A stretch of DNA of 64,000 nucleotides, from positions 248,001 through 312,000 of the forward strand of contig NZ_JMCB01000007.1 in NCBI RefSeq assembly GCF_000737315.1, written 5' to 3'. Both the position numbers and the translations under genes were made by a program. This DNA is from Hyalangium minutum (lineage in GTDB: Bacteria > Myxococcota > Myxococcia > Myxococcales > Myxococcaceae). This document shows positions 1-64,000 of this stretch, in pieces. The stretch's first letter is position 1. Each line of letters opens with the position of its first letter. Below the pieces are notes generated by a model. That model saw nothing but the letters and a program-made list of their open reading frames with translations, did not search any database and had not been told where the DNA came from.

Positions 1-164
1 CCGCTGCGGCGTCGGCCTGCATCAGCCGGGCGATTGCCTGGCGGGAAGAGCACCTGGGGAAGGTGGGAGACCTGACTCCCGAGGAGGCCCAGGCCCTGCG
101 CGAGCGCTTCTATGTCCTGGCTGTCAAGCAAAGGAAGCGGATTTTCAAGGGAAAGCAGCCGTGA
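1..164 (+). CDS. 3' end of a gene truncated by the window edge
   Basis: Open frame from position 3 to TGA at 162-164 (...FYVLAVKQRKRIFKGKQP*); no family recognised. Confidence 0.4.
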   Translation, partial: AAASACISRAIAWREEHLGKVGDLTPEEAQALRERFYVLAVKQRKRIFKGKQP

Positions 165-242
165 ATGAGGGGGGCGAGGCCCCCGTCTGAAGCGCTAGAA
201 GCCATCACGGGCCCATGGGGCCTGCTCGGAGATCGCACCGCC

Positions 243-1070
243 ATGCTCATCGACACCTTGCTCGCCCTCCTGCTGTCCGCGCAGCCTGCTGCGCCGGTGG
301 CCCAGGCGCAGAAGCCCGCAGCGGCCGCCGAGTCCAAGCCCGCGGAGGCGAAGCCTGCTGGTGACCCCGCTGCGAAGCCCGCGACTCCTGCTCCCGCTCC
401 GGCGGCTCCGGCTCCTGCGGCGGCCACTCCTGCGGCCGAGCCCAGCAAGCCCGCCGGGACGGTGAAGGGCAGCGTGGCGCCGGACGTGAAGGCGCTGGTG
501 GAGCGGATGCAGGCCTTCTACGAGAAGACCACCGACTTCCGGTCGGACTTCAAGCAAGACTACAAGTACAAGACCTTCCGCCGGACCCAGACGTCCACGG
601 GGACGGTGACGTACAAGAAGCCGGCGCTGATGCGCTGGGAGTACGAGAATCCCTCGAAGCGCACGTTCGTGTTGGCGGGCAGCAAGGTGTACGCGTACGA
701 CCCGGAGGCGCAGAGCCTCACAGTGGCGAGCCTGGACACGAGCAAGCTCTCGGCTTCGGTGACGTTCCTGTTCGGGCAGGGGAAACTGGCCGACGAGTTC
801 AACATCAAGAAGGGCACGTGCGCGGATTGCAAGGGCACGCTCCTGGTGCTGGACCCAGCGCAGCCGGATCCGCGCTTCCGTCAGGTGCGCCTGGAGGTGG
901 ACACCAACACGGCGCAGGTGCTCAAGAGCACGGTGGTGGATCCGGATGGCAGCGAGAACACCATCTCGTTCCTGAACCTGAAGCAGAACGTGGGCATCTC
1001 GGCGGATAGCTTCAAGATCAACCCGCCCGAGGGCACGCGCGTCGACGACTTCACCAAGCCGAAGAAGTAG
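243..1070 (+). CDS. lolA: Outer-membrane lipoprotein carrier protein LolA family
   Basis: Signal peptide MLIDTLLALLL, Pro/Ala linker, then G.VTYKKPALMRWEY / LASAS.TFLFG / N.ISF.NLKQN LolA-like core. Confidence 0.85.
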   Translation: MLIDTLLALLLSAQPAAPVAQAQKPAAAAESKPAEAKPAGDPAAKPATPAPAPAAPAPAAATPAAEPSKPAGTVKGSVAPDVKALVERMQAFYEKTTDFRSDFKQDYKYKTFRRTQTSTGTVTYKKPALMRWEYENPSKRTFVLAGSKVYAYDPEAQSLTVASLDTSKLSASVTFLFGQGKLADEFNIKKGTCADCKGTLLVLDPAQPDPRFRQVRLEVDTNTAQVLKSTVVDPDGSENTISFLNLKQNVGISADSFKINPPEGTRVDDFTKPKK

Positions 1071-1076
1071 CCCGAC

Positions 1077-2489
1077 GTGCGCCGCGCGCTCCTCGTGGCC
1101 CTGTGTGTCCTGGCCGGTTGCCACCGGAGTACGGTAGCTGCGCCCGAGAAGGGCAGCTTCGCCGGGAAGACCTTCCCGCTGCTGTCCTCCCCAGCGTTGC
1201 GCCTCGTCATTGCAGGCAGCCTGGGCGCGAAGCAGGTGCCGATCATGCTCGATGTGGATCGGCCCCTATCGGTGGTGGCCCCCGCATGCTTCGAGGGAGC
1301 ACCGCCTCCCATCGAGGGGCAGGTGCGTGCCCCCGACCCCAACGGCATGAAGGAGTGGGCGATGGTGCCGCTGCCGGGCTTTCGCGTGGGTGACGTCGCG
1401 CTGCCGGGCTTTTCCGCGGGCCTCACTCGAGAGCCGGTCTGTTCCGTGACGCTGGGCATGGACGTGCTCCACCCGTACGCGCTCACGGTGGATCCGCTGC
1501 GCCGCGAGGTGTCCTTTGCCGTGTCGCGCTCCCGAGAGGCGTACATGGCCGAGCTCACCGCGCCCGGCGCGGACCCCTCTCAAGAGGCGCACGTGCTGGA
1601 GCTGAGCCGCGAGCCCAAGGGCGACTGGCCGTTGCTGGCGGGCCGGGTGGTGCAAGGCGAAGCCCGCTTGACGGGGCCCTTCGTGCTCTCGACGCGCGAT
1701 CCGTTCTCTCGAATCGCGGTGGGCGCTGCCGAGGCGCAGGGCCTGAAGCCGCTGGAGACCGCCAGCGGCCAGCCCGCGCGCGCTATGTGGGTGGATGCCG
1801 TGGAGGTGGCTCAGGGCGTGGGCGTGCGTTCGCTCCCGGTCGAGACGGGCGGGTGGGCCTCTCCGAGTTCGCTGGGGCGCCTGGGGCCGGATGTCTGGGG
1901 CCGCTTCCGGGCAACCATTGATGCGCAGGCGGGTGTCCTTCTGCTCCGCCGGCCTCGAGTGCTGGCCTCGGGAGCGCGCCAGCGCTGCGCCCGGCCTGGT
2001 ACTGAGGGCTTTGACGAGGAGTCCTGCTACGCGCTGCACTCGCGGAAGGAGCCGGATGGCTCGCTCACCGTGACAGCAACGACCTTTCGTGACTTGCCTG
2101 AGGGGGGACGGCTCTACGTGGAGCCTCTGGGGGAGGACGGGCAGGCCCTTCGAACAGGCTGCCGGGTCGGCTTCACCTTCATGCCGGGGAGCCGGGGCGC
2201 GACGACGCAGCACCGCCTGCCGTGGCCTTCGCTCGCCCGATCCCTGCCGCAGTGCCACGCGGAGCTCTCGGCGGCGAAGGGCTACGCGCTGGCCCTCGTG
2301 GAGGATGGGATTCAGCCGGAGTGCCCGCTGACGTGCGCCTTCGTCCATGAGCTGCGCACGCGGCGCACGCTCTGCGAGTGCCAGCTCTCTCCGCTGGAAG
2401 AGGGCATGAGCGCTGCGAGCCGCAAACCCAAGCTGCCTCAGGCTCCGCCTCCCGAGGAGCGGGAGCGGGAGCCCGAGGATCCCAAGTAG
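1077..2489 (+). CDS. Hypothetical lipoprotein with degenerate aspartyl-protease-like segments
   Basis: Lipobox LAGC; IMLDVD...V / LGMDVL and LGPDVW motifs resemble retropepsin-like repeats. Confidence 0.6.
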   Translation: MRRALLVALCVLAGCHRSTVAAPEKGSFAGKTFPLLSSPALRLVIAGSLGAKQVPIMLDVDRPLSVVAPACFEGAPPPIEGQVRAPDPNGMKEWAMVPLPGFRVGDVALPGFSAGLTREPVCSVTLGMDVLHPYALTVDPLRREVSFAVSRSREAYMAELTAPGADPSQEAHVLELSREPKGDWPLLAGRVVQGEARLTGPFVLSTRDPFSRIAVGAAEAQGLKPLETASGQPARAMWVDAVEVAQGVGVRSLPVETGGWASPSSLGRLGPDVWGRFRATIDAQAGVLLLRRPRVLASGARQRCARPGTEGFDEESCYALHSRKEPDGSLTVTATTFRDLPEGGRLYVEPLGEDGQALRTGCRVGFTFMPGSRGATTQHRLPWPSLARSLPQCHAELSAAKGYALALVEDGIQPECPLTCAFVHELRTRRTLCECQLSPLEEGMSAASRKPKLPQAPPPEEREREPEDPK

Positions 2490-2513
2490 AAGCCCGCGGG
2501 CTTCAACCTGGAG

Positions 2514-3923
2514 TTAGCGGGGAGATGTCCAGGTGGCCATGGCGGTGGGGGCCGCGTCCCGGGCCTTGTGCTTGCGCTGCTTCGGATCCGGACGCTCCAC
2601 CACCCGGCCGACGAGATCGTAGTCGTGGGCCTCGGTCACCTCGATGGTGACGAACTCGCCGGGGTAGGCGAGGCCATCATTGATGTAGACCTGCCCGTCG
2701 ATCTCGGGAGCTTGGCCCTCGTGGCGGCCCACCAGCAGGTGCTCGGTCTCGGGGCTGGGGCCCTCCACGAGCACCTCGATGCGCTTGCCCACGAGCTTCT
2801 TGTTCTGCTCGCGGTTGATGCGCTTCTGGATGGCCATGATCTCGCGCCAGCGGCGCTCGATGGTCTTCTGCGGCACCTTGTTCGGCAAATCGAACGCGGC
2901 GGTGCCCTCCTCATCGGAGTACTGGAACACGCCGAGCCGCTCGAAGCGCTGCGTCTTGACGAACTCCTTGAGCAGCTCGAAGTCCTCTTCCGTCTCGCCT
3001 GGCAGGCCGACGATCATCGACGTGCGCATCACCAGCCCCGGCACGCGGGCGCGCAGCTTGACCAGCAGGTCCGTGAGGAACTGCGAGTTGCGGCCGCGCT
3101 TCATCGACATGAGCAGCTTGTCGCTCGCGTGCTGGATGGGCATGTCCAGGTACTTGGCGATCTTCTTCTCCGTCGCCATGACCTCGATGAGCTCGTCTGG
3201 GAACACGCGCGGATAGGCGTAGTGCAGGCGGATCCACCGCACGTCCACCTTCACCAGCTCCTTGAGTAGGTCCTGGAGCTTGGGCTTGCCGGGCAGGTCA
3301 TGCCCGTACGCCGTCAGGTCCTGCGCCACCAGGTTCAGCTCCTGCACGCCCTGGTCCGCCAGACGCTCGGCCTCGGCGACGACGTCCGCGATGGTGCGCG
3401 AGCGCTGGCCGCCGCGCAGCTTGGGGATGATGCAGAAGGCGCAGGCGTTGTCGCAGCCCTCGGACACCTTGAGATAGGCGGTGTACGACGGCATCGAGTT
3501 CTCGCGAGGCGTGCTCGCGTTGTGGATGTAGTCCGGATCCGGGATGACCTGGCGCGGAGAGGCCTCGGCCGCGAGCAGGTCGCCGATCTGCGCATAGGCG
3601 CTGGTGCCGAGGAAGTGGTCCACCTCGGGCATCTCCTGGGACAGCTCGCCGCCGTAGCGCTGCGAGAGGCACCCGGTGACGACGAGGGTGCTGCACGCGC
3701 CGCTCTTCTTGTACTCGGCCATCTCCAGGATGGAGTCCACGGACTCCTGCTTGGCGGGGCCGATGAAGGCGCACGTGTTGACGACGATGACTTCGGCGGC
3801 GGCGGGATCCTGCACCAACTGGTAGCCGCGCTGCTTGAGGGTGCCAAGCATCACCTCGGAGTCCACCCGGTTCTTCGGGCAGCCGAGGGTCATCATGTAA
3901 AGGCTCTTGGGGTCTTGAGGCAC
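2514..3923 (-). CDS. rimO: Ribosomal protein S12 methylthiotransferase RimO
   Basis: [13 protein letters not shown]-terminus, radical SAM CxxxCxxC (GCDNACAFC), TRAM-like C-terminus APEIDG; start uncertain (3899-3968). Confidence 0.95.
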
Positions 3924-3927
3924 TGCT

Positions 3928-5037
3928 CTACCGCTTTCCGAGTTCCGTTCGCTCGAAGTGGTCCCCACTCCAGGCGAAGTTGATGATTGCGCCGTTCGAG
4001 TAACCGATGCTCAAGGCTCCGTCTTCTTCTTCCAGACTGACGGAGAGGGCCCGGCCCAGCGCACAGGTAGCAGCCGGCCACTCGAGCGCTCGTGTCGCCG
4101 TCTTGTTTCCTCTTCCCTGCAGAAGGTAGATGCCGAGCCGCAGCTCGTGGTCTCCCTCGCACTTGCCCTCGACGGCGTAGGGGTCCTTGCCGGAGACAAC
4201 GGTGAGAAGCGTCCGCCCGCCACTGAGCAGGAGCGTCTCCGGGACATTCACATTGACCTTCTCCGGATCGACGCTGTCCAAGGCCACCATGGCGCGGAGC
4301 GAATCGGAGGTCAGGGGCTTCTCGGCCTCCACCCAGACCGGGTAATGGAGCACGCCCCAGCCCAGCCACCCGCCGCGAGTGGCCTCCAAGGAGATGACAT
4401 CTTCAGGGGGCTTGAGCTTCAGGTTCTTGCGGAACTCGTCCGGCAGCTTGAGGGCCTCACCGAGCATGCCCCCGTCCTTGCAGTTGGAGAGCGGGGTGGG
4501 CTTGTCGCCCACGGCGTCCTGGTCCTCGAAGGTGACGCAGAGGTCAAACACGAGCGGCTCGACTGCGGGGAAGCGCGGGAACGCCGTGACGGGGATGGCG
4601 ATCTCCAGGTTCAGCGCCTTCTCCTTGCGGTCCACACCGATCTGGACTTGCTCCTGCGCGAAGGCGGAGGTGCCGCTCTCGGCGGGCGAGGGGCGCTTGC
4701 CATCGAACGCGAACCGGAAGGTGTTGCCGATGGCGGTGGGGCCCGCGCCAGGGAAGAAGAGGGTCAGGGTGAACAGGTCGCGCGCGAGGAGCTGATCATC
4801 CGTGGCCTCTACGCCCACGTAGAGCGTGTCCTTGCGCCAAGCCACCCGGGTGTTGAAGCCCGCGGACTCGGTCGAGGCGGGAGCACGGAGCGTGAGGGCC
4901 GGAGCGAGGTCCTTGAGGACGCCGTCCAGCTTGGGCGCCTTGGCGAGGGCGGGGACAACCTTGGTGGGGCGCTCCTCCTGCGCGGAGGCGAGTGCGGGCG
5001 CGATGAGGAAGCTGAGGGCGAGGAGCAGAGCGCGCAT
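3928..5037 (-). CDS. Secreted hypothetical protein (CBM9/DOMON-like sugar-binding type N-terminus possible)
   Basis: Signal peptide; [27 protein letters not shown] pattern. Confidence 0.6.
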
Positions 5038-5039
5038 GG

Positions 5040-5537
5040 CTATTCCCGGAAGTTGGTGAACTGCATGTCCAGCTTCAGCCGCTCCTGCTCCTTGCGGAAC
5101 AGCGCCATGGCGGCCTGCAGGTCGTCCTTGTTCTTGCCGCTGATGCGGAGCTCGTCGCCCTGGATGGAGCCCTGGAGCTTCAGCTTGGACTCCTTGAGGA
5201 GCTTCACCAGCTCCTTGGCCTTCTCCACGGGGATGCCCTGCTGGAGCTTGATGTTCTGCTTCACGCTGTGGAGGCCCGTCTTCTCGATGTCCAGGAACTC
5301 GAGCGCGTGCAGGGAGATGCCGCGCTTGGCGAGCTTGGCGAGAAGGACTTCCTTGGCTGCCTTGACGCGCTCCTCGGTGTTGGCCTTGACGGTCAGCAGG
5401 GCGCGATCCGGGGAGATGACGATGTCGGGCTGGGCACCCTGGAAGTCATAGCGGGTGCTGAGCTCCTTCTTGGTCTGGTTGACCGCGTTATCGAGCTCGG
5501 CCTGGTCAATTTTTGAGATGACGTCGAAGGAAGGCAT
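5040..5537 (-). CDS. yajQ: YajQ family nucleotide/c-di-GMP-binding protein
   Basis: MPSFDVISKID...NAV.Q..KE...RYDF, QGIP.E.AK, SIQGDELRISGK.KDDLQ. Confidence 0.95.
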   Translation of the reverse strand: MPSFDVISKIDQAELDNAVNQTKKELSTRYDFQGAQPDIVISPDRALLTVKANTEERVKAAKEVLLAKLAKRGISLHALEFLDIEKTGLHSVKQNIKLQQGIPVEKAKELVKLLKESKLKLQGSIQGDELRISGKNKDDLQAAMALFRKEQERLKLDMQFTNFRE

Positions 5538-5554
5538 GGGCCCCAGGGCCCTTA

Positions 5555-7195
5555 TCACACCTTGACGACCATGGGCACCACCAGCGGGCGCTTGGCGGTG
5601 TAGAGCTTGAAGGCCCGGCGGACGGCCCGAGTCACCTCTTCTCGCACCAAGGCGTCATCCCCGCGCAGCTGTGGGGACATCTGCAGGAAGATGTTCCGGG
5701 CCTCGTCGGCCACTCGGGGCAGCAGCACCTGTTCGTCCAGGGACAGTCCGTGGCCCGACAGCTGGGGGCCCGCCATCAGCGCCAGCGAGGCACGGTCGAT
5801 GACGACGGCGGCGACGACGAGCCCTGTTTCCGCCAGCTTGGTGCGCTCCTGAAGGGACTCGGGGGTGACAAGGCCGCCGCTGTAGAGGTCCTTGTGGACG
5901 CGCCCGGTGGGGACGTTGCCGGCGAACCGGGCCCGGCCCTTCTCGAAGGTGACGAGGTCTCCGTCCTGGGCCAGGAGGAGCCGCTCAGGAGCGAGCCCGG
6001 CTTCGCGCGCGGTGGCCAGGTGGCGGTGGAGGTGGCGAAGCTCTCCGTGGATGGGGATGAAGTGCTGGGGGCGGACGAGATCCAGGACACGCCGCTGCTG
6101 CGGCTTGCTGGCATGGCCCGAGACGTGGACGCCGGGCTCCACCTGCGCGTAGACGATGCGGGCCCCAGTCCAGTGCAGCTGGTCGAGCAGGGCGCCCACG
6201 GCGCGCTCGTTGCCGGGAATGGGGCGAGAGCTGAGGACGACCATATCCCCGGGGTCCAGCCGGACGGCGCCATTGCCCGAGGCGAGCTGGGCCAGTCCGG
6301 CGCGCGCCTCACCCTGAGCCCCGGTGGAGAGCAGCACCACCTTGTTGGCCGCGAGCCTCGCCACCGCGTCCAGCGGGACGAAGAGGGATTCGGGGACGTC
6401 GAGGTAGCCCATCTGCCGCGCCAGCTCCACGTTGCGCGCCATGCTGCGGCCCTGGAGGGCTACTTTGCGCTCCAACCGCTCGGCGAGTTTGAGAACAGTG
6501 CGCACACGGTGGAGGTTGGAGGCAAAGAGGGCCACGACGATGCGGCCCTGGGCCTCGTGGAAGAGGCGGTCGAAGGTCTGCTCGACCACGCGCTCGCTGC
6601 CGGTCTCGTTGGTGAACTCCGAGTTGGTGGAGTCGGACAGGAGGCAGAGGACGCCCTGCTCGCCGGCCTCGCCCCAGCGCTCGAGGTCTGTGCGGAGGCC
6701 GTCGATGGGATCCGGGTCCAGCTTGAAGTCCCCCGTGTGGATGAGGGTGCCCTCGGGGGTGCGGACGATGTAGCCCACGGCATCCGGCACGGTGTGAGTG
6801 ACGCGGCTGGCCTCGACGGTGAAGACGGAGCCGACGGAGAACGGGGTGCGCGGCTCGATCTCCCGCAGGTCCGCGATGACACCCAGCTCGTCCAGGCGCT
6901 GGCGGGCCATGGCGAGGGTGAAGCGGGTGCCATAGACGGGGACGTTCACCTCGCTGAGCAGGTAGGGGAGGGCGCCCGTGTGGTCCTCGTGGCCGTGGGT
7001 GAGGACGATGCCTTTGAGCTGGGAGGCGTTCTGCCGGATGTGACTGAAGTCCGGGACGATGATGTCCACCCCTGGGGCGGCCTCGGACGGGAACATGAGC
7101 CCAGCGTCGATGAGGATCATCTCCCCACGGCACGCGAGCACCATCGCGTTGAGGCCGATCTCGCCCAGACCTCCCAGGGGAATGACATGGAGCAT
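5555..7195 (-). CDS. rnj: Ribonuclease J
   Basis: IPLGGLGEIGLN, THGHEDH, HTGDFKLD, SDSTN, HVSGHA, PIHGE motifs. Confidence 0.95.
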   Translation of the reverse strand: MLHVIPLGGLGEIGLNAMVLACRGEMILIDAGLMFPSEAAPGVDIIVPDFSHIRQNASQLKGIVLTHGHEDHTGALPYLLSEVNVPVYGTRFTLAMARQRLDELGVIADLREIEPRTPFSVGSVFTVEASRVTHTVPDAVGYIVRTPEGTLIHTGDFKLDPDPIDGLRTDLERWGEAGEQGVLCLLSDSTNSEFTNETGSERVVEQTFDRLFHEAQGRIVVALFASNLHRVRTVLKLAERLERKVALQGRSMARNVELARQMGYLDVPESLFVPLDAVARLAANKVVLLSTGAQGEARAGLAQLASGNGAVRLDPGDMVVLSSRPIPGNERAVGALLDQLHWTGARIVYAQVEPGVHVSGHASKPQQRRVLDLVRPQHFIPIHGELRHLHRHLATAREAGLAPERLLLAQDGDLVTFEKGRARFAGNVPTGRVHKDLYSGGLVTPESLQERTKLAETGLVVAAVVIDRASLALMAGPQLSGHGLSLDEQVLLPRVADEARNIFLQMSPQLRGDDALVREEVTRAVRRAFKLYTAKRPLVVPMVVKV

Positions 7196-7282
7196 GCCCT
7201 ACTGATTATGGCCTGTGGCCCGGCGCCGCCCGAGCGTTTTAAGCGAGCGCCTGCCTTCTTGCCTGCTGGGAGCCTGATCCAC

Positions 7283-10096
7283 TCAGGCTGTGGTAGGAGG
7301 TTCGGGCGGCGGGCGGGAGATCCAGGCCGCGATGAAGAGGTCCAGGTCGCCGCGCAGCACGTCCTTCACGCGAGGCGTCCCCGCGCCGGTGCGAGGGTCC
7401 TCAACCCTGGCACCGCGGCCCGTGAAGTATCGCCGCACCTCGTCCGTGCTGACGCCCTGGCCGGACACCACACGGGTCGCGATGTCCTTCATCTCGTCCA
7501 TCTCGCCCGCGCCCGTGAGAGTGAGCACGCGGCCCGTGGAGGCATCCTTCACGGTGACTTCGGTGCGTACGCGCTCCAGGAACGTGCCTTCGTGCTTCCT
7601 CACCGGGCGGCCGTCGACCTCCAGGGCCTCTAGGACGCCGGGTGTTCCACCCCGGTGCACGCGGACGTAGGCGCGCTGCCGCTTCTCGTCCTCGATGCGC
7701 CGGTGCATACCCGCCTCGCCTGCGAGGAAGCTGTAGGCGCCCGGTCCCGCGACGCGCACGACGACGCGGGCGGGAGACTCGGCCTCCGCGACGAGCATGG
7801 CCTCGTAGCCGCGCTTCTCCGCCCAGCCGAGGTACATGGTTGCCAGCTCCTGCACCCAGGCGTCCTGGGCCTCCATGGACTCGCTGGCGCAGATATCCAC
7901 CAGCGCCTCATTGTCATTGGCGGAGGCGCCCGAGGCATGGAGCGCCTCGGCCATCTGGACCTCGCGCGCCACGTCTTCGACCTGCTTGGCCGCGGACGCG
8001 AGCTGCATCTCATTCTTGGCCTCGCGCACCAGGCGGCGGGCGAAGGTGGCAGCCTGCTCAAGGCGCTCCAGCTCGTTGATTTGCGCCTCCACCGTTCGGA
8101 ATGCCCGCAGGGTGGCTGCCGCGCGCTCTGGATCATCCCAGAGGTTGGGCGCCTGGGTCTCGGCGAGGAGCTGGTTGCGCCTCTCCTCGAGCTGTGGACG
8201 GTCGGCGGACGCGGACAGTGCCCGGGCGCGGCCGACGAGCCGATCCATTTCGTGCAGCAGCGACTTGCGATCCAGCCGCCGCTTGACGGCTGCGGCCTTC
8301 GACGTGGGCAGAGACAGCTGTGCCGTCGCCTCACGCGGAGGAGAGATCGGTTCGGCAACAGCCATCACCTTGCCGCCAGGGCGAGCCTCCACGCGGACAG
8401 GCGTACCTGGCCGCAGCGGCCGGCGGGCGATCTCCACCGCGAGGGCCGCCGTGAGCGTCTTCTCGATCTCCCGCTGCAGGTAGCGCGCGCCGAACTGCGG
8501 CGAGTAGCCACGGTCCACCAGCAGGTCGACCACCTCGGGCGTGACCTCCACATCGAGGGCGCGGGCGCGGATACCCTCGCGCTCCAGCACGCGGCCCACC
8601 TCGCGCTGGGCGATCTTCCGGATTTCCACCTTCGAGAGCGGCCGGAAGTGGCAGATGGCGTCAAAGCGGTTGAGGAACTCTGGACGGAACGAGTCTGCGA
8701 TGCGCCGGTCGACCTCGGAGACGAGCTCGTCCTCGCGGCGGCTCGCAGCGAAGCCCAGCCCGGACTCCCGGTACACCTCGGCGCCTACGTTGGAGGTGGC
8801 GACAATCAGCGTGTTGTTGCAGGAGACCGTCTCTCCCGCGCCGTTGACGAAGGTGCCCTCATCGAACAGCTGAAGGAACCGGTCGTGCACGCTGCGCGCC
8901 GCCTTCTCGAACTCATCGAGCAGCAGCACGGTGAACACCTTGCCATCGAGCAGGTTGGTCAGCTCTCCGCGCTTGGTTTCCATCGCGGGCGCCCAGGACG
9001 CGCCGAAGGGAACACTCTCGTCGCCGTCGTTGGGGAAGTCCGCCATGTTGAGGCGCACCAGCCTGTCGGCGGAGCCGAAGAGGTACTCCGCGAGCAGCTT
9101 GGCCAGCTGGGTCTTGCCCACGCCCGTGGGGCCCGCGAAGAGGAACACGCCGAGGGGACGGCGCGGATCGTTCAGGCCCGCCTTGAGCAGCGCCACCGAG
9201 CGCAGCACCGCCGACACCGCATCCGTCTGGCCGAGCAGCCGCTCCCCGAAGAAGCGCTCCGTCTCGTCCAGGTCCAGCGGCATCGCATCGTCCACGACGA
9301 AGCGGGGCAGCCGTGTGGCCGCGCAGAAGCGGGTGAGTACGTCCTCGGGCCCCACCCGGTCGCGAGCGGCCCCCGCAGCCTCGGCGGCGGTCTCCTTGAG
9401 GAGCTCGATCGCCTTGCGAGGCATGCGCTGGGCCAGGAGGAACTTGGCCGACAGCCGCAGCGCCACGTCGCACGCGGCCGGGTCGATGGGCAGGTGCATC
9501 TCCCGCTCCAGCTCCTCGGCGACACGGCCGAGGATCCAGCGGGAGCGCTCCAGCGGAGGCTCCTGCAGCGGGATGAGGTGGAGTCGCTCAGCCAGGGCCT
9601 CGTCCGCGCGCAGAAGCTCCTGCACGCGCTTGGGCTCGGTCTCGAAGATGAAGCGGATGCCTCCGGTGCGCAGGGCGCGAATGGCCACGGGCGCCAGCGG
9701 GCCGCCGAGCGCCAGGGGCAGATCCCGGATGTAGACGATGGGGCAGGCGTGGCGGCTCAGGTGGCCGAGCAGCTCTTCGAAGCTCTCGGCGGCCTGACGC
9801 TGGGTGCTGCGCGCCAGGATGTTGGCGGCGGACACCTCCACCAGCCGGGCCTGGGCCACAGCGGCATCCACGCGGCCCTCGGCGATACGACGGGCCACTT
9901 CCTGGACGAGGGCGCTCTTGCCCACGCCCGGCTCGCCCGAGAGCAGAGGGTGCTTGCCGCCTCGAGTGAGCAGGCCCAGCACTTCGGAAACGGCGGCATC
10001 CACGCCATGCGCGGGCGCAAGCTTGCCGTCCCGCGCGAGCGCGGTGAGATCGCGGTCGATGAGTCGCTCGTTGTCCTCGCTCTTCCTCGTCGCCAT
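7283..10096 (-). CDS. Clp/Hsp100-type AAA+ ATPase fused to a C-terminal release-factor-2-like (PCRF) region
   Basis: Walker A GEPGVGKS and GPTGVGKT, second-module Walker B LLLDEFEKA, FRPEFLNRFD, FGARYLQR; C-terminal PNLWDDPERA, MYLGWAEKRGY, AYSFLAGEAGMHRRI, DPRTG, VLRGDLDLFIAAW. Confidence 0.85.
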   Translation of the reverse strand: MATRKSEDNERLIDRDLTALARDGKLAPAHGVDAAVSEVLGLLTRGGKHPLLSGEPGVGKSALVQEVARRIAEGRVDAAVAQARLVEVSAANILARSTQRQAAESFEELLGHLSRHACPIVYIRDLPLALGGPLAPVAIRALRTGGIRFIFETEPKRVQELLRADEALAERLHLIPLQEPPLERSRWILGRVAEELEREMHLPIDPAACDVALRLSAKFLLAQRMPRKAIELLKETAAEAAGAARDRVGPEDVLTRFCAATRLPRFVVDDAMPLDLDETERFFGERLLGQTDAVSAVLRSVALLKAGLNDPRRPLGVFLFAGPTGVGKTQLAKLLAEYLFGSADRLVRLNMADFPNDGDESVPFGASWAPAMETKRGELTNLLDGKVFTVLLLDEFEKAARSVHDRFLQLFDEGTFVNGAGETVSCNNTLIVATSNVGAEVYRESGLGFAASRREDELVSEVDRRIADSFRPEFLNRFDAICHFRPLSKVEIRKIAQREVGRVLEREGIRARALDVEVTPEVVDLLVDRGYSPQFGARYLQREIEKTLTAALAVEIARRPLRPGTPVRVEARPGGKVMAVAEPISPPREATAQLSLPTSKAAAVKRRLDRKSLLHEMDRLVGRARALSASADRPQLEERRNQLLAETQAPNLWDDPERAAATLRAFRTVEAQINELERLEQAATFARRLVREAKNEMQLASAAKQVEDVAREVQMAEALHASGASANDNEALVDICASESMEAQDAWVQELATMYLGWAEKRGYEAMLVAEAESPARVVVRVAGPGAYSFLAGEAGMHRRIEDEKRQRAYVRVHRGGTPGVLEALEVDGRPVRKHEGTFLERVRTEVTVKDASTGRVLTLTGAGEMDEMKDIATRVVSGQGVSTDEVRRYFTGRGARVEDPRTGAGTPRVKDVLRGDLDLFIAAWISRPPPEPPTTA

Positions 10097-10169
10097 GTCT
10101 GAAACGCCCCCGAGGGCGGCACTCTAACCTGCTGAACCGCAGTGGTGAGGGGACAATCCCCAGTCAAGA

Positions 10170-10258
10170 GCGGAAGGCGGAGGACTCGAACCTCAGACCG
10201 GGAGCCGGTCCGCACCCGCTAGCAACGGGGCCTGGTGCCATCACCAGTTCACTCTTCC
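10170..10258 (-). tRNA. tRNA-Ser(GCT)
   Basis: Acceptor GGAAGAG, loop TT-GCT-AG, long variable arm, T loop GTTCGAGTC, G73. Confidence 0.85.
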
Positions 10259-10264
10259 AAAAAA

Positions 10265-10349
10265 GCGGAGCGAGGTGGAGTCGAACCACAGGCCCGTTGG
10301 ACCCTCCTGGGTTCCAGCCAGGTTGCCGGCCGCCCGGCAATCACGCTCC
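10265..10349 (-). tRNA. tRNA-Ser(GGA)
   Basis: CCTGG-CTGGAAC-CCAGG, long variable arm, GTTCGACTC. Confidence 0.85.
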
Positions 10350-10366
10350 AAAACGGCACTGCACAT

Positions 10367-10451
10367 GCGGAAGACAGGGGACTCGAACCCCAAGCGCCGA
10401 GCACTCGCACCGCTTTCGAAACGGGCCACCGGCCTCCGGTGTTGGTCTTCC
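10367..10451 (-). tRNA. tRNA-Ser(CGA)
   Basis: CCGT-TTCGAAA-GCGG, long variable arm, GTTCGAGTC. Confidence 0.85.
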
Positions 10452-10607
10452 AGAAAAGGTGCTGGCAGCTGCGGACCCGCCTGCCAGCGCGCGGGGAGGC
10501 TCTACAGGTGGGGGCCGCCTCTGGCGCACCCCCGCTCCACCTTGTGCTCCGTTCCGGGGCGGAGCGGTGGCGGGGACCACCTCTGGTGACCCCCCATTTC
10601 CCGGGCC

Positions 10608-11150
10608 TCACTCCTCCAGCTCCGTGTGCCAGTAGGCGACATCACGGAGGAACTTCCGCCACGAGACGGGCATGCCCTTCTCGTAGATGAAGGTGAACTG
10701 CAGCGACTCCGGCAGCCGCTTGGGCTTCACCGGCTGCGTGCGCAGCGCCATGCCAGCCTGCGCGGGCGTCCGGTTGCCCTTCTTCTGGTTGCAGGGCACG
10801 CACGCGATCACCACGTTCTCCCAGGTCGTCTTGCCACCCTGGGCGCGGGGAATCACATGGTCGTACGTCGCCTCCGGCCGCGACACCTTCTTATGGCAGT
10901 ATTGGCACTTGCACCCGTCGCGCAGGTACACGTTGTCGCGGCTGAACTTCACGCCGCGGTGCCGCCACCGGAAGAAGCTCACGAACCGAATGATGGACGG
11001 CATCTTCAGCTCGAGAGTGACTGAGCGGACGAAACGGTCCTCGTACTCCTCGACCACCTCGACCTTGCCCTGCCAGATCAACATCATCGCGCGTTGCCAC
11101 GGAACCCGTGCAACGGGCTCGTAGGCCTGGCTCAACACCAGCGTCTCCAT
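10608..11150 (-). CDS. HNH endonuclease (McrA-like) embedded in the tRNA array
   Basis: METLVLSQAY.P, FSRDNVYLRD..KCQYC, TYDHVIPRAQGG, WEN.V.AC..CN..KGN. Confidence 0.9.
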   Translation of the reverse strand: METLVLSQAYEPVARVPWQRAMMLIWQGKVEVVEEYEDRFVRSVTLELKMPSIIRFVSFFRWRHRGVKFSRDNVYLRDGCKCQYCHKKVSRPEATYDHVIPRAQGGKTTWENVVIACVPCNQKKGNRTPAQAGMALRTQPVKPKRLPESLQFTFIYEKGMPVSWRKFLRDVAYWHTELEE

Positions 11151-11171
11151 GACACGGGGCCTTTCGGGAAA

Positions 11172-11246
11172 TGTCCGCGGCGAGGTTCGAACTCGCACGT
11201 GAGCTGGGTTTGAGCCAGCCGCCTCTCCCATTTGGGCCACGCGGAC
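11172..11246 (-). tRNA. tRNA-Leu(CAA), short variable arm
   Basis: GCTGG-CTCAAAC-CCAGC; 5-nt variable region; A73. Confidence 0.8.
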
Positions 11247-11273
11247 GGTTGTTGGGAGCTTCTGAGAAGGAAG

Positions 11274-11349
11274 TACCGCGGGCGGGATTCGAACCCGCAA
11301 CCTCTGCATTCTGAGTGCAGCGCCTCTACCAAGGTTGGGCTACCGCGGC
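11274..11349 (-). tRNA. tRNA-Leu(CAG), short variable arm
   Basis: CTGCA-CTCAGAA-TGCAG; 5-nt variable region; GTTCGAATC. Confidence 0.85.
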
Positions 11350-11363
11350 ATGAAAGGGTGAAG

Positions 11364-11437
11364 TGCCGGAAGAGGGAGTCGAACCCTCACTCGCCAGACT
11401 CTCGAGCTGGTGCCTCTACCTATTGGGCTACTCCGGC
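11364..11437 (-). tRNA. tRNA-Leu(GAG), atypical loop
   Basis: CCAGC-TCGAGAG-TCTGG, C33, short variable region. Confidence 0.65.
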
Positions 11438-11444
11438 ATTTGAG

Positions 11445-11517
11445 TGCACGCCCTGGGGATCGAACCCAGCGAAATCGGTGTGTGGGACCGACGCCGTCTC
11501 CAGCTGGCTCGGCGTGC
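11445..11517 (-). tRNA. tRNA-Val(CAC), atypical loop
   Basis: TCGGT-CCCACAC-ACCGA, C33. Confidence 0.65.
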
Positions 11518-11526
11518 ATGAGAAGT

Positions 11527-11596
11527 TGCGGAGCAGGGAGTCGAACCCTGCAGCCCTGGCGTATGAGACCCGGTGGGGCGTCCGGCCCCTCTCCGC
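11527..11596 (-). tRNA. tRNA-Met(CAT), degenerate
   Basis: Loop CT-CAT-AC, imperfect anticodon stem and short D arm, T loop GTTCGACTC. Confidence 0.55.
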
Positions 11597-11619
11597 ATCA
11601 AAATCAACGTGCTGCTGAG

Positions 11620-11693
11620 TGCCCCTGGCAGGAATTGAACCTGCGGCCTCACGGTTCGGAGCCGTGCACTCTCATCCACTGAGCTACAGGGGC
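11620..11693 (-). tRNA. tRNA-Arg(CCG)
   Basis: CACGG-CTCCGAA-CCGTG; TAGCTCAGTGGATGAGAG D arm. Confidence 0.85.
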
Positions 11694-11703
11694 AAAACTG
11701 AAG

Positions 11704-11777
11704 CGGTCCCGGCAGGACTCGAACCTGCGACCCCACGGCTCGCAACCGTGTGCTCTCATCCACTGAGCTACGGAACC
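11704..11777 (-). tRNA. tRNA-Arg(GCG)
   Basis: CACGG-TTGCGAG-CCGTG; D arm same as neighbouring Arg(CCG). Confidence 0.8.
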
Positions 11778-11792
11778 AAAAAGACAAGGAAG

Positions 11793-11863
11793 TGGACCCG
11801 CCGGGATTCGAACCCGGGTCGCTCGGGTGCAAACCGAGCATTCTCCCGCTGAACTACGGGCCC
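11793..11863 (-). tRNA. tRNA-Ala(TGC)
   Basis: CTCGG-TTTGCAC-CCGAG; G3-U70 present (GGGCCCG/CGGGTCC). Confidence 0.85.
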
Positions 11864-11879
11864 AAAATTCACTGCTGAG

Positions 11880-11951
11880 TGGAGCCGCCGGGGATTGAAC
11901 CCGGGACCTCTCGGATGCGAACCGAGCGCTCTCCCGCTGAGCTACGACCCC
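11880..11951 (-). tRNA. tRNA-Ala(CGC)
   Basis: CTCGG-TTCGCAT-CCGAG; G3-U70 present. Confidence 0.85.
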
Positions 11952-11955
11952 ATGA

Positions 11956-12027
11956 AGCTGCTGGCGGGACTCGAACCCGCATTGTCCTGAGTGGCGCTCA
12001 GGTGCCTCACCTCTCGGCCACGGCAGC
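11956..12027 (-). tRNA. tRNA-Gly(GCC), atypical loop
   Basis: CCTGA-GCGCCAC-TCAGG, U73, G32/C33. Confidence 0.7.
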
Positions 12028-12050
12028 AAAACCTACGTCGGTACTTCGAG

Positions 12051-12123
12051 AGCCCTCGGCCGGAATCGAACCGGCGACACCCTGTTTACGAAACAGGTGC
12101 TCTGCCTACTGAGCTACAAGGGC
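12051..12123 (-). tRNA. tRNA-Thr(CGT)
   Basis: CCTGT-TTCGTAA-ACAGG. Confidence 0.85.
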
Positions 12124-12126
12124 AAA

Positions 12127-12196
12127 TGGCAGGCCGCCAAGGAGTTGAACCCTGCTGCTCGGATTTGGAGCCCAAGCTGCTCCCGGAGCGCGACCC
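12127..12196 (-). tRNA. tRNA-Trp(CCA), short D arm, encoded 3' CCA
   Basis: Loop CT-CCA-AA, G73 followed by CCA. Confidence 0.65.
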
Positions 12197-12216
12197 ATCA
12201 ACCAGTGAAGAAGAAG

Positions 12217-12289
12217 TGCCGTCTCCTGGAATTGAACCAGGTCCTCCTGCTTTTCAGACAGGCGCGCGAACCATCTACGCCAAGGCGGC
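12217..12289 (-). tRNA. tRNA-Phe(GAA)
   Basis: CCTGT-CTGAAAA-GCAGG. Confidence 0.8.
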
Positions 12290-12306
12290 AAAACATCGAC
12301 TGCGAG

Positions 12307-12377
12307 CGCTCCTGCAGGGAATCGAACCCTGTTCACGTGGTAGACGGCCACGCCGCGATCCAATCGCGTCCAAGAGC
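12307..12377 (-). tRNA. tRNA-Asp(GTC), atypical loop
   Basis: CGTGG-CCGTCTA-CCACG, G73, C33 and U37. Confidence 0.65.
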
Positions 12378-12400
12378 AAGGGAAGGGTGCTTCACTTCAG

Positions 12401-12472
12401 TCGGGGCACCTGGACTCGAACCAGGATTGCTCGCGTATCAGACGAGAGTCTTTGCCTTTGGACCATACCCCG
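12401..12472 (-). tRNA. tRNA-Ile(GAT)
   Basis: CTCGT-CTGATAC-GCGAG. Confidence 0.75.
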
Positions 12473-12493
12473 AAGTGCTACAAGTGTTACAAG

Positions 12494-12567
12494 TCTGGGT
12501 GGCAGGACTTGAACCTGCGACCTCACGGATCCGAACCGTGCGCTCTACCAAGCTGAGCCACACCCAG
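12494..12567 (-). tRNA. tRNA-Pro(CGG)
   Basis: C1-G72, CACGG-TTCGGAT-CCGTG. Confidence 0.85.
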
Positions 12568-12576
12568 ATAAACAAG

Positions 12577-12652
12577 TCGGGATGACTGGATTCGAACCAG
12601 CGGCCTCACGCACCCCAAGCGTGCGCTCTCATCCAAGCTGAGCTACATCCCG
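12577..12652 (-). tRNA. tRNA-Pro(GGG)
   Basis: C1-G72, CACGC-TTGGGGT-GCGTG. Confidence 0.85.
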
Positions 12653-12669
12653 ATGAAACATGCTGCGAG

Positions 12670-12742
12670 CGCCTCGTGCGGGAGTCGAACCCGCCTTTCC
12701 ACATTGAGAGTGTGGCGGCCTAAACCGATAGCCGAACGAGGC
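12670..12742 (-). tRNA. tRNA-Glu(CTC)
   Basis: CCACA-CTCTCAA-TGTGG, G73. Confidence 0.8.
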
Positions 12743-12755
12743 AAAAAGACTGGAG

Positions 12756-12826
12756 AGGCTTGTGCGGGAGTTGAACCCGCCACCAGACGGTTTTGCAGAC
12801 CGCCGCCGCCCCGGGCGGAACAAGCC
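12756..12826 (-). tRNA. tRNA-Cys(GCA)
   Basis: GCGGT-CTGCAAA-ACCGT, U73. Confidence 0.75.
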
Positions 12827-12832
12827 AAGATG

Positions 12833-12905
12833 CTCGGAGGGAGGGACTCGAACCCTCAACCCCGCGGTTAACAGCCGCGTGCTCTGCCAGTTGAGCTACC
12901 TCCGA
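12833..12905 (-). tRNA. tRNA-Asn(GTT)
   Basis: U1-A72, CGCGG-CTGTTAA-CCGCG, G73. Confidence 0.9.
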
Positions 12906-12917
12906 ATACTGCTTCAG

Positions 12918-12989
12918 CGCCGAGAGAAGGATTCGAACCTTCGTTTACGGGTTCAGAGCCCGCCGCCCTGCCAATTGGACCATCTCGGC
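12918..12989 (-). tRNA. tRNA-Gln(CTG)
   Basis: GCGGG-CTCTGAA-CCCGT, G73. Confidence 0.8.
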
Positions 12990-13004
12990 ATACCGACAAG
13001 GTGA

Positions 13005-13075
13005 AGCGGGTGACGGGACTCGAACCCGTGTCACTGGCTTGGGACGCCAGAGTCTTGCCACTAGACGACACCCGC
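13005..13075 (-). tRNA. tRNA-Gly(CCC)
   Basis: CTGGC-GTCCCAA-GCCAG, U73, GCGGGTG acceptor. Confidence 0.8.
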
Positions 13076-13087
13076 GTGTGCTGCGAG

Positions 13088-13158
13088 TACCCCCGGAGGG
13101 AATCGAACCCTCACCGTCCGCTTAAGAGGCGGATGCTCGACCAATGAGCTACGGAGGC
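13088..13158 (-). tRNA. tRNA-Lys(CTT)
   Basis: TCCGC-CTCTTAA-GCGGA. Confidence 0.85.
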
Positions 13159-13204
13159 GTTTGACCGCCCCCGTGCAAGCGGGCGGACGAACTTCACCAC
13201 TGCG

Positions 13205-13223
13205 ATTCAGTTGTCAGAGAACA
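13205..13223 (-). promoter_or_regulatory. rrn-type boxA antitermination-like element
   Basis: Minus strand TGTTCTCTGACAACTGAAT resembles rRNA-operon boxA context (GTTCTTTGAAAACTGAA), in the first array spacer. Confidence 0.5.
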
Positions 13224-13256
13224 AGGGACTGCCTTGGAACTGCTCACACTGCTGAG

Positions 13257-13342
13257 TGGGGATGCTGAGAGTTGAACTCAGTGGGCCGTCGAGCGGCTCC
13301 GGAGTTACAAGCCGGTGCGTCTCCGTAACGCGCTACATCCCC
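13257..13342 (-). tRNA. tRNA-Tyr(GTA), first gene of the array
   Basis: GGGGATG/CATCCCC acceptor, loop TT-GTA-AC with a mismatch closing the stem, long variable arm, A73. Confidence 0.7.
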
Positions 13343-13353
13343 AGGAAGTGATG

Positions 13354-13425
13354 CGAGGTGATGCTTTGAAAACAGCGAGGCCGGGTTCCCCTTCGGGAGC
13401 CCGGCCTCTGTGCGACGTCACCTCG
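13354..13425 (-). other. Nested stem-loop immediately 5' of the first tRNA (terminator/attenuator or processing hairpin)
   Basis: Inner hairpin 13377-13408 GAGGCCGGGCTCCC-GAAG-GGGAACCCGGCCTC followed by GCTGTTTT; outer pair CGAGGTGA/TCACCTCG. Confidence 0.55.
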
Positions 13426-13447
13426 GGAGGGGAGGAGCCGTCGGCAT

Positions 13448-13600
13448 TCAGAAGCCGGGTAGTCTGTTCCAGTACCACTGGGATTCGACCGAGAAAACCG
13501 GAGCGGTGACCAGACTGGGACGCGGGAGCGAATCGATGCAACCGGCAAAGTTGTCAGTGTGCTTGGGGTTCATCGCGCTCTGCAGCGTCACCGTTGTCAT
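13448..13600 (-). CDS. Putative 50-aa leader peptide of the tRNA operon
   Basis: SD GAAAGGAG 8 nt before ATG; MTTVTLQSAMNPKHTDNFAGCIDSLPRPSLVTAPVFSVESQWYWNRLPGF*. Confidence 0.5.
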   Translation of the reverse strand: MTTVTLQSAMNPKHTDNFAGCIDSLPRPSLVTAPVFSVESQWYWNRLPGF

Positions 13601-13626
13601 GGTCACCGCTCCTTTCAGCGAGAAAA

Positions 13627-13651
13627 GACGCGGCAATAAATGCTTCCTGAC
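13627..13651 (-). promoter_or_regulatory. Candidate ECF-sigma promoter 1 (tRNA operon)
   Basis: GTCAGGAA-N13-CGTC. Confidence 0.7.
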
Positions 13652-13787
13652 GCGCACGTGGATTTTCCACGCGCCCATCAGGCTCGAGTTCTTTTGCTGG
13701 CTTCTTTAAAGCGCTCAGCCAGCTTTATTAAGGAAGGGAATCTGTCTTCCTTTCGATGCCGAGCTGCGTGCCGAGGCCCAGGGCGGG

Positions 13788-13829
13788 AAAAAGAAAAAGG
13801 CCCCGGAGCACGAAGCTCCGAGGCCTTTT
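13788..13829 (-). terminator. Intrinsic terminator after the small Ubl-like gene
   Basis: AAAAGGCCTCGGAGC-TTCG-TGCTCCGGGGCC followed by TTTTTCTTTTT. Confidence 0.85.
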
Positions 13830-14149
13830 CATGTACCGATACTGGGCGCCGCCGACTCCAGATTCTCCGCCGTACCGCACCAGCTTCCCTGCTTCGCTGG
13901 GGCGCCGAACGGGACCTTCGGCCGCAGGTAGATGCGATCCTCGCCGCGTGCCCCACGGAAGCGGTCCACGACGTAGTTCTGGAAGGCATCGTCGCGAAGG
14001 TGGACCAGGTGCATGCCCGGCACGCCGCCGGAGCGCACGACTTCCACCGCGATGCGCCGCACGTCTGCGTCCGACACGTGCCCGTCCAACTCCACCGGCA
14101 CGTCGGCGGACATCCCGTCATAGGTGATGTTGAGCGTCGTCATCGCCAT
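13829..14149 (-). CDS. Small conserved-looking hypothetical protein, possibly ThiS/MoaD/ubiquitin-like
   Basis: SD AAAGGA; TLNITYDGMSADVPV...NYVVDRF...RIYLRPKVPFG pattern of alternating beta-strands and one helix; fold is a guess. Confidence 0.6.
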   Translation of the reverse strand: MAMTTLNITYDGMSADVPVELDGHVSDADVRRIAVEVVRSGGVPGMHLVHLRDDAFQNYVVDRFRGARGEDRIYLRPKVPFGAPAKQGSWCGTAENLESAAPSIGT

Positions 14150-14203
14150 CACATCCTTTCACTTGGAGCGGACCGCGAGTCGCGGCCGGTCCAGGTGGCC
14201 TGG

Positions 14204-14229
14204 GACGCGTACCTTGTCGCGTTCCTGAC
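14204..14229 (-). promoter_or_regulatory. Candidate ECF-sigma promoter 2 (Ubl-like gene)
   Basis: GTCAGGAA-N14-CGTC. Confidence 0.7.
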
Positions 14230-14279
14230 AGCCCCGACCAGTCGAAAGAGGGACAGACAGGCGGGTATGCTCCGCGCCC

Positions 14280-15824
14280 ATGAAAAGAACCCTTCCTGGT
14301 GTCAGAGTCGCTCTCACCCTCATGGCCCTCCTGGGGGTTTCCCTGGTGGGCTGTAGCAGCGAGGACGTCGCCCCGACTCCCGCAGGCGGGAGTGTCGATG
14401 TTCAGTTCGACGTGGCCGTGCCCGCCAGCACCCCCTGTAGCGCCACAGTGGAGGTGGTCGGCAATGATCCGGCGCTTGGGGGTGGAAAGTCTCCGGGTCT
14501 GGCGCTCAAGCGTGACGTGGACGGCCACTTCCGGGGCTCGGGTACATTCACGGTGGGGAAGGTACTCACCTACAACTTCGTGCTGACCCATCCCTCCGCG
14601 CAGGAGCCCATCGCTTTCCACAGCTACATGGTGGAGAACCGCCGGAACATCCAGCGCCAATGGACCGTCAGCAAGTGGTCCGTGGCCCCGGACCCGGAGC
14701 ACTTGCCTACCCTCTTCGTGGTCGATGTGCCCGCAAGCACGCCCGCGAATTCGGAGATCTGGCTGTCCGGCAACCAGGAGTCGTTGGGCAACTGGAATGG
14801 CGCGGGTGTGCAGCTGGCTCAGAGCTACTCGAGCGAGCGCAGTTATGTCACCTGCCTGGAGTTCTCGCCGGGCACCAACCTGGAGTTCAAGGCGACCCGC
14901 GGTTCGTGGGACTCGGTGGAGAAGGATGCCCAGGGTGGGGAGATCAACAACCGCTTCCACCGCGTGGACGCTCCGTCCACCGTGGCGGCCCAGGTGGGCT
15001 CGTGGCGTGACCTGGTTCCCGAGGAGCCGCGTCCGGACACGCTCACCGGCAACATCAAGTACCACGAGGTGGACGGGTCTGCTTATGGCCTGAAGAATCG
15101 CCAGCTCATTGTCTGGCTGCCTTCCAACTACGACACCGACACGAACGCCCACTACCCGGTGCTTTACATGCATGACGGCCAGAACCTGATGAATGTGAAG
15201 ACGTCTGCCTTTGGTGTTGAGTGGGGCGTGGACGAGACGGCGCAGCAGCTCGTCGAGGCCGGGCAGATCGAGCCCATCATCATCGTGGGCATCTACAACA
15301 CCGTGGACCGTGTCCTCGAGTACACGCAGATGCCCAGCCCGCCGCGCGACGGTGGCAAGGCGGATGACTACGGTCGCCTGCTGGTGGAGACCATCAAGCC
15401 GCTCATCGACTCGACATATCGGACGAAGCCGGAGCCGGAGTACACCGGTCTGGCGGGCTCGTCGCTGGGGGGGCTCGTGTCCATGTACTTGGGCCTCACG
15501 CACGGCGACACCTTCACGCGGCTCGGCGTTATCTCTCCCTCCGTTTGGTGGGCCAGTCGAGACATTGTCTCGCGCGTCAACGCGCTCTCCGACAAGAAGC
15601 CGCTGCGCATCTGGTTGGACATCGGGACCGAGGAGCTTGGGAGCGACGCGGATAACCAGGAGACCGTGGACGACACTCGGTTGCTGAGGGATGCGCTCAT
15701 CGCCAAGGGCTGGGTGCTGGATGGCGACCTCAAGTATCTCGAGGCAGAGGGCGGCCGGCACAACGAGGCTTCCTGGCGGGCCCGCATGGACCAGATCCTC
15801 AAGTACCTCTACCCGGCGCACTGA
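14280..15824 (+). CDS. Lipoprotein: CBM20-like domains plus alpha/beta-hydrolase (putative esterase)
   Basis: Lipobox LVGC; SGNQESLGNW, LEFKATRGSW (CBM20-like); YPVLYMHDGQN, GSSLGG, HNE..W. Confidence 0.85.
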   Translation: MKRTLPGVRVALTLMALLGVSLVGCSSEDVAPTPAGGSVDVQFDVAVPASTPCSATVEVVGNDPALGGGKSPGLALKRDVDGHFRGSGTFTVGKVLTYNFVLTHPSAQEPIAFHSYMVENRRNIQRQWTVSKWSVAPDPEHLPTLFVVDVPASTPANSEIWLSGNQESLGNWNGAGVQLAQSYSSERSYVTCLEFSPGTNLEFKATRGSWDSVEKDAQGGEINNRFHRVDAPSTVAAQVGSWRDLVPEEPRPDTLTGNIKYHEVDGSAYGLKNRQLIVWLPSNYDTDTNAHYPVLYMHDGQNLMNVKTSAFGVEWGVDETAQQLVEAGQIEPIIIVGIYNTVDRVLEYTQMPSPPRDGGKADDYGRLLVETIKPLIDSTYRTKPEPEYTGLAGSSLGGLVSMYLGLTHGDTFTRLGVISPSVWWASRDIVSRVNALSDKKPLRIWLDIGTEELGSDADNQETVDDTRLLRDALIAKGWVLDGDLKYLEAEGGRHNEASWRARMDQILKYLYPAH

Positions 15825-15926
15825 GAGGCCGCACGCCCGGTCCGCAAGGAGCCGGGCGGCAACCTACGTAGGAAGTAGGGTTCATTCCTCCTGACCTGGT
15901 GGGTACACTGGGTCAGGAGGTGGTAC

Positions 15927-16658
15927 ATGGACCTGAAGCTTCTGCATGACTGGAACGTCACGCCCCAAGAGGCTGTGGCGCTCCAGAACTCCCTGCGTGA
16001 GCGGCTCGTGCTTCGAGCTCCCTCGGGGTTGAGAGTGTCCCGAGTCGCCGGTGCGGATATCTCCACCGAGCGTGGCAATGACACCGGGTACGGGGCCTTT
16101 GTGGTCCTCGACGCGGAGTCACTGGCCCCTGTCTCTCAGCAGGGTGCTGAGGCCCCGCTTGGCTTTCCCTACGTGCCAGGTCTGTTGTCGTTCCGGGAGC
16201 TACCCGTGCTCGCGGCCGCTTGGATGCGCTTGGAGTCCGCGCCCGATTTGCTCGTCTTCGATGGGCAAGGCACAGCTCACCCTCGCCGCATGGGAATTGC
16301 CTGCCATGGCGGTCTGCTCTTTGGCGTGCCGTCCATTGGGTGTGCCAAGTCGCTGCTGGTGGGCTCGCACGGTCCCCTAGGTGAAGAACGCGGCGCAACG
16401 GCGGAGATCCGGCACCGAGGTGAGGTGATCGGCATGGCGGTGCGGACGCGCCGGGGCGTCAGTCCCGTCTATGTCTCTCCTGGCCACTTGATGGACCTGC
16501 CCACCGCCGTGGAGTGGGTCCTTCGCTTGAGCCCTCGCTACCGCGAGCCGGAGACGACACGGCACGCGCATCGGCTCGTCAATGTGCTGCGCCGCCAGGC
16601 CCATGGAGGTTTGCAGGGTGACGTGTGTGGCCAGTGGGGAAGGGCATGGTCACCTTGA
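15927..16658 (+). CDS. nfi: Endonuclease V (deoxyinosine 3' endonuclease)
   Basis: VAGADIS, FPYVPGLLSFRE, DGQGTAHPRRMGIA.H.G, IGCAKS.L.G, V.VSPGH, YREPETTRHAH. Confidence 0.95.
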   Translation: MDLKLLHDWNVTPQEAVALQNSLRERLVLRAPSGLRVSRVAGADISTERGNDTGYGAFVVLDAESLAPVSQQGAEAPLGFPYVPGLLSFRELPVLAAAWMRLESAPDLLVFDGQGTAHPRRMGIACHGGLLFGVPSIGCAKSLLVGSHGPLGEERGATAEIRHRGEVIGMAVRTRRGVSPVYVSPGHLMDLPTAVEWVLRLSPRYREPETTRHAHRLVNVLRRQAHGGLQGDVCGQWGRAWSP

Positions 16659-16767
16659 AGCCGCGACGGAGGTTGTCCATGGCTGAGAATCGTGAACCCA
16701 CCCAGGCCCCCGAGGTGAATGCACGGCAGGGGACCACTCAGAGAGACGTACCCCTAGCCCGCAAATG

Positions 16768-16811
16768 AGAGGCGCCACCTCCCCGGAGTGCTCCGGAGAG
16801 GTGGCGCCTCT
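16768..16811. terminator. Strong hairpin between convergent nfi and vWA genes
   Basis: AGAGGCGCCACCTC...GAGGTGGCGCCTCT with inner CCGGAG-TG-CTCCGG. Confidence 0.7.
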
Positions 16812-16817
16812 ATTGGC

Positions 16818-18581
16818 TCAGGCCGCCTTCAGCAGCGGCGTGCGCATCACGCGCTCCACCCAGCCAGACTGGCTCACGCCAGCCGCCTTCGGCGCGTCCA
16901 GCAGCGCCTTCAGCACCCGCGGCACCTGGTAGGGGTCCGCGAACTGGTCCACCGACACCTCGCTGAACGGCACCTGCAGCTGGCCCGCGCACGTCCGCAC
17001 GGTGTTACCCCGTGCGCTCGCCACGCTCACCATCAGCGCCAGCGCCGCCACCGTGTAGCCGCACTCGCGGAAGGCCCGCGCGAACTGGTCGCCGGCCTCG
17101 CCCGCCTCGTCGCCCACCACGATGACCACGAGCTTCGCCTCCGCCGGCACCTTCACGCCGTCCCGGTGCAGAGCGTGCACCGCGGCCGCGTGCGTCGTAC
17201 CGCCAGACGCCTTGATGCCCTGCAGCATGTGCTGCACTGCCATGCGGCTGGACACCTTCGGCTTGAGCACCGTGCCCACCGTGTCGAACGACGCGATGTG
17301 CAGCTTCTCCAGCGGGAAGCCCGCGAGGATGCGCGTGAGCGCCTCCTTGGACTGCTCGATGGCCCCCTCCATGGAGCCGGACTTGTCGATGAGGAACATC
17401 ACCCGCACGTCCGTCTCCGCCGTCGCCTCCGCCACTGCCTGCCGGGCTGCGTTGTCGCTCGCCTCCTCCAGCTTCTCTCGCAGCTCCTTGCTCCGGACGT
17501 TCTTCGCGATGTGGAGCGCCCGCTGGTCCGTTGCCGTCTGCACGGCCTTCTCCCAGCGCGCCCGGATGGTGGGCTCCGACAGCAAGCCCAGCTCCTCCAG
17601 CGTTGGCGTCATCATCCGCATGTCCCGGTCCGACAGCGACGGCAGCAGCGCCACCATGATGGCCGGCGTGAGCCCCACGTCCTTCGGCAGGCGGCCCACC
17701 ACCTCCTTGAAGGAGAGCTTCTGCGACTCGATGGTCTCGCAGATCTCCGCCTCGGAGAGCCCGTCGAAGCGCTCGCGCTTGACCAGCCGCAGGCCCTCGA
17801 GGCCCACCGCCCGGTGGCCCCCGCTGGACTGCTTCTGCTTCCAGCCGAGCACCTCGAAGAACGCCTGCGTCTCCGGCTTGTAGCCGGCCTTGCGGGCGAG
17901 CTTCTTCAGCGTCTCCTTGAAGCCGGCCTTCACCAGACCCTCGAGCATCGGCAGGTTCTTCTCCCGCGCCTGGAGCCACTTCTGCGCCACGCGCTTCCAG
18001 CGGCCCAGCGGCGGCCGCTTGGAGCCGGGGTCACCGAACCCCGCCTCGCGGTTGAGCCGCGCGATCTCCGGCGTCTCGAGCAGCTCGGCCACTCGCAGCA
18101 CCGCCTTGGGCGTGAGCATGCGCGTGGACTTGCGCTCGTAGTGCAGGATCATCGCCTCGCCGATGGCCCGGTGGTCGTCGTCGAAGAAGGCGACCGTGCC
18201 GTCGTCCTCACGAACCGGCTGACCCGCGTGGCCCTGCACCAGCATCAGCGCGCAGGTCGCCACCTTCAGGTCACGCCAGTCCGTCTGCGTCAGCGCGTAG
18301 GACGCGAAGTGCGCCATCAGGTCCGTGTTGAGCTTGTAGATGTCCAGGATCTGCCGGTACAGCTTCACCGCCGCCGGCACGAAGAGGCCCGGGCTCACCC
18401 GCGTCGCCTTGGCCGGGATCGCCGCGTTGCCGCGGGGCGCCGGCTGCCAGACGCCGTTGAGGTCGAGGCCCGGCCGGTTGTGCCACAGGTGGGCGGAGCC
18501 GTTGAGCACGAGCTCGAGCAGCCGCTCGGCGGGCCCGCGCTGTGCCTCCGGAATCATCGGGGTGTTCTGCTTCGTCGTCAT
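16818..18581 (-). CDS. Divergent Ro60/TROVE-like protein with C-terminal vWA domain
   Basis: vWA MIDAS MFLIDKSGSM, GGT, VVGDE; helical N-terminus with GRWKRVAQKWL and LKKLARKAGYKP resembling TROVE motifs; flanked by Y-RNA-like genes; SD GGAGGG. Confidence 0.65.
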   Translation of the reverse strand: MTTKQNTPMIPEAQRGPAERLLELVLNGSAHLWHNRPGLDLNGVWQPAPRGNAAIPAKATRVSPGLFVPAAVKLYRQILDIYKLNTDLMAHFASYALTQTDWRDLKVATCALMLVQGHAGQPVREDDGTVAFFDDDHRAIGEAMILHYERKSTRMLTPKAVLRVAELLETPEIARLNREAGFGDPGSKRPPLGRWKRVAQKWLQAREKNLPMLEGLVKAGFKETLKKLARKAGYKPETQAFFEVLGWKQKQSSGGHRAVGLEGLRLVKRERFDGLSEAEICETIESQKLSFKEVVGRLPKDVGLTPAIMVALLPSLSDRDMRMMTPTLEELGLLSEPTIRARWEKAVQTATDQRALHIAKNVRSKELREKLEEASDNAARQAVAEATAETDVRVMFLIDKSGSMEGAIEQSKEALTRILAGFPLEKLHIASFDTVGTVLKPKVSSRMAVQHMLQGIKASGGTTHAAAVHALHRDGVKVPAEAKLVVIVVGDEAGEAGDQFARAFRECGYTVAALALMVSVASARGNTVRTCAGQLQVPFSEVSVDQFADPYQVPRVLKALLDAPKAAGVSQSGWVERVMRTPLLKAA

Positions 18582-18678
18582 GGTCCCCTCCGGGAACGTG
18601 TTGCGGGTGAGTCGGAACGAAGCGGGCACCGGAACCAGCCGGTACCCGCCTCGGGTGGAAGTAGGTGAAAGGGAAAAG

Positions 18679-18821
18679 GTGCGCCCGAGTGGCGAAGCCA
18701 CGACGACCCTGTGGAAGGGCAGTGCTCTACCAGGCTGAGCTACGGGGCCATGGAGCGGCCCCGGCGGGAGTTGAACCCGCGACCCCTGCAGTGCTTGTAG
18801 GGCCTCACCGGCCGGGCGCTC
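18679..18821 (-). ncRNA. YrlA-like Y RNA (circularly permuted tRNA mimic)
   Basis: Order T arm (GCGGG-TTCAACT-CCCGC), acceptor hairpin (CGGGGCC-GCTCCAT-GGCCCCG), D arm (TAGCTCAGCCTGGTAGAGC); closed by GCAG/CTGC and terminal GCGCCCG/CGGGCGC stem. Confidence 0.8.
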
Positions 18822-18840
18822 AATCAGATGAGATGCAGGC

Positions 18841-19548
18841 TCACGAGAAGACGTTCACGTCTCCGTGCACCGGGAACAGCGCGACGTCTTTGCCGCCCCG
18901 GTAGGACTGCCTCGCGGGTACCGAGACGAGCTCCCACGAGGGGAGAACCACCGCGGTGAGCGAGCGTCCGTAGACACAGCCCGTGTCGATGCCGACCGCG
19001 TGCTCTGTCACCAGCGGCTTGTCGAACACCGTGTGCCCGAAGATGACGCGCTCGGGGCCCTTCCAGTGGTGCGTCCAGAATCGATGCGTCGCTGGCGCCT
19101 TCGAGGGCCAGTAGCTCTTCTTCTCTGGAGGCTGGATGCACTGGGCGTGGAGCAGGTGGTACGGATCCTGCGACTCGATGGGCTTGTGGGGCATCACTCC
19201 CGCGTGCACCACGACGGCGTTGTACTCAGGCAGCCGGATGTAGAGCGGGAGCTTGGCGAAGTAGTCCAGGTGCTCGGGTTCGAGCGCCCGCCGCGTCTCC
19301 AGGTGGTCCGGCGAGAGCCGGTCGTCCGAGCGGCGGCGCTGTTGAAGGTGCGACTCCTCGTGGTTGCCCTGGATGGCCTCGTACTTCATGGCCAGCTCCA
19401 CGCACTCGCGGCGCTTGGGGCCTCGGTCCACGAGGTCTCCCGCGAAGATGATGCGGTCGCTGGAAGTCGCGCCCACCTTGGCGAGCAGCTCGAGGGCCTC
19501 GTCGTAACAGCCGTGCAGGTCGCCGATGACGATGGTTCGGGGAGACAT
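18841..19548 (-). CDS. Calcineurin-like metallophosphoesterase (ApaH/PP1/Pnkp-phosphatase-like)
   Basis: IGDLHG, GDLVDRG, GNHE, VHAG, FGHT, IDTGCVYG. Confidence 0.9.
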   Translation of the reverse strand: MSPRTIVIGDLHGCYDEALELLAKVGATSSDRIIFAGDLVDRGPKRRECVELAMKYEAIQGNHEESHLQQRRRSDDRLSPDHLETRRALEPEHLDYFAKLPLYIRLPEYNAVVVHAGVMPHKPIESQDPYHLLHAQCIQPPEKKSYWPSKAPATHRFWTHHWKGPERVIFGHTVFDKPLVTEHAVGIDTGCVYGRSLTAVVLPSWELVSVPARQSYRGGKDVALFPVHGDVNVFS

Positions 19549-19568
19549 GGGACAACACCTCAAGAATG

Positions 19569-19704
19569 GAGCGCCCGAGTGAGGAAGCCGTAAGTTGCGC
19601 TGAATTCACGGTTCAGTGTCGGGACCCCCCGACGGCATCGCCCTGATGGGAGAAGGGTGGAGTCGAACCACCGGAGCTTGTAAGGCCTCTTCGGCCAGGC
19701 ACTC
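19569..19704 (-). ncRNA. Second Y-RNA-like gene
   Basis: Terminal stem GAGTGCCTG/CGGGCGCTC, GCCGAAG motif, T arm GGTGG-TTCGACT-CCACC; 5' and 3' ends paralogous to 18679-18821. Confidence 0.7.
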
Positions 19705-19723
19705 TAAAAGAGTTGCCGCCAAG

Positions 19724-19748
19724 GACGCCGCCTCCCCTGGTTCCTGAC
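19724..19748 (-). promoter_or_regulatory. Candidate ECF-sigma promoter 3 (Y RNA / Ro operon)
   Basis: GTCAGGAA-N13-CGTC about 20 nt upstream of the Y-RNA stem. Confidence 0.7.
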
Positions 19749-19784
19749 GGCGGATTTTCCGGCTCCAGCCTTCCCCGGCCTTCT

Positions 19785-19810
19785 GTCAGGAACCTGGAAA
19801 AGCCCCCGTC
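19785..19810 (+). promoter_or_regulatory. Candidate ECF-sigma promoter 4 (autoregulatory, sigma gene)
   Basis: GTCAGGAA-N14-CGTC on the + strand, divergent from promoter 3. Confidence 0.7.
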
Positions 19811-19974
19811 TTGCTCTGCGACGCCCCCCTACCTGTCCGTTCACCGGCGGTGGGGGTCCCCGTCATCGGAGGATGCCTGCGGATGCCATCGTGGTACCTT
19901 GCCGAGCCGTGGATGCCCCGCCCACCCGCCAGGTGGGGAGGCACTGAACTCCTCGGCGCTACCAGGTTCCTTCG

Positions 19975-20640
19975 GTGTACGACCAGCTCTCGGATGACGA
20001 ATTGTTCGCGGAAGTCTCCCGACGCCGCGCGGCCGGCGAGTCCTTCAATGGACCGCTCGGCGCGCTTGTCGAGCGGTGGGGCCGTCCCGCCCGTTATGTC
20101 ATCGGCAAGATCCAGGCCAGCTATGGCCGGGGCTCTCCCGCGGATGGGGATGAGCTCTTCCAGGATGCCGTGGGGAAGTTCATCTCCCGCGGCCTCGACC
20201 AGTTTCGCGGCATCTCCGAGCACATGCCCGGCAAGGCCGCTTCCCCCAAGACGTTCTTCCTGCGAATCGTCAAGCACGTCGCCATCGACTTCTACCGGCG
20301 GCAGCGCGAGGAACTGGCCCCAGCGCCCAGCGACCCGGACGACACCATGGAGGAGTCTCCTTCCGAGATGGCGCAGGCCGTGGAGAAGGCCAAGCGCACC
20401 GAGGAGCGCTCGGACGCTCAAGAGCTCTACTGGGCAGCGTTTGCCCGCCTCCAACAAGAGCACCCCAAGGAGGCTGGCGCGTGGGAGCTGTACCACCACC
20501 AAGATGTGGAGGACCACGAAGAATGCGCCCGTCTGCTGAACATCACCGTGGTCAACTCCTACAAGCGCGTCAGCCGCGCGCAGGCCTACCTCAAGCTGTA
20601 TCTGCTCGAGTTGAAGCAGACAGCCGAGGGAGGGGACTGA
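19975..20640 (+). CDS. ECF-type RNA polymerase sigma factor
   Basis: DGDELFQDA.. / FFLRIVKHVAIDFYRR (region 2), EECARLLNITVVNSYKRVSRA (region 4 HTH). Confidence 0.85.
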   Translation: MYDQLSDDELFAEVSRRRAAGESFNGPLGALVERWGRPARYVIGKIQASYGRGSPADGDELFQDAVGKFISRGLDQFRGISEHMPGKAASPKTFFLRIVKHVAIDFYRRQREELAPAPSDPDDTMEESPSEMAQAVEKAKRTEERSDAQELYWAAFARLQQEHPKEAGAWELYHHQDVEDHEECARLLNITVVNSYKRVSRAQAYLKLYLLELKQTAEGGD

Positions 20641-20680
20641 GTCCCCGCTTTTCGTTCCATCTCTTCTCTCGAGGTTCGCG

Positions 20681-21865
20681 ATGAGTGACGCTCTCTCCCG
20701 TTATCAGGCCCGGCATCAGCAGCTCTCCAGTGGTTCCTCCTCCGTGGGAGGTACCCTCGAAGCCGCAGGAGATCTGCTTCGTCGTAGCTCTCGCGTCGGA
20801 GTGCAAGCCGTGGAGCCAGCGCTGCGCGCGGTGACTCGACCTCAGATCGAGACATGGCTGCAGAGTCAGAAGCCCGCCGAGCTTCGGACCCAGTTGCTCA
20901 AAGCCGCCGAGGAAGCTGTCGAGGTCGCGCTGGGAGAAGGTGGCGACGAGGCGGAGATGTGGCGAACTTCGGCGATGGATGGGTTGTCCGCGCGAGATCG
21001 CGCCGCCTCCGCCGCCCGCGCACTGGGGCAGTGGGAGGCCCTCCACGGAGCCCTGACGGGGCCCGCAGCGCAACGGCGGGACGATTTTCTCCAGGCCCTC
21101 GGGAATCTCGATAACGCGCTCCGCCCGAGGGCCCGCTGGTTCATCCCCCTGAACCCGCAACGCAGACAAGAGCGCGACCTGCTCGACTCTTCCGAGCAAG
21201 CGCAGGCCTGGTGGTTCTCTGCCCGGGCCGACTGTGATGACTTGGTGGCTACCTGGACGCAGCAGCCCCAGTCCCTCTCTCCTCACCTTCAGAGCTGTGC
21301 CGACTGCCGCGACGATCTCGCGGACACCGCCATCGTTGATCAGCCTCCTGCCCGTCACGTGAGCGCCGATGAGCTGTGGCGCCTCGACGTGGGACTGCTG
21401 TCCACCGACGAGCGCGCTCGCATCGAGTCGCATACCGCTCAGTGCTCCGACTGTGCCCAGGCTGTGCTGGCCCTCGAGGAGGGTGACGCCGCCATTGATG
21501 AGGCTCTGGAGATGGAGGCAGAGGGCTCCACGGGGCCGGGTCTTGCCGCGCGCACCTCGCGGGAGGCTGTTCCTCGCCGCCCCGGTGCCCGTCTCCCCGA
21601 GCAGCGCGAGGTGCTGGAGGAGCGCCGCGATTTTCGCGTGCTCCTCGTGCGTGAGCGCCAGCGCGTGAGGCTCCTGGTGCAGCCGCTCTCTGGCCGCACC
21701 GTCACTGCCGCCGTGTTCACTGCTCCCGGCAAGCCCTCGATCAAGCCGACTCAGGGGCCCGAGGGGATTTCCTTCGAGCTCGGCGCCGACGGTGGTGGCA
21801 CGCGCTCCGCTCACCTCACCGTGATGGCCGGCGGAGAGACCCTGGAGCGCGACTTCTCCTACTGA
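20681..21865 (+). CDS. Soluble anti-sigma-like protein with two HxxxCxxC zinc motifs
   Basis: HLQSCADC and HTAQCSDC (second in zf-HC2 context LSTDERARIESH..QC..C); no obvious TM helix; directly after sigma. Confidence 0.65.
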   Translation: MSDALSRYQARHQQLSSGSSSVGGTLEAAGDLLRRSSRVGVQAVEPALRAVTRPQIETWLQSQKPAELRTQLLKAAEEAVEVALGEGGDEAEMWRTSAMDGLSARDRAASAARALGQWEALHGALTGPAAQRRDDFLQALGNLDNALRPRARWFIPLNPQRRQERDLLDSSEQAQAWWFSARADCDDLVATWTQQPQSLSPHLQSCADCRDDLADTAIVDQPPARHVSADELWRLDVGLLSTDERARIESHTAQCSDCAQAVLALEEGDAAIDEALEMEAEGSTGPGLAARTSREAVPRRPGARLPEQREVLEERRDFRVLLVRERQRVRLLVQPLSGRTVTAAVFTAPGKPSIKPTQGPEGISFELGADGGGTRSAHLTVMAGGETLERDFSY

Positions 21866-23070
21866 GAGATGTTCGTCCCCGCCCGCATCGCATCCCGCGG
21901 CGTCATGGGCGGGAGCGGCGGCGGAAGCCCACCGGGTGGCTTGTTCCGCCGGAAGCCGTTGCCCAGGAAGGACAGCGACAGCTGCACCGGCGGTGGCGTC
22001 TTGCTCAGCGCCGCGCCGCACACGTCCAGCCGGTCCGTGGTGCGCAGACCTTCGTACCGCTGGTAGCGGATGCAGGTGGGATCCTGCTTGTAGTCCGTGT
22101 CGCGGACCAGCTCGCGCTCGAGGATGCCCGCCTTCATCGTGAGCTTCTCCGGATCCATCTGGATTCGCACGGGATCAATGCCCCAGTTGCCCTCGATGAG
22201 CGTCCGCTTGCCGTCCGCCGTCACCTTCAACGCAATGGGCCGGCCGAGGTACATGCCCTTCACCTCGTTGCCCTGCTCGGTGACTTCCTCTTCGAGGATG
22301 TTGCGCCAGATGCCATCCGCTCCGCGCGTGTAGCTCTTGTCCATGTTCACGCGGCCCAGGTTGAACCAGTGCTCGCCCACCTTGCCCGTGGCCAGCTGGT
22401 TCTCCTTCGGAGTCACCGCCGCCGCGGCCGCCGCCTGCGTGGCCTCCTCCAGGCCGTGCGGACCGCCCTGCGGCACCGCCGGGCGCGCAGCCAGCAGGTC
22501 CGTCACCGGCACGGTGCGATCCACCACCTCGAAGCGCACGCCATCCAGCCACGCCTGGCCCGTGCCGCTCAGCAGCAGCCCCGCCATGATCGCGTTGGAC
22601 TCGGGCGGCACGTCGAGCACCACGTCGAACCGCTTGCACGGCGTGGTGCCCGACAGCGAGCGCGACTGCATGTTGTCGAAGCCCAGCGGCTGCTTGGAGT
22701 CCTTGCCCTCCACCCGCATCCACAGCCCCGCCCACCCAGACACGTCCTTCACTCGCACCGTCGCCGAGAACCGCAGCCGCTTGCCCCGGAAGTCCTGCGC
22801 CCCGAAGGCCTGCATGAACGTACCGTAGCCCGTGTCGTTCCCCGTCTTCGCGCGCAGGAAGGCACTGCGGGTGCCCTCGCACGGCGAGTTCGTGTCCACG
22901 CCCGCCTCGTAGAGGTTCGGTGCGCTCTGCGTCACGAACCAGCCCACCGGCAGCGACTTGGAGTCCCCGCTCAGCTTGGGCGACACCGGCTCATCCGCCC
23001 GCGCCGCTCCTGCCGCACTCACCACCCACGCCAGGATCAGCGCCCCGAGATGTCTCTTCCAGGATGTCAT
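21859..23070 (-). CDS. Secreted protein with galactose-binding-like N-terminal domain
   Basis: Signal peptide; GTFMQAF.AQDFRGKRLRFSA, WAGLWMRV, G.GQAWLD.V.FE. Confidence 0.7.
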   Translation of the reverse strand: MTSWKRHLGALILAWVVSAAGAARADEPVSPKLSGDSKSLPVGWFVTQSAPNLYEAGVDTNSPCEGTRSAFLRAKTGNDTGYGTFMQAFGAQDFRGKRLRFSATVRVKDVSGWAGLWMRVEGKDSKQPLGFDNMQSRSLSGTTPCKRFDVVLDVPPESNAIMAGLLLSGTGQAWLDGVRFEVVDRTVPVTDLLAARPAVPQGGPHGLEEATQAAAAAAVTPKENQLATGKVGEHWFNLGRVNMDKSYTRGADGIWRNILEEEVTEQGNEVKGMYLGRPIALKVTADGKRTLIEGNWGIDPVRIQMDPEKLTMKAGILERELVRDTDYKQDPTCIRYQRYEGLRTTDRLDVCGAALSKTPPPVQLSLSFLGNGFRRNKPPGGLPPPLPPMTPRDAMRAGTNISQ

Positions 23071-23081
23071 GGCGCCATTCC

Positions 23082-23618
23082 TCACAGGGACGCGGGACGC
23101 GATGAGAGCGCCCCCGCCGGAATCCCCGTGCTCCCCTCGTAGCGGGGCACCTCGCCCATGCCGAGCGGGTACTGCACCAGCAGCCCTCGCGCCGCAGCCT
23201 CCGACGCGCAGGACTCTTGCGTGGTGAGATCCGGGCACGCCACCACCGTGCTCGGCAGATCCATCGGCAGCTCCAGCGTCAGCACCGCCGGAGAGGGCTG
23301 CTCCACCGGCTGCGACACCGCCGCGCCAGGGTGATGCACCATCAGCGCCAGCGCCGCCGCCGCCGCCATTGCCGGGCCTACGACGACCGCCGCTACTCGC
23401 GCCACGCGCCAGCGGGCCGGGCGTACGACGTTGTCCTCTCGCGGCGCCGCGCTGGCTACTTCGCGCAGCTGCTCCTCCAGCATCGCCTCCTGCTGCAGCA
23501 ACCGGGCGCACGCCTCGCAGACCAGCGTGTGCGCCTCGAGCTTGCGCTCGCGCTCGGGATCCAGCGCACCCAGGATGTACTGCTCCGCGTCAGACGGAGT
23601 CAGGTGCGGTTCAGTCAT
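23082..23618 (-). CDS. zf-HC2 membrane anti-sigma factor
   Basis: YILGAL..ERERKLEAHTLVCEAC, followed by a TM helix. Confidence 0.85.
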   Translation of the reverse strand: MTEPHLTPSDAEQYILGALDPERERKLEAHTLVCEACARLLQQEAMLEEQLREVASAAPREDNVVRPARWRVARVAAVVVGPAMAAAAALALMVHHPGAAVSQPVEQPSPAVLTLELPMDLPSTVVACPDLTTQESCASEAAARGLLVQYPLGMGEVPRYEGSTGIPAGALSSRPASL

Positions 23619-24252
23619 GGCTCTCCTCCTCGAGCGCGGTTCGCAGCTTCTTGCGCACCTCGCACAGGATCTGTCGCACGCGCTGCACGGACAGGCCGAC
23701 ACGCGCCGCGACTTCGGCATGGGGTAGCTCCTGCCCATCGCAGGCCAGGAGGAACACGTTACGGGCGCTCGGCGAGCACCCCGCGAGGGCCTCGTGGGCC
23801 CGGGCCAGCTGCTCCTCGGACAACAGGCGCCGCTCGGCCGACACAGTCGGATCCACCGGGTGCTGCCGCTCGGGCAGCTCCTCCACGTTGCCCGTGATCG
23901 CCTCGCGCCGGGCACGGCGGGCATCGTCCGCGGCCAGGAAGGCCGCCTGGGTGATCGCGAGGTTGGGCAGGCGCAGCTCCGTCAGCAGCCCGCGCTGCTG
24001 TTGTTGGATGAGCCGCGTCCAGGCCTCCTGGGCCAGCTCATGGGCCCGGTCCACCCGGATCCCCTTGGCCAGCAGCGATACCACGACGCGCCGGTGGTGG
24101 CGCGCGATGAGCGCGTCCCAGGCCCGCCGGTCGCCTGCCAGCGCCCGCTGGGAGACATCCTCGTCCCCCTTTTGGGTGCGCTCCACGGCGTCTCCGGCGT
24201 CCTCTTGCTGTCGGCCCATTATCGGCAAGCCCTGCACAGCCGCTCCCACCAT
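23611..24252 (-). CDS. ECF sigma factor
   Basis: AWDALIARH, AHELAQEAW, LPHAEVAARVGLS..RVRQIL; overlaps anti-sigma start. Confidence 0.85.
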   Translation of the reverse strand: MVGAAVQGLPIMGRQQEDAGDAVERTQKGDEDVSQRALAGDRRAWDALIARHHRRVVVSLLAKGIRVDRAHELAQEAWTRLIQQQQRGLLTELRLPNLAITQAAFLAADDARRARREAITGNVEELPERQHPVDPTVSAERRLLSEEQLARAHEALAGCSPSARNVFLLACDGQELPHAEVAARVGLSVQRVRQILCEVRKKLRTALEEESHD

Positions 24253-24374
24253 CGCGTCTTCCTATGTTCTCGGTGGCTTCCCCGGGCAGTGCTCCTCCCG
24301 GGTGCTCTCGAAAACGTCCGACCCCCACCAGCATATCGAATCGGATGGAAGAGGGTGTGGGACAAGGTGGGTGC

Positions 24375-24848
24375 CTAGCCAATGGATGGGCTGTCGCCCG
24401 AGCTCCAGGTCTGTGTAGACAAACGGACTACCCCTTGGGCTCGGGCGCAGACGTTGCCCTGGTCATCGAGAATCTTGGCCGAGGCGAAGAGGGTGCTCTT
24501 GCCGTGGGAGTCGATCTCCGCCTCGGCGCGCAGGGAGTTGCCGGTGGCGGGGCGCTGGAACGTCATGGAGAGCTGCAGGGTGGCACAGCGCTTGGTGGGG
24601 TCCAGCAGCGCCGGGGTGCAGCCGAGGACCAAGTCAAAGAGGCCCGCGAGCACGGCACCGTTGATGGCCGAGGCGGTGCCCAGGCCTCCTCGGTGGTGGT
24701 GCTGGAGCTCGGGGATGGCGGCGACCACCTTGCGGCCCTCGGGGAAGGAGAGCCGCACTCCGAGGTGGCGCATGGGGGCGCTCTGGCTGAACTGCTCCGC
24801 GTAGCGGTCGAGCTGGGCCTGCGTGGGGCGGGACGGGGTGTCGGACAT
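24375..24848 (-). CDS. PaaI family thioesterase
   Basis: INGAVLAGLFD..LG, ATLQLSMTFQRPA hot-dog motifs. Confidence 0.85.
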   Translation of the reverse strand: MSDTPSRPTQAQLDRYAEQFSQSAPMRHLGVRLSFPEGRKVVAAIPELQHHHRGGLGTASAINGAVLAGLFDLVLGCTPALLDPTKRCATLQLSMTFQRPATGNSLRAEAEIDSHGKSTLFASAKILDDQGNVCARAQGVVRLSTQTWSSGDSPSIG

Positions 24849-24970
24849 GGAGGCGCCACTTTATGCGAGCCCAGGCCTCGGGTGGCGGATGGCGGGCAGG
24901 CAGGCGGACACGGCCCCGGCGTGCGGAACGTCCGTCACGGCGCGCGGAAATTCGTTAGAGAAGGCCTTCT

Positions 24971-27295
24971 GTGAATCCGCACGAAGCCGCCCTGCTCGAA
25001 GACCTGAACCCGCCTCAGAAGGAGGCCGTCCTCCATGGGGACGGTCCGCTGCTCGTCCTGTCGGGGGCCGGCAGTGGCAAGACGCGCGTCATTACTCGCC
25101 GCGTCGCCCACCTGGTGACGGTCCGCCGCGTGTTCCCCTGGCGCATCCTCGCCGTCACCTTCACCAACAAGGCCGCCCGCGAGATGCGCGAGCGTCTGAC
25201 ACAGCTGCTCGGCGCTCAGGCCCATGAGCTCGTGGTCAGCACGTTCCACTCGTCCGCCGCCATGATTCTCCGCCGCGAGGCCGAGGCCGTGGGCCTGACT
25301 CGCAGCTTCGTCATCTATGACGATGGGGATCAGCTCGGGCTCGTGAAGCGCGCCATGCGCGATGCCCGCGTGGAGCCGCTGCTGCAGCCGCGCGAGATTC
25401 TCCACCGCATCGATCAGGAGAAGAACGCCGCCCGCCTGCCCGAGGACATGCAGGTGGACATCGACGACATACGCGGCATGGTGGTGAAGAAGACGTATCA
25501 GGCCTATCAGCGCCTGCTGCGCGCCGCCAACGCCGTGGACTTTGGCGATCTGCTCCTGCTGCTGGTGACCCTGTTCCGCAAGCGGCCGGATGTGCTGGCC
25601 AAGTACCGGCAGCGCTTCTCTCATGTGCTCGTGGACGAGTTCCAAGACACCAACCCTGTCCAGTATGAGCTGCTGCGCCTGCTAGCGCCTCCGCCGGGCG
25701 CCAACCTCGTGGTGGTGGGCGATGATGACCAGTCCATCTACCGGTGGCGCGGCGCCAGCGTGGACAACATCCTCGGCTTCCCTCAGCAGTACCCGGGGGC
25801 CCGGGTCGTCAAGCTGGAGCAGAACTACCGCTCGGACAAGAACATCCTCGAGGCCGCGCACGCCGTCATCTCTCACAACCGGCGGCGCATGCCCAAGAAG
25901 CTCTGGAGCGAGCGGCCCCCGGGCGCGAACCTCGATCTGCTCATCAACCGCGATGAGCGCGCCGAGGCCCAGGAGGTCGCCCGGCGCGTTCTGGCGCTCC
26001 AGCGCGAGGGCTTCATCAAGTACTCCAGCATGGCCGTCTTCTACAGGGCCAACGCGCAGAGCCGCGTGCTCGAAGAGGCCATGCGCCTGGCCCGTGTGCC
26101 GTACACCCTGGTCAGTGGCCGCAGCTTCTATGACCGCGCCGAGGTTCGCGATGCCGCCGCGTATCTGCGCCTCATGGTCAACCCGCGCTCGGATGCGGAC
26201 CTGCTGCGCGTCATCAACACCCCGGCCCGTGGCATCGGCGACACCACCGTGGAGCGGCTCTCCGACTACGCCGATGCTCAGGGCATCAGCCTGTATGAGG
26301 CCATCGAGCGGCCGGAGAAGATTCCCGCGCTCAATGCGGCGGCCGCGCGGCGGCTGGGTGGGTTTCATGTGCTGGTGTCTTCCCTGAACGCGTTTGCCCA
26401 GAAGGCCCAGGATGCCGCGGGCGCCGTGGACGAGATGTTGAAGGAGACCAAGCTCGTCGAGTCCCTCATGGCCGAGGGCAGCGATGAGTCCATCACTCGC
26501 GCGGAGAACCTTCGCGAGTTCTTGGGCGCGGCGCAGGAGTTCGACCTGAACCGTGCGGCTGCTGCCGTGGCTGCCGCAGCGGCTCAGCCCGCAGAGGGCG
26601 CCGAGCCTCCGCCTCCCGAACTGGATGCGGCTCCGCTTACCGCGGATGTGCCTCCGCTTCAGGCGTTCCTGGAGCAGATCAGTCTGGTCGGTGAGGCGGA
26701 TGCGGAGGTGGGGGAGGGCCGGGTGGCGCTCATGACGCTGCATGCCGCCAAGGGCCTGGAGTTCGATGCTGTGTTCCTCACCGGCATGGAGGACGGGGTC
26801 TTCCCGCACTCGCGCTCGCTGGCCGTCGAGGATCCCGAGGACAGTGAGGAGATGGCCGAGGAGCGGCGCCTCTGCTACGTGGGCTTTACCCGTGCTCGAA
26901 AGCGGCTGTTCATCAGTTTCGCGCAGTGCCGCTCTCTCTTCGGTGAGCTTCGCTACAACCCGCCCTCTCGCTTCCTGCGGGACGTGCCGCAAGGACTCTT
27001 CGGCATCGAGCAGGAGGTTCAGGAAGCCCCGCGTCCCATGCCCTCGGCTGTGGCTCCGCGCCGCCGCTCGTATGACGAGGACGATGGGCCGCGCGTGGAT
27101 CGCTCCTACTCGCAGGCCGCCGATGGCGAGGGGATGGGCGGGGACGTGCGGGGCATGCGCGTGCGCCACGAGCAGTTCGGTGTGGGCCGCATCATCTCCG
27201 CCGACGGCTCGGGCCCCAATGCGAAGGTGACGGTCGAGTTCGGCGGTGGCGTGGGCCTCAAGCGTGTCATCGCCCGGTTCCTCATGCCGGGCTGA
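24971..27295 (+). CDS. uvrD: ATP-dependent DNA helicase UvrD/PcrA
   Basis: GAGSGKT, TFTNKAA, VDEFQDTN, VVGDDDQSIYRWRGA, LEQNYRS, TLHAAKGLEF, EERRLCYVGFTRA, C-terminal Tudor-like VRHEQFG.G. Confidence 0.95.
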   Translation: MNPHEAALLEDLNPPQKEAVLHGDGPLLVLSGAGSGKTRVITRRVAHLVTVRRVFPWRILAVTFTNKAAREMRERLTQLLGAQAHELVVSTFHSSAAMILRREAEAVGLTRSFVIYDDGDQLGLVKRAMRDARVEPLLQPREILHRIDQEKNAARLPEDMQVDIDDIRGMVVKKTYQAYQRLLRAANAVDFGDLLLLLVTLFRKRPDVLAKYRQRFSHVLVDEFQDTNPVQYELLRLLAPPPGANLVVVGDDDQSIYRWRGASVDNILGFPQQYPGARVVKLEQNYRSDKNILEAAHAVISHNRRRMPKKLWSERPPGANLDLLINRDERAEAQEVARRVLALQREGFIKYSSMAVFYRANAQSRVLEEAMRLARVPYTLVSGRSFYDRAEVRDAAAYLRLMVNPRSDADLLRVINTPARGIGDTTVERLSDYADAQGISLYEAIERPEKIPALNAAAARRLGGFHVLVSSLNAFAQKAQDAAGAVDEMLKETKLVESLMAEGSDESITRAENLREFLGAAQEFDLNRAAAAVAAAAAQPAEGAEPPPPELDAAPLTADVPPLQAFLEQISLVGEADAEVGEGRVALMTLHAAKGLEFDAVFLTGMEDGVFPHSRSLAVEDPEDSEEMAEERRLCYVGFTRARKRLFISFAQCRSLFGELRYNPPSRFLRDVPQGLFGIEQEVQEAPRPMPSAVAPRRRSYDEDDGPRVDRSYSQAADGEGMGGDVRGMRVRHEQFGVGRIISADGSGPNAKVTVEFGGGVGLKRVIARFLMPG

Positions 27296-27370
27296 GAGGA
27301 CCTCCAAGAACCCGGTGGCAGCCCGGCGGCAGAAGGTGCCGGGGCACTGCCGGGGCGATAGAGTGCGCGC

Positions 27371-28510
27371 ATGCGATTCACCCACATCGGCTTGGAGAAT
27401 TGGCGCAACTTCCTTGAGGTCGCTGTACCTCTTGAGGGCCGCGTCTTTCTTGTGGGGCCGAATGCAGCTGGGAAGTCCAATTTCCTCGACGCCATCCGCT
27501 TCTTGCGCGATGTCGCGGATGTCCAGGGTGGTTTTCAGCGTGCTGTCTCCTCTCGCCGAGGCGTGTCCCAGATCCGCTCCCTGCACGCACGCCGGTACCC
27601 GAATGTCGCGGTGGAGGTGATGGTCGATCTCTCCGACGGCAAGCCGTGGGGATACCGGCTGGAGTTCACTCAGGACAACCAACGCAGGCCTGTGGTCAAG
27701 CGGGAGATCGTCACACACGGTGATGACACACTGCTGTCCCGGCCCAACAGCGAGGACAAGCGCGACCCTGAGCTCTTGACCCAAACGCACTTGGAGCAAG
27801 TCAATACGAACCGGCGGTTTCGCGAGCTGGCGGATTTCTTCGCCAAAGTGCGGTATCTGCACCTTGTTCCTCAACTGGTGCGTGAGCCCGATCGCTCAGC
27901 TGGGCGGGTGAATGATGCATTTGGTGGAGATTTCTTGGAGCAGCTTGCGAGAGCGCCCTCCAAGACACTCAAGTCACGATTGAAGCGAATCACTCATGCG
28001 CTTCGGGTAGCAGTTCCCCAACTTCAAGAGCTGGATTTGAAGAGGGACGAGCGAGGGGTTCCGCACTTGTTGGGGCGGTATAAGCACTGGCGTCCCAATG
28101 CAGGGTGGCAGAACGAGACACAGCTCTCCGATGGGACGCTGCGGCTCCTCGGGTTGCTGTGGGTCTTTCTCGACGGCACAGCCCCCCTGCTGTTGGAGGA
28201 ACCGGAGCTGTCTCTTCACACCGCAGTTGTCCGCCATATCCCGCAGATACTCGCTCGCTTGAGCCGGAAGAGTGACCGGCAGGTGCTCGTGAGCACCCAT
28301 AGCGCCGATATGTTGTCGGATCCGGGGATCGGTGCAGAGGAGGTTCTGGTACTAGAGCCTCTCAAAGAAGGGACGCGGATCGAAGTGGCCAAGGATGTCG
28401 AGCAGATCCGTTCCCTTCTTGAAGGAGGAATGTCCATGGCCGAGGCAGTCATCCCAAGGACAGCACCCGTGGGAGCAGAGCAACTTCCACTCTTTGGGGA
28501 TGCGCTGTGA
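27371..28510 (+). CDS. ABC/AAA_21-type ATPase (OLD/AriA-like)
   Basis: LENWRNF, GPNAAGKSN, LSDGTLR signature, LLLEEPELSLH, VSTHS. Confidence 0.85.
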   Translation: MRFTHIGLENWRNFLEVAVPLEGRVFLVGPNAAGKSNFLDAIRFLRDVADVQGGFQRAVSSRRGVSQIRSLHARRYPNVAVEVMVDLSDGKPWGYRLEFTQDNQRRPVVKREIVTHGDDTLLSRPNSEDKRDPELLTQTHLEQVNTNRRFRELADFFAKVRYLHLVPQLVREPDRSAGRVNDAFGGDFLEQLARAPSKTLKSRLKRITHALRVAVPQLQELDLKRDERGVPHLLGRYKHWRPNAGWQNETQLSDGTLRLLGLLWVFLDGTAPLLLEEPELSLHTAVVRHIPQILARLSRKSDRQVLVSTHSADMLSDPGIGAEEVLVLEPLKEGTRIEVAKDVEQIRSLLEGGMSMAEAVIPRTAPVGAEQLPLFGDAL

Positions 28511-29094
28511 TACCCGTGTCCATTGCAGTGGAAGGGCCTACGGACACAGCGGTCGCTCGAAGGCTGATTCGCCATGTGGGCCTTTCCGAAGGTCCCATTT
28601 ATCCAGCGGGCGGTAAGTCCAAACTCGACCAGAAGCTGCAGGCCTACAACAACGCCGCGCGCAGCGCTCCCTGGTTTGTGCTCAGGGACATGGACCAGGA
28701 CGCGCCGTGTGCCCCTACGCTTGTGGGACGTTTGTTGAAGGCACCCGCACGCCTTATGCGGTTCCGGATTGCGGTTCATCAGGGGGAGGGGTGGCTGCTC
28801 GCGGATGCGGAGCGGATGGCTGCCTTCCTTCATGTTCAAGTGTCGACTGTCCCCACTTCTCCCGACACTCTCGTCAATGCCAAGCAGGCGTTGATCAATC
28901 TGGCTCGTGGTTCACGGTCACGGGAGGTTCGTGTCGGCATCGTTCCTGCGGAAGGGTCCACGGCTTCTGTGGGGCGTGAGTACACGTCCATGATCGCAGA
29001 GTTCGCACGCGACCAATGGCGCCCAGGTGTCGCTGCCAAGCGCAGCGAGAGCCTCGCTCGCTGTATTCGTGCTCTTCAGTCCTTACCCTCCTGA
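28507..29094 (+). CDS. DUF4276/TOPRIM-like partner protein
   Basis: AVEGPTD, VLRDMDQD, GEGWLLAD, SESL.R..; overlaps ATPase stop. Confidence 0.7.
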   Translation: MIPVSIAVEGPTDTAVARRLIRHVGLSEGPIYPAGGKSKLDQKLQAYNNAARSAPWFVLRDMDQDAPCAPTLVGRLLKAPARLMRFRIAVHQGEGWLLADAERMAAFLHVQVSTVPTSPDTLVNAKQALINLARGSRSREVRVGIVPAEGSTASVGREYTSMIAEFARDQWRPGVAAKRSESLARCIRALQSLPS

Positions 29095-29111
29095 GGAGAG
29101 AAGGTGTTCGC

Positions 29112-29921
29112 GTGTCCATACCGTCGCCATTCGAAGAGCTGCTCGCGGTCGCCAAGGGGCCCGCGGGCGAGGCCGTCCTGGTCGTCACCGGCGCAGGCGT
29201 CAGTCTGGCCAGTGGCATTCCCACTTTTCGCGGGACGGACCCCGGCGCCGTCTGGGCCAATGACGTCACCCAGAAGGGCACCCGCGCTTACTACCGCCAA
29301 TCGCCCCATCAGTCCTGGCTCTGGTACCTCAAGCGCTTCGAGTCCCTGAAAGGCGCCCAGCCGAACGATGCTCACCGCGCCCTGGCGCAGTGGCAGCAGC
29401 GGCAGCAAGCCCTCGGCCGGGAGTTCCTCCTCGTCACCCAGAACATCGACACCCTCCACGAGCAGGCCGGGAGCCGCGATTTCGTGAAGGTGCATGGGAG
29501 CTCGGATCTCGCGCGCTGCACTCAGCTGACCTGCACCCACGGCCCGCCGTACGGCACGCTTCCGATGGCGGAGGTGGACTTCACCGCGCTGTACGCGAAT
29601 CCCAGCCGCGAGACCGTGCCGCGTTGCCCCGTGTGCCAGAGCAAACTGCGCCCCCACGTGCTCTGGTTCGATGAGTACTACTCGGAGCATGGCTCGTATC
29701 AGTTCGACCGCGTCATCCGGCAGGCGCGAAAGAGCCGGCTGGTCGTCTTCATCGGGACGTCCTTCTCCGTGGGTATCACGGCCATCGTGACCGAGGAGGC
29801 CCGGATACACGGCGCTCATGTGTTCAGCATCGACCCCGCTGGGACATCTCCCTCTCATGACATCCAGGTCGTGGCGGAGGGGGCAGAGGTGGCGCTCCCG
29901 CGGCTCGTGGCGTCGCTCTAA
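29112..29921 (+). CDS. Sir2 family NAD-dependent deacylase
   Basis: TGAGVSLASGIPTFRG, TQNIDTLHEQAGS, VHGS, C..C zinc pair, RPHVLWFDE, IGTS. Confidence 0.9.
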   Translation: MSIPSPFEELLAVAKGPAGEAVLVVTGAGVSLASGIPTFRGTDPGAVWANDVTQKGTRAYYRQSPHQSWLWYLKRFESLKGAQPNDAHRALAQWQQRQQALGREFLLVTQNIDTLHEQAGSRDFVKVHGSSDLARCTQLTCTHGPPYGTLPMAEVDFTALYANPSRETVPRCPVCQSKLRPHVLWFDEYYSEHGSYQFDRVIRQARKSRLVVFIGTSFSVGITAIVTEEARIHGAHVFSIDPAGTSPSHDIQVVAEGAEVALPRLVASL

Positions 29922-29933
29922 GCAGTGCCGAGT

Positions 29934-31010
29934 TCACGGCTCGGGCGGACGGAGGCTCCAGGAGAGCACCCGCCCGTCCAGCCCCAGCACGAAGAGCTGA
30001 TCCCCGAGCACCACCGGCTGCGTCCTCATCGGTGTGTCCGTCCGCAGGGTGAGCACTGGGGCTCCTCCCTGGCGCTTCAGCGTGAGCACGAGCCCCTCGC
30101 GTCCGCTCGTGGGTACCACGAGTTCCTCCCCGTGCACGGCGAGCTGCGTCACGAGCGGAGAGGGGAGGGGAATGCTCGACAGCCGCTTCCCATTCGAGGG
30201 GGACACCGCCAGCAATTGTGGAGGCTCGGTCGCTCCGACCCAGAGCACCCCTTGCACGAATGTCGGTGGGCTCGTGAGCACCGGGGCCGGGGACTGCTCC
30301 CAACGCAGTGCGCCGTCCGTCATCCCTACCGCCGCCGTCTTCCCTGTCCGCGTCGACACGTACAGCGTGTCGCCCTCCCGCGTCATTCCCAGCACGGGCC
30401 CCATCAGTCGGCGCCAGCGGACCTCTCCGTTCTCCACCGAGAGGCCCACCAGCCCCGCCTCTCCCAGCGACACCGCCAGCACCCCTCCCGCTAACTCGGG
30501 CGCCGGGAGCCTCTGGCCGGGTTCCAGATGCGTTTCCTCCGGCTTGGGCGCGGGGCGCCTCCACTTCACCTGCCCCGTATCCATCGCATGGGCTCGCACC
30601 GCTCCGTCCGGCCCCAGCACGTAGACGGACGCCTCATCCGCGACCAGCCCCGTCATCACCGGCGGCTCTCCCGTGAGGCGCCAGCGCTCCGTCCCGTCCG
30701 CCAGCCCCAGCCGCACCAACTCCCCTCCCACCGTCCCCGCAAGCACGCTGTCCCCCACCACCGCCGGCCGCCCCGCCACCTCCTGCCCCAGCTTCACCCG
30801 CCACACCGGTTCGCCCTTCCGATTCAGCCGCACCAGCGCGCCTGCCTCGTTGCTCACCAGCACGCCGTCCTCCAGCCCCACCAGCCCCGCTCGCGAGGAC
30901 GCGTCCGTCGAGAACTCGAAGACCCGCTCCGGGCCTCGCTTGCACCCCATCCCTCCTGTCACAAGGAGTACGAGCAATAGGTGGCTACATGGACAGGCGC
31001 GCCTCAGCAT
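29934..31010 (-). CDS. PQQ-like beta-propeller lipoprotein (BamB-like)
   Basis: GxxRW repeats (GEPVWR, GTERWR, GQVKWR, GEVRWR, GALRWE); lipobox GMGC. Confidence 0.8.
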   Translation of the reverse strand: MLRRACPCSHLLLVLLVTGGMGCKRGPERVFEFSTDASSRAGLVGLEDGVLVSNEAGALVRLNRKGEPVWRVKLGQEVAGRPAVVGDSVLAGTVGGELVRLGLADGTERWRLTGEPPVMTGLVADEASVYVLGPDGAVRAHAMDTGQVKWRRPAPKPEETHLEPGQRLPAPELAGGVLAVSLGEAGLVGLSVENGEVRWRRLMGPVLGMTREGDTLYVSTRTGKTAAVGMTDGALRWEQSPAPVLTSPPTFVQGVLWVGATEPPQLLAVSPSNGKRLSSIPLPSPLVTQLAVHGEELVVPTSGREGLVLTLKRQGGAPVLTLRTDTPMRTQPVVLGDQLFVLGLDGRVLSWSLRPPEP

Positions 31011-31068
31011 GGTTTGAGGGACGCATCTTCCGACCCGCACGAGGGTTGGCAAGCAAGGAACCTCGACC

Positions 31069-32229
31069 ATGGCCTCCATTCGCGACGACGAGCTCCCCAG
31101 CGCCACCGGAATCCCTTCCGCGGCTCGGCGCACCGACATCTCCCCACCTCCCGCCATCGAGGTCACCGAGGAGCTGCTGCACGCCCTCCCCAAGACGGAC
31201 CTGCACTGCCACCTCGATGGCTCCATGCGCCTGAAGACCATCCTCGAGCTCGCCGAGCAGCAGAAAGTCTCGCTGCCCGCCGATTCCGTGGACGGCCTGG
31301 CCCAGGCCATTCATATGGGCCAGGTGTGCAAGAGCCTCGAGGAGTACCTCGTGGCCTTCGACGTCACCCTCTCCGTGCTCCAGACGGCCGAGGCCCTCTA
31401 CCGCGCCGCCTATGAGCTCGCCGTGGACGCCGCCTCCGAGAACGTGCGCTACCTGGAGGTCCGCTACTCGCCCGCACTGCACCTGCAGAAGGGCCTGAAG
31501 ATGACCACCGTCATCGACTCGGTGCTCGAGGGGCTGCGCGCCGCCAAGCGCGAGACGGGCATCAAGTGCGGCGTCATCGTCTGCGGCATCCGCCACATCA
31601 ACCCCCAGACGTCCATGCGCCTGGCCGAGCTGAGCGTGGCCTACAAGAACCGCGGCGTCATCGGCTTTGACTTGGCCGGCGCCGAGGCCAGCTTCCCCGC
31701 CAAGGACCACAAGGAAGCCTTCCAGCTCATCCTCAAGAACAACGTCAACTGCACCGCCCACGCGGGTGAGGCCTTCGGCCCCGAGTCCATCGGGCAGGCC
31801 ATCCACTACCTCGGCGCCCACCGCATCGGCCACGGCACGCGCCTGCGCGAGGATGGAGACTTGCTCAACTACGTGAACGATCACCGCATCCCGCTGGAGG
31901 TGTGCCCCACCTCCAACGTGCAGACCGGCGCCGTGCCGAGCCTCGCCGCCCACCCGCTCAAGTTCTACTTCGACTACGGCCTCCGGGTGACCATCAACAC
32001 CGACAACCGGCTCATCACCGACACCACCGTCACCAAGGAGCTGTGGCTGGCGCACAAGGAGCTGGGGCTCGCGCTCGAGGACCTCACCACCGTCATCGTC
32101 TCCGGCTTCAAGAGCGCGTTCCTCCCGTTCCGCGAGAAGCAGGACATGCTGCGCGCCGTGAACCAGGAGATCGCCACCACGCTCGCCGCCTTCGAGAAGC
32201 GCCCCACCGCCGTCAAGAAGCCCGCCTGA
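31069..32229 (+). CDS. add: Adenosine deaminase
   Basis: LPKTDLHCHLDGS, GFDLAGAE, AHAGE, RIGHG, EVCPTSN, INTDN. Confidence 0.95.
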   Translation: MASIRDDELPSATGIPSAARRTDISPPPAIEVTEELLHALPKTDLHCHLDGSMRLKTILELAEQQKVSLPADSVDGLAQAIHMGQVCKSLEEYLVAFDVTLSVLQTAEALYRAAYELAVDAASENVRYLEVRYSPALHLQKGLKMTTVIDSVLEGLRAAKRETGIKCGVIVCGIRHINPQTSMRLAELSVAYKNRGVIGFDLAGAEASFPAKDHKEAFQLILKNNVNCTAHAGEAFGPESIGQAIHYLGAHRIGHGTRLREDGDLLNYVNDHRIPLEVCPTSNVQTGAVPSLAAHPLKFYFDYGLRVTINTDNRLITDTTVTKELWLAHKELGLALEDLTTVIVSGFKSAFLPFREKQDMLRAVNQEIATTLAAFEKRPTAVKKPA

Positions 32230-32268
32230 GCGCTCAGGCTGCCGCTGGGCCATCGGGCTCTATATAAG
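32141..32268 (+). repeat. Direct repeat, copy 1 (3' end of add plus 39 nt downstream)
   Basis: Matches 37781-37908; first 99 bp identical, 3 mismatches overall. Confidence 0.95.
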
Positions 32269-32269
32269 A

Positions 32270-32690
32270 GTCTATTTCGAGGTCGTGGAACCAAGTGACG
32301 ATGCCCAAGGCAGGTGGAGCAACGCTAGGTAAGCGTCGTCTCGCCTCTCCCATCGCACCAGCAAGGGGCGGAACCGGTGGAGGAATGAATGGGAGCGCTC
32401 GACCACCCAGCACTGCGTCTTCTTGCGCCGACTCCCCTTCGGCGGCCGCGCTGGTGGGCGGCGCCTCCTCACTTGCAATGTGAAGCCCAGGCGGGCTGCC
32501 CAAGTACGCACTTGCTGGCAGTCGTACCCTGCATTCAGGCACAGGTGCAGGCGCCGACAGCGGGTCGATCTGGGGCGCTTCATCGGCACCGAGTCAAAGG
32601 TGTGCTGCACCAGCTTGAGTCGTTCGTGCTGGCGCCAGCGACCACGAGGCTGAGGGGGAAGCCCCGCCCATCGGTCAGCAGGCTCCACTT
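32270..32690 (-). mobile_element. IS5-family transposase C-terminal remnant
   Basis: WVVERSHSFLHRFRPLLVRWERR..YLALLHL; degraded frame. Confidence 0.75.
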
Positions 32691-33514
32691 GGTGCCTCGC
32701 TTGGCTCTGTCGGTGGGATTGGGTCCAATTTTTCCCCTCCTAAGCTAGCGGGGCTTTGCCCTGAGCGCCGTCCATGCACAGCCACCTCCAGTTGATCTGA
32801 GGCATCCCCTCAATCTGAGGCATCCCCTCATATGAGGCCAAAGACTTCGCGGAAGACGGGCTGCTTGCAGACGTGCTGAGCGAAGCGCCGCACCTCCTAT
32901 AGGATTAAGCCCATGGGGTAGGCACCTTCATTCCCTACCTACCGAAGTAGGCTCTTACATAACTCCAAGTGCTTGGCGTTCCCATCTGCTGGGCGTGCCC
33001 GAACTATTCCGTCGCAGAGACTGCCAATAGATGTTGACGCGTCAGCCGAGAGCACTTGCGCGTCACTTGCGCGTCACTTGACGTAAGACTGCGGCCCGAG
33101 TTCTCGTTCTTGGCCTATGCCTAGGTCGCCCAAGGAGCACTGGCACCTCTAGGCCCGCTACTTGCACGGCTTGCCGACGCACACGCCGCAATGCAGAGCC
33201 CACTCCGCCTCGAGTACTTACCTCATGAATAGCCTCTGGACAGGCACAGGCTGGTTACAAGCAGTATTGTGGAGACACTAGCACGTGCCTGCTTGGCTGT
33301 TGTGAGCCCTCGCCTTACCAGCGATGTCAGTCGTCGCATGTTTGGAGGCAGCCACCGCCTCAGCGGAAGACCTCGCAACTCTTAACGCGCCGCTGGCACA
33401 GAATCCTTACACCCCCGCGGTCGCTGTTGTTATCCGTAGGAGCGTGCCTCTTCCCTGAGCCCTAAACGAGTCTTGAGGTGAGAGGAAAAACAACCAGCAT
33501 TCAAGGAAAGACTC

Positions 33515-36500
33515 GTGTCAGCTACCTCTAAGACTAGGCTAGAAGCGATTGCGAAATTTGTCATTACCTCAGCGTTGCTGTGGCTCGCGTGCGGCGAGGT
33601 GCCGCAGGGCGAGAACGGAGCGGTGCACCACGAGTGGCTCGTACCCAAGGAGCTCCAGGCCGCAAGCAATGAGCCGTGGAAAGCCACGGGCGCTCTGGCC
33701 AACGTACGATATGCCCACAATGCGACGGTGTTATCCAACGGCCAAGTGCTGGTCACTGGAGGCGTTGGCTCAAGCGACGTTCTCGCCAGTGCGGAGGTGT
33801 ACGATCCGGCCACGGGAACGTGGAACCCTACAGTCTCTCTGGCCACGGCGCGTTGGTTCCACACGACGACACTGCTGCCTAACGGCCAAGTGCTGGCCAC
33901 TGGAGGCAGTGGCTCAAGCGGCGCTCTCGCCAGTGCAGAGGTGTACGATCCGGCTACGGGGACCTGGAGTACCTCTGGCTCTCTAACTGTGGCACGCCGG
34001 TACCACACAGCGACGCTGTTGCCCAATGGCCAAGTGCTGGTCACCGGTGGTTTTGGCTCAGGCGGCTACCTCGCAAGTGTGGAGGTGTATGATCCGGCAA
34101 CGCAAGCCTGGAGTACCACTGGTGCTATGGCCAGTACACGCTATCTCCACACGGCGACGCTGTTGCCCAATGGCCAAGTGCTGGTCACCGGTGGTTTTGG
34201 CCCAACCGGAGCTCTCGCTAGCGCGGAGATGTACGATCCGGTCACAGGGGCCTGGAGTACCACTGGCGCTATGGCCAGAGCACGCTATCTCCACACGGCG
34301 ACACTGTTGCCCAATGGCCAAGTGCTGGTCACTGGGGGCCGTGATTCAAGCGGCGCTCTCGCCAGTGCAGAAGTGTACGATCCGGCCACGGGGATCTGGA
34401 GTACCTCTGGCTCTCTAACTGTGGCACGCCGGTACCACACAGCGACGCTGTTGCCCAATGGCCAAGTGTTGGTCACCGGTGGTTTTGGCTCAGGCGGCTA
34501 CCTCGCAAGTGTGGAGGTGTATGATCCGGCAACGCAAGCCTGGAGTACCACTGGCGCTATGGCCAGGGCACGCGAGTACCACACGGCAACGCCGTTGCCC
34601 TCCGGCCAAGTGCTGGTCACTGGTGGCAACGGCCCAGGCGGCCCGCGCGCTAGTACGGAGGTGTACGATCCGACCACGGGGACCTGGAGTACCACTGGCG
34701 CTATGGCCAGTACACGCAATTACCACACGGCAACGCTGTTGCCCAATGGCCAAGTGCTGGTCACCGGTGGTTTTGGCCCAACCGGAGCTCTCGCTAGCGC
34801 GGAGGTGTACGATCCGGTCACAGGGGCCTGGAGTACCACTGGCGCTATGACCGTAGCTCGCGAATACCACACAGCGACACTATTGCCTAACGGCAAAGTG
34901 CTGGTCACCGGCGGCTTTGGCTCAAGCGGCTACCTCGCAAGTGCAGAGGTGTACGATCCGGTCACGGGGACCTGGAGCACCACCAGCGCTATGGCCAGTA
35001 CACGCATGAGACATACGGCGACACTGTTGCCCAATGGCCAAGTGCTGGTCTCAGGCGGCGCTCTCGCAAGTGCAGAGGTGTACGATCCTGTCACGCGAGC
35101 CTGGAGTACCACTGGTGCTATGGCCAGGGCACGCGAGTACCACACGGCGACGCCGTTGCCCTCCGGCCAAGTGCTAGTCACTGGTGGCAACGGCCCAGAC
35201 GGCCCGCACGCTAGTGCAGAGGTGTACGATCCGACCACGGGGACCTGGAGTACCACTGGCGCTATGGCCAGGGCACGTGAAAATCACACGGCAACGCTGT
35301 TGTCCAATGGCCAAGTATTGGTCACCGGTGGCTTTGGCCTAACCGGCTCGCTCGCTAGCGCGGAGGAGTACAATCCGGTCACAGGGGCGTGGAGTACTAC
35401 TCGCCCGCTGGCCGTGGCACGCAGGGACCACACGGCGACGCTGTTGCCCAATGGCCAAGTGCTGGTCACCGGCGGCTTTGGTCTGGACGAGGAACTCGCC
35501 AGCGCAGAAGTGTATGACCAAGAAACAAAGGGGTGGAGCCGGACAGGCCCTCTAGCCATGGCACGCGAGTACCACACTGCGACGCTGTTGCCCAATGGCC
35601 AAGTGCTAGTCACCGGTGGTTTTGGCTGGGCCGGTCATCTCGCCAGCGCGGAGTTGTACTACGACCCCATCGCACCGGTTGCTCCGGTAGTGACCATCTC
35701 AGGCAACGGCTCGATGACCAATGACAACACTCCTACCTTCAGCGGCTTGGCGGAAGCGATTAGTACCGTCACCATCCTCGTGGATGACACTCCCCTGGGC
35801 GCCACTAAGGCGAATATGGCAGGCCACTGGACCTTCACTCCTACCGTGAAACTGGCCGATGGGGGGCACACTGTAAGGGCGCGGGCCACAGATGGAGGGG
35901 GCAACACGAGCGCCGACTCGACCACCAACACTTTTACGGTGGATGCCACTCCTCCACCTCCTCCAGTAATTGCCAAACCGGCCAATGGAGCGCGAACCAA
36001 TAACAACCAACTGGCTTATAGCGGGACGACGGAAGCGGACAGCACCGTCACTATCATTGTGGATGGAATTCCAGTGGGCACCACCACAGTTGATGCAGCG
36101 GGCAACTGGAGTTTCACTCTATCCATGCCGTTGGCCGATGGACCGCACACAGTAATGGCGCGGGCCGCAGATGCATTGGGCAACACGAGCGCCGACTCAA
36201 ACACCATCACTCTCACGGTGGACACCACGCCTCCGCTTGCTCCGGCGGTTGACACCCCAGTCAATGGATCGCAAACCAATAACAACCATATGACTTATGG
36301 CGGGACGGCTGAGGCGGGCATCTCCGTCACTGTCATAGTAGACGGGATTGAGGTGGGCGCCACGACGACCAACGCCTTTGGGGTGTGGCATGTCGCGCCC
36401 CCTGCGACCTTGGCGGGTGGCAGTCACACGGTAAGGGCGCGGGGTACAGATGGAGGGGGAAACACGAGTGCAGACTCAAATACTAATACCTTTACGGTGG

Positions 36501-37159
36501 ACGTCACGCCTCCTCCTGCTCCGGTGGTGAACACACCGGCTAACGACGTGGTTAGCAGGTACAACATACCGACCTACAGCGGCACAGCCGAGCCGGGTAG
36601 TACCGTGACTGTGAGCGTGGACGGCACTGAGGTGGGCACCACCACGGCCGATACTTCGGAGAGGTGGGGTTTCACACCGGAGGTGCCGCTGCCGGATGGC
36701 CCTCATTCAGTAAGAACTACGGCAACAGACGCGGCAGGCAATACCAGTCTTGGCTCCACCACCAAAGTCTTCACGGTTGATACCACGCCTCCAATTGCCC
36801 CCGAGGTGAATGTGCCAGAGTTTGTCTATACTCAGAAGCCAACCATTTCCGGAAATGCGGAGCCTGGCAGCACAATAACAGTGTGGCTTGATGGGAAAGT
36901 TGCAGGAACAACCGATACGAACCCGAAGGGGCTCTGGAACTTCACTCCAGGAAAGGCTCTGCCTGTGGGGCAGCACCAAGTCATTGCCATTGCTACGGAT
37001 GTGGCAGGCAATGCCGGTTCTTTCTTCAAGGCCCACAGTTTTACGATAATCATTAGGAGTCATTACGGCTGGAGTTGCACCACCGCTCCTTCCCTCTCAG
37101 CCACTTGGGCCTTGCTGGTACTGGCCTTGTATCTTGGAAGGAGTCACCGAGCACGGTGA
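33515..37159 (+). CDS. Kelch-repeat (14 repeats) plus five Ig-like domain surface protein, MYXO-CTERM-like tail
   Basis: HTATLLPNGQVLVTGG...AEVYDP repeats; TPTFSG.AE...D.AGN.S Ig-like units; YGWSC + hydrophobic + RR tail. Confidence 0.9.
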   Translation: MSATSKTRLEAIAKFVITSALLWLACGEVPQGENGAVHHEWLVPKELQAASNEPWKATGALANVRYAHNATVLSNGQVLVTGGVGSSDVLASAEVYDPATGTWNPTVSLATARWFHTTTLLPNGQVLATGGSGSSGALASAEVYDPATGTWSTSGSLTVARRYHTATLLPNGQVLVTGGFGSGGYLASVEVYDPATQAWSTTGAMASTRYLHTATLLPNGQVLVTGGFGPTGALASAEMYDPVTGAWSTTGAMARARYLHTATLLPNGQVLVTGGRDSSGALASAEVYDPATGIWSTSGSLTVARRYHTATLLPNGQVLVTGGFGSGGYLASVEVYDPATQAWSTTGAMARAREYHTATPLPSGQVLVTGGNGPGGPRASTEVYDPTTGTWSTTGAMASTRNYHTATLLPNGQVLVTGGFGPTGALASAEVYDPVTGAWSTTGAMTVAREYHTATLLPNGKVLVTGGFGSSGYLASAEVYDPVTGTWSTTSAMASTRMRHTATLLPNGQVLVSGGALASAEVYDPVTRAWSTTGAMARAREYHTATPLPSGQVLVTGGNGPDGPHASAEVYDPTTGTWSTTGAMARARENHTATLLSNGQVLVTGGFGLTGSLASAEEYNPVTGAWSTTRPLAVARRDHTATLLPNGQVLVTGGFGLDEELASAEVYDQETKGWSRTGPLAMAREYHTATLLPNGQVLVTGGFGWAGHLASAELYYDPIAPVAPVVTISGNGSMTNDNTPTFSGLAEAISTVTILVDDTPLGATKANMAGHWTFTPTVKLADGGHTVRARATDGGGNTSADSTTNTFTVDATPPPPPVIAKPANGARTNNNQLAYSGTTEADSTVTIIVDGIPVGTTTVDAAGNWSFTLSMPLADGPHTVMARAADALGNTSADSNTITLTVDTTPPLAPAVDTPVNGSQTNNNHMTYGGTAEAGISVTVIVDGIEVGATTTNAFGVWHVAPPATLAGGSHTVRARGTDGGGNTSADSNTNTFTVDVTPPPAPVVNTPANDVVSRYNIPTYSGTAEPGSTVTVSVDGTEVGTTTADTSERWGFTPEVPLPDGPHSVRTTATDAAGNTSLGSTTKVFTVDTTPPIAPEVNVPEFVYTQKPTISGNAEPGSTITVWLDGKVAGTTDTNPKGLWNFTPGKALPVGQHQVIAIATDVAGNAGSFFKAHSFTIIIRSHYGWSCTTAPSLSATWALLVLALYLGRSHRAR

Positions 37160-37379
37160 ATGGAGCACGAGGAGACAGTCCTTGCTGAATCATGAACTGC
37201 TCAAGCAGTCGCGGTGACCTAAAAGGCCACGACCTGCGGCGTCCCGCCTGGGGCATAGGCCGGCGTGTGCCCAAAGGGGCTGCACCGCCTCTATACCGGC
37301 CCGGCGCACAGCCCGCGTGACATCTGTCAGCAGCCCTACCCTCCCTCTCTGCACCAGCACTCACCTAAACTAAAAGGCC

Positions 37380-37780
37380 CTACCTGATGGGGTAGAAGGT
37401 GAAGGAGGAAGTGTCGAGTGGGAGTTGCCAAGAGAGATGACGGCTGATGGATGCCAGAGGAGCTGTGGGGCAAGATAGAACCTCTTCTGCCGCCCAGGCC
37501 TGCGCATCCGCTGGGGTGCCATAACCCGAGAGTGCCGGACAGGTCCGCCATGGAAGCCATCCTGCTGGTGCTGCGTACGGGGATGCAGTGGCACGCGTTG
37601 AAAGCCACCGGCTTGTGCCACCCGTCCTCGGCCCACCGAAGGTTTCGTGAATGGCTGTCGGCCGGAATGTTCTGCGAGTTCTGGCGCTTGGAGTTGGTGG
37701 CGTACGACGCGCTGGTGGGCATTGACTGGCAGTGGATGAGCATGGATGGGGCGATGACCAAAGCGCCGCTGAGAGGGAAG
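37380..37780 (+). pseudogene. IS5-family transposase N-terminal fragment
   Basis: MPEELW.KIEPLLP, RVPDR.AMEAIL.VLRTGMQW, SSAHRRFREW, SMDGAMTKAP; truncated at the repeat. Confidence 0.85.
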
Positions 37781-37908
37781 AGGACATGCTGCGCGCCGTG
37801 AACCAGGAGATCGCCACCACGCTCGCCGCCTTCGAGAAGCGCCCCACCGCCGTCAAGAAGCCCGCCTGAGCGCTCAGGCCGCCGCTGGGCCCTCGGGCCC
37901 TATATAAG
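37781..37908 (+). repeat. Direct repeat, copy 2 (duplicated add 3' end)
   Basis: Offset 5640 from copy 1. Confidence 0.95.
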
Positions 37909-37942
37909 GAGAGGGACTCGTCTCTCGGAGGGGACCTCTCTC

Positions 37943-38722
37943 ATGGATCTGGAGCTCGCCGGTAAGGTGGTGCTCGTGACGGGTGGCTCGGAAGGACTCG
38001 GAGCCGCCGTGTGCAACCGGCTCGTCTGGGAGGGCGCTCGCGTCGCCCTGTGCGCCCGGAACTCGCGCAAGCTGGAGGCCTTCGCCGCCACCCTGCGCGC
38101 CCAGGGCGGCGAGGTGCTCGCGATTCCCGCCGATGTGTCCCGCGCCCAGGAAGTGGAGCGCTTCGTTCAGGCGGCCCATGAGCGGTGGGGCCGCATTGAC
38201 GCGCTCGTGAACAACGCGGGCTCGGCCTCGGCCAAGGCCTTCCTCTCCGTCACTGACCAAGAGTGGGAGGAGGACTTCCAGCTCAAGGTGTTCGCGGCCA
38301 TCCGCGCCGTGCGGCTCGCGGTGCCGCATCTGCGCTCGGCGGGCGGTGGAGCCATCGTCAATGTGCTCTCCATCAAGGCCAAGGAGCCCGGGAAGAACAC
38401 CCTGCCTTCCTCCGTGTCCCGCGCCGCGGGCATGTCGATGATGAAGGTGCTCTCCAAGGAACTGGGGCCCGACAACATCCGCGTCAACGCCGTGCTCGTG
38501 GGCATGATCGAGAGCGCGCAGTGGACCAAGCGCGCGGAGACCTCCGGCAAGCCGCCCGAGGTGCTCTATGCCGAGCGCAGCAAGGAGGCCGGGGTGCCGC
38601 TGGGCCGCATCGGCCGCGCCGAGGAGTTCGCCGATGTGGTGGCGTTCCTCGTGTCGCCGCGTGCCTCCTATGTCACGGGCTCGGCCATCAACGTGGATGG
38701 AGGGCTCTGCGCGGCCGTGTAA
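37943..38722 (+). CDS. SDR family oxidoreductase
   Basis: VTGGSEGLG, LVNNAG, IRVNAV..G, YVTGSAINVDGG; lacks canonical YxxxK Tyr (SSVSRAA). Confidence 0.9.
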   Translation: MDLELAGKVVLVTGGSEGLGAAVCNRLVWEGARVALCARNSRKLEAFAATLRAQGGEVLAIPADVSRAQEVERFVQAAHERWGRIDALVNNAGSASAKAFLSVTDQEWEEDFQLKVFAAIRAVRLAVPHLRSAGGGAIVNVLSIKAKEPGKNTLPSSVSRAAGMSMMKVLSKELGPDNIRVNAVLVGMIESAQWTKRAETSGKPPEVLYAERSKEAGVPLGRIGRAEEFADVVAFLVSPRASYVTGSAINVDGGLCAAV

Positions 38723-38800
38723 CGGGCCGCGTACTCCTTTAGAGGTACATACAGGCTCGCGCGCGCCCAGTACCAAGTAGGGGGAGCCAAGACACGCGCG

Positions 38801-39370
38801 ATGCAGCACGCGATGCAGCAGAGGAAGCGTCACACGGCGGAGGAGCCGCTCGCCGCGTTGTACCGGCGCTTCGGGCCCACGATTCACCGCCGCGCCCGAG
38901 CCCTGCTTCAGGATGAGCAGGAGGCGCTCGACGTCACGCAGGATACCTTCCTGGACTACTTGCGTTGGCAGTCCTCGATGCGCGGAGAGGCTTCGCCCTT
39001 CACCGTGCTCTACCAGATCGCCACGAACAAGGCCTTGGACCGGCTGCGCCGCAATGCCCGCTGGTCCGGCGTGCTCGGGCCGCTCGACATCCGCCAGGAA
39101 GAGGATGACGCCCGCCCAGGACAGTGGGTCAGCGCGAACGAGGGCGGCATGGCCCGAGTCGAAGCCCTGAGGGACTTGTCCCTGCTCACCGAGAGCGAGA
39201 GTCCTCAGGCCATCAGCGCGGCCGTCCTCTACTTCGTCGAGGGCTACACCCTGCAGGAGGTGGGGAAGGTGCTGGACCTCGATCGCAAGGCGGTCTCCGC
39301 CCTGCTGCACCAGTTCGCCGAGCGCGCCCGCCAGCGCAGCGTACGGCTCCAGCCGGGAGAACGGTCATGA
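38801..39370 (+). CDS. ECF sigma factor
   Basis: EALDVTQDTF, LYQIATNKALDRLRR, GYTLQEVG..L. Confidence 0.85.
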   Translation: MQHAMQQRKRHTAEEPLAALYRRFGPTIHRRARALLQDEQEALDVTQDTFLDYLRWQSSMRGEASPFTVLYQIATNKALDRLRRNARWSGVLGPLDIRQEEDDARPGQWVSANEGGMARVEALRDLSLLTESESPQAISAAVLYFVEGYTLQEVGKVLDLDRKAVSALLHQFAERARQRSVRLQPGERS

Positions 39371-40125
39371 GTTCTGAAATCCGGTGTGTCCCGGATGCCC
39401 TTCTGGAGCGCTACCTCACGGACTCGCTGAGCGCGGCCGACCGGGACCAGCTCGAGGCTCGCTTGATGGAGTCTCCCCGGGACCGGGCCCGGCTCGAGGA
39501 GCTGCGCGCGGACTCGGCCGCATTTCTCATTCAGCATCCTCCCGCGCCCCTCGTGGCACGGTTCCGGCGGCAGCGGCGGCGGCGCGGAGGGTCGTGGCAC
39601 TGGCCCACCCTGCTCACCGAGGTGCTCCTGGTGGGAGCCGCAGTGGGGATGCTGCTCGTGCTGCAAGGGGACTCTTTGCTGCGGCTCCTGCGCGACGAGC
39701 CGGACTTCAGCGTGAAGGGCTCGGTAGTCCTGGTGATGTACCGCAAGGAGGGGGACACCGGCATCCCCGTCTCCCAGAACGCACGGTTGGCTCCCAACGA
39801 TGCCCTGCGCTTCGAGGTGAGGGCCCCCGCGAGCGGGTATGTCGCCGTGCTGAGCCGCGATGGGCGGGGCGCGGCGTTTGTCTACTATCCCTTCGATGGG
39901 GTGGACGCAGCCCTCTACGACGCATCCCAGCCGCTGTTGCCGGGGGCCATCGAGCTGGACGACACCCTGGGCCAAGAGGACGTCTACGCGCTGTACTCCG
40001 CTGAGCCTTTCGGGCTGGAGTGGGCGGTGGAGGCCCTCCGGCAAGGCCGCCTCCTGAAAGAGGCGGCTGAACGCCATGTCTCGGTGGGACAGGCCACCTT
40101 CGTGAAGGAGCCCCGCGTGCCGTAG
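39367..40125 (+). CDS. Membrane anti-sigma with DUF4384-like extracellular domain
   Basis: LLERYL..SLS..DR..LEARL, TM helix, L.PNDALRFEV...GYV.VL. Confidence 0.75.
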   Translation: MSSEIRCVPDALLERYLTDSLSAADRDQLEARLMESPRDRARLEELRADSAAFLIQHPPAPLVARFRRQRRRRGGSWHWPTLLTEVLLVGAAVGMLLVLQGDSLLRLLRDEPDFSVKGSVVLVMYRKEGDTGIPVSQNARLAPNDALRFEVRAPASGYVAVLSRDGRGAAFVYYPFDGVDAALYDASQPLLPGAIELDDTLGQEDVYALYSAEPFGLEWAVEALRQGRLLKEAAERHVSVGQATFVKEPRVP

Positions 40126-40143
40126 GAGGCGGGGCTCCCCCCG

Positions 40144-43100
40144 TCAGCTCCGGGCCCTGCGGCTCGAAGCGGCGAGTGACAGCAGCAGCAGGGCCAGGCC
40201 GAACGCTCCCGGGGCTCCTCCAGCGCTCGTGCCGCAACCGCAGCCCTCGGAGTCCTCCGGCGGCGCGGCGGTGGCCGTGGAGATCTGGATGGCGAGGCGT
40301 GACTCGCCGCCGTCTCCGTCGATGACCTTCGTGATGATCGTGGCCAGTCCCTGCTGCGAGGGCGTCCAGGTGAAGGTGCCCTCCGGCGACAGCGCGCCTT
40401 CGCCACTGACCAGCTCCCAGCGGAGCGGATCGCTCTGGCCCGCAGCGTCCGAGCCCGACAACTGCACGGAGACCGGCTTGCCCGCGGTGGCGGACACCGT
40501 CTCCTGCGGCAGCGGCACCGGCGGCGTGTTGTGGATGACGACCGTCCGCGTCGCCACCGTCCGCGTGCCGCTCCCGTCCGTGCCCGTCACCTTCAGCGTG
40601 AAGCGCCCGTCATCCGCCCAGGCGTGCGAGGCCGATGCCCCCGTGCTGCTGGGAGTCCCGTCCCCGAAGTCCCATGTGTAGGTGAGCCCCGGCTGATTCG
40701 GATCGGAGAGGCTCAGCGCCAGCGTGGAGCCCTCGACGCCCACCACCGCCGGGCCCGTCGCTCCCGCCGTGATGACGGTCTCCGCGGAGCTGCGCACCCG
40801 CACCCGGAGCAGGGTGGTGGCCTCCTCCGAGGAGGTGGTGGCCTTGAGTTTCACGTCGTACGTGCCCGGTGCCGCGAAGGCGTGCACGGGCAGCTCCTCC
40901 TGCGACGTCTGCCCATCCCCGAAGTCCCACTGGAGCGCAATGTCCGCACCGCGCTCGTCCACGGCGTTGGCGTAGAAGCGCACCTGCTGGCCATCGGCCG
41001 GGCGCACCGTGTCCACCGCAGCGCTCACCGTCAGCGAGCGCTTCTCCACCGTCAGTTGGATCTCCGCCGAGGAGATCGCCCGGCCGTCGCTCGCCGAGAA
41101 CGTGAAGCGCGTGGCCCCCGTGAAGCCCGTGGGTGGCGTGTAGATGATGTCCGGCGGTGTCCCCGTCAGCTTTCCCTGCTCGGGGAAGGACACGATGGCG
41201 AAGGTGAGCTCGTCCCCATCCACGTCGCTGCCCGAGAGGTAGATGGGCGTCGGACTGCCCGCCGGGACCGTGAGTGTCTGCGCCTGCGCCACCGGCGAGT
41301 CGTTGACGTCCGTCACGTTCACCGTCACGGTGGCCGGGGCCGAGGTCAGCACCCCATCCGAGGCCGTGAACGTGAAGCGGTCCTGGCCCTGGTAGTCCTG
41401 CGCGGGCGTATACGTGAGCGCGGGCGGCGTGCCCGTCAGCGTGCCGTGGCTCGGGCCCGACACCAGCGTGAAGCTCACCGGGGAGCCCTCGGGATCCACC
41501 GCCGTGAGGGTGATCGCCTTGGCCGTGTCCTCCCGCGTGCTGACCGTCTGCGCCGCGGGCCGGGGCGCGTCATTCACCGGGGTGAGGGTGAACGAGACCG
41601 TGGCGGGCGTCGACGTGGCCAGCCCATCCGTGGCCGTGAAGGTGAAGCTGTCCGTGCCGAAGTAGTCCAGCGTCGGCGTATAGGTGAGGTGGGGCGCCGT
41701 CCCCGACAGCGTGCCGTGGGCTGGGGGCACGGTGATCGTGAACGTGAGCAAGTCCCCGTCCGGATCCGACCCCATGAGCGTGATGCCGGTCGCAGCGTCC
41801 TCCTCGATCGTGAGCGACTGGGAAGAGACCCCGGGGGTGCTGTTCACCGAGGCCACGAAGAGCGAGAGCGTCCCCGGCGCGGAGGTCACCGTGCCGTCGC
41901 TCACCGTGAAGGTGAAGTTGTCTGAACCGTGGTAGCTCGTCTCGGGCGTATAGGTGAGGTGGGGCGGCGTGCCCGTCAACGTGCCGTGCGTGGGCTGCGA
42001 GGCCAGCGCAAAGGTGAGGGTGTCCCCATCCGCATCGGTGCCCGTGAGGGTGATGGAGAGCGGCGTGTCCTCGGGCGTGGTCAGCAGGCGCGCGGTGGGC
42101 ACGGGCGTGTCGTTCACCGGCGTCACCGTGAGCGACACGCTGGCCGGGGTGGAGGTGGCCTGGCCGTCGCTCGCCGTGAAGGTGAAGCTGTCCGAGCCGA
42201 AGTAGTTCGCTGCCGGCGTATAGGTGAGGTCGGGCGCTGTCCCCGTCAGCGTTCCGTGCGCCGGCGGCGAGACAATGGCGAAGGTGATCGTGTCCCCATC
42301 CACATCCGAGCCCGCGAGGGTGATGGGGAGCGGCGCGTCCTCAGCCGTCGTCAGGGAGCCACCCGTCACCACGGGCACATCGTTCACCGACTCCACCGAG
42401 AGCGTGATCGTTGCCGCGGCCGAGGTGACCTGGCCGTCGCGCGCCGTGAAGGTGAAGCTGTCGGGCCCAGAGTAGTTGGCTGCGGGCGCATAGGTGAGGT
42501 TGGGCGGTGTGCCCGTCAGCGTCCCGTGCGTGGGAGGCGACGCTACCGTGAAGGAGAGGGTGTCCCCGTCCGGATCGGTGCCCGTGAGGGTGATGGGGAG
42601 CGGCGTGTCCTCGGGCGTGGTCAGCTCGCGCGCGGTGGCGGTGGGCGGATCATTTACCGGCGTCACATTGATCGTGATCGTCCCCGGCGCCGAGGTGCCC
42701 TGGCTGTCGCTCGCCGTGAAGGTGAAGCTGTCCGAACCGGAGTAGTTCATCTCCGGCGTGTAGACGAGGCTGGGCGGCGTGCCCGTCAGCGTGCCGTGGC
42801 TGGGGCTCGAGACCAGGGCGAAGGTCACCGGGTCATTCTCCGGATCCGAGGCCACCAAGGTGATCGCCTTGGGCGTCTCCTCCGGCGTGGTGAGGACCTG
42901 GGCCGTGGCCGTTGGCACGTCGTTCACCGGGGTGATCGTGAGGGTGATGGTGGCGGGCGCCGAGGTGGCCTGGCCATCGCTCGCCGTGAAGGTGAAGCTG
43001 TCTGTCCCGTGGTAGTTCAGCTCCGGCACGTACCGGAGCTTCGGCAGCGTGCCCGTGAGCGCGCCGTGCGAGGGCGCCGTCACCACCGTGTAGGTCAGGT

Positions 43101-46100
43101 TCACGCTCTCCGCGTCAGTCCCCGTGAGCTCCAGCGCGAGCGGGACGTCCTCCTCCGTGGTGAGGCTCTGCGGCAGCGCCTCGGGCGGTGTGTTGGAGCC
43201 TGAGCCCCCCATCCACCGCGCCTTCAGCCGCTGCACGTTGCTGCCCAGGGACGGATCGTTCACCTGGTACACCGCCAGCACGCCCGTTCCCACCGCCGAG
43301 GCCATCGCCACCTGGCTCTCGTTGGCCGCGTTCGCCGAGACGATGAACCCATCCCCGTCCATCGCCACGCCCGCCGAGGTGATCCGCCCCGCGTAGATGT
43401 CCAGGCCCGTGCCGCTGCGGCCGTCCTGCCACGCGATGAGGAACTCCGTCCCCGTGTAGACGACCGAGGGCTGCTGCTGGTGCCCCGCCGCCGCCGACAC
43501 CGTGATGGGTGACGAGTCCGCGGGCGAGCCCACGGGCCGGATGCGCCGGGCCGCGAGGTTTGAAGAGGGGAACGTCTGGTAGTCCGACCAGACCAGCAGG
43601 TAGTTCGCTCCGTCGAACGCCAGCGCCACGTCCGTCTGGCTCTCGGTGCCGCCCGCGAACTGGATCCCGGGGGGATCCAGAACCCCGCCCCCTCGGCCCA
43701 CCCGCGCTCCGTACACATCCGAGGTCGAGTTGTTCCGGTAGTCGCTCCAGACCACCAGGTAATTTCCCCCGTCGAAGGCGACTGCGGGCGAAGCCTGATC
43801 GTTCGTGTCCGTGCTGATGCCAATGAACGCATTGTCCAGCACGATTCCCGCCGTGTTCACCCGGGTGCCGTAGATGTCTCGGGCCGAGCCGGTGCCCGAG
43901 TCATCCCAGACCACCAGGTAGTTCGCGCCATCGAACGCCAGCGCGGGGTGCTCCTGGGCGCCGAAGCGCGGGCAGATGCTCAGCCCGTTGGCGTCCAGCA
44001 CCGCCCCCGTCTTGCTCACCCGCGCCGCATAAATGTCACTGGAGGCGCTGAGCCGCGTATCCTCCCAGGCGACCAGATAGTTCGTCCCGTCGAAGGCCAC
44101 CGCCGGGTTGCGCTGGTGGCCGTTCGCGCCCGAGATGGTGAAGCCCGCCGGATCCAGCACCGTGCCGTTGCCGCTCACCCGCACGCCGTAGACATCGAAC
44201 CCGCTGCCGCGGTTGTCCTGCCAGACCACCAGGTAGTTCGTCCCGTCGAAGGCCACCGCCGGGTTCGTCTCGCTGTTGGCTGAGCGGCTCACCGTGAAGC
44301 CGCTCGAGTCGAGCACCGTCAGCGCCGAGCCCGCGCTCACCCGTGCCCCGATGATGTCCGCCGTCCGGCTGTCGCTCCAGGTGAGCAGGGCGTTCGTGCC
44401 GTTCGAGGCGATCGCCACCGTGGACTGCGCGCCCGTCGCCGTCGCCACTCCCACCCCCGAGCCATCCAGCACCGCCCCGTTGGCATCCAGCCGGGCGGCG
44501 TAGACATCCAGCTCGCCCGAGCGCAGGTCTTGCCAAGCCAGCACGTACTGTGTCCCCAGTCTCGCGAGCGCGGGCAGGGCCTGCGTGGATGCCGCCTGCA
44601 CCAGCGCGAACCCCGCCGTGTCCAGCGTGCCTCCGGCTGTCGTGACGCGCGCGCCGTAGAGATCGATGCCCGTGGCCGCCTGGTTGCGCGAGTCCTCCCA
44701 GGCCACGAGGTACAGCGTCCCGTTGAACGCCACCACCGGGTTGGCCTGCGTCGCGCTGTTCGTGCTCACGGGGAAGCCCGAGCCGTCGAGCGCCGCCCCC
44801 GCCGTGGAGATGCGCCCCGCGTAGATGTCATAGCTGCTGCCGGAGCGATCATCCTGCCAGACGGCCAGGTAGTTGAGCCCATCGAACGCCACCGAGGCCG
44901 CCAGCTGGTTCCCCACGGCATTGGACACGAAGAACGGGCTCCCCACGGGGCTCCCCGCCGGGCTTACCCGCAGGCCCTGGAGGTTGGTGGGCGAGCTGAA
45001 GCCGATCTTCTCGTCCCAGACGACCAGGTAGTTCGTGCCGTCGAAGGCGATGGCCGGGGCGCTCATCAGCAGCGTGAAGGTCGTGGAGGTCGAGAGCGCC
45101 AGGCCGCTCGGATCCATCAGCGAGCCCGCCGGGCTCACGCGGGCGCCGTAGATGTCCGAGCCGCTGCCTCGCCGGCCATCGCTCCACACGACGAGGTAGT
45201 TCGTCCCGTCGAAGGCCACCGCTGGGGCCTGCTGCGCGTTGAGGGCCACGGCGATGGGGATGCCCAGGGGATCCAGCACGGCCCCGCTCTGGCTCACGCG
45301 AGCGCCGTACACGTCCACGTCTCCACCCCGGTCATCCGCCCACACCGCGAGGAAGTCCGTGCCGTTGGAGGCCACCGCGGGCGCCGTCTGAGACCCGCCG
45401 CCGGGATCCGTCACCGGCGTGTCCAGGCCGAACTCGGGGGAGATGGTCGGCGCGAGCAGCACGGGGAAGCTCGAGCCCGCGAGCAGCGCTGCCGGGACGC
45501 GGAACTCCACCGCCCCCGCCACGGCCCGAGCCGTGAGCTCCGTCCGCTTCCCCGCCGCGTCCGTCCAGGCCGCGTGGCTGTAGCGCACGCCCAGCCCCGA
45601 GGCGTCCGCGAAGTGCAGGCCTTGCGAGGTCTCTCCCGCGAAGCGCAGCCCCTTCACGGGAACTCGGAGCAGGAGGTCTCCCTCACCCTCGGGCATGCGG
45701 GCCAGGCGCCAGCGCTGCTCGATGCCGTCCTCCCGGTTCTGGAACTGCTCCTCGGCCAGCCCTCGGGACAGGGTGAGCGAGCCATCCTGAGACACGGTGC
45801 CGTTGCCCACGGTGCTGTTCAGTGCCACCCCGCCGCGCGAGAGGGCCAGCGGACCGAAGGTGACAGGCGTGCCCGTGAGCCCCAGGGCGCCGTGGCGCGG
45901 AGTGAAGGTGAGCCCGCCCGGAGTGACACGCGCGGACCAGGTGCTGTGGCCCGCCGTCCAGCCATGGCCCTCGGGGCGGTAGGCGAAGTGGGCGCGGCGG
46001 ATGACCGCGCTCAAGTCGAACCGGGCCCCCGGCGTGTCTGGGGACATCCGCGGATGCGTGGCCTGAGGAGCCACGGGAGGGGAGGCGGGCTCCCGGCAGG

Positions 46101-46278
46101 CGGCGGTGAGAGAGAGAAGGGCGGCGATGAGGACGAGACGGTCCGAGCGAGAGGGACTCAAGGCGATTGGGGGGTAAGGGGCAGGTACGGCAAGGGGGCC
46201 GACCATCGCACGCGGGGAGGGGTCCGCGTAAGAGCCCATGGCGAGGCAGCCGGGCAACCCGCAAACATGAAGCGCCAT
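40144..46278 (-). CDS. Large surface protein: DGTNYLVVW repeats, 8 Ig-like (tandem-95-type) repeats, PKD domains, MYXO-CTERM
   Basis: AFDGTNYLVVWxD repeats; VND.P....TT.ED...GSD.DGD.LTF....P.HGTL units; WDFGDG x2; GCGCG + TM + RR; start uncertain. Confidence 0.9.
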   Translation of the reverse strand: MALHVCGLPGCLAMGSYADPSPRAMVGPLAVPAPYPPIALSPSRSDRLVLIAALLSLTAACREPASPPVAPQATHPRMSPDTPGARFDLSAVIRRAHFAYRPEGHGWTAGHSTWSARVTPGGLTFTPRHGALGLTGTPVTFGPLALSRGGVALNSTVGNGTVSQDGSLTLSRGLAEEQFQNREDGIEQRWRLARMPEGEGDLLLRVPVKGLRFAGETSQGLHFADASGLGVRYSHAAWTDAAGKRTELTARAVAGAVEFRVPAALLAGSSFPVLLAPTISPEFGLDTPVTDPGGGSQTAPAVASNGTDFLAVWADDRGGDVDVYGARVSQSGAVLDPLGIPIAVALNAQQAPAVAFDGTNYLVVWSDGRRGSGSDIYGARVSPAGSLMDPSGLALSTSTTFTLLMSAPAIAFDGTNYLVVWDEKIGFSSPTNLQGLRVSPAGSPVGSPFFVSNAVGNQLAASVAFDGLNYLAVWQDDRSGSSYDIYAGRISTAGAALDGSGFPVSTNSATQANPVVAFNGTLYLVAWEDSRNQAATGIDLYGARVTTAGGTLDTAGFALVQAASTQALPALARLGTQYVLAWQDLRSGELDVYAARLDANGAVLDGSGVGVATATGAQSTVAIASNGTNALLTWSDSRTADIIGARVSAGSALTVLDSSGFTVSRSANSETNPAVAFDGTNYLVVWQDNRGSGFDVYGVRVSGNGTVLDPAGFTISGANGHQRNPAVAFDGTNYLVAWEDTRLSASSDIYAARVSKTGAVLDANGLSICPRFGAQEHPALAFDGANYLVVWDDSGTGSARDIYGTRVNTAGIVLDNAFIGISTDTNDQASPAVAFDGGNYLVVWSDYRNNSTSDVYGARVGRGGGVLDPPGIQFAGGTESQTDVALAFDGANYLLVWSDYQTFPSSNLAARRIRPVGSPADSSPITVSAAAGHQQQPSVVYTGTEFLIAWQDGRSGTGLDIYAGRITSAGVAMDGDGFIVSANAANESQVAMASAVGTGVLAVYQVNDPSLGSNVQRLKARWMGGSGSNTPPEALPQSLTTEEDVPLALELTGTDAESVNLTYTVVTAPSHGALTGTLPKLRYVPELNYHGTDSFTFTASDGQATSAPATITLTITPVNDVPTATAQVLTTPEETPKAITLVASDPENDPVTFALVSSPSHGTLTGTPPSLVYTPEMNYSGSDSFTFTASDSQGTSAPGTITINVTPVNDPPTATARELTTPEDTPLPITLTGTDPDGDTLSFTVASPPTHGTLTGTPPNLTYAPAANYSGPDSFTFTARDGQVTSAAATITLSVESVNDVPVVTGGSLTTAEDAPLPITLAGSDVDGDTITFAIVSPPAHGTLTGTAPDLTYTPAANYFGSDSFTFTASDGQATSTPASVSLTVTPVNDTPVPTARLLTTPEDTPLSITLTGTDADGDTLTFALASQPTHGTLTGTPPHLTYTPETSYHGSDNFTFTVSDGTVTSAPGTLSLFVASVNSTPGVSSQSLTIEEDAATGITLMGSDPDGDLLTFTITVPPAHGTLSGTAPHLTYTPTLDYFGTDSFTFTATDGLATSTPATVSFTLTPVNDAPRPAAQTVSTREDTAKAITLTAVDPEGSPVSFTLVSGPSHGTLTGTPPALTYTPAQDYQGQDRFTFTASDGVLTSAPATVTVNVTDVNDSPVAQAQTLTVPAGSPTPIYLSGSDVDGDELTFAIVSFPEQGKLTGTPPDIIYTPPTGFTGATRFTFSASDGRAISSAEIQLTVEKRSLTVSAAVDTVRPADGQQVRFYANAVDERGADIALQWDFGDGQTSQEELPVHAFAAPGTYDVKLKATTSSEEATTLLRVRVRSSAETVITAGATGPAVVGVEGSTLALSLSDPNQPGLTYTWDFGDGTPSSTGASASHAWADDGRFTLKVTGTDGSGTRTVATRTVVIHNTPPVPLPQETVSATAGKPVSVQLSGSDAAGQSDPLRWELVSGEGALSPEGTFTWTPSQQGLATIITKVIDGDGGESRLAIQISTATAAPPEDSEGCGCGTSAGGAPGAFGLALLLLSLAASSRRARS

Positions 46279-46299
46279 TCAGATGCTAGATTCCGCCCC

Positions 46300-46740
46300 A
46301 TGACTTCCTCCTCCCGCCCCAAGGGGCTGCTGACCCGTGGCCTGAAGCTGGTGGGGCGCCTGACCAGCCCGGAGACCCGCTCCGGCCAGCTCTTCGCCAA
46401 GGCCGAGGCCCGCCTCACCCAGGTCACCTCGAAGCTCAGCGAGAGCCCCACCTGGCTGCGCGTCAGCGGCGGGTTGATGCGCCGCCGCTTCAACCTGCGC
46501 ATCCGCCGCCAGTCCCTCCAGGAGAAGGCGCTCCAGGCCCTGCGCCTGCCCGCCACCTCGGACGTGGAGGCCATGCGCGATCAGGTCCGCCGCCTCAACA
46601 ATCAGGTCGAAGCGCTCGGCTCGCAGCTGGAGCTCGTGGTGGAGCTGCTTGAGAAGCAGGAGCAGCGCTCCACCAAGGCGCCCCGCTCGCGTGAGGAGTC
46701 TCCACCGCTCGAGTCCGCGGCCCGCCGCCCCGGCACCTGA
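46300..46740 (+). CDS. Small coiled-coil protein (PhaE/phasin-like, tentative)
   Basis: LQALRLPATSDVEAMRDQVRRLNNQVEAL pattern; immediately upstream of phaC-like gene. Confidence 0.55.
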   Translation: MTSSSRPKGLLTRGLKLVGRLTSPETRSGQLFAKAEARLTQVTSKLSESPTWLRVSGGLMRRRFNLRIRRQSLQEKALQALRLPATSDVEAMRDQVRRLNNQVEALGSQLELVVELLEKQEQRSTKAPRSREESPPLESAARRPGT

Positions 46741-46757
46741 GCCCCCCGAGTCCTTCC

Positions 46758-47882
46758 ATGGCTTCCAACACCTTCCAGCGCTTCCGCTCCTTCGTCTCGG
46801 GTCAGGCCGAGCTGTCCCGTGCGCTCTCGCAGGCGCTCCAGGACCGGCCCCTCAACCCGTACCCGTACCTGCGCCCCATCATCGAGCGCGCCTCCGGCGT
46901 GCGCGAGCCGCCCGTGAGCACCACGCCGCACTCGGTGGTCTTCACGCGCGGCAGCATGCGGCTGCTGCGCTATGCCTCGCCCCACCGCAAGTGGCGCACC
47001 CCCATTCTCTTCGCCTACTCGCTGATCAACCGCTGGTACATCCTCGACTTCCTGCCCGGCCGCAGCCTCATCGAGTACCTCACCCGCGAGGGCTTCGACG
47101 TCTACGCCATCGACTGGGGCATCGCCGGGCCCGACGAGCAGCACCTCACCTGGAGCGACGTGCTGGCGGATCTGGTGCGCCAGGCCGTGCGGTGGACGCT
47201 GCGCGTGAGCGGCAGTGACGAGCTCACCCTGTACGGCTACTGCATGGGCGGCACCCTGGCCCTGGCCTACGCCAGCCTCTACCCCGAGGGCATCCGCAAC
47301 TTCGTGGCCCAGGCCACGCCGGTGGACTTCAGCAAGGGCGGCATCTACTCACTGTGGACGCAGCCGGCGCACTTCGACGTGGACTCGCTGGTGGATGCGT
47401 ACGGCAACGTCCCGTCGAGGGTGCTGGAGAGCGGCTTCCTCGCGGCGGCTCCCGTGCAGCGTGTCACACGGTGGCTGGACGTGTGCCGCCACATCGACGA
47501 GCCCGAGTACGTCACCACGTTCCTCGCCATGGAGCGCTGGGGCGCGGACGCCGTCCCGTTCCCGGGCGAGGTGTACCGGCAGTACATCAAGGACTGCTAC
47601 CAGCAGAACCTCTTCTGCCAGGGCCGCATGGAGGTGGGCGGCGAGCGCGTGGACCTGAAGCGCATCCGTGCGTCGCTGCTCAACATCATCGCGGAGCATG
47701 ACACCATCGCCTTCCCACCCATGAGCGAGCCGCTGCCGGGGTTGGTGGGCTCGCCGGACACGCAGACGATGCGCTTCCCGGTGGGGCACATTGGCCTGTC
47801 GGCCTCGAGCAAGAGCCCGACGAAGGTGTGGCCTGTGGTGGCGGAATGGATCGCCTCGCGCTCGCGGCCCCTGGAGTCCTGA
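46758..47882 (+). CDS. Class III-like PHA synthase PhaC / alpha-beta hydrolase
   Basis: YSLINRWYILD, GFDVY.IDWG, GYCMGG, TPVDF, EHDTI, GHIG. Confidence 0.75.
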   Translation: MASNTFQRFRSFVSGQAELSRALSQALQDRPLNPYPYLRPIIERASGVREPPVSTTPHSVVFTRGSMRLLRYASPHRKWRTPILFAYSLINRWYILDFLPGRSLIEYLTREGFDVYAIDWGIAGPDEQHLTWSDVLADLVRQAVRWTLRVSGSDELTLYGYCMGGTLALAYASLYPEGIRNFVAQATPVDFSKGGIYSLWTQPAHFDVDSLVDAYGNVPSRVLESGFLAAAPVQRVTRWLDVCRHIDEPEYVTTFLAMERWGADAVPFPGEVYRQYIKDCYQQNLFCQGRMEVGGERVDLKRIRASLLNIIAEHDTIAFPPMSEPLPGLVGSPDTQTMRFPVGHIGLSASSKSPTKVWPVVAEWIASRSRPLES

Positions 47883-47885
47883 CGG

Positions 47886-48773
47886 ATGCGGAATCCGATG
47901 GCGCCACTGAGTGAAGGGTCGATTCGCCTGAAGGATGGGCGGCGGCTCGCGTTCGCCGAGTCCGGGGATCCGGCGGGAGTTCCGGTCATCTTCCTCCATG
48001 GCAACCCGGGCTCGCGCTACATGCGGCACCCGGACGACAGCCTCACGTACCGGATGGGGGTGCGGCTCATCACTCCAGATCGGCCGGGGTATGGGCTGTC
48101 GGACTTCCAGCCGAACCGCACACTGCTGGACTGCCCCTCGGACATCGAGCAGCTGGCGAACATGCTGGGCCTGGGGCGCTTCGCGCTCATGGGCGTGTCC
48201 GCGGGAGGGCCCTACGCGGCGGCGTGCGCGTGGAAGCTGGGGGACCGCCTCACACGCGTGGCGATTGTCTCCGGTGCGGCGCCGTTCGACCGGCCGGGAG
48301 CGATGCGAGAAGTCAACCGGGACTATCGCAATGCGTACACGATGGCGGGGTGGCCTGAGTGGCTGCTGCACCCGCTCATGGCGGCGCACGATCGTTCGGT
48401 GCGGCGCAATCCGGATCGGGCGTTGGGGGCGCTGATGGCGCACAGCTCGCCGGATGACCGGGCGGCACTGAGCGATCCGGCGCTGGCGGCGCAGGTGCAG
48501 GGCTGGCGCTCCGAGGCCACGCGGCAGGGGGTGCGCGGCATGCGGCGCGAGGCACGGATCCTCGTGTCTCCGTGGGGCTTTCCGCTGGAGGAGATCCGGC
48601 CCGAGGTGCACCTCTGGTACTGGGATGGGGACAGCATCGTCCCGCCGCAGATGGGGCTCTATCTGGCCAAGCGGATCCCGAGGACGGTGGCGCACTTCAT
48701 GCCGAACGGGGGCCACTTCTCGCTCTTCACGAACTGGAAGAAGATCCTCACGTCGCTCGTGAGTGAGGGGTAG
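47886..48773 (+). CDS. Alpha/beta hydrolase
   Basis: HGNPGSR, PDRPGYGLSD, GVSAGG, GGHF. Confidence 0.85.
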   Translation: MRNPMAPLSEGSIRLKDGRRLAFAESGDPAGVPVIFLHGNPGSRYMRHPDDSLTYRMGVRLITPDRPGYGLSDFQPNRTLLDCPSDIEQLANMLGLGRFALMGVSAGGPYAAACAWKLGDRLTRVAIVSGAAPFDRPGAMREVNRDYRNAYTMAGWPEWLLHPLMAAHDRSVRRNPDRALGALMAHSSPDDRAALSDPALAAQVQGWRSEATRQGVRGMRREARILVSPWGFPLEEIRPEVHLWYWDGDSIVPPQMGLYLAKRIPRTVAHFMPNGGHFSLFTNWKKILTSLVSEG

Positions 48774-48788
48774 CCGGGCAAAGGTGCG

Positions 48789-49154
48789 TTGATGAACGAG
48801 CAACACGATTGGGACAAGGTCAGAGAGTGGGAGAAGCGGCTCGACCAAGACCAGGTGCTCGCTCCAGACGTGACTGACCTGATCCGGCGCGTCGCGAGGG
48901 ACGTGGCTATTCCCGAGGAGGAAGCACAGCGAGCGGTGGGGACCCCCATCGCTGCCACCATGCTCCTCCGGGAAATGAGCCGCCGGATCCGCGAGGGCTC
49001 GCGACGCCTGATGCGTGCCATTTCAGAAGCAAACCGCCGCAAGGAAGCGGGTGATGCCGCTGGAGCACGGAAGATTCTTGAGGAAGTCCTCGCTGCCGAA
49101 ATCGTGCCTCTGTACCGGCAGCATGTGGAGGCAGAGCTGAGCTACCTGGAGTAG
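48789..49154 (+). CDS. Myxobacterial DUSAM-domain protein
   Basis: LLREMSRRIREGSRRL, AGARKILEEVLAAEIVPLYR. Confidence 0.7.
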   Translation: MMNEQHDWDKVREWEKRLDQDQVLAPDVTDLIRRVARDVAIPEEEAQRAVGTPIAATMLLREMSRRIREGSRRLMRAISEANRRKEAGDAAGARKILEEVLAAEIVPLYRQHVEAELSYLE

Positions 49155-49216
49155 TTTGGGTCTCCAAGGCCCGATCTCGAAGCGAGAGATGCCCCTCTTC
49201 AAGCTGAGAGCCGGGG

Positions 49217-49810
49217 CTACTTCTTGCCCCAGAGGTAGTGCAGTTCCAACTCGAGCGCTTCGAAGGGCTCGGCGCGCACGCGGGTCATGCCGGCATGGGT
49301 GACGAGCAGCGTGTAATGCCCCTCTTGGAGGCGAAACACTTCGAGACTCTGGCGCTCAGGGTCCACCAGCCAGACGTATTGAACGCCCTCTCGGGCATAC
49401 ACGGGCATCTTGAGCGCCCGGTCCAGTGAGGCCGTCGAAGCGGAGAGCACCTCGCACACCCAGTCCGGCGCAAGTGTGCACGCCGCCGTGCGGGGAGGTT
49501 CGGGCATGCGGTGTTCGCGCCAGCCCGCGAGGTCGGGCACCAGCACCTCCTCACCCAGATGCAGCTCTGGCTCATCTAGGAGGATCCACCCGCCCGGGCC
49601 ACCGCGTCCCCGATCGAACGGGCCGAGTAGCTCGCCCCCAAGTCGCGTGGCTACGACGGTGTGAGGCAAAGCGGGCCGAGGGCTGACATGCAGTTCCCCT
49701 GCGATGATCTCGCCCACCACATGCTCGGGCAGCGCCTCGATGTCTGCATAGGTGGCTGGTTTGCGTTCCATTGCTTCCCCATATTCCTCGACGCCCATCC
49801 CAGTTTCCAT
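49217..49810 (-). CDS. Uma2 family endonuclease
   Basis: VGEIIAGEL.VSPRP, VPDLAGWR, APDWVCEVLS.ST, YAREGV..VWLVDP. Confidence 0.9.
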   Translation of the reverse strand: METGMGVEEYGEAMERKPATYADIEALPEHVVGEIIAGELHVSPRPALPHTVVATRLGGELLGPFDRGRGGPGGWILLDEPELHLGEEVLVPDLAGWREHRMPEPPRTAACTLAPDWVCEVLSASTASLDRALKMPVYAREGVQYVWLVDPERQSLEVFRLQEGHYTLLVTHAGMTRVRAEPFEALELELHYLWGKK

Positions 49811-49917
49811 GCAGGCGGGGATAGCACCCCCGTCTGACTCGTCACGTCGTCTGGCTCGAAGCTACCCTCTCAGGTTGTTCCCGGAGCCGCGCGAGTGCAA
49901 GGCGGCCAGAATCGCGC

Positions 49918-51372
49918 CTACTTCTGCCCCGTGGTGTTCGGGCGTGAAGACGTGAACACGGGCCAGTAACACCGTCTCCTCCACTCGTAGGTGCTGTCGA
50001 CGCAGGGGGAAGCTTCATTGCCCACGAGAATCCAGCAGCCACCATTGATCTCCACCTGAGGTCGCTTGCACGGAGGCTGGCGCTGGTTGGGGAGAGGATC
50101 CTTGGGGACCTCTGCGCCGATGCCATCGTGAGTGGTATTGGGCTCTGAGGCTGGCATCGGCTGCTGCAGTGCCGCCTCTCCCACAGCCGCAGTGTCGCTC
50201 TCCTGTGCTGCAGCCTGGGCCTCTCGTGCTTGAGCTCTGGCGGCTGCGAGGAGGGACTGCTCACGGAGTGCATGGCCGAGTCCCATTCCTCCGATGATCA
50301 GCGCTACGGCTGCGGCTGTGGCTGCGAGCTCCTTGCGCCATGACCTGTGCTTACGGACAGGGACGGGCGGTTGTTTCTCTTCACGCTGCTCAGAGGCACT
50401 CTGTGCGGCGGCCGCCTGCGCGGCCTCGCGCGCTTCCGTGTCCGCCGGCAGCGCCAGCCCCGTGGCAAGCTCCGCCGCACTTCCTCGGGCTGCGGGCTCC
50501 GCGGAGAGCATCTGTCGGATCCACCGCGCCAGCTCTGGGTGGAGCGGAACCAGCTTCTCGGCGGGAACCAGCTCGGGGAAGTGGGCGACCCCGTCCTCAT
50601 GCTCGAGGGTGGCTTCCGCATCCTCGTCAATGACCGGGTAACTCTCGGTGGCAAGGAAGTGGGCCGTGACGCCGAGCGCATAGACGTCATCGGCCGGGAC
50701 GGACGGGTACCGAACCGTGGGCTCGCGGAGAAAGCGCCACTGGTGCAAGAGGGCTTGAGGGCTCTGGTAGTAGCGAGTGCTGGGCGGCTCGGGCTCGCGG
50801 GTGAGGACAGGGGCTCCGCGATACGTGCACGAGCCGAAGTCCACCAGCCACAGGTGCCCATCCGAGGGGCGCACGAGGATATTGGCGCCCTTCACATCGC
50901 GGTGAATCCCACCGGCCGCATGGACCGCCTGGAGCGCGCTGGCGGCCTGAGCGAGCACTCGCATCTGCTGATCCGCCGTCCGAGGTTGGAGCTGTGCCCA
51001 GGAATACAGGGGCAGACCCTCCGCGAAGTCCATGACGAGGAACGGGAAGAGCGCGCCACCGGGACCGCTCCACTGACCCGAGTCGTGCAGGCGAGGAATG
51101 TTCGGGTGCTTCAGCCGCGAGAGCAGCTCCACCTCCAGCGCGAAGCGAGGGTCTCTGGGGTGGAGCGCTAACTTGAGGGCGAAGAGGCCCGCTTCAGGCG
51201 AGTCCGCCCGTTGCGCGCGGAAGACGATGCCCGAGGAGCCCTGCGAGATCCGGCCCATCAGGCGCCAGGCGCCGATGAGAGAACCCGGGGAGAGGGAGGT
51301 GGGATAGACGGGACGGGGAGTCTTCAAGCAGATGGCTCCATGATTGAAGTAAAACCCAACAGGTAGGCTCAT
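49918..51372 (-). CDS. Ser/Thr protein kinase, myxobacterial membrane type
   Basis: ALKLA, HPNIPRL, HRDVKGANIL, DFG, DDVYALG; TM; Cys-rich C-terminus (GGCW, C..WRRRCY). Confidence 0.85.
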   Translation of the reverse strand: MSLPVGFYFNHGAICLKTPRPVYPTSLSPGSLIGAWRLMGRISQGSSGIVFRAQRADSPEAGLFALKLALHPRDPRFALEVELLSRLKHPNIPRLHDSGQWSGPGGALFPFLVMDFAEGLPLYSWAQLQPRTADQQMRVLAQAASALQAVHAAGGIHRDVKGANILVRPSDGHLWLVDFGSCTYRGAPVLTREPEPPSTRYYQSPQALLHQWRFLREPTVRYPSVPADDVYALGVTAHFLATESYPVIDEDAEATLEHEDGVAHFPELVPAEKLVPLHPELARWIRQMLSAEPAARGSAAELATGLALPADTEAREAAQAAAAQSASEQREEKQPPVPVRKHRSWRKELAATAAAVALIIGGMGLGHALREQSLLAAARAQAREAQAAAQESDTAAVGEAALQQPMPASEPNTTHDGIGAEVPKDPLPNQRQPPCKRPQVEINGGCWILVGNEASPCVDSTYEWRRRCYWPVFTSSRPNTTGQK

Positions 51373-51526
51373 TCAATACGACTTTGCAGGTGGTACCTAC
51401 TCCCGCAGCAGAGGTATGTTCGAGTAGGAACGGGAACAGGTCTCCGCTGTGGGACAGGGGACGGCAGTCTCGTGTGCCAGGCGAGGACTCGTGTTTCTGA
51501 GGGTTTAGCCGTACCGGGCCCGAGCG

Positions 51527-51597
51527 CTGGTGCCAACTGGTTGGCAGTGACGAATGGTGGGGGTGCTGTCTGGTGCCAACTGGTTGGCAGTGACGAA
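51527..51597. repeat. Two 28-bp direct repeats each containing a palindrome
   Basis: CTGGTGCCAACTGGTTGGCAGTGACGAA at 51527-51554 and 51570-51597. Confidence 0.9.
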
Positions 51598-51834
51598 CGG
51601 CGGAGCCCGGTACTCTGTTGGATGGGTGGAACCTGCGATCGGCTGCTTCTCACGGGGTGAGAAGTCTTCATCCGGTCGCATCTTGCGGGTGTGGAGAGGG
51701 CCAGCGGGGACGGTGGCGCCCACCTACCCAGCGCGTTACCACCACGCCAGAGGAACGGGTGCCACCCCGTGGCTTCTCCTCTTCCTCGGAGCCGCCCTCT
51801 AACGTTCCGTGCTCCTGGCCAGAAGGAGCCATCC

Positions 51835-53199
51835 ATGATGCGCAGGCGGACCCTGAGGTGGGCAGGCGCCCTATTCCTCGCGTTCCTGGTGGGCTGCAGC
51901 AGTGTCCCCAGGGTTCTTCGCGTGGAGCAGAAAGGCGGAGGCCAAGCCGTCGTCCACATTCCTCGTGAGGCGCCGCTGCAACTTGTGGTGGTGGACAAGG
52001 ACGAGTTCCAGCGGGCGTTGCGGCGGCTGGCACGCGAGGCCCGCCTGTCCGGCTCCCCGCGCCAGACGGTGGAGCGGATGTTCGAGATGGATCCGCAGTT
52101 CGGCAACTACCTCTACCTCTTGAGGGACAAGCGGTTGGTGCTGGAGGGCAGCGGCGAGCTGCCGGAAGGAGCGCTGACGAAAGAGGACTTGGAACTGGCC
52201 GAGCGCTACCGGCTTTGGTGCCAGGACGTCTACGGCTTCTACGGAGATTGCCTCGGGGGCGCACTCGTAGGCGGGCGCTACCTGGACATGCACGGCCGCT
52301 ACATCTGGGCACTGGCGATGAGCAAGAGCCCGGTGCTGGACGAGATGAAGAAGGCGCTGGGGGAGATGGTGGAGGTGCGCGCCCTCATCCACACCGCCCT
52401 GTGGACGCTGGGCTCCATGCTGCTCATCCTCGCGCTCAACCCCGTGGCGCCGGCGCTGGTGGCGGTGGTGGGCTTGGGGCTGGTGTTGTACGTGGGGCTC
52501 GACACACTCCAGAACCTCGTGAGCGGCTGGCTGGAGTTGATGGACGTGGCGAAGGTGGCCACCCGCGCTGAGCAACTGCGCGAGGCGGGCGAGCGCTTCG
52601 GGAAGATTCTGGGGCGAGAGGCCGCTCGCGCGTTCGCCCTGCTGCTGATGGCAGCGATAGGTTCCACGGCGCAGCAGTTCGCGGCGAAGGTGCCGACGCT
52701 GCCCGGCTCAGCCCAGGTGGCCATGCAGGCCGAGGGTATGGCGGGAATCCCGCTGCCCGCGCTGGGAGCGGTGGAAGAGCTGGCGCTGTCATCCGAGGGC
52801 GTCAGCGTCACGGTGGCCGCCACGGCGATGACCATGGGGGCCAGCGGCAGGGGGAGCACGGGCCCCTGCATCGAGACTCACCACATCGCCACCATCTGCA
52901 ATGATACCTCCACGGCGCGTGGGGGCCCCTGGACACCGAGGTTCCAAGAAATCTTTGCCAAGGCGGGAATGTCCATGGATGACCCGGCGAACAAGATGCC
53001 GCTGCAGGGGCACTATGGGCCGCATCCCCAGCGGTATCACGAGATTGTCTACGAGGAACTGCGGAGGGCGACGTTGACTTGCCGTAGCATCAGGGATTGC
53101 CAGGCGAAGTTGAGAGAGGCCCTCAAGGAATTGGCAAAGGAACTTGCCACGCCGGGAACAGAGCTGAACCAGCTCGTCACCCAGCGGCCAACACCCTAA
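51835..53199 (+). CDS. Lipoprotein polymorphic toxin with C-terminal AHH nuclease
   Basis: SD AAGGAG; lipobox LVGC; HHIAT..N, PWT..F..IF, GHYGPHP..YH. Confidence 0.85.
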   Translation: MMRRRTLRWAGALFLAFLVGCSSVPRVLRVEQKGGGQAVVHIPREAPLQLVVVDKDEFQRALRRLAREARLSGSPRQTVERMFEMDPQFGNYLYLLRDKRLVLEGSGELPEGALTKEDLELAERYRLWCQDVYGFYGDCLGGALVGGRYLDMHGRYIWALAMSKSPVLDEMKKALGEMVEVRALIHTALWTLGSMLLILALNPVAPALVAVVGLGLVLYVGLDTLQNLVSGWLELMDVAKVATRAEQLREAGERFGKILGREAARAFALLLMAAIGSTAQQFAAKVPTLPGSAQVAMQAEGMAGIPLPALGAVEELALSSEGVSVTVAATAMTMGASGRGSTGPCIETHHIATICNDTSTARGGPWTPRFQEIFAKAGMSMDDPANKMPLQGHYGPHPQRYHEIVYEELRRATLTCRSIRDCQAKLREALKELAKELATPGTELNQLVTQRPTP

Positions 53200-53208
53200 A
53201 GGGAGTCC

Positions 53209-53772
53209 ATGCCCCAGCGTTTTTTCAAGCTCGCCGACGACGTGTATGTCCCGCGCCGCTGGCACTTGGCCATGCCGACGGACCGTCAGGGCCACAAAGT
53301 CAACGATGCGCAATTCACGATGGGGGCGCCTGCATCCATCCAGGAACGTTTGAGAATCCCTGTCGAGATCGCGGGCACCCCGCTGGACTTCACGGAAGCG
53401 GGGATTGGCATTCCCGTGGTTCATGTCCGGGTGGCCACTCTCTTCGCGGAGCTGGCCCCAGACGATGTGCAACTTCTCGCTGTGGATGTTGAGGGCCATC
53501 CAGACCAGTACCTCATCCTCGTGGCCACACGCCGCATTCGCTGTATCGACGAGAAGGCGTCCCGCATCCGGCTCTGGACCCATGAAAATGGGATTCCGGA
53601 CATGGTCGGCCAGTACGCCTCCGTGCGGGACCTGCGCATCGACAAAGCGAAGGTGGGAAGCGCCAAGGTGTTCCGCCCCGAAGGATGGGAGGTCGTCCTC
53701 ATCATCTCCGAGGAGCTCAAGAACGGTTTGGAGCGCATGGGCGCCACCGGCACGAGATTCGAGGAGGTCTAG
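53209..53772 (+). CDS. Imm11-like immunity protein
   Basis: Directly downstream of AHH toxin; LDFT, V.V...VA.LF, CIDE..S, LRID..KVG...VFR..GW. Confidence 0.75.
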   Translation: MPQRFFKLADDVYVPRRWHLAMPTDRQGHKVNDAQFTMGAPASIQERLRIPVEIAGTPLDFTEAGIGIPVVHVRVATLFAELAPDDVQLLAVDVEGHPDQYLILVATRRIRCIDEKASRIRLWTHENGIPDMVGQYASVRDLRIDKAKVGSAKVFRPEGWEVVLIISEELKNGLERMGATGTRFEEV

Positions 53773-53879
53773 TCAGAGCCCCAGCGAGTTGGCGCCGTGC
53801 GTCATTTGAAACCGCTTCTGATTAGGTCGGATATTCTGGCAAAACCGGAAAATCCAAGCAGGCCTAAGAGAGGCACGCC

Positions 53880-55952
53880 ATGAAGGCAGCGACGAGCATC
53901 CGCCGTGAGCGCAGCGCGAGAGTCCGAGGAGTCTTACTGGCCGTAGCCCTGCTGACGGCCACGGCCGCGAGCGCCCAGACGTTCACCAACCCCATCCTGC
54001 CCGAGACGTCCGCGGATCCGTCAATCGTCCGCTACAACGGCTTCTACTACCACGCGGCCAGTGCCGGGGATGCCGGCATCGTGGTCCGCAAGTCCTCCAC
54101 GCTGACGGGGCTCGCGAGCGCAACGGCCGTGCGGGTGTGGACCGCGCCCACCACGGGCGCCTACAGCCGCGAGGTTTGGGCCCCGGAGCTCCAACTGATC
54201 AACGGGCGGTGGTACATCTACTTCGCGGCCTCGGACGGCAACAACGCCAACCACCGCATGTACGTGCTCGAGTCCGCCACGCTCGACGCCCAGGGCGCGT
54301 ACACCTTCCGGGGCCAGCTCCGGCCCACCACGGACCGGTGGGCCATCGACGGCGCGGCCATTCAGAAGGATGACGGCTCGCTCTACTTCGTCTGGTCCGG
54401 CTGGCCCGGCACCACCGACGGACAGCAGAACCTCTACATCGCTCCCATGAGCAACCCGTACACGATCAGCGGCGAGCGCGTCCTGATCGCTCAGCCCGCA
54501 TTCATGTGGGAAGGCCGGGCCATGACGCTCAACGAGGGCCCTCAGCCCATCCGCCTCGCGGGCAAGTACGCGATCATCTTCTCCGCCAGCGGCAGCTGGA
54601 CCCGGGAGTACACCCTCGGCCTGCTCACCAACACGGATGGCAACCTGCTCAACCCCAAGTCATGGGTGAAGACCGGGCCCGTGTTCCGCCAGAACGGTGA
54701 TGTGTACGGCGTGGGCCACCCCACCTTCACCCAGTCGCCGGATGGCTCGGAGAATTGGATCGCCTACCACGCCAAGCGCCTGAGCACCGATGGCTGGGGC
54801 GACCGCAGCGTCCGCGCTCAGAAGTTCTACATCGACAGCGCTGGCAACCTGAACCTCGGTGTCGCTCGCTCCGTGTCCATCGCTCAGCCCAAGCCCGCAG
54901 GTGAGAGCGGCGCCCCCGCCTCCGCCAACCTCCTCGACAGCAACGGCTGGGGCGGCTCCTTCGAGGGCGCCGGCCGCTCCGGCTCCTGGACCCTCCCCAA
55001 CTCCACGTCCGCCACCAGCACCTCGCTCGGCGCGGGCTGGATGCAGCTGTTCCGCGGCAACCCCAACTTCGAGACCGTCGCGGCCTCGGCGGATGTCCGG
55101 TGGATCGCCACGGGCACCACCTCCACCTTCCCCAAGTTCGGCATCTACGGCACCTACAAGAATGCCAGCAACTACGTGGCGCTCTTCCTGGACAAGAAGT
55201 ACGGCGTGCTCGCCACCCACGCGGTGATTGGCGGTGTGGACAAGGGCTGGCAGAACTCGGCGCTCCCCACGGGCTTCTCGTGGACTGCGGCCCACAACCT
55301 CCGCATCGAGCGCAGCTGGAGCGGCCAGTACCTGTTCTTCCTCGATGGCGTGCTCCAGCAGACGCGGGCGCTCGACAACGTGCTCGGCATGATGGGGCTC
55401 GTCACCGAGGACACCCAGGCAGAGTTCACCAACGTCACCTTGGATCCGCTCCAGGGCTGGGGCGACCCGGCCGTGGACGGGCTCGAGAACGGCATGTTCG
55501 AGATCCGCAGTGCCCGTGACGTCGTGGCCTGGCAGTTCGGCGCGGGCTGGAAGAGCCTCTGGCGCAAGAGCGCGCCCACCACCGCCAGCTACACCGTGGA
55601 GTCCGCCGCCCGGCTGATCTCCCAGGGCACCACGCCCTATCCCAAGTACGGCCTCTACGGCTGCTACCAGAACGGCGGTAACTCCATGACCGCGTGGCTG
55701 GATCCGAAGACCGCGGTGCTCGCCACCCACGCCGTGGCCGGTGGAGTGGATCTCGGCTGGCAGAACACCTCGCTCGCGGGGCTCAGCTTCACCACCGCCC
55801 ACACGCTCAAGGTGGTTCGCAGCGGCACCACCTTCACGGTGTTCGTGGACGGCGTCCAGAAGCAGTCGCGCTCGGTGGGGCTGTCCGGTTGTCAGACCGG
55901 TGTCGTCGCCGAGGACGCCCAGGCCGAGTTCACGAACTTCCGCGTCTACTGA
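53880..55952 (+). CDS. GH43 glycoside hydrolase with repeated C-terminal lectin-like domains
   Basis: ADPSI, WAPEL, WAIDG, NEGP, GVGH.TF. Confidence 0.9.
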   Translation: MKAATSIRRERSARVRGVLLAVALLTATAASAQTFTNPILPETSADPSIVRYNGFYYHAASAGDAGIVVRKSSTLTGLASATAVRVWTAPTTGAYSREVWAPELQLINGRWYIYFAASDGNNANHRMYVLESATLDAQGAYTFRGQLRPTTDRWAIDGAAIQKDDGSLYFVWSGWPGTTDGQQNLYIAPMSNPYTISGERVLIAQPAFMWEGRAMTLNEGPQPIRLAGKYAIIFSASGSWTREYTLGLLTNTDGNLLNPKSWVKTGPVFRQNGDVYGVGHPTFTQSPDGSENWIAYHAKRLSTDGWGDRSVRAQKFYIDSAGNLNLGVARSVSIAQPKPAGESGAPASANLLDSNGWGGSFEGAGRSGSWTLPNSTSATSTSLGAGWMQLFRGNPNFETVAASADVRWIATGTTSTFPKFGIYGTYKNASNYVALFLDKKYGVLATHAVIGGVDKGWQNSALPTGFSWTAAHNLRIERSWSGQYLFFLDGVLQQTRALDNVLGMMGLVTEDTQAEFTNVTLDPLQGWGDPAVDGLENGMFEIRSARDVVAWQFGAGWKSLWRKSAPTTASYTVESAARLISQGTTPYPKYGLYGCYQNGGNSMTAWLDPKTAVLATHAVAGGVDLGWQNTSLAGLSFTTAHTLKVVRSGTTFTVFVDGVQKQSRSVGLSGCQTGVVAEDAQAEFTNFRVY

Positions 55953-57169
55953 GCCGCCCCCGCGCTGGCCGCTCGGGCCGCGGTCTTCCGCGGCGCGAAG
56001 AAGAGCAGGGAGCCCTTCTGCTTCATCATCCCAGCGGCCAGCTCCGCCTCGGGGCCTCGGCCCCAGAAGACGTCCACCCGCCCGGCGCCCTTGATGGCGC
56101 CGCCAGTGTCCTGGTTCATCACGAACCGGGTCAGCGGCTTCCACCCCACCGTGCCGTCCGGACGCGGCTCCGGGCGCTCGGTGGAGAGGAACGCCAGCGC
56201 TCCCTTGGGGAACATCCGCGCGTCCGTGGCAATGGAGCGCCCCGGCGTCACGGGTCTCCCCAGTGAGCCCACCGCCGCGGTGTTCAGGAAGCGGAAGAAG
56301 ACATAGGACTCATTGTAGTCGAGCACCCGGTCACACTGAGGTGGGTTCTCCGCCAGCCACGCGCGCAGGGCCTGCATGGACATGGCCTCTTTCGCGATGG
56401 CGCCCTCCTGGATGAGCAGCGAGCCAATGCTCCGGTACGGCCGCCCGTTGGAGCTGGCATAGCCGATGCGCCGCTCGCTCCCGTCCGGCAGCCGCAGCGT
56501 GCCGCTGCCCTGCACCTCCACGAAGAACAGCGCCACCGGGTCCTTCGCCCACGCCAGCTCCAGCCCCTGGCTGTTCAGCTTCCCCTGCCGGATCTCCGAG
56601 CGCGTCCAGTAGGGCAGCAGCTTCCGTCCCTCAAGCCGTCCGAAGACGCGCTCCGCCTTGAAGCGCTCCGCGAACTGCTCGAGCGGCACCTCGATCAGAT
56701 CCTTCGGCGCTCCGTGGATGGGCGTGGCGTACTCGGCGGTGCGGGTGAGGCTCGCCTCGATGATGGGCTCGTAGTAGCCCGTGAAGAGCACCTGGCCGTC
56801 CTCGCCGCCGGTGGACTCCAGCGGCTCGAACTCCTCGAGCACCCGCGTGGTGAGCTCCTCGTGGGACATCCCCTCCGTGATGCGTGAGTGCAGCCGCTCC
56901 AGCGCGTCCCGCAGCTCCGAGGCCAACACCACGCGGGGACCGAACACGAAGCGCTCGTCCGCCGCCCGCGTTCTCAGCCACACGAGGCTCTCCGCGATGG
57001 CGGTCCGCAGCGCCGCGGGCTCTCCATCGTCGTGCAGCTCCAGCGGCCGGGTGGGCTCGCGCAGGGCCTCCTCCGCCCGTGTCGCGACGGGAGGCTTGGT
57101 GGCACGGGGGCAGCCGGTCACGAGGACACAGGCCGCCAGCAGCAGAAGTCGAAGGTGCCGCATGTACAT
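55946..57169 (-). CDS. mltA: Murein transglycosylase A (lipoprotein)
   Basis: FTGYYEP, FFVEVQGSG, N.RPYRSIG, NESYVFF, SIATD, QDTGGAIKG..RVD.FWG.G. Confidence 0.95.
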   Translation of the reverse strand: MYMRHLRLLLLAACVLVTGCPRATKPPVATRAEEALREPTRPLELHDDGEPAALRTAIAESLVWLRTRAADERFVFGPRVVLASELRDALERLHSRITEGMSHEELTTRVLEEFEPLESTGGEDGQVLFTGYYEPIIEASLTRTAEYATPIHGAPKDLIEVPLEQFAERFKAERVFGRLEGRKLLPYWTRSEIRQGKLNSQGLELAWAKDPVALFFVEVQGSGTLRLPDGSERRIGYASSNGRPYRSIGSLLIQEGAIAKEAMSMQALRAWLAENPPQCDRVLDYNESYVFFRFLNTAAVGSLGRPVTPGRSIATDARMFPKGALAFLSTERPEPRPDGTVGWKPLTRFVMNQDTGGAIKGAGRVDVFWGRGPEAELAAGMMKQKGSLLFFAPRKTAARAASAGAAQ

Positions 57170-57188
57170 GTTCAGGGGTCAGCGCTCG

Positions 57189-58694
57189 CTAGGGAAACAT
57201 CGCCTTCACCCGCTCGAGCAGCGAGGCGAAGCGCTCGGCGTTGAGGCCGCCCACGCCCACGCCCAGGACGAACGTCACCAGGATGAGGAGCAGCGTGCCC
57301 AGCGGAGAGCGCTCACCGCGTTGGTGCTGGGCCTGCGCCTGGGCCTGGGGACTGCCGGCAGGGCCTACAGTCTCCTCATCTGGGACGAGCAGTAGGATCT
57401 TGATGCCGCCGTAGAAGAGGGTCTCCACCAGCTCGTTGAGGAACCGGTCGTACTCCTCCTCGTTGATGTCGAGCTCGGCGTTGTAGCGGGCCTTGTGCCG
57501 CTTGGAGACCGAGGCGTAGTTGCGGAGCTGGGACTCCTTCTTGGAGACGTCCACCCAGCCGACCAGGACGGGCGGCGCGGACTCCAGCCGCGAGATGAGC
57601 GAGATGGGCTGCCGGGCATGGAGGCCGCCGGCGGTGCTGGGGCCATCCGGCTCGTCGATGCGCAGGCGGTAGGGTGCGGTGCCGTAGCTGCGGCGCGCGA
57701 ACGTCGACTTGACCAGGTCCGCCACCATGGCGGCCTTGTTGGAGAACGTGGTGCGGATGGCCTCGCCATCGGTGGTCGGCTCGGCGGGCAGTGGCGGCGC
57801 GGAGGGCGTCAGGTGCGGCGCGGTGACGATGGGCGTCAGCGCCGGCGGCGGAGGTGGCACGTAGTTGGGCTGCGTGACGATGGGGACCTTGGGCGCCTGC
57901 GCCAGGTAGTGCGGCTCGGTGTTGATGGGCACCAGCACCGGAGGCCCATGCGGCGGAGACACCAGGGCCTGTTGCTGGCCCGAGGCGATGGGCGGCAGGG
58001 GCTGGGCCCGCGTGGGCAGCCGGGACAGCGCATCATCCTCGGACTCCCAGGGCAGGGGCGAACTCTCCGGAGGCGCCGCCCGCGTCACCGTGGCCTGAGA
58101 GCCTGACTTGCGAGGAACGTCGCGTGTGGCATCCGGCCCTGCGTCCTGCAGCGCCGGCCGCATCCCCGACTTGCGAGGAATGTCGCGCGTGGCATCCGGC
58201 TCCGCGTCCTGCAGCGCCGGCCGCGTCCCCGTCTTGCGAGGCACCTGCCGGGTGGAGTCGTCCGGCTCCTGGAGCGCGGGCCGCGTCCCCGTCTTGCGAG
58301 GAATCTGCCGGGTGGAGTCGTCCGGCTCCTGCAGGGCGGGCCGAGCCCCGGTCTTCCGAGGAATCTGCCGTGTGGAGTCGTCCACATTCTGCAGGGCAGG
58401 GCGGCTCCCCGTCTGCTTCACGGGAATCGGGCGGGTGGGCTCGTGCGGCTCCTGGGTGTCCGGGTCCGGGTAGGTGCCGAGAGGAATCTTCCGGGGGACA
58501 GGAGGTGTCGCGTCGTCCACGCCCTGGCCGATGGGCACGGGCCCGGTGAGGGGGAGCAGCTGGGTCGAGTCCCGCTGCGGATCCCATGACGGCTCGTCTG
58601 GAGGCGACTCCGCCTCCTCCTCCTCGGGAGGTTTGACGCGCGTCTCCTCCGTGGACAGCACCGGGGGGAGTGAGCCCCTTTGCTTGTTCGCCAT
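57189..58694 (-). CDS. Hypothetical membrane protein with Pro-rich and ~20-aa tandem repeats
   Basis: DDSTRQIPRKTG.RPALQ repeats; C-terminal TM. Confidence 0.75.
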   Translation of the reverse strand: MANKQRGSLPPVLSTEETRVKPPEEEEAESPPDEPSWDPQRDSTQLLPLTGPVPIGQGVDDATPPVPRKIPLGTYPDPDTQEPHEPTRPIPVKQTGSRPALQNVDDSTRQIPRKTGARPALQEPDDSTRQIPRKTGTRPALQEPDDSTRQVPRKTGTRPALQDAEPDATRDIPRKSGMRPALQDAGPDATRDVPRKSGSQATVTRAAPPESSPLPWESEDDALSRLPTRAQPLPPIASGQQQALVSPPHGPPVLVPINTEPHYLAQAPKVPIVTQPNYVPPPPPALTPIVTAPHLTPSAPPLPAEPTTDGEAIRTTFSNKAAMVADLVKSTFARRSYGTAPYRLRIDEPDGPSTAGGLHARQPISLISRLESAPPVLVGWVDVSKKESQLRNYASVSKRHKARYNAELDINEEEYDRFLNELVETLFYGGIKILLLVPDEETVGPAGSPQAQAQAQHQRGERSPLGTLLLILVTFVLGVGVGGLNAERFASLLERVKAMFP

Positions 58695-58806
58695 GGAAAG
58701 TCCCTTCCCCATCGTGCAACGGACCCAGGCGGGGGTCCAGTGGCCACGGGACAAACGCAGGTTCTACCCTGGGTTGAAGGCCGTGGCGCGAATCTGGCAC
58801 TGAACG

Positions 58807-58832
58807 GTCAGGCGCGCCCGAGACCTCCCGTC
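58807..58832 (+). promoter_or_regulatory. Candidate degenerate ECF promoter upstream of rtcB
   Basis: GTCAGGcg-N14-CGTC, 124 nt before rtcB ATG. Confidence 0.45.
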
Positions 58833-58955
58833 CAGGGCCCCCCGAAGGATGGCCTCGCGCCGTCCTGCGACCGCGGCTGCTGACCCGAGGTCCCCCTCCC
58901 TTCGTTCACGTCCCCCCGTTCCCTTTCGGGCACGGGGCCACTTCCGAGTAGGGTC

Positions 58956-60380
58956 ATGCAGCCGAACTTGAATCGGCTCCTCCGGGCGCTCGCCCGCGAG
59001 GGGCTCGAGGTGACCTATGACGGTCGCCTCTATACGGTCCGCCTCCAGGGTGATGCGAATGCGCCGCCCGCCGAGGTTCTCCTCCCGCCGGACCTGCCCG
59101 TGGAGGGCAAGGCCTTCCGGCAGCTCGCCCACCTGGCCGCCCTGAAGCACCCGCGCGGCGGCGAAGTCCTGCGCGTGCGCGCCACCCCTGACTTCCACCC
59201 GGGAGACTCCGGCGTGGCCATCGGCTCGGTGCTGCACACGCGCGGCTTGGTCGTGCCCGCTGCGGTGGGCACGGACATCAACTGCGGCATGCGCCTGCAC
59301 GTAGCGGATCTGAGCGTGGAGGACTTCCTCTCCCGCCGGGACGCCTTCGTGGAGCGCATGAAGGGTCACTACTTCTTCGGCACGCGGGACGTGGCCATGT
59401 CCTCGCACGCCGCCGAGGCGCTGCTGCGCGACGGTATCCCCGGCTGGCTCCTGGAGACGATGGAGCACCCGCTGGGCTGCGCCGTGAAGGCGGACCTGGG
59501 GCAGCTGGATCGCGAGTCCACGCGCATCCACCTGGGAGGCTCGCTGGAGGGCGATCCGGCGTGGGCGCCCTCGGGGCTGGTGAAGCCGGGGGTGGTGCGG
59601 GATGCGGGGCTGGCGACCATCGGTGGAGGCAACCACTTCGTCGAGGTGCAGCGCGTGGAGGCGGTGACAGACCGGGCGCGGGCCTGGGAGTGGGGCGTGC
59701 GCGAGGGCCAGCTGGCGTTCATGATCCATTCGGGCTCGCGCGACGTGGGCAAGCACGTGGGCATGGCGTGGCTGGATCGGGCCCGCGAGGCGTGGCCGCA
59801 GGGCGCCTCTTTCCCCGAGAGCGGCATCCTCCCGCTGGCGGATCCGGAGCTCGTGGCGGAGTACCTCCGGGCCGAGGCCACTGCGGCGAACTACGCCTTC
59901 CTGAACCGGCTGCTGCTGGCGGAGCTGCTGCGGCACACGCTGCGCGAGCTGTTCGGGGACGTGGAGGCGCCGCTGGTCTACGACGTGCCTCATAACATCA
60001 CCTTGCCGTGGGAGGGCGGCTGGCTGGCGCGCAAAGGGGCCTGCCCGGCCGAGGCGGGCCAGCCAGTCATCATCCCCGGCTCGATGGGAGCGGCGTCCTA
60101 CCTGATGGTGGGCTGCGGAGACGCGGCGGCGCTGGCCTCGGCCTCGCACGGGGCAGGGCGGGCGCGGTCGCGCTTCTCCATGGCGCGGGGCGGGGCGGAT
60201 CACCGCGAAGCGGCGCTGGGGCTCACCGGAGTGGACTGCATCACCCTGCGCCAGGAGCGCCGCATCGAGGAGGCTCCCGCCGCGTACAAGCCGATTGGCC
60301 CGGTGGTGGCCGCGCAGGTGGAGGCCGGCATCGTCCGCGAGGTGGCGCGGCTGGCTCCGCTGCTGACGTTCAAGGCCTGA
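58956..60380 (+). CDS. rtcB: RtcB family RNA ligase
   Basis: TPDFHPG, VGTDINCGM, GGGNHF, HSGSR, HN, SHGAGR, EEAP.AYK. Confidence 0.9.
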   Translation: MQPNLNRLLRALAREGLEVTYDGRLYTVRLQGDANAPPAEVLLPPDLPVEGKAFRQLAHLAALKHPRGGEVLRVRATPDFHPGDSGVAIGSVLHTRGLVVPAAVGTDINCGMRLHVADLSVEDFLSRRDAFVERMKGHYFFGTRDVAMSSHAAEALLRDGIPGWLLETMEHPLGCAVKADLGQLDRESTRIHLGGSLEGDPAWAPSGLVKPGVVRDAGLATIGGGNHFVEVQRVEAVTDRARAWEWGVREGQLAFMIHSGSRDVGKHVGMAWLDRAREAWPQGASFPESGILPLADPELVAEYLRAEATAANYAFLNRLLLAELLRHTLRELFGDVEAPLVYDVPHNITLPWEGGWLARKGACPAEAGQPVIIPGSMGAASYLMVGCGDAAALASASHGAGRARSRFSMARGGADHREAALGLTGVDCITLRQERRIEEAPAAYKPIGPVVAAQVEAGIVREVARLAPLLTFKA

Positions 60381-60487
60381 GGCCGTTTATTCCTTGGCGT
60401 CAGGAGCGGGTGCTGTATGGAATGAACCCCAAGAGGTCGCCGGACCGTCGGCGGCCGCTTCGACACGGAGTCGAAGGGAGGGGAATC

Positions 60488-60934
60488 ATGGAGAACGTCA
60501 ATATGCCGGGGGCCGCGGGGGGAGGGAACGCTCGGGAGCAGGTGAACGTGCCCGCCATTCTGCTGATGGTGGTGGGAGGCCTCACCATCCTGTCCGCGTT
60601 GTGGGGGCTGGTGCAGGCCGTCACCGGAAGCAACGCCTCGCAGATGGCCGAGGTCCTCAACAATCCGGACATTCCGGAGCAGTTCAAGTCCTATATTGGC
60701 ACCGCGAGCAAGATCGGGCCCTTCGGCAGCCTGTTCCAGCTCGTGCTGGGCGGCCTCACCGCCTTCGGCGGGCTGAAGATGAAGAACCTCGAGAGCTACC
60801 CGCTGGCGATCGCGGCCTCCATCATCGCCATCATCCCGTGCTTCGGCTCGTGCTGCTGCACGGGCATCCCGGTCGGCATCTGGGCGCTGATCGTCCTGAA
60901 CAAGCCCGAGGTGAAGTCCTCCTTCCGGCCGTAG
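60488..60934 (+). CDS. Small membrane protein (DUF4190-like)
   Basis: Multiple TM helices, IIPCFGSCCCTGIPVGIWAL.VL. Confidence 0.65.
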   Translation: MENVNMPGAAGGGNAREQVNVPAILLMVVGGLTILSALWGLVQAVTGSNASQMAEVLNNPDIPEQFKSYIGTASKIGPFGSLFQLVLGGLTAFGGLKMKNLESYPLAIAASIIAIIPCFGSCCCTGIPVGIWALIVLNKPEVKSSFRP

Positions 60935-60958
60935 CGCGGCACCTGGCCGTTCACCGGC

Positions 60959-61507
60959 TCAAGGCTCGGGGCGAGGCGCGCCAAAGGCCTCTCCCCGGCG
61001 CCCGGGCCGGAGCTCCGAGGCGGCGGGCCGAGGCTTGCGCATCCGCAAGCAGGCCAGATGCACTTCGGGGGTGAGGATGCGGTGGGCGCGGTGGAGCCGG
61101 ACGTAACCCCGCTCGTGGTAGAAGGTCTCTGCGTTGAGGCTGGCATCCAGGCTCATGGCGGACGCGCCCGCCTGCCACGCCAGGGTCTCCAGCGAGGCCA
61201 GCAGTGAGGAGCCCACGCCATGGCCGGCCTCCTCGGGGGCCACGTAGAGGGCCTCCAGCTCCCCGAGCAGCGGCTCCAACTGCCCGAAGCCCACCAGGGT
61301 CTGGCCGCGCTCGGCCAGCAGCACGGTGCGCGGCTGCTCCGGGCGCAGGTACCCGTCCGGGCGCAGCAACTCCACCCACGTCTTCACCTCGTGGGGAGAG
61401 TAGGCGCCCTGGCAGAGCGCCGCCACCGAGCGTGAGTGGAGCCGCCACAGGGCGCGGCGGTCCGCCTCGGTCGCCAGGCGCAGGCTGGGGCCGGGCCCTC
61501 GTCTCAC
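60959..61507 (-). CDS. GNAT N-acetyltransferase
   Basis: LYVAPE.AGHGVGS.LL, ASLNAETFY...GY. Confidence 0.85.
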   Translation of the reverse strand: MRRGPGPSLRLATEADRRALWRLHSRSVAALCQGAYSPHEVKTWVELLRPDGYLRPEQPRTVLLAERGQTLVGFGQLEPLLGELEALYVAPEEAGHGVGSSLLASLETLAWQAGASAMSLDASLNAETFYHERGYVRLHRAHRILTPEVHLACLRMRKPRPAASELRPGRRGEAFGAPRPEP

Positions 61508-61514
61508 CGGGCCC

Positions 61515-62744
61515 TCACGACACCTTCATGCCCTTGGGAATGACGACCACGCCGTCCGAGGTGACGTGGAAGCGCCGCTTGTCCTCCTCCAAGTCATGGC
61601 CAATGGTCATCCCCGGCGGAATCTCCACGTTCTTGTCGATGATGGCGCGGCGGATGCGGCACCGCCGCCCGATGGAGACGTTCTCGAAGAGGATGCTGTC
61701 CTGCACCTCCGAGTACGAGTGCACGCGCACCTTCGGAGACAGGATGGAGCGGTTCACCGAGCCGCCGGAGATGATGCAGCCCTCGGACACCAGCGAGTCC
61801 GTGGCGTTGCCCACGCGCTTGTTCTCCCGGTCCGCGAAGACGAACTTGGCCGGCGGCAGGTTGTGCGCCGCGGTGTAGATGGGCCACTTGTCGTTGTAGA
61901 GGTTGAAGATGGGGTCCACCTCGGCCAGGTCCATGTTGGACTGGAAGTAGACGTCGATGTTCCCCACGTCCCGCCAGTAGCCGCGCTCCTTCTCCTCCTG
62001 GCCCGCCACCCGGTTCTGCGCGAAGTCGTACACGTAGACAGGCGCCTTCTTGTACAGCTCGCTGATGATGGACTTGCCGAAGTCGTGCACGCTGCCCTCG
62101 TCGGCGGCGTCCCGCACCACCTCCTGCACCAGCACGTCCGTGGAGAACAGGTAGTTGCCCATGGAGGCCAGGCACATCTTCGGGTTGCCCGGCATGGGCG
62201 GCGGGTTCTTGGGCTTCTCCAGGAACTGGAGCATGCGCCCATCCGGCCCCACGTCGATGATGCCGAAGTCCTTGCCCTGCTCGATGGGCACGGGAATGGC
62301 GGCCACGGTGCAGGCCGCCTTCTTGGCCTGGTGGAAGTCCAGCATCTGCCGCACGTCCATGCGGTACACATGGTCCGCGCCGAAGACGAAGATGAAGTCC
62401 GGCTCCTCGTCGGTGATGATGTTGAGGTTCTGGTAGATGGCGTCCGCGCTGCCCTTGTACCAGTCCATGCCGGTGCGCATTTGCGCGGGCACAGACTCCA
62501 CGTAGTGGCCCAGGAACGCCGTCATCCGCCACGCGCGCGACAGGTGGTTGTTGAGCGAGTCGCTCTTGTACTGCGTGAGCACCTTCATCCGGTACACGCC
62601 GGAGTTGACGAAGTTGGAGAGAACGAAGTCGATGATGCGGTACCGCCCGCCGAAGGGAACGGCGGGCTTGGCGCGCTCACGGGTGAGCGGCTCGAGCCGG
62701 GTGCCTGCACCACCTGCCAGAATCATCGCCAGCAGCTTTGCCAT
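61515..62744 (-). CDS. glgC: Glucose-1-phosphate adenylyltransferase
   Basis: [47 protein letters not shown]. Confidence 0.97.
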
Positions 62745-62973
62745 AGTGGCGCGGGACCTTAATCGTGCTCTTGGGGCCGACAAGGCCGCCCGCGCCGCTC
62801 CGAGCGCGTTCGTTGAGTGCCGAACCGCCCCGTCGTCCCTGTGTGGCCAGTGGGGAACGCCCGTCTCCGACCTGGGTGCTACCGGGAGGGCCAAAAGGAG
62901 GGGGTAGGGACGTCCCACACCTGGCCCTCCTACATGGCATTTCCCGGGTGAAGCGTGCTATTCCTACTTTGCA

Positions 62974-63855
62974 ATGGCAGCCGACGAAACTCGGGTCACT
63001 AAAATCTCTTCGGTCAATGTACGGAACGCGGCCAACAGGGATTGCTGCCTCGTCCAGATTCACGGGCCGGAGCTGGGGAAGAAGTACGTGCTCGAGGACA
63101 TCGAGTACACCATCGGCCGGGACGAGGCCTGCAACATCCAAGTGGAACTGGACAACGTGTCCCGCCGCCACGCCCGCGTGAGCACCAAGCAGGGCCGCAT
63201 GTTCGTGGAGGACTTGGGCTCCACCAACGGCACCTACCTGAATGATCAGGAGGTGCTCAGCCCGCAGCCGCTGCGCAGCGGAGACCTGGTGAAGGTGGGG
63301 GGCTCCATCTTCAAGTTCCTCGATGGCGACAACATCGAGACGCAGTACCACGAGACCATCTACACGCTGACGATCGCGGACGGTCTCACCGGGGTGAACA
63401 ACAAGCGCTACTTCCTGGAGTACCTGGAGCGGGAGATGGGGCGCTCGCACCGGTACCACCGGCCGTTGACGCTGATGATGTTCGACATCGACCACTTCAA
63501 GAAGATCAACGACGTGCACGGTCACCTTGCGGGTGACTACGTGCTGCGCGAGCTGGCGCAGTCCATCAAGCGGCTGGTGCGGCGCGAGCAGTGCTTCGCG
63601 CGCTACGGCGGCGAGGAGTTCGCGCTGGTGATGCCCGAGGACGGGCCGGACAAGGCGAAGCTGTTCGCGGAGAAGATCCGGAAGATGATCGAGGAGAAGA
63701 CCTTCGTCTTCGAGGACAAGGAGATCCCGGTCACCATCTCGATTGGCGTGGCGGAGATGGCCTCGGACATGACGGAGCCCACCCAGTTCATCAAGGTGGC
63801 GGACGCGAACCTGTACCGGGCGAAGAAGGCAGGCCGGAACCGGGTGATCCCGTAA
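62974..63855 (+). CDS. FHA-domain diguanylate cyclase
   Basis: IGR...VSR.HA...DLGSTNGT (FHA); DIDHFK.IND.HGH..GD, RYGGEEF. Confidence 0.95.
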   Translation: MAADETRVTKISSVNVRNAANRDCCLVQIHGPELGKKYVLEDIEYTIGRDEACNIQVELDNVSRRHARVSTKQGRMFVEDLGSTNGTYLNDQEVLSPQPLRSGDLVKVGGSIFKFLDGDNIETQYHETIYTLTIADGLTGVNNKRYFLEYLEREMGRSHRYHRPLTLMMFDIDHFKKINDVHGHLAGDYVLRELAQSIKRLVRREQCFARYGGEEFALVMPEDGPDKAKLFAEKIRKMIEEKTFVFEDKEIPVTISIGVAEMASDMTEPTQFIKVADANLYRAKKAGRNRVIP

Positions 63856-63858
63856 GGC

Positions 63859-64000
63859 ATGGCCCAGCACTCTCCCTCTCGGCTGGCGCGGTTTCTGTTC
63901 ATCGTCCTGGGGCTGCTATTGCTGGGCGCGGCGTGGGTCTGGCCGCTGCTGCCCCGGCGCGAGGGCGCTCGGGTGGACGCGGGCAACGGGCTGGTGGGCG
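63859..64000 (+). CDS. 5' part of a gene running off the window
   Basis: MAQHSPSRLARFLFIVLGLLLLG.. signal/TM start. Confidence 0.5.
   Translation, partial: MAQHSPSRLARFLFIVLGLLLLGAAWVWPLLPRREGARVDAGNGLVG

What the first reader, a model, noticed from the sequence alone, without database searches (positions are those of the whole stretch)
10170..21865. Candidate ECF-controlled translation-stress / RNA-repair system: spare tRNA set, Ro60-Y RNA, phosphoesterase, Ubl-like protein
Seen: the region holds a 27-tRNA operon with HNH, a small Ubl-like gene, and a Y-RNA / metallophosphoesterase / Y-RNA / Ro60-vWA operon. A divergent ECF sigma sits next to a double-zinc anti-sigma candidate. The same bipartite motif precedes all four units, and a variant precedes rtcB. 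Established: Ro60-Y RNA-RtcB repair operons (Salmonella rsr-yrlBA-rtcBA) are sigma54/RtcR-controlled, and the Anabaena trn array with HNH/RtcB is induced by translation stress via a repressor. Inference: this is a different regulatory logic, in which one ECF switch supplies replacement tRNAs and repairs or clears damaged RNA, e.g. after anticodon-nuclease attack or antibiotics. I do not recall this combination being described, but I cannot search the literature.
Basis: partly seen in the sequence, partly recalled or inferred. Interest (0 to 1): 0.95.

Follow-up and report, generated by a model that had tools for sequence, protein, structure and literature searches.

The report
Sigma-controlled RNA-repair and spare-tRNA regulon
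A myxobacterial chromosome region puts a Ro60-like protein with two Y RNAs, an RNA-end phosphoesterase, a ubiquitin-like gene, a 27-gene spare tRNA array and probably the RNA ligase RtcB behind one conserved promoter motif that also precedes a neighbouring sigma/anti-sigma pair, which looks like an undescribed single switch for surviving damage to the translation machinery.

Summary
The window (Hyalangium-like Myxococcaceae) has 27 tRNA genes with an internal HNH gene. It also has two covarying Y RNAs flanking a PnkP/ApaH-type phosphoesterase, upstream of a VWA protein whose predicted fold best matches Ro60. A divergent ECF-type sigma sits next to a soluble anti-sigma with two HxxxCxxC motifs.

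GTCAGGAA-N13/14-CGTC occurs exactly four times in 64 kb, each time at a promoter position. The sites are conserved across genera. A weaker variant precedes rtcB, and one relative has the full motif there.

New points:
- The Ro60-like gene is ancestrally linked to p338, JAB, Ubl and E1-like genes. The window lacks p338, JAB and most of E1; its "Ubl" is a Ubl fused to an E1 remnant.
- The tRNA array is accessory, yet arrays recur at this locus in three lineages.
- A conserved 50-codon leader ORF and terminator precede the array. The terminator's 5' arm can pair with the leader's stop-codon region, suggesting an attenuator that senses translation.
- Ro60 membership fails by sequence (no TROVE match).

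That the sigma factor drives the motif, and what triggers it, are inferred. I found no paper describing this system. Verdict: a new variant of known kinds, of high interest.

The parts
19975..20640 (+). Divergent ECF-type sigma factor (221 aa)
   Evidence: Sigma70_r2 E=2.2e-6; TIGR02937 37.4 bits, below cut-off. No PDB relative. Conserved divergent from the Y RNA operon in about 40 loci.
20681..21865 (+). Soluble anti-sigma candidate with two HxxxCxxC motifs (394 aa)
   Evidence: zf-HC2 at residues 238-259, E=1.9e-6. A second HLQSCADC is read. Always adjacent to the sigma gene.
19785..19810 (+). Promoter motif upstream of the sigma gene (GTCAGGAAC-N13-CGTC)
   Evidence: Exact match. Conserved upstream of the sigma gene in about 27 loci.
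19724..19748 (-). Promoter motif upstream of Y RNA 1
   Evidence: Exact match. Conserved in about 33 loci. The -10 lies about 15-20 nt upstream of the Y1 terminal stem.
19570..19707 (-). Y RNA 1 (YrlB-like paralogue with a T-arm-like hairpin)
   Evidence: Covarying consensus structure, 12 of 31 pairs compensatory. CM R1 hit, 65.5 bits.
18841..19548 (-). Calcineurin-like metallophosphoesterase (PnkP phosphatase / ApaH / PrpE type)
   Evidence: Pfam Metallophos E=2.9e-15. NCBIfam bacter_Pnkp E=7e-22, ApaH E=4e-26. GDxHG, GDxxDRG and GNHE motifs read.
18680..18824 (-). Y RNA 2 (YrlA-like, with a tRNA-like module)
   Evidence: Rfam YrlA E=2e-8. Covariation. CM R1 126.9 bits.
16818..18581 (-). Ro60-like protein: helical N-terminal domain plus VWA with an intact MIDAS motif (587 aa)
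   Evidence: VWA_2 E=4e-8. AF2 pLDDT 74. Top Foldseek hits are Ro60/TROVE, E=4e-8 to 6e-6, TM 0.35-0.41. A phage Ro-like protein ranks second in the viral library. No TROVE match by sequence.
14204..14229 (-). Promoter motif upstream of the Ubl gene
   Evidence: Exact match. Conserved upstream of Ubl homologues in about 21 loci.
13829..14149 (-). Ubiquitin-like beta-grasp protein fused by deletion to the C-terminal remnant of the E1-like (ThiF) gene
   Evidence: AF2 beta-grasp. Invariant ...PFG-A C-terminus. Homologues are followed by ThiF/E1 in 34 loci. Deletion mapped against L002.
13794..13830 (-). Intrinsic terminator after the Ubl gene
   Evidence: 16-bp stem followed by a T run.
13627..13651 (-). 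Promoter motif upstream of the leader ORF and tRNA array
   Evidence: Exact match. Conserved in L002-L005. Variants with a CGTA -10 in Myxococcus sp. CA033 (L081) and a GTCAGGAT -35 in Myxococcus sp. Y35 (L025).
13448..13600 (-). 50-codon leader ORF with a conserved GAAAGGAGCG ribosome-binding site
   Evidence: Present in the same position in seven arrays from two genera. Contains all 20 amino acids, true of 0.3% of real 50-aa windows here.
13368..13410 (-). Conserved GC-rich hairpin plus T run between the leader ORF and the first tRNA (candidate attenuator)
   Evidence: Hairpin about -29 kcal/mol. Its 5' arm pairs alternatively with the last leader codons and the stop codon.
11172..13342 (-). 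24 tRNA genes (Tyr ... Leu-caa)
   Evidence: ARAGORN. Rfam tRNA for 19 of them. Val, Met, Trp and Asp are not recognised by the Rfam tRNA model, and the Leu tRNAs are only 75-77 nt.
10608..11150 (-). HNH endonuclease inside the array (180 aa)
   Evidence: HNH_5 E=2.8e-17. Same position in arrays of L002-L005, L025 and L081. Homologues occur on Nostoc, Acaryochloris and Mycobacterium plasmids.
10170..10451 (-). Three tRNA-Ser genes (cga, gga, gct)
   Evidence: ARAGORN for two. The third comes from the Rfam clan hit and its anticodon loop. L005 has Ser(cga) at the same place.
7283..10096 (-). ClpB-like AAA+ ATPase fused to an RF2-like PCRF domain without GGQ or SPF; 73 nt downstream of the array (membership uncertain)
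   Evidence: AAA_2 E=7e-36, PCRF E=2e-17. Core Myxococcaceae gene. Follows the array in L002 and L081, but is also present without any array in Stigmatella.
58807..58832 (+). Degenerate motif (GTCAGGcgc-N..-CGTC) about 125 nt upstream of rtcB
   Evidence: Only extra hit to the relaxed pattern: 5 found against 1.0 expected. Relative L086 has the full GTCAGGAAG-N12-CGTC there; L104 and L108 have variants.
58956..60380 (+). RtcB RNA ligase (probable distal regulon member)
   Evidence: Pfam RtcB E=2e-90.

Best explanation
This is a sigma/anti-sigma-controlled regulon for damage to translation RNAs. A divergent ECF-type sigma is held by a soluble zinc-finger (ZAS-like) anti-sigma. When released, it transcribes its own gene and several units that carry GTCAGGAAC-N12/13-CGTC:
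(i) Y RNA 1, a PnkP-type phosphoesterase, Y RNA 2 and a Ro60-like VWA protein. This is an RNA-surveillance particle plus an enzyme that can trim 2',3'-cyclic or 3'-phosphate ends.
(ii) A ubiquitin-like gene, ancestrally Ubl plus E1, with p338 and JAB sitting behind the Ro60-like gene.
(iii) A leader ORF followed by 27 supernumerary tRNA genes with an HNH gene.
(iv) Probably the RNA ligase RtcB.

The tRNA array seems to have a second gate. A terminator between the leader ORF and the first tRNA would form when a ribosome reaches the leader's stop codon. An antiterminator (leader 3' end paired with the terminator's 5' arm) would form when the leader is not translated efficiently. The replacement or decoy tRNAs would then be made only when the sigma is active and translation is failing.

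Shown: the parts, the motif and its conservation, the Y RNA structures, the synteny, and the possibility of alternative pairing. Inferred: sigma-motif recognition, the enzyme substrates, the attenuation logic and the trigger.
For: Motif:
- Four exact sites, all at promoter positions and correctly oriented.
- The same sites are conserved across at least six genera and upstream of homologous arrays in Myxococcus.
- A motif or variant lies upstream of rtcB in four relatives.
- The sigma/anti-sigma pair is syntenic and divergent from the operon.

Ro60-like particle:
- Y RNAs have strong covariation and lie next to the VWA gene even in distant lineages.
- The fold of the VWA protein best matches Ro60.
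- The phosphoesterase matches the PnkP phosphatase domain.

tRNA arrays:
- Arrays recur at this locus in three forms. Hyalangium has 21-27 genes. Myxococcus spp. have 8-16.
- In a Polyangiaceae MAG the whole Ro60-like-p338-JAB-Ubl-E1 operon is embedded between two arrays plus an HNH gene.
- Anticodons are almost all G/C-starting, matching the host GC3 of about 0.9.
- Leader ORF, ribosome-binding site and hairpin are conserved, with alternative pairing to the stop-codon region.

Precedents: translation-stress induction of an L-array with HNH and rtcB in Anabaena (PMC8421152); ECF control of a defence island in M. xanthus (PMC11506125).
Against: - There are no expression or transcription-start data.
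- The sigma is only weakly recognisable. Pfam finds no region 4, and TIGR02937 scores below its cut-off.
- The AAC-to-CGTC spacing is shorter than I recall for classical ECF promoters, so another factor could read the motif.
- The Ro60 assignment is at fold level only, with TM about 0.4 from a pTM 0.48 model. The TROVE sequence test failed.
- The array is absent from most relatives that keep the regulon.
- At least four tRNAs deviate strongly from the canonical tRNA model, and tRNA-His is missing.
- In this genome the Ubl pathway at the locus is decayed.
- The rtcB site lacks the AAC.
- The terminator's 5' arm is invariant, so the antiterminator cannot be tested by covariation.
Confidence: 0.6

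Rival explanations
1. Juxtaposition without functional coupling. The tRNA array plus HNH is a horizontally spread L-array that landed in a variable chromosome segment between the sigma locus and the ClpB-RF-like/RNase J backbone, and it merely captured or mimics a local promoter. The Ro60-like operon and the array would then serve unrelated purposes.
For: - The array is missing in most Myxococcaceae that keep the sigma, Y RNA and Ro60-like genes.
- The segment is variable. Stigmatella has only the sigma/anti-sigma pair, MPE and EndoV before the ClpB-RF-like gene.
- Unrelated esterase and EndoV genes lie between the units.
- L-arrays are known to move horizontally (PMC8421152).
- HNH relatives sit on plasmids of taxa that include Nostoc, Tolypothrix, Acaryochloris and Mycobacterium.
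Against: - The array promoter carries the regulon motif in two genera.
- Arrays of different composition recur next to the Ro60-like gene in three lineages, one with the operon embedded inside the array.
- Anticodon choice is adapted to the GC-rich host.
- No long phage match was found.
Confidence: 0.15
2. The motif is real but is read by a different regulator, either another of the many myxobacterial ECF sigmas (for example the second sigma at 24252..23611) or a DNA-binding protein. The adjacent sigma/anti-sigma pair would then be one more target rather than the master switch.
For: - The AAC-to-CGTC spacing is atypically short, and the sigma is poorly recognised by profiles.
- A second sigma with a zf-HC2 partner lies 3 kb away.
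- In Archangium the motif precedes the Ro60-like gene although no sigma gene lies within 10 kb.
Against: - The motif lies upstream of this sigma gene in about 27 loci and is absent upstream of the second sigma.
- Its strict orientation, fixed spacing with a variable spacer sequence, and position just upstream of the Y1 5' stem fit a promoter rather than an operator.
Confidence: 0.1
3. The Ro60-like/Y RNA module is not an RNA-repair particle. It would be part of a Ubl-E1-JAB pathway acting on or through tRNA-like RNAs. One option is a sulfur-carrier (TtuB/TtuC- or Urm1/Uba4-like) thiolation route for tRNA or Y RNA. Another is protein tagging of translation factors, with the VWA protein as adaptor. 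The window would hold a decayed version of it.
For: - In nearly all other loci the Ro60-like gene is followed directly by p338 and a JAB-like gene, and the Ubl by a ThiF/E1-like gene. Distant MAGs have one contiguous operon.
- The E1-like protein matches Uba4, ThiF and MoeB in the PDB, and the E1 domain of CBASS E1-E2 proteins.
- The Ubl ends in an invariant Gly followed by one or more residues, which would need a JAB-type trimming step.
Against: - No E2 or sulfurtransferase domain was recognised. p338 has no detectable relatives in Pfam or the PDB.
- The window clade keeps the Y RNAs, the Ro60-like protein and the regulon although p338, JAB and E1 are gone from the locus. The RNP therefore has a role without them, although paralogous loci L028, L030 and L032 could supply p338 and JAB in trans.
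- The PnkP-like enzyme and RtcB point to end-healing and sealing.
Confidence: 0.15

Closest known systems
Salmonella rsr-yrlBA-rtcBA operon (Ro60, two Y RNAs, RtcB, RtcA; RtcR/sigma-54 controlled)
   Same: A Ro60-type protein sits next to two Y RNAs, one with a tRNA-like module (a YrlA match). It is linked to RtcB and to an end-modifying enzyme.
   Different: - Control is by a sigma/anti-sigma pair and an ECF-type promoter motif, not by RtcR/sigma-54.
- rtcB is 37 kb away.
- The end-modifying enzyme is a PnkP/ApaH-type phosphoesterase, not the RtcA cyclase.
- The protein has no TROVE sequence match.
- There are added tRNA array and Ubl/E1/JAB links.
My knowledge of the Salmonella operon is from memory; the reviews were not available.
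Anabaena sp. PCC 7120 trn L-array (26 tRNAs, HNH all8564, co-regulated rtcB; repressor TrcR) - PMC8421152, PMC10272220
   Same: A long supernumerary tRNA array with an associated HNH endonuclease shares a promoter signal with rtcB. Some of its tRNAs are atypical. It has a proposed role in translational stress.
   Different: - Regulation in Anabaena is by a repressor binding direct repeats over a sigma-70 promoter.
- Here there is an alternative-sigma motif plus a leader-ORF/terminator.
- The array is chromosomal.
- It is co-regulated with a Ro60-like/Y RNA operon.
Myxococcus xanthus DdvS/DdvA (ECF sigma and anti-sigma controlling a CBASS/CRISPR-Cas island) - PMC11506125
   Same: A myxobacterial ECF sigma/anti-sigma pair switches on a multi-unit stress or defence locus.
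   Different: DdvA is a transmembrane anti-sigma. The candidate here is soluble with two HxxxCxxC motifs. The cargo is RNA repair and tRNAs, not CBASS or CRISPR.
PnkP/Hen1 bacterial RNA repair
   Same: The phosphoesterase aligns with the calcineurin-like phosphatase domain of PnkP (E=7e-22).
   Different: It is a stand-alone 235-aa phosphatase with no kinase, ligase or Hen1 methyltransferase. ApaH and PrpE score equally well or better, so the substrate is open.
Bacterial Ubl-E1-JAB systems (CBASS Cap2/Cap3, Bil/Bub operons; ThiS/MoaD/TtuB sulfur carriers)
   Same: A small beta-grasp protein ending in Gly, a ThiF-type adenylating enzyme and a JAB peptidase lie in one conserved neighbourhood.
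   Different: - No recognisable E2.
- The E1 is a minimal protein of about 190 aa.
- The module is linked to a Ro60-like protein and Y RNAs.
- There is no PADLOC match except to the E1 domain.
- In the window the pathway is truncated.
Leader-peptide transcription attenuation (trp/his type; translation-sensing leaders)
   Same: A short translated leader is followed by an intrinsic terminator, one arm of which can pair with leader sequence instead.
   Different: The proposed sensor is occupancy of the stop-codon region, read as general translation efficiency, rather than stalling at codons for one amino acid. The regulated cargo is a tRNA array. This is untested.

Membership tests
Ro60 / TROVE family | Sequence match to the TROVE domain (Pfam PF05731) or to solved Ro60 proteins | tested here: not met
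   Pfam and NCBIfam find only VWA. phmmer and a profile search against the PDB find only VWA proteins. Distant family members also lack TROVE.
Ro60 / TROVE family | Helical repeat ring plus C-terminal VWA domain with a MIDAS motif | tested here: inconclusive
   The AF2 model is helical for residues 1-386 and VWA for 390-560. Foldseek's best full-length hits are Ro60/TROVE, E=4e-8, but TM is only 0.35-0.41. The MIDAS residues DxSxS...T...D are invariant.
Ro60 / TROVE family | Adjacent Y RNA with a conserved terminal stem and (in bacteria) a tRNA-like module | tested here: met
   YrlA hit, E=2e-8. Two covarying Y RNAs share one terminal stem. They lie upstream of the gene across the family.
Ro60 / TROVE family | Binds Y RNA and misfolded RNA ends in its cavity | not testable with these tools
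   Needs RNA immunoprecipitation or binding assays.
Rfam YrlA (RF02553) | Score at or above the curated gathering threshold (69 bits) | tested here: not met
   47.9 bits, E=2e-8. The tRNA-like core aligns well; the stem differs.
ECF (group 4) sigma factors | Sigma-70 regions 2 and 4 only | tested here: inconclusive
   Region 2 passes the Pfam cut-off (27.8 against 24). Pfam does not detect region 4. TIGR02937 aligns over residues 31-209 but scores 37.4, below its 42.9 cut-off.
ECF (group 4) sigma factors | Co-encoded anti-sigma and an autoregulated promoter with AAC (-35) and CGT (-10) | tested here: met
   An adjacent zf-HC2 protein is conserved in synteny. GGAAC...CGTC lies upstream of the sigma gene in about 27 loci. 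The spacing is shorter than I recall for the canonical form.
ZAS-type anti-sigma factors | HxxxCxxC zinc motif in an anti-sigma domain | tested here: met
   zf-HC2 scores 28.3 bits against a 22.2 cut-off. Two HxxxCxxC motifs are present. The domain is unusually placed at residues about 200-260 of 394.
[quoted passage not shown] | More than 20 tightly spaced, non-periodic tRNA genes adding supernumerary copies, with patchy distribution | tested here: met
   27 genes in 3.2 kb covering 19 amino acids. Present in only some related genomes, with variable size.
[quoted passage not shown] | Associated HNH endonuclease and a regulatory signal shared with rtcB | tested here: met
   An HNH gene lies inside the array in all homologous arrays. 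The motif or a variant lies upstream of rtcB. The comparison is with PMC8421152.
[quoted passage not shown] | Induced under translational stress | not testable with these tools
   Needs expression data. The leader/attenuator anatomy is only suggestive.
Ubiquitin-like (beta-grasp) modifiers | Beta-grasp fold with an exposed or exposable C-terminal glycine | tested here: met
   AF2 gives a beta-beta-alpha-beta-beta fold with core pLDDT about 90. The invariant PFG is followed by Ala or short tails. Foldseek hits are not significant but are mostly beta-grasp or UBL domains.
Ubiquitin-like (beta-grasp) modifiers | Cognate E1 (ThiF) and peptidase (JAB) encoded alongside | tested here: not met
   Met in most relatives but not in this window. 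E1 is deleted apart from its last 24 or so codons. There is no JAB or p338 in the window.
PnkP-type RNA end-healing phosphatase | Calcineurin-like fold with metal-binding motifs | tested here: met
   Metallophos E=2.9e-15. GDLHG, GDLVDRG and GNHE are present.
PnkP-type RNA end-healing phosphatase | Activity on 2',3'-cyclic or 3'-phosphate RNA ends; kinase and ligase domains in the same protein | tested here: not met
   The protein has a single domain of 235 aa. All equivalog scores are far below their cut-offs. Activity is not testable here.

The most novel reading that the evidence does not exclude
Myxobacteria have a previously unrecognised translation-damage response built around a sequence-divergent Ro60-like/Y RNA particle. 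Ancestrally this particle is coupled to a Ubl-E1-JAB pathway and, repeatedly, to tRNA arrays. In Myxococcaceae the whole set, including RtcB, has come under one sigma/anti-sigma switch. The spare tRNA array is additionally gated by a leader peptide whose translation is itself the sensor, so replacement or decoy tRNAs are made only when ribosomes fail.
Probability: 0.3. Interest if true: 0.9.

Novelty: new variant of a known kind. Interest (0 to 1): 0.8.

Why it matters
Ro60/Y RNA particles, RtcB repair and long tRNA arrays are each known, but their biological triggers and how they connect remain unclear. This locus ties them to one promoter signal next to a dedicated sigma/anti-sigma pair, in organisms that can be genetically manipulated (Myxococcus). 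Deleting a single anti-sigma should switch the whole response on, which makes the open question of what bacterial Ro60 and spare tRNAs are for directly testable.

Three further things are uncovered:
- A Ro60-like family invisible to TROVE profiles, so Ro60-like proteins may be under-counted in bacteria.
- An unreported genomic link between a Ro60-like RNP and a ubiquitin-like/E1/JAB module.
- A candidate attenuator that would let a cell measure its own translation capacity before investing in new tRNAs.

The last point bears on resistance to anticodon nucleases, ribotoxins and translation-targeting antibiotics made by soil competitors.

Tried and rejected
- TROVE membership by sequence. Pfam, NCBIfam, phmmer and profile searches against the PDB all found only the VWA domain. 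So did a profile search of 1.8 billion representatives followed by Pfam scans of distant members.
- tRNA-His in the 97-nt gap between tRNA-Tyr and tRNA-Lys. It is not a tRNA; it is a conserved non-tRNA element.
- Phage origin of the array. Only short matches to single tRNAs in mycobacteriophages and Caulobacter phages.
- HNH as a marker of plasmid L-arrays. Homologues occur on plasmids of L-array-rich taxa. The two neighbourhoods I inspected showed translation genes (metG, gluQRS), and I did not scan them for tRNA arrays. I did not pursue this further.
- Known defence systems. PADLOC has no match for the Ro60-like protein, MPE, Ubl, anti-sigma, p338 or JAB.
- p338 function. No Pfam or PDB match even with a 17-sequence profile.
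- Ubl fold search against the PDB gave no significant hit.
- Structural relatives of the sigma and anti-sigma in the PDB: none.
- Literature. Ten full-text searches found no description of the system. Burroughs & Aravind 2016 and Sim et al. 2020 were not available, so prior mention there cannot be excluded.
- ClpB-RF-like gene as a regulon member. I rejected this as a firm claim because the gene belongs to the conserved backbone even where no array exists.

Full report
**1. What is in the window**

The window is 67% GC, with coding GC3 near 0.9. Its Ro60-like gene is 93-94% identical at protein level to Hyalangium loci, so the source is a Hyalangium-like member of the Myxococcaceae.

On the minus strand, read 5' to 3', the region contains:
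- a promoter-like motif at 14229-14204, followed by a gene of about 107 codons (about 14149..13829) and a strong terminator;
- a second motif at 13651-13627;
- a 50-codon ORF (13600..13448);
- a GC-rich hairpin with a T run (13410-13368);
- 24 tRNA genes (13342..11172);
- an HNH gene (11150..10608);
- three tRNA-Ser genes (10451..10170).

ARAGORN of these tRNAs. The 27th, Ser(cga), comes from an Rfam clan hit and its anticodon loop.

Seventy-three bases further on lie a ClpB-like AAA+ protein fused to an RF2-like PCRF domain (10096..7283), RNase J and YajQ.

A separate minus-strand unit starts at the motif at 19748-19724. It contains Y RNA 1 (19707-19570), a calcineurin-like phosphoesterase (19548..18841), Y RNA 2 (18824-18680) and a 587-aa VWA protein (18581..16818).

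Divergently, the motif at 19785-19810 precedes a sigma gene (19975-20640) and a 394-aa zinc-finger protein (20681-21865).

An esterase/CBM20 gene and an endonuclease V gene on the plus strand separate the two minus-strand blocks. rtcB lies far away at 58956-60380.

**2. Is the motif more than chance?**

GTCAGGAA-N13-CGTC and GTCAGGAA-N14-CGTC each match twice exactly. About 0.4 matches are expected even when one mismatch is allowed. The shorter CAGGAA-N12-16-CGTC gives 6 hits against 0.8 expected, and no shuffle reaches 6. The four intergenic sites are all oriented toward a downstream unit.

I then fetched 80 loci encoding relatives of the VWA protein and mapped genes and motifs on them. The motif recurs:
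- upstream of the sigma gene in about 27 loci;
- upstream of the Y RNA/VWA operon in about 33 loci;
- upstream of the Ubl gene in about 21 loci;
- upstream of the leader and tRNA array in L002-L005, which have arrays at this locus, with variants in two Myxococcus arrays.

The genera covered are Hyalangium, Myxococcus, Corallococcus, Pyxidicoccus, Citreicoccus, Archangium, Vitiosangium and Cystobacter. The spacer sequence varies while GTCAGGAA and CGTC(C) stay fixed. Myxococcus sp. CA033 has the same arrangement with a CGTA -10, and Myxococcus sp. Y35 has a GTCAGGAT variant.

This is a phylogenetic footprint of a promoter. The AAC and CGT cores, and the copy upstream of the sigma gene itself, are the usual signature of an autoregulated ECF sigma. 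That is established knowledge about the family; recognition by this particular sigma is inferred. One caution: the AAC-to-CGTC distance of 12-13 nt is shorter than I recall for classical ECF promoters (about 16-17 nt).

**3. rtcB**

The relaxed pattern GTCAGG-N15-17-CGTC has five hits in the window against 1.0 expected. The fifth lies about 125 nt upstream of rtcB.

Three close metagenomic relatives of this RtcB (84-86% identity) have, at the equivalent place, a full GTCAGGAAG-N12-CGTC (L086) or degenerate variants (L104, L108). All four also share a conserved 5'-UTR element, GCGACCGCGGCTGCTGACCCRAGGTCC.

rtcB is therefore a probable, weaker regulon member.

**4. Y RNAs and the Ro60 question**

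Rfam's YrlA model matches 18694-18801 with E=2e-8. That is below the gathering score, but the T-arm and D-arm of the tRNA-like module align almost perfectly.

Alignments across genera give consensus structures with 13 of 31 (Y2) and 12 of 31 (Y1) pairs showing compensatory change. For Y2, 98.8% of cells are paired. No shuffle of 500 reaches the observed covariation, and the slid controls collapse.

Both RNAs share a terminal stem (GCGCCCGGCCG...GGCUUC..CACUCGGGCGC), the expected protein-binding stem of a Y RNA. A covariance model built from Y2 finds copies directly upstream of the VWA gene in distant lineages too, including three copies in L076.

The protein shows no TROVE match by any sequence method. 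Its AF2 model has pLDDT 74 and pTM 0.48. The best PDB matches are Ro60/TROVE entries over about 560 aligned columns: 9kop, 9nep, 1yvp, 2i91, 1yvr and phage phiLo Ro60, with E from 4e-8 to 6e-6 and TM 0.35-0.41. In the viral library a 'Ro-like RNA binding protein' ranks second. The MIDAS residues are invariant.

I conclude that it works like Ro60 and is probably a remote homologue. It cannot be filed as a TROVE-family member on sequence.

**5. The Ubl gene and an unexpected ancestral operon**

The small protein folds as a beta-grasp. Its roughly 1100 homologues are mostly 81 aa long and end in an invariant RIYLRPKVPFG followed by Ala or a short tail.

In other loci the Ubl gene is immediately followed by a ThiF/E1-like gene of about 190 aa. 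It scores Pfam ThiF 7e-22 and matches Uba4, ThiF and MoeB in the PDB, as well as the E1 domain of CBASS E1-E2 proteins. The Ro60-like gene is immediately followed by a 338-aa protein with no detectable relatives, and then by a JAB-like gene.

In distant Myxococcota MAGs these genes form one contiguous operon: Ro60-like, p338, JAB, Ubl, E1 (L059, L066, L076, L078-L080).

The window and its closest relatives (L001-L005) lack p338 and JAB at this locus. In the window, a deletion of about 530 bp relative to H. versicolor removed most of the E1 gene. It fused the Ubl in frame to the last 24 or so E1 codons, which explains the odd C-terminal tail.

Related Hyalangium-like genomes carry a second, motif-less paralogous locus that keeps p338 and JAB (L028, L030, L032). 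Supply of these proteins in trans therefore cannot be excluded.

**6. The tRNA array**

The array encodes tRNAs for 19 amino acids; His is missing. Every anticodon except Ala-UGC starts with G or C, which fits the host's codon usage.

Several members are non-canonical:
- The three Leu tRNAs are 75-77 nt long and so lack the long variable arm.
- The Val, Met, Trp and Asp genes are not recognised by the Rfam tRNA model even at E<=1.
- Some lack U8 or U33.

These oddities are conserved in related arrays.

The array is accessory. Most Myxococcus, Corallococcus, Archangium and Cystobacter loci have none. Even so, arrays recur next to this module in three forms:
- 21-27 genes in the Hyalangium clade;
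- 8-16 genes in some Myxococcus species, in the same gene order and with the HNH gene in the same place;
- an unrelated pair of arrays plus HNH that brackets the entire Ro60-like-p338-JAB-Ubl-E1 operon in MAG L076.

This recurrence argues for functional coupling rather than chance. The array fits the published L-array class, which has an associated HNH gene, shares a regulatory signal with rtcB and is induced by translational stress in Anabaena (PMC8421152).

**7. A second gate: leader ORF and attenuator (hypothesis)**

Seven arrays from two genera keep the same layout: motif, a strictly conserved GAAAGGAGCG ribosome-binding site, an ORF of 43-52 codons, about 40 nt of spacer, an invariant hairpin (AGAGGCCGGGCUCCC...GGGNACCCGGCCUCU, about -29 kcal/mol) with a T run, and then the first tRNA.

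When folding stops before the hairpin's 3' arm, the 5' arm pairs with the last leader codons and the stop codon. In the Hyalangium clade the partner is ...ACCCGGYUUCUGA. In Myxococcus sp. CA033 (L081) it is a different but still complementary GCCCG/CYCY segment next to the stop codon; in Myxococcus sp. Y35 (L025) a similar segment is seen by eye, but my automated fold mis-called the leader ORF there and mostly paired the arm with mid-ORF sequence.

A ribosome reaching the stop codon would mask that segment and allow termination. Failure to translate the leader would favour the antiterminator and read-through.

In the window and three close relatives the leader contains all 20 amino acids within 50 residues. 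This is true of only 0.3% of real 50-residue windows in this genome. The Myxococcus leaders do not share the feature, so I give it little weight.

None of this is tested. Because the 5' arm is invariant, covariation cannot help.

**8. Sigma and anti-sigma**

The sigma is divergent. Region 2 passes the Pfam cut-off, Pfam does not detect region 4, and TIGR02937 scores below its threshold. It has no PDB relative.

The partner protein is soluble as far as the sequence shows. It carries two HxxxCxxC motifs at about residues 201-211 and 250-258, and one of them passes the zf-HC2 cut-off.

The pair is syntenic in about 40 loci. A ZAS-type sensor suggests a cytoplasmic, possibly thiol- or zinc-dependent signal. 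The trigger is unknown.

**9. How it most likely works, and the rivals**

Best explanation (confidence 0.6): a sigma/anti-sigma regulon that deploys an RNA-surveillance RNP, an end-trimming phosphoesterase, RtcB and supernumerary tRNAs. The array would be further gated by a translation-sensing attenuator.

Rivals:
- accidental juxtaposition of a mobile L-array (0.15);
- a motif read by a different regulator (0.1);
- a Ubl/E1/JAB-centred RNA-modification or tagging pathway rather than repair (0.15).

The ClpB-RF-like gene downstream of the array is tempting as a member. However, it belongs to the conserved backbone even in Stigmatella, which has no array, Ro60-like gene or Ubl at this site.

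**10. Comparison with what is known, and novelty**

The parts resemble several known systems:
- the Salmonella rsr-yrlBA-rtcBA operon;
- the Anabaena trn array and its TrcR regulon;
- PnkP end-healing;
- bacterial Ubl/E1/JAB modules;
- DdvS/DdvA control of a defence island in M. xanthus (PMC11506125).

Four things differ:
- the regulatory logic, an alternative sigma plus a leader attenuator;
- the sequence-divergent Ro60-like family;
- the link between that family and a Ubl pathway;
- the union of all units under one signal.

Ten literature searches found no description of this. Two key reviews could not be read.

I rate it a new variant of known kinds, with interest 0.8.

Noticed in passing
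window 7283-10096 (-): A 937-aa ClpB/ClpA-like double-AAA+ ATPase is fused to an RF2-like PCRF domain that lacks both the GGQ and SPF motifs. It is conserved at 60-96% identity across Myxococcaceae and is always annotated only as 'AAA family ATPase'. It may be an unfoldase targeted to the ribosomal A site. I found no literature on it.
   Followed up: partly
window 58860-58890 (+), and L086, L104, L108: A conserved 5'-UTR element, GCGACCGCGGCTGCTGACCCRAGGTCC, lies between the motif and the rtcB start codon in all four relatives. Its function is unknown (possibly an RNA element or an operator).
   Followed up: no
window 13159-13255 (-); also L004 and L081: A conserved non-tRNA spacer sits inside the array between tRNA-Tyr and tRNA-Lys (TCTCTGACAACTGAATCG..GTGGTGAA.. 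plus a GC hairpin). It is kept across genera. It could be a small RNA or a processing signal.
   Followed up: no
window 27371-29094 (+): Two genes match the PADLOC candidate defence system HEC-01 very strongly (HEC-01A E=1.5e-157; HEC-01B E=1.6e-64). A SIR2-family gene follows at 29016-29921.
   Followed up: partly
window 51691-53772 (+): A polymorphic-toxin-like protein with a C-terminal AHH nuclease domain is followed by an Imm11 immunity protein.
   Followed up: no
window 21859-24252 (-): A second sigma gene (24252..23611) is followed by a zf-HC2 motif in one frame (within 23924..23082) and a conserved 550-codon ORF in another (23511..21859). This may be a frameshift or a mis-set start. No regulon motif lies upstream of this sigma.
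   Followed up: no
window 26701-26782 (+): The ARAGORN 'tRNA-Met' here lies inside the uvrD/pcrA-type helicase gene (24971-27295) and is a false positive.
   Followed up: yes
window 40144-46278 (-): A 2044-codon ORF contains a run of about 270-bp internal repeats, seen as periodic 83-codon antisense ORFs at 41396-43015. It is probably a large repetitive surface or adhesin-type protein.
   Followed up: no
window 32272-37159: The stretch from about 32.7 to 37.4 kb holds no ORF passing the high-GC3 coding filter (GC3>0.72). It holds a DDE transposase fragment (32272-32688) and a 1214-aa Kelch/Big-domain protein (33515-37159), which suggests horizontally acquired DNA.
   Followed up: no
L028, L030, L032 (Hyalangium-like genomes): These genomes carry a second, paralogous Ro60-like locus (79% identity) with tandem Y RNA copies, p338 and JAB, but without the sigma-type motif. 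The regulated and unregulated copies may have diverged in role.
   Followed up: partly
window 15927-16658 (+) and most related loci: An endonuclease V gene (which also cuts inosine-containing RNA) is a near-constant neighbour of the module, on the opposite strand. It even occurs in Stigmatella, where only the sigma/anti-sigma pair and the phosphoesterase remain.
   Followed up: no

Follow-up and report, generated by a model that had tools for sequence, protein, structure and literature searches.

Gene content of the array

The window, a stretch of 64,000 nucleotides from the chromosome of Hyalangium minutum DSM 14724, contains a block of about 3.2 kb on the minus strand (10171-13342) that is made up of 27 tRNA genes and one HNH endonuclease gene. 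Its parts are as follows.

13256..13342, minus strand: tRNA-Tyr(GTA), class II, A73 (ARAGORN, Rfam)
11172..13158, minus strand: run of 23 tRNA genes, Lys(CTT) to Leu(CAA) (ARAGORN, Rfam, covariation)
Run members 1-8: Lys(CTT), Gly(CCC), Gln(CTG), Asn(GTT), Cys(GCA), Glu(CTC), Pro(GGG), Pro(CGG)
Run members 9-16: Ile(GAT), Asp(GTC), Phe(GAA), Trp(CCA), Thr(CGT), Gly(GCC), Ala(CGC), Ala(TGC)
Run members 17-23: Arg(GCG), Arg(CCG), Met(CAT), Val(CAC), Leu(GAG), Leu(CAG), Leu(CAA)
12196..12130 (corrected), minus strand: tRNA-Trp(CCA), about 67-68 nt, mini D arm
10608..11150, minus strand: HNH_5 endonuclease, 180 aa, embedded in the array (Pfam)
10368..10451, minus strand: tRNA-Ser(CGA), class II, G73 (relaxed ARAGORN, Rfam clan model)
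10266..10349 (5' end corrected), minus strand: tRNA-Ser(GGA), class II, G73
10171..10258 (corrected), minus strand: tRNA-Ser(GCT), class II, G73, two mismatches at the base of the acceptor stem

With default settings, ARAGORN reports 26 tRNA genes for 10170-13342, each of them on the minus strand. The 27th, tRNA-Ser(CGA), emerges once the threshold is slightly relaxed and is also picked up by the Rfam clan model; all 7 bp of its acceptor stem are paired, position 73 is G and the variable arm is long. For three genes, Trp, Ser(GGA) and Ser(GCT), ARAGORN misplaced the 5' end, and the coordinates were corrected. ARAGORN also called a 28th gene, a plus-strand 'Met' (26701-26782), but this falls within the ORF of a UvrD/PcrA helicase and was rejected as spurious. 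The Rfam tRNA gathering score is reached by 19 of the 27 genes, the other eight being non-canonical yet conserved.

An earlier sequence-only reading of this DNA had listed 27 tRNA genes serving 19 amino acids, with no anticodon repeated, no His gene and an HNH gene between the three Leu and the three Ser genes. ARAGORN recovers exactly the same succession and these counts, and the HNH ORF (11150..10608) matches Pfam HNH_5/HNH with an E value of 1.8e-17. With 27 different anticodons the set is non-redundant, as had been proposed, and is not the product of local duplication. The short spacers that had been described are found through most of the block (4-27 nt); the two exceptions are 98 nt after Tyr and a 720-nt gap between Leu(CAA) and Ser(CGA), which houses the HNH gene. 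CCA is encoded by Trp only.

tRNA structure and identity elements

In each isoacceptor family, 5-17 stem pairs have changed compensatorily and canonical pairing is kept at 91-100%. The odd 68-nt fold of Trp is 97.8% paired, with both sides changed in 10 of 22 pairs, a level that 0 of 500 shuffles reach. Among Hyalangium arrays the tRNA bodies are 84% identical, compared with 55% for the spacers. Identity elements are also in place: both Ala tRNAs have G3:U70, both Pro tRNAs have C1:G72 and A73, U73 is found in Gly and Cys, G73 in Asn, Gln, Glu, Asp, Trp and Ser, and A73 in Leu, Val, Ile, Phe, Lys, Tyr and Met. The three tRNA-Leu are of a conserved but unusual shape, 74-76 nt long with a 5-nt variable loop in place of the long variable arm, and they retain A73, A14/A15, G18G19 and U48; these are the elements that LeuRS of E. 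coli requires, the long arm being dispensable (PMC9976931). The tRNAs of the array are thus not pseudogenes, compensatory evolution being found in every family and the identity elements being the right ones. Some members may nevertheless be poor or non-translational, since tRNA-Asp carries C33 and U37 and tRNA-Val carries G8.

Match to host codon usage

The first base of the anticodon is G or C in 26 of the 27 genes, and the host has a GC3 of 0.89; the anticodon set is tuned to the G/C-ending codons of the host. With standard wobble rules applied to the window's genes, the array covers 83% of codon usage, and the most-used codon of 19 of the 20 amino acids is among the codons read. The same rules leave the array with no reader for the His codon CAC or for the major codons ACC, GUC and GCC. 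To call the block a near-complete second decoding set, as the sequence-only reading had done, is therefore an overstatement.

Upstream region

Four further features precede the array.

13646..13652, minus strand: conserved box, CGTCAGG here and TGTCAGG in relatives (alignment of 21 Myxococcaceae loci)
13607..13616, minus strand: ribosome-binding site of a leader ORF, GAAAGGAGCG, identical in 21/21 aligned sequences
13448..13600, minus strand: leader ORF, 50 codons and a UGA stop
13378..13408, minus strand: near-invariant GC-rich hairpin of 13 bp, GAGGCCGGGCTCCC-loop-GGGAACCCGGCCTC, followed by a T-rich tract

The TGTCAGG block is invariant in the relatives of the 21-locus alignment, lies about 50 nt ahead of the leader ATG, and, in almost every one of the 40 loci with the AAA-PCRF neighbour described below, precedes the hairpin by about 250 nt. 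It may serve as a promoter or operator; a search upstream of the array gave no match to the sigma-70 consensus. The leader ORF varies little in length (50-52 codons) and its stop stays in place, but there is little conservation of the peptide, which has no family match in NCBIfam or PHROGs. The hairpin is 100% paired in 23 sequences, almost without variation, and occurs once in the window. It ends 35 nt before tRNA-Tyr, and since the distance to the first tRNA is merely 24-35 nt across all loci there is no room for a second promoter. It persists upstream of the HNH gene even in arrays that have shrunk to 0-2 tRNAs. A scan of 42 more distant chromosomal HNH loci (L042-L083) found neither leader nor hairpin.

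The end of the leader ORF, including its stop codon, is complementary to the 5' arm of the hairpin (86.6% paired, versus 27-57% in slid controls), and covariation in this antiterminator pairing is not significant, 78 of 500 shuffles reaching it. We propose that the hairpin is an attenuator or terminator that is read through when the array is transcribed, and the leader ORF and hairpin together weakly suggest attenuation control. Because it is invariant, the hairpin could equally be a protein-binding or processing site.

The locus in Myxococcaceae

The array occupies a shared locus, with the order hyp107, array-HNH-Ser, AAA-PCRF, RNase J, YajQ and RimO, which recurs in Hyalangium, Myxococcus, Pyxidicoccus, Corallococcus and Citreicoccus. 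By this synteny the array has been inherited vertically at one fixed chromosomal locus across the Myxococcaceae. In Myxococcus and Pyxidicoccus it has shrunk to 5-20 genes, Corallococcus retains 1-2, and some genomes have none, so that in evolutionary terms the array can be dispensed with. In the arrays of sister Hyalangium, His(GTG) is present between Ile and Asp, so the absence of His is a recent deletion in the H. minutum strain, which has also lost Arg(CCT).

The downstream neighbour is the following gene.

7283..10096, minus strand: AAA-PCRF, 937 aa (Pfam, PDB matches)

This protein joins a double AAA+ (ClpA/B/C-like) ATPase to RF2-like domains 1-2, with neither SPF nor GGQ. Its gene is preceded by its own conserved TAGAGT box and, at about 85% identity, accompanies HNH in synteny in 40 loci of the Myxococcaceae; homologues were found only in Myxococcales, and the gene is absent from the viral array loci examined. 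The window also contains an AHH-nuclease toxin-like gene. PADLOC linked no tRNase or defence system to the locus. Over about 20 kb in either direction from the array, neither integrase nor phage structural genes occur. The earlier remark that no such genes flank it is correct over that distance, yet misleading, as array and HNH together form a phage-type module.

The HNH gene points to the relationships of that module. phrog_16726 spans residues 1-144 of its product, which shows 40% identity (E 2e-30) to the HNH adjoining the trn operon on Anabaena pCC7120delta. Among phage homologues, identity is 46% for Myxococcus phage Mx1 and 52% for Rctr197k, rising to 60-63% for HNHs encoded on viral IMG/VR contigs of 100-210 kb from large uncultured phages. 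The gene always lies directly after a tRNA-Leu(CAA). It is the one protein-coding gene with a consistent association to arrays, whether of cyanobacteria, mycobacteria or phages, and its product is the hallmark of L-arrays. With dN/dS values of 0.06-0.29 and an intact ORF in 13 of 13 checked, it is under purifying selection.

Relation to known tRNA arrays

A tRNA array unit has been defined as at least 20 tRNA genes at a density of at least 2 per kb (Tran et al. 2016, PMC4758250), and the Hyalangium block falls within this definition; that survey makes no mention of Myxococcus, Deltaproteobacteria, Stigmatella or Hyalangium. By its gene content and homology the block belongs to the known class of tRNA array units, or L-arrays with an HNH gene, which large phages and plasmids spread, and objects with 26-27 tRNAs for 19-20 amino acids and one embedded HNH are already known from mycobacteria and cyanobacteria.

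Arrays of large phages share with it the order Arg-Arg-(Arg)-Met-Val-Leu-Leu-Leu(CAA), HNH, Ser-Ser-Ser, and their HNHs, at 46-63% identity, are the nearest found outside the chromosomes of Myxococcota; in one phage locus (L092) the micro-synteny around HNH is identical to that of the Hyalangium block. They differ in having up to 41 genes, U34 isoacceptors among them, in encoding CCA in 37% of genes, and in that their tRNA-Leu are mostly class II (80-86 nt), whereas those of Hyalangium lack the long arm. In Myxococcus phage Mx1 just two Leu tRNAs are left beside HNH.

The trn operon on plasmid delta of Anabaena/Nostoc sp. PCC 7120 likewise consists of some 26 tRNA genes in one orientation, closely spaced and without periodicity, its genes do not encode CCA (as in Hyalangium, Trp excepted), and RNA- or translation-related genes lie nearby in both organisms. 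Both arrays have tRNA-Leu of 74-78 nt with a D arm of the form GTAGCCCAAT.GG.AGAGGC and no long variable arm. The Anabaena array is AT-rich and its anticodons are mostly U34, in contrast to the G/C34 of the Hyalangium array in its GC-rich host. HNH lies upstream of the array in Anabaena and inside it in Hyalangium, and cyanobacterial L-arrays, that of Anabaena included, are plasmid-borne and patchy, while the Hyalangium array is chromosomal and passed down vertically throughout the family. The putative control by leader ORF and hairpin would also differ from that of Anabaena, where 9-nt direct repeats overlap the promoter and the repressor TrcR is reported to act on the array (PMC10272220). 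Expression and charging are established for Anabaena, where 23 of 26 array tRNAs are charged in vivo and the tRNAs are polysome-associated (PMC8421152, Santamaria-Gomez et al., NAR 2021). The Anabaena array is induced by ribosome-targeting antibiotics and aids survival (PMC8421152), but its deletion did not stop the recovery of protein synthesis (PMC8421152), so that the phenotype is modest even in this model.

Compared by description, mycobacterial tRNA array units (Morgado & Vicente 2018, PMC5966550; Yano et al. 2026, PMC12803027) have 26-27 tRNA genes for 19-20 amino acids and a single embedded HNH, and their tRNAs have D, anticodon and variable arms unlike those of housekeeping tRNAs (PMC12803027). 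Some are accompanied by genes for release-factor-domain proteins, Pth or tmRNA, much as the Hyalangium neighbour is an RF2-like fusion. They reside on giant linear plasmids, prophages and varied chromosomal sites and are clearly mobile, in contrast to the fixed Hyalangium locus. The ICE-borne arrays of Acidithiobacillus also ride recognisable mobile elements, unlike the Hyalangium block.

Origin and possible function

We consider it probable that this L-array descends from arrays of large phages, was acquired by an ancestor of the Myxococcaceae and fixed in the chromosome, and now serves as an auxiliary tRNA pool in times of stress. A narrower version of this explanation, rather than an exclusive alternative, is that the array supplies substitute tRNAs whose divergent structures escape anticodon nucleases or other tRNases and restore decoding once the housekeeping tRNAs have been cut, the tRNases coming from competitors' myxobacterial polymorphic toxins or being activated in phage infection. 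The phage origin of the module agrees with this, as does the use of C34/G34 instead of the modified U34/I34 that known anticodon nucleases use (Lys CUU not UUU, and Arg GCG in place of the ACG of the phage array); mycobacterial arrays are treated as putative anti-defence elements (PMC12803027), and the AHH-nuclease toxin-like gene could be counted in its favour. We nevertheless regard this version as possible rather than likely, as GC-rich codon usage explains the G/C34 bias equally well, the odd structures might reflect relaxed constraint on low-use tRNAs, and the PADLOC result links no tRNase to the locus.

It is unlikely that the block is a cryptic, decaying leftover of a phage or plasmid that inserted long ago, with little or no transcription, undergoing slow deletion and of no present benefit. 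The patchiness between genera (0 to 27 genes), the recent loss of His and Arg(CCT), the eight tRNAs under the Rfam threshold and the long-held view of L-arrays elsewhere as cryptic would all be expected of such a relic; the losses, however, are clean deletions and not in-place decay, the remaining genes keep their cloverleaf through compensatory substitutions over genus-level divergence, and tRNA bodies far more conserved than spacers, a constrained and intact HNH, an anticodon set that fits host codon usage and a conserved upstream region all speak against it. Still less probable is a selfish cassette, in which a homing HNH endonuclease copies itself and adjoining tRNA genes into empty sites, as does SegB of phage T4, so that host benefit is irrelevant. 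The constant tie of HNH to arrays and its invariable place after tRNA-Leu(CAA) would suit such an element, but the module is confined within Myxococcaceae to one chromosomal locus, with one copy seen per locus, and HNH is kept under the same low dN/dS even where the tRNAs are gone. That this is a Firmicutes-style cluster of the organism's main tRNA genes is scarcely credible: 19 amino acids, one gene per anticodon and coverage of the best-used codons give that impression, but His and readers for ACC, GUC and GCC are missing, sister genera manage with 0-2 of these genes, the shapes are non-canonical, CCA is unencoded except in Trp, and the closest relatives of the block are phage arrays.

Under the phage-derived auxiliary pool that we favour, transcription would begin at the conserved upstream element, pass the translated leader of about 50 codons and the strong hairpin, and continue through all tRNAs and the HNH gene as one precursor. 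The tRNAs would be freed by RNase P and 3' nucleases, CCA would be attached enzymatically, since only Trp encodes it, and host synthetases would charge the products, their identity elements being intact. The set is presumably redundant with the housekeeping tRNAs of the genome, and homology to the Anabaena trn operon (PMC8421152) is consistent with the backup role that the sequence-only reading had assigned to it, an interpretation that as a whole is partly supported. An auxiliary tRNA pool fitted to the host's G/C-ending codons would then support protein synthesis whenever the ribosome or the housekeeping pool is impaired, for instance, on the precedent of the Anabaena operon, under translation inhibitors, tRNA-cleaving toxins or phage attack.

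Composition of the array and its class

With default settings ARAGORN found 26 tRNA genes on the minus strand, running from 13342 to 10170, and a 27th gene, the third tRNA-Ser, was recovered at a slightly relaxed threshold. The 27-gene array, in the order proposed by the sequence-only reading, is thereby borne out. Its 27 genes have 27 distinct anticodons and serve 19 amino acids, His being absent, and 19 of the 27 tRNAs pass the Rfam tRNA gathering score. An additional ARAGORN call, an 82-nt 'tRNA-Met' on the plus strand at 26701-26782, is spurious, as it lies inside a UvrD/PcrA helicase ORF (24971-27295) and is without Rfam support. The features of the array and its downstream neighbour are as follows.

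7283-10096, minus strand: AAA-PCRF, 937 aa, double AAA+ ATPase of the Clp/Hsp100 type (ClpA/B/C-like) with RF2-like domains 1-2 (residues ~620-802)
10100-10170, minus strand, and orthologous loci: conserved element GGGATTG...CTCACC...GGTTAGAGTGC...GGGGGCG, upstream of the AAA-PCRF start codon
10451..10368, minus strand: tRNA-Ser(CGA), the 27th gene, matching the Rfam clan model; its acceptor stem is perfect, its variable arm is long, and it has G73
11150..10608, minus strand: HNH_5/HNH endonuclease gene between Leu(CAA) and Ser(CGA)
11172-11437, minus strand: arm-less tRNA-Leu genes (also in the comparison loci L084, 4326-4862; L087, 6908-7883; and L094, 7732-7883)
11703-11777, minus strand: tRNA-Arg(GCG), occupying the site of Arg(ACG) in phage arrays and in one sister array
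12130-12196, minus strand: tRNA-Trp (with counterparts at, for example, L024, 9910-9978, and L027, 9909-9980)

A tRNA array unit has been defined as a region that holds no fewer than 20 tRNA genes, packed at 2 or more per kb (Tran et al. 2016, PMC4758250); here 27 tRNA genes occupy 3172 bp, a length that takes in the HNH gene, which makes 8.5 per kb. The class of L-arrays is characterized by co-orientation and a spacing tight enough for co-transcription, by a non-periodic order and frequently, though not obligatorily, by a linked HNH gene. In the window every gene of the array is on the minus strand, the 27 different anticodons follow an order that never repeats, HNH_5 is present at 10608-11150, and the spacers measure 4-27 nt save for the HNH-containing gap and the 98 nt after Tyr. 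The Tyr-Lys spacer (13159-13255, minus strand) contains an element of about 60 nt consisting of TCTCTGACAACTGAATCGCAGTGGTGAAG followed by a hairpin, TCCGCCCGC-TTGCA-CGGGGGCGG. This element is conserved within the Hyalangium group only, at 79% identity versus 20-60% for other spacers, and could be an internal promoter or processing site.

L-arrays have also been described as supernumerary, foreign in origin and horizontally spread, sprinkled in their distribution, and present in phage and plasmid copies (Santamaria-Gomez et al. 2021, PMC8421152). Cyanobacterial L-arrays carry a conserved HNH (PMC8421152), while mycobacterial array units comprise 26-27 tRNAs for 19-20 amino acids with one embedded HNH (PMC5966550, PMC12803027), and both published descriptions are a close fit to the block in the window. 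The sequence-only reading had overlooked this literature on HNH-bearing arrays in cyanobacteria and mycobacteria. We conclude that the block truly belongs to the known L-array / tRNA array unit class and is maintained by selection. The searchable literature, which does not extend to the supplementary tables of the NAR 2021 survey, holds no report of myxobacterial tRNA arrays, and within that scope this array is the first of its class in the Myxococcota.

Authenticity of the array tRNAs

In order to compare the array with its relatives we fetched 80 genomic loci using the HNH protein as an anchor. Across loci, compensatory double changes affect 5-17 stem pairs in each isoacceptor family, and 91-100% of the pairing is canonical; the ARAGORN-based collection favours foldable tRNA copies, but these copies are nonetheless positional orthologues. 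Among the Hyalangium arrays the tRNA bodies are 84% identical versus 55% for the spacers. Identity elements are also in place: both tRNA-Ala carry G3:U70, both tRNA-Pro carry C1:G72 with A73, Gly(CCC) has U73 with G1-C2-G3, and Cys has U73. The array tRNAs for Asn, Gln, Glu, Asp, Trp and Ser have G73, and the remaining isoacceptors have A73, with the exceptions of Thr (U73) and Arg(GCG) (G73). A reading of the block as pseudo-tRNAs is set aside by these compensatory changes, body and spacer identities and identity elements, and the genes are real.

Within the array only tRNA-Trp encodes CCA, whereas in related phage arrays CCA is encoded in 37% of the genes, at the 3'-trailer position. Between 10170 and 13342 (minus strand) N73 is instead followed by C at +1 (85%) and U at +2 (81%), giving a C-U(C/U) pattern in which CTCGCAGCA and CTCAGCAG recur as trailer motifs. 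This C-U(C/U) trailer after the discriminator may be a 3'-processing signal.

Unusual tRNA architecture

The three tRNA-Leu of the window are only 74-76 nt long, with a variable loop of 5 nt. This short arm-less form is found in 66 of 66 Leu(GAG/CAG/CAA) genes of myxobacterial arrays, and also in the Anabaena operon (four Leu) and in phage Mx1, so that arm-less tRNA-Leu of 73-78 nt is common to myxobacterial, cyanobacterial-plasmid and phage arrays. In most related phage arrays, however, tRNA-Leu is still class II (80-86 nt), and a single phage contig combines the two forms (83, 74 and 74 nt); the arm-less form is accordingly a derived state that arose inside the array lineage. The D arm is of the Leu type (GTAGCCCAAT.GGTAGAGGC; conserved as GTAGCCCAA..GG.AGAGGC), and U48 and A73 are kept. 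According to a 2023 review, LeuRS of E. coli needs A73, A15-U48, G18G19 and A20a, and the long arm is dispensable (PMC9976931). The same review states that the long arm of tRNA-Leu is found in all organisms but animal mitochondria, with which the bacterial and phage arm-less tRNA-Leu contrasts (PMC9976931); the literature that we searched contains no report of arm-less tRNA-Leu in arrays.

The tRNA-Trp is 67-68 nt long and has a 4-bp D stem abutting the acceptor stem and a 3-nt YGG loop. Its fold is 97.8% paired, with 10 of 22 pairs changed on both sides and no equal among 500 shuffles, and it is the one array tRNA retained next to HNH in Corallococcus. Conserved across genera are a single connector nucleotide in Met and Cys, G8 in Val and U37 in Asp, the latter with an additional C33 in Hyalangium. 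Where tRNA-Arg(GCG) takes the place of Arg(ACG), the A34-to-G change would make TadA deamination to inosine unnecessary. The covariation identifies these oddly shaped tRNAs as selected structures, not decay products, and their occurrence in several phyla has a bearing on tRNA recognition by synthetases, by modification enzymes and by toxins that target tRNA.

Decoding capacity

The first base of the anticodon is G in 12 array tRNAs, C in 14 and U in one. In a sample of 13,812 codons from the genes of the window (GC3 0.89), and assuming standard wobble, the array anticodons read 83% of codons and cover the most-used codon for 19 of 20 amino acids, leaving gaps at CAC/CAU (His), GCC, ACC and GUC. 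The sequence-only reading had proposed a near-complete, non-redundant backup set, and while the 27 distinct anticodons uphold its non-redundancy, these gaps show that completeness was overstated. In contrast to this G/C34 repertoire, the array of AT-rich Anabaena has mostly U34. The anticodons thus track host composition. This speaks for decoding as a target of selection; it speaks against a full 'second set' and also against a simple relic. Since the array has no readers for His, ACC, GUC and GCC, and since sister genera are viable with 0-2 array genes, we infer that it adds to a complete dispersed housekeeping set.

Relatives, phage relationship and gene loss

The number of array tRNA genes is 21-27 in Hyalangium, 13-20 in Pyxidicoccus and some Myxococcus, 5-9 in M. 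xanthus-like strains, and 1-2 (Tyr and/or Trp) in Corallococcus, with some genomes having none. In more distant Myxococcota MAGs the arrays linked to an HNH gene reach 37 genes and have no AAA-PCRF neighbour. In sister Hyalangium arrays His(GTG) lies between Ile and Asp and Arg(CCT) follows Arg(CCG), whereas the window has only spacers of 23 nt and 22 nt at these sites. As the sisters carry both genes and bare spacers remain in the window, these losses are recent and strain-specific. Within the Myxococcaceae the distribution fits vertical descent and loss at one locus.

Outside the Myxococcota, an HNH gene lies beside the 26-gene trn operon on plasmid delta of Anabaena/Nostoc PCC 7120, and the HNH of the window is 40% identical to it (E 2e-30). 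In Myxococcus phage Mx1 two short tRNA-Leu flank an HNH to which identity is 46%; it is 52% for phage Rctr197k and 60-63% for the HNHs that IMG/VR viral contigs of 100-210 kb carry along with 11-41 tRNA genes. On one viral contig (L092) the genes to the left of HNH are ...Arg(ACG) Arg(CCG) Arg(CCT) Met Val(CAC) Leu(GAG) Leu(CAG) Leu(CAA), and those to the right are Ser(TGA) Ser(CGA) Ser(GGA) Ser(GCT), an order around HNH that matches that of the window gene for gene. This order and the viral HNH identities therefore make the block a phage-type array module. A whole-array search of plasmid DNA gave no syntenic array; the hits were isolated ones, to individual tRNAs and the HNH gene. Judged from the homology of arrays on phages and plasmids, a foreign origin of the array is supported.

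The window has a GC content of ~68%; it matches contig JMCB01000007.1 of assembly GCA_000737315.1 with full identity, and JMCB00000000 belongs to the myxobacterium Hyalangium minutum DSM 14724T. Downstream on the same strand are AAA-PCRF, RNase J, YajQ, a hypothetical protein and RimO; upstream are the 107-aa hypothetical protein hyp107, an esterase with a CBM20 domain, endonuclease V, a VWA protein, a metallophosphatase and ECF sigma factors. Over ~20 kb on either side of the array there is no integrase, no transposase and no phage structural gene. The sequence-only reading was therefore correct that the flanks lack phage genes, but it missed the phage relationship of the array and HNH themselves, which is evident from HNH identities of 46-63% and the order shared with L092. 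The array is phage-type, domesticated at a fixed chromosomal site and trimmed differently between genera.

Elsewhere in the window are two giant surface-type proteins, one of 1214 aa with Kelch repeats and Big_13/Big_6 domains in a lower-GC stretch (33515-37159, plus strand; GC 0.60-0.62) and one of 2044 aa with tandem Big_9, cadherin-like and PKD repeats (40144-46278, minus strand). A 502-aa protein (51691-53199, plus strand) ends in an AHH nuclease domain, a member of the HNH/EndoVII superfamily of the kind typically seen in polymorphic toxins.

The HNH gene and the AAA-PCRF neighbour

The HNH gene is intact and of equal length in all 13 orthologues checked, with a dN/dS of 0.06-0.29, and its product matches a phage HNH family over its whole length. 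It is retained even in loci without tRNAs, and because it persists where the tRNAs are gone it is not a decaying homing endonuclease. A Septu pair (PtuA ATPase with PtuB HNH) was considered and rejected, as PtuB models match the HNH core only, at 17-36 bits, and the neighbouring ATPase is a Clp-type AAA+; in PADLOC no defence system fits the array locus.

AAA-PCRF has neither the SPF codon-recognition motif nor the GGQ motif. It is ~85% identical across Myxococcaceae genera and has homologues only in Myxococcales, and no literature on such a fusion was found. A possible role for this protein might be that of a ribosome-directed unfoldase. Mycobacterial arrays are accompanied by release-factor-domain, Pth and tmRNA genes (PMC5966550, PMC12803027), which makes its adjacency to the array suggestive. 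AAA-PCRF is, however, absent from 42 more distant chromosomal HNH loci (L042-L083) and from all phage loci, and, being confined to Myxococcales, it is rejected as a companion of arrays outside the Myxococcaceae. It is also preceded by its own conserved TAGAGT box, invariant and ~35 nt before the ATG, and the element at 10100-10170 is probably its own promoter and 5' UTR. Because AAA-PCRF does not travel with arrays elsewhere and has this box, we abandoned the view that leader, tRNAs, HNH and AAA-PCRF make up a single obligatory operon, and treat the gene as a conserved neighbour of the array. Two MAG contigs with distant AAA-PCRF homologues (L085 and L086) both end at the 5' part of the gene, perhaps because assembly stopped at a tRNA array that lies upstream and resembles a repeat.

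The proposed upstream control region

Myxococcaceae loci have four common elements between the hyp107 terminator and tRNA-Tyr:

Upstream box, minus strand: TGTCAGG, invariant; CGTCAGG in the window
Leader ribosome binding site, minus strand: GAAAGGAGCG, invariant
13448..13600, minus strand: leader ORF, 50 codons in the window and 50-52 across the loci
13378..13408, minus strand: hairpin with a near-invariant 13-bp GC stem and a T-rich tail

The leader ORF keeps its frame, its length and the position of its UGA stop, while the peptide is poorly conserved. The hairpin lies 35-43 nt past the leader stop and 24-35 nt before the first tRNA, which leaves no space for a promoter of the array's own in between; its transcription must therefore run through the hairpin. 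A search around the array gave no sigma-70 promoter, and the hairpin was ruled out as a dispersed repeat. In every species the last leader codons and the stop codon are able to pair with the 5' arm of the hairpin. The alternative (antiterminator) pairing reaches 86.6% versus 27-57% in slid controls, although its covariation is not significant, and the U-tract of the hairpin is weak in Corallococcus. The conserved leader and hairpin suggest regulated read-through of the array. We tentatively propose, at somewhat less than even chances, that the region is a leader-peptide attenuator in which a ribosome at the stop codon favours the terminator; alternatively, the hairpin could be a protein-binding or processing site.

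Corallococcus keeps the box and hairpin immediately upstream of Trp and HNH, and one genome without detectable tRNA has them as well. A scan of the 42 more distant chromosomal HNH loci (L042-L083) did not find them, and the putative control region accordingly looks specific to the chromosomal lineage, not inherited with the array. The leader peptide and the hypothetical proteins hyp107 and hyp369 match no Pfam, NCBIfam or PHROG family. The hyp107 gene (13829-14152, minus strand) precedes the leader closely and keeps its synteny among Myxococcaceae, and it has a weak homologue in phage Rctr197k (L088, 511-738; 35% over 79 aa) ~6 kb from HNH. It may be part of the imported module.

Biological meaning

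L-arrays have been described as silent in standard conditions, and in Anabaena the array tRNAs are induced by translational stress, charged (23 of 26) and found on polysomes (Santamaria-Gomez et al. 2021, PMC8421152). By analogy, the myxobacterial array is most likely a conditionally expressed auxiliary tRNA pool, for which candidate stresses are antibiotic-type ribosome inhibition, tRNA-cleaving toxins or phage attack. The backup-set interpretation was right in spirit, its faults being the overstated completeness and the missed phage relationship and literature. It is also conceivable, but improbable, that the array tRNAs form a separate 'alternative-architecture' lineage of phages, cyanobacteria and myxobacteria (arm-less Leu, 68-nt Trp, compensatory evolution), wired in Myxococcaceae to a ribosome-speed-sensing leader-ORF/hairpin attenuator, perhaps with AAA-PCRF. 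If so, the array would be a nuclease-resistant, modification-light decoding set that comes on at the very time when normal translation breaks down.

Although long tRNA arrays are widespread, a single cyanobacterium has provided essentially all tests of their function. The leader and hairpin provide a concrete regulatory hypothesis coupling the auxiliary tRNA set of the Myxococcaceae to translational stress. In this family the array has been kept at one chromosomal locus through the whole radiation, and the natural series of variants with 0-27 genes in genetically tractable relatives, such as Myxococcus xanthus, could serve to test what such arrays are for.

Follow-up and report, generated by a model that had tools for sequence, protein, structure and literature searches.

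A conserved leader open reading frame upstream of a myxobacterial tRNA array as a candidate ribosome-mediated attenuator

We describe a conserved leader immediately upstream of a long tRNA array in Hyalangium minutum, identified in a 64-kb stretch of genomic DNA (the window, meaning the whole stretch analysed). Exact matches of its proteins assign the window to contig JMCB01000007.1 of assembly GCA_000737315.1. Based on sequence and on predicted RNA folding, we propose that the leader acts in cis as a ribosome-mediated attenuator without regulatory codons, in which timely translation of a short open reading frame (ORF) would terminate transcription and failed translation would allow read-through into the tRNA genes; we give this interpretation an even chance of being correct. 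What is new here is a modelled anti-terminator, mutually exclusive with the terminator, that is built from the ORF's own 3' end and its stop codon. The preliminary description of this DNA had suggested that ribosome progress on the leader gates transcription into the array, with a W-Y-W cluster in the peptide and the tRNA-Tyr gene at the head of the array taken as the sensing elements. The gating part was supported by comparison, through a conserved leader abutting the array, a terminator/anti-terminator pair and a frame that is kept, whereas the W-Y-W/Tyr sensing part was not.

With 26 tRNA genes in 3.2 kb, the array (Table 1) passes the threshold for long tRNA arrays (at least 20 tRNA genes, at least 2 per kb), and it is putatively supernumerary to the housekeeping tRNAs. 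Wherever the locus sequence was long enough, the leader was followed by an array of 10-27 tRNAs. Most of these arrays open with tRNA-Tyr; those of loci L011 and L014 open with tRNA-Gln, and that of L015 with tRNA-Lys. The window array is without the tRNA-His(GTG) and tRNA-Arg(CCT) carried by relatives. The HNH domain of the endonuclease that interrupts the array resembles the HNH of IscB/Cas9, and its position within the array was the same in every array examined. Between tRNA-Tyr and tRNA-Lys, a 97-nt spacer (13159-13255, minus strand) is conserved in relatives (…UUCUCUGACAACUGAAUCGCAGUGGUGAAGUUCGUCCG…) and has a GC hairpin at its end; neither Rfam nor ARAGORN made a call in this spacer, and its fold z-score was -2.1. 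Another segment (10369-10451, minus strand) is tRNA-like, matching only the Rfam tRNA-Sec model (35 bits, below the cut-off) with no ARAGORN call, and L010 has tRNA-Ser(CGA) at the equivalent place.

Downstream of the array lies the AAA+-PCRF fusion, for which no GGQ domain hit was seen; it is 60-96% identical across many Myxococcota, where it often adjoins the same ECF sigma gene whether or not a tRNA array is present. UGA (UAA once) ends the leader ORF, and these are the codons read by RF2. On the other side of the leader, relatives have two genes, one for a protein of 81 aa ending ...RIYLRPKVPFGA and, after it, one for a ThiF/E1-like enzyme of 193 aa (compare L003, 8953-9794). The ThiF gene is mostly deleted in the window, where the 81-aa frame runs into its 3' remnant to give the 107-aa product, and it is wholly absent from L009.

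Table 1. Coordinates of the leader, the tRNA array and neighbouring genes in the window
Feature	Position	Strand	Remarks
RNase J gene	7195-5555	-	3' of the AAA+-PCRF gene
AAA+ ClpB-like/PCRF fusion gene	7283-10096	-	937 aa; ClpB/ClpA-like double AAA+ ATPase plus RF2-like PCRF domain
tRNA array	10170-13342	-	26 tRNA genes (3.2 kb); tRNA-Tyr first, start 13342
HNH endonuclease gene	10629-11171	-	Interrupts the array between the tRNA-Leu(CAA) and tRNA-Ser genes
Predicted terminator	13368-13410	-	5' arm 13408-13395, loop GAAG, 3' arm 13390-13377, tail CUGUUUUC (13375-13368)
Small GC hairpin	13413-13443	-	C-rich loop; between stop codon and terminator, nested inside the predicted anti-terminator
Predicted anti-terminator 5' strand, CCCGGCUUCUG	13449-13459	-	Last three codons plus UG of the stop codon
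Leader ORF	13448-13600	-	50 codons plus TGA (13450-13448); ends ...SQWYWNRLPGF
5' hairpin domain	13500-13612	-	Closed by 13-bp helix of SD/ATG (13612-13600) with codons 30-34 (13512-13500)
Shine-Dalgarno (SD) AAGGAG	13609-13614	-	Read directly (13614-13609); 8 nt before ATG 13600
ECF-type promoter motif of the leader, GTCAGGAAG-N12-CGTC	13627-13651	-	13651-13627; two conserved blocks with a variable spacer, in all 23 leaders
107-aa gene	14152-13829	-	Upstream of the leader; strong terminator 13830-13794
Motif before 107-aa gene	14229-14204	-	Shared motif
Motif before phosphatase/VWA operon	19748-19724	-	Shared motif
Motif before ECF sigma gene	19785-19810	+	Shared motif
ECF-like sigma gene	19975-20640	+	Followed by the anti-sigma gene
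Anti-sigma gene	20681-21865	+	3' of the sigma gene

Reading the sequence of the 64-kb window placed every leader feature on the minus strand. The strong SD and the 50-codon ORF ending ...SQWYWNRLPGF, both reported in the preliminary description, were found as stated (AAGGAG-N8-ATG with a TGA end). Transcription would start near 13621-13619 (minus strand), and the ORF is probably translated. The whole 358-nt leader has a fold z-score of -7.0. A longer ORF from ATG 13678 (76 aa) was rejected, since that ATG falls 5' of the conserved promoter blocks and is itself not conserved. Searching 9500-14500 against Rfam at E ≤ 1 gave no family match for the leader, only tRNAs and chance hits, among them a His_leader match with E = 0.8 on the wrong strand. 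Just 3' of the stop codon, a C-rich run, CUCCUCCCCUCCC (13424-13438, minus strand), forms the loop of a hairpin; it includes an anti-SD-like CCUCC and could also pair with the leader SD.

Four sites within 6 kb share the motif GTCAGGAA(C/G)-N12-13-CGTC, namely those before the leader, the ECF sigma gene, the 107-aa gene and the phosphatase/VWA operon (Table 1). The motif recurs at orthologous places in L003, L021 and L025, H. gracile has the same promoter arrangement, and the sigma genes of Stigmatella and of a distant metagenome-assembled genome (MAG) also carry it. A GGAAC-like -35 and a CGTC-like -10 element are common to the leader and sigma gene promoters, and the leader motif matches the sigma gene's own motif in five genomes; the sigma protein itself matches ECF models only below the cut-off. 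ECF control of the leader, which the preliminary description had assumed, thus gains support by inference from the motif shared with the sigma gene promoter. The four shared promoters suggest a small regulon consisting of the sigma gene, a metallophosphatase (similar to the Pnkp/ApaH phosphatase domain) with a VWA protein, the 107-aa gene, and the leader with its array. In myxobacteria this regulon looks dedicated to translation and RNA damage, with the tRNA array, HNH nuclease, AAA+/release-factor-domain fusion, Pnkp-like phosphatase, and ubiquitin-like protein with its E1-like enzyme as members. An imperfect 17-nt palindrome (13646-13682; core CACGTGGA-AAA-TCCACGTG) both adjoins and overlaps the -35 block of the leader promoter; it occurs in most, not all, group-1 loci (defined below) and is absent from group 2. 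An operator is one role it could have.

Eleven homologues of the 50-aa product share 68-90% identity with it. At the DNA level, group 1 comprises 17 further copies besides the window, from Hyalangium, Archangium or related MAGs. The divergent group 2 came to light in Myxococcus sp. CA033, by way of the AAA+-PCRF neighbour, and was extended to M. stipitatus, M. virescens, Corallococcus and others. The conserved block runs from GTCAGGAA, ~50 nt upstream of the ATG, to the terminator tail, so that the leader spans about 13651-13368 in the window, and the DNA upstream of the block is not alignable between several loci. Across 23 leaders, GAAAGGAGCGG(T/C)(G/A)ACCATG is invariant in group 1 and has two substitutions in group 2. 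Group 2 also has the promoter blocks, GAAAGGAGCGGCGACCATG and the same terminator, and its mid-ORF region is not alignable to that of group 1. A leader HMM (nhmmer; window and all loci) detected exactly one copy per locus with no extras, and the tRNA array follows the leader block within about 10-25 nt at every locus, leaving no room for another promoter. This placement against the array is the same for every upstream context and every first tRNA. Searching 1.8 billion proteins with a profile yielded a few more divergent peptides of 44-53 aa (Myxococcus, Pyxidicoccus, Archangium).

Stigmatella has the sigma and AAA+-PCRF genes with neither array nor leader, and the distant MAG likewise lacks a leader, a promoter-like motif there being followed directly by one tRNA-Leu, HNH and AAA+-PCRF; the leader thus goes with arrays. 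Plasmid and phage collections contained no leader match. In Myxococcus and Corallococcus (L030, which is Myxococcus stipitatus CP004025.1, L023 and L029), the leader and array have IS66/rve transposases and a ParA-like gene as neighbours and lie at a distance from the ECF sigma gene. These neighbours and this distance suggest that the leader-array module may move.

The preliminary description had also pointed to a perfect 13-bp inverted repeat linking the SD/start region (13600-13612) with codons inside the ORF (13500-13512), and we recovered it with all 13 nt complementary (100%). Perfect inverted repeats of at least 13 bp with a loop of at most 150 nt occur only twice across the 64-kb window, and such a repeat arose in 1 of 2000 dinucleotide shuffles of 13343-13700. 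The second one (16768-16811, AGAGGCGCCACCT) lies between the endonuclease V and VWA genes and is probably a shared terminator. The 121 nt enclosed by the 13-bp helix fold at -58.5 kcal/mol (z = -6.3), and RNAalifold predicted a long 5' hairpin domain (13612-13500), the small GC hairpin (13443-13413) and the terminator. In the alignment of 14 sequences, 98% of cells were paired, compared with 36-47% when partners were slid. Nearly every change within a helix turns G-C into G-U or U-A into U-G; these pair on the minus strand only and hence mark the structure as specific to this strand, and sequence variation sits in loops and internal loops. Full compensatory (double) changes affect 2 of 66 pairs, so that support from covariation is modest.

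The 13-bp SD/AUG helix is invariant except for U-A to U-G changes in the 18 group-1 leaders, with SD duplex energies of -28 to -31 kcal/mol that were reached by none of 100 shuffles; SD occlusion in group 2 (-17 to -21 kcal/mol) was not beyond shuffles. Predicted SD accessibility drops after ~110-130 nt of synthesis in both leader groups. All 18 group-1 copies agree at each nucleotide of codons 7-14, and CAGAGCGCGATGAACCCCAAGCAC is identical in 18 leaders, the invariance extending to third codon positions. This pattern points to an RNA-level constraint that the attenuator model leaves unexplained.

Between the ORF and tRNA-Tyr, the GC hairpin with a short U-run seen earlier is present as a 14-bp hairpin with one mismatch, ending 26 nt before the first tRNA gene. 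Its U-tract is short, and the mismatch within the stem caused a simple terminator scan to overlook the hairpin. The helix (helix 10) is 99.5% paired and nearly invariant in both leader groups, and its modelled structure suggests that the hairpin at 13408-13377 terminates transcription. The end of the ORF, CCCGGCUUCUG, can pair with CAGAGGCCGGG (13410-13400) in the terminator 5' arm through 11 pairs including one G-U; segment 13410-13400 is common to the terminator 5' arm and the anti-terminator. In 16 of 17 group-1 leaders, no other segment forms a better duplex with the terminator 5' arm than the ORF end does, and group-1 anti-terminator duplexes reach -18 to -22.5 kcal/mol versus -11.5 to -18 kcal/mol for the next best site. 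When transcripts were cut before the terminator 3' arm, the anti-terminator pairing had a probability of 0.9-1.0 in 16 of 17 group-1 leaders, whereas in full-length transcripts the terminator won and the anti-terminator fell to at most 0.17. The anti-terminator (98.7% of cells paired) forms an island of conservation, and the leader is at its most variable around it. In the Myxococcus/Corallococcus group the anti-terminator is weak, with two mismatches, -12 to -15 kcal/mol and no consistent best site.

Masking a ribosome footprint lowered the pairing of the terminator arm from 1.0 to 0.45-0.7 in the window and L003, which freed the arm only partly, and changed little in L014 and group 2. In the small GC hairpin (helix 9), A-U is replaced by G-C once, as a compensatory change, and G-C by G-U several times. 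For an anti-anti-terminator (1:2 helix), prediction gave only a 5-bp GCCGG/CCGGC pairing that is 91% paired and broken in the window; read-through, not super-attenuation, would therefore be expected without translation.

Taken together as a mechanism, RNA synthesis would start from the ECF-type promoter, so that the strong SD and AUG would lie within the first ~20 nt. The SD would stay open for ~110-130 nt of synthesis, until codons 30-34 emerge and close it in the 13-bp helix, and thus only a promptly loading (pioneer) ribosome could translate the 50-codon frame. With no ribosome on the ORF end when the terminator 5' arm emerges, the anti-terminator would form first and transcription would read through into the array; a ribosome on the last codons or the UGA would instead cover the anti-terminator strand, allowing the terminator to form and stopping transcription ~26 nt before the array. 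Under this scheme, the array would be transcribed under an active sigma factor combined with failing translation, whether free ribosomes are scarce, elongation is slow, or tRNAs are damaged or uncharged. The ORF is the sole physical link between the 5' domain and the switch, and the switch direction given here is a prediction.

The same start and stop with an open frame between them were present in 17 of 17 complete group-1 copies, and group 2 frames have 49-52 codons. Indels within the ORF are all in frame (+3 in L013, +3 in L020, -9 in L026), the two groups differ by +3 plus a one-codon shift of the stop (+3/+3; MAFFT), and indels just 3' of the stop are of 1, 2 and 5 nt. The stop changes from TGA to TAA in L030, and SD, ATG, frame and stop are retained across 23 leaders, with two substitutions in the SD-ATG block of group 2. 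An open 50-codon frame has a prior of ~0.3 at this GC content, and zero stops among ~84 changes gives P ~0.13. Each of these points is weak alone; together they favour a translated frame. The ORF and its pairing, both expected to be conserved in relatives, were indeed kept in group 1, whereas group 2 kept the frame and its pairings were weak.

Minimum changes by codon position were 30:27:27 in group 1 and 12:15:12 in group 2, giving no coding signature, and the synonymous fraction equalled that of the other two frames in both groups, giving no sign that the peptide sequence is under selection. Neither group conserves a run of any codon. Only two features are kept across all divergent peptides: M(T/A)T(V/L)T at the N-terminus, and PPG(L/F) or PP(V/A)PC at the C-terminus. 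PPG and PPP are EF-P-dependent pause motifs; the cause of PPG conservation is ambiguous, because the same codons form the predicted anti-terminator strand. All 20 amino acids occur in the window peptide and in 11 of 22 distinct group-1 peptides (P for 20 kinds ~0.002-0.005 under the null; 0 of 20,000 column permutations, a test that ignores phylogeny). The divergent members found by profile search have only 12-16 kinds of residue, and for this reason a sampler of all 20 amino acids is kept as a minority reading. It would make the leader ORF a general probe of translation capacity and not a sensor of one amino acid, with a terminated, highly conserved 5' domain that might also act in trans; we consider this reading as a whole rather unlikely. 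If it held, any tRNA shortage or cleavage, or a scarcity of free ribosomes in the few seconds until the SD locks, would delay the pioneer ribosome, and this delay would switch on the replacement tRNA set.

That the leader is instead a structured regulatory RNA working independently of translation, its ORF incidental to a GC-rich conserved sequence, is a tentative but real possibility. The 5' domain would bind a protein, RNA or small molecule, with the partner setting the choice between terminator and anti-terminator, or a ~250-nt terminated product would act in trans. Nucleotide invariance that includes third codon positions (CAGAGCGCGATGAACCCCAAGCAC, 18 leaders), variation that falls mainly in loops and internal loops, a pattern typical of RNA genes, the missing coding signature, the very strong fold z-scores (-7.0 and -6.3) and the strand-specific G-U pairing changes all fit such an RNA. 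However, no Rfam family matched at E ≤ 1, and the 5' domain overlaps neither strand of the switch, from which ~40 variable nt separate it, an arrangement unlike an aptamer with its expression platform. The closing helix of 13 perfect GC-rich pairs is also too stable for a ligand-switched P1, and the SD spacing, invariant ATG, in-frame indels, TGA-to-TAA change and location of the stop inside the anti-terminator strand are left unexplained. A further reading is a passive 5' leader, whose hairpins would only stabilise or process the precursor (e.g., RNase entry or protection), with a weak constitutive terminator and no switch. The short U-tract is compatible with this, and tRNA precursors require 5' processing anyway, but it accounts neither for the complementarity of the ORF end and terminator arm, nor for SD/ATG conservation and occlusion, nor for strong purifying selection on ~250 discarded nt, and we consider it improbable.

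Two further readings place the weight on the peptide or its codons. An ordinary small-protein gene with a leaky terminator, in which the protein and not the act of translation matters, agrees with annotation by gene callers in many genomes and with the M(T/A)T(V/L)T N-terminus and PPG(L/F) or PP(V/A)PC C-terminus kept across divergent members. It appears very improbable given that the amino-acid sequence shows no purifying selection, the middle and C-terminal thirds are unalignable between groups, there is no Pfam match, and pairing to the terminator GGCCGGG accounts equally well for the conserved C-terminal Pro-Gly codons; the absence of a coding signature in either group led us to drop it. 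A classical amino-acid-specific attenuator would have ribosomes stall at Trp/Tyr codons, freeing the anti-terminator and tying the array to Tyr/Trp-tRNA supply, as W-Y-W at codons 42-44 and the leading tRNA-Tyr gene of the window might suggest. That cluster is confined to the window, with WYR, KYP, LYR or QFR in relatives; 3 of 22 distinct group-1 peptides are without Trp and 1 of 22 is without Tyr. The proposed tRNA-Tyr link likewise fails at the three loci whose first tRNA is Gln (L011, L014) or Lys (L015). Together with a 1:2 pairing of 5 bp that is broken in the window and a codon run conserved in neither group, these data make Trp/Tyr sensing hardly tenable. A T-box, prompted by GAGUGGUACCGCG in L009 only, was rejected, as the string is not conserved and RF00230 gave no match at E ≤ 1 in 9500-14500.

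Long tRNA arrays are widespread and mobile, and how and why they are switched on is understood in one case only, the Anabaena array with its repressor. In full-text literature searches we found neither tRNA genes controlled through a leader peptide nor an account of the myxobacterial arrays. If the attenuation proposed here is true, the leader would provide tRNA genes with their first known attenuator and the cell with a simple, built-in sensor of translation failure, and the idea of arrays as back-up tRNA pools against tRNA-targeting toxins, antibiotics or starvation would become testable.

In its proposed mechanism the leader comes closest to a trp-type attenuator. Like the trp, his, leu, thr and pheA attenuators, it has a short ORF with SD and start codon and a predicted intrinsic terminator before the genes; as in trp-type attenuators, the anti-terminator 5' strand lies at the ORF end and a ribosome at the stop would favour termination. 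It differs from them in having no regulatory codon run, in an ORF of 50 codons compared with 14-30, in an SD and AUG locked in a 13-bp helix behind an ECF-type promoter, and in a target that is a tRNA array and not biosynthetic genes. Its vestigial 1:2 helix also predicts read-through in the absence of translation, in place of super-attenuation. The ermC/ermB, cat/cmlA, vmlR, msrD, bmrB-bmrCD and topAI toiL leaders resemble it in that impaired ribosome progress remodels the leader RNA (PMC12121999, PMC10314930). In both the erm/cat/vmlR-type leaders and the logic proposed here, sensing through an upstream ORF turns on genes that relieve translation stress; those leaders rely on defined arrest peptides or drug-dependent stalling and control resistance proteins, whereas the output here would be tRNA. 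T-box leaders likewise use a terminator and anti-terminator and read tRNA status, but they require no ORF and control aminoacyl-tRNA synthetase or amino-acid genes, and the leader has no Rfam T-box match.

With respect to the genes controlled, the corresponding system is the trn operon of Anabaena sp. PCC 7120, a supernumerary, near-complete tRNA set that is normally silent and induced under translational stress (PMC8421152, PMC10272220). Control there is exerted at the promoter, where direct repeats are bound by the repressor TrcR (PMC8421152, PMC10272220), and no leader ORF or attenuator has been described for it, unlike the leader reported here. The trn operon is also co-regulated with RNA-repair functions (PMC8421152), and similarly, the Pnkp-like phosphatase in the window has the promoter motif of the leader.
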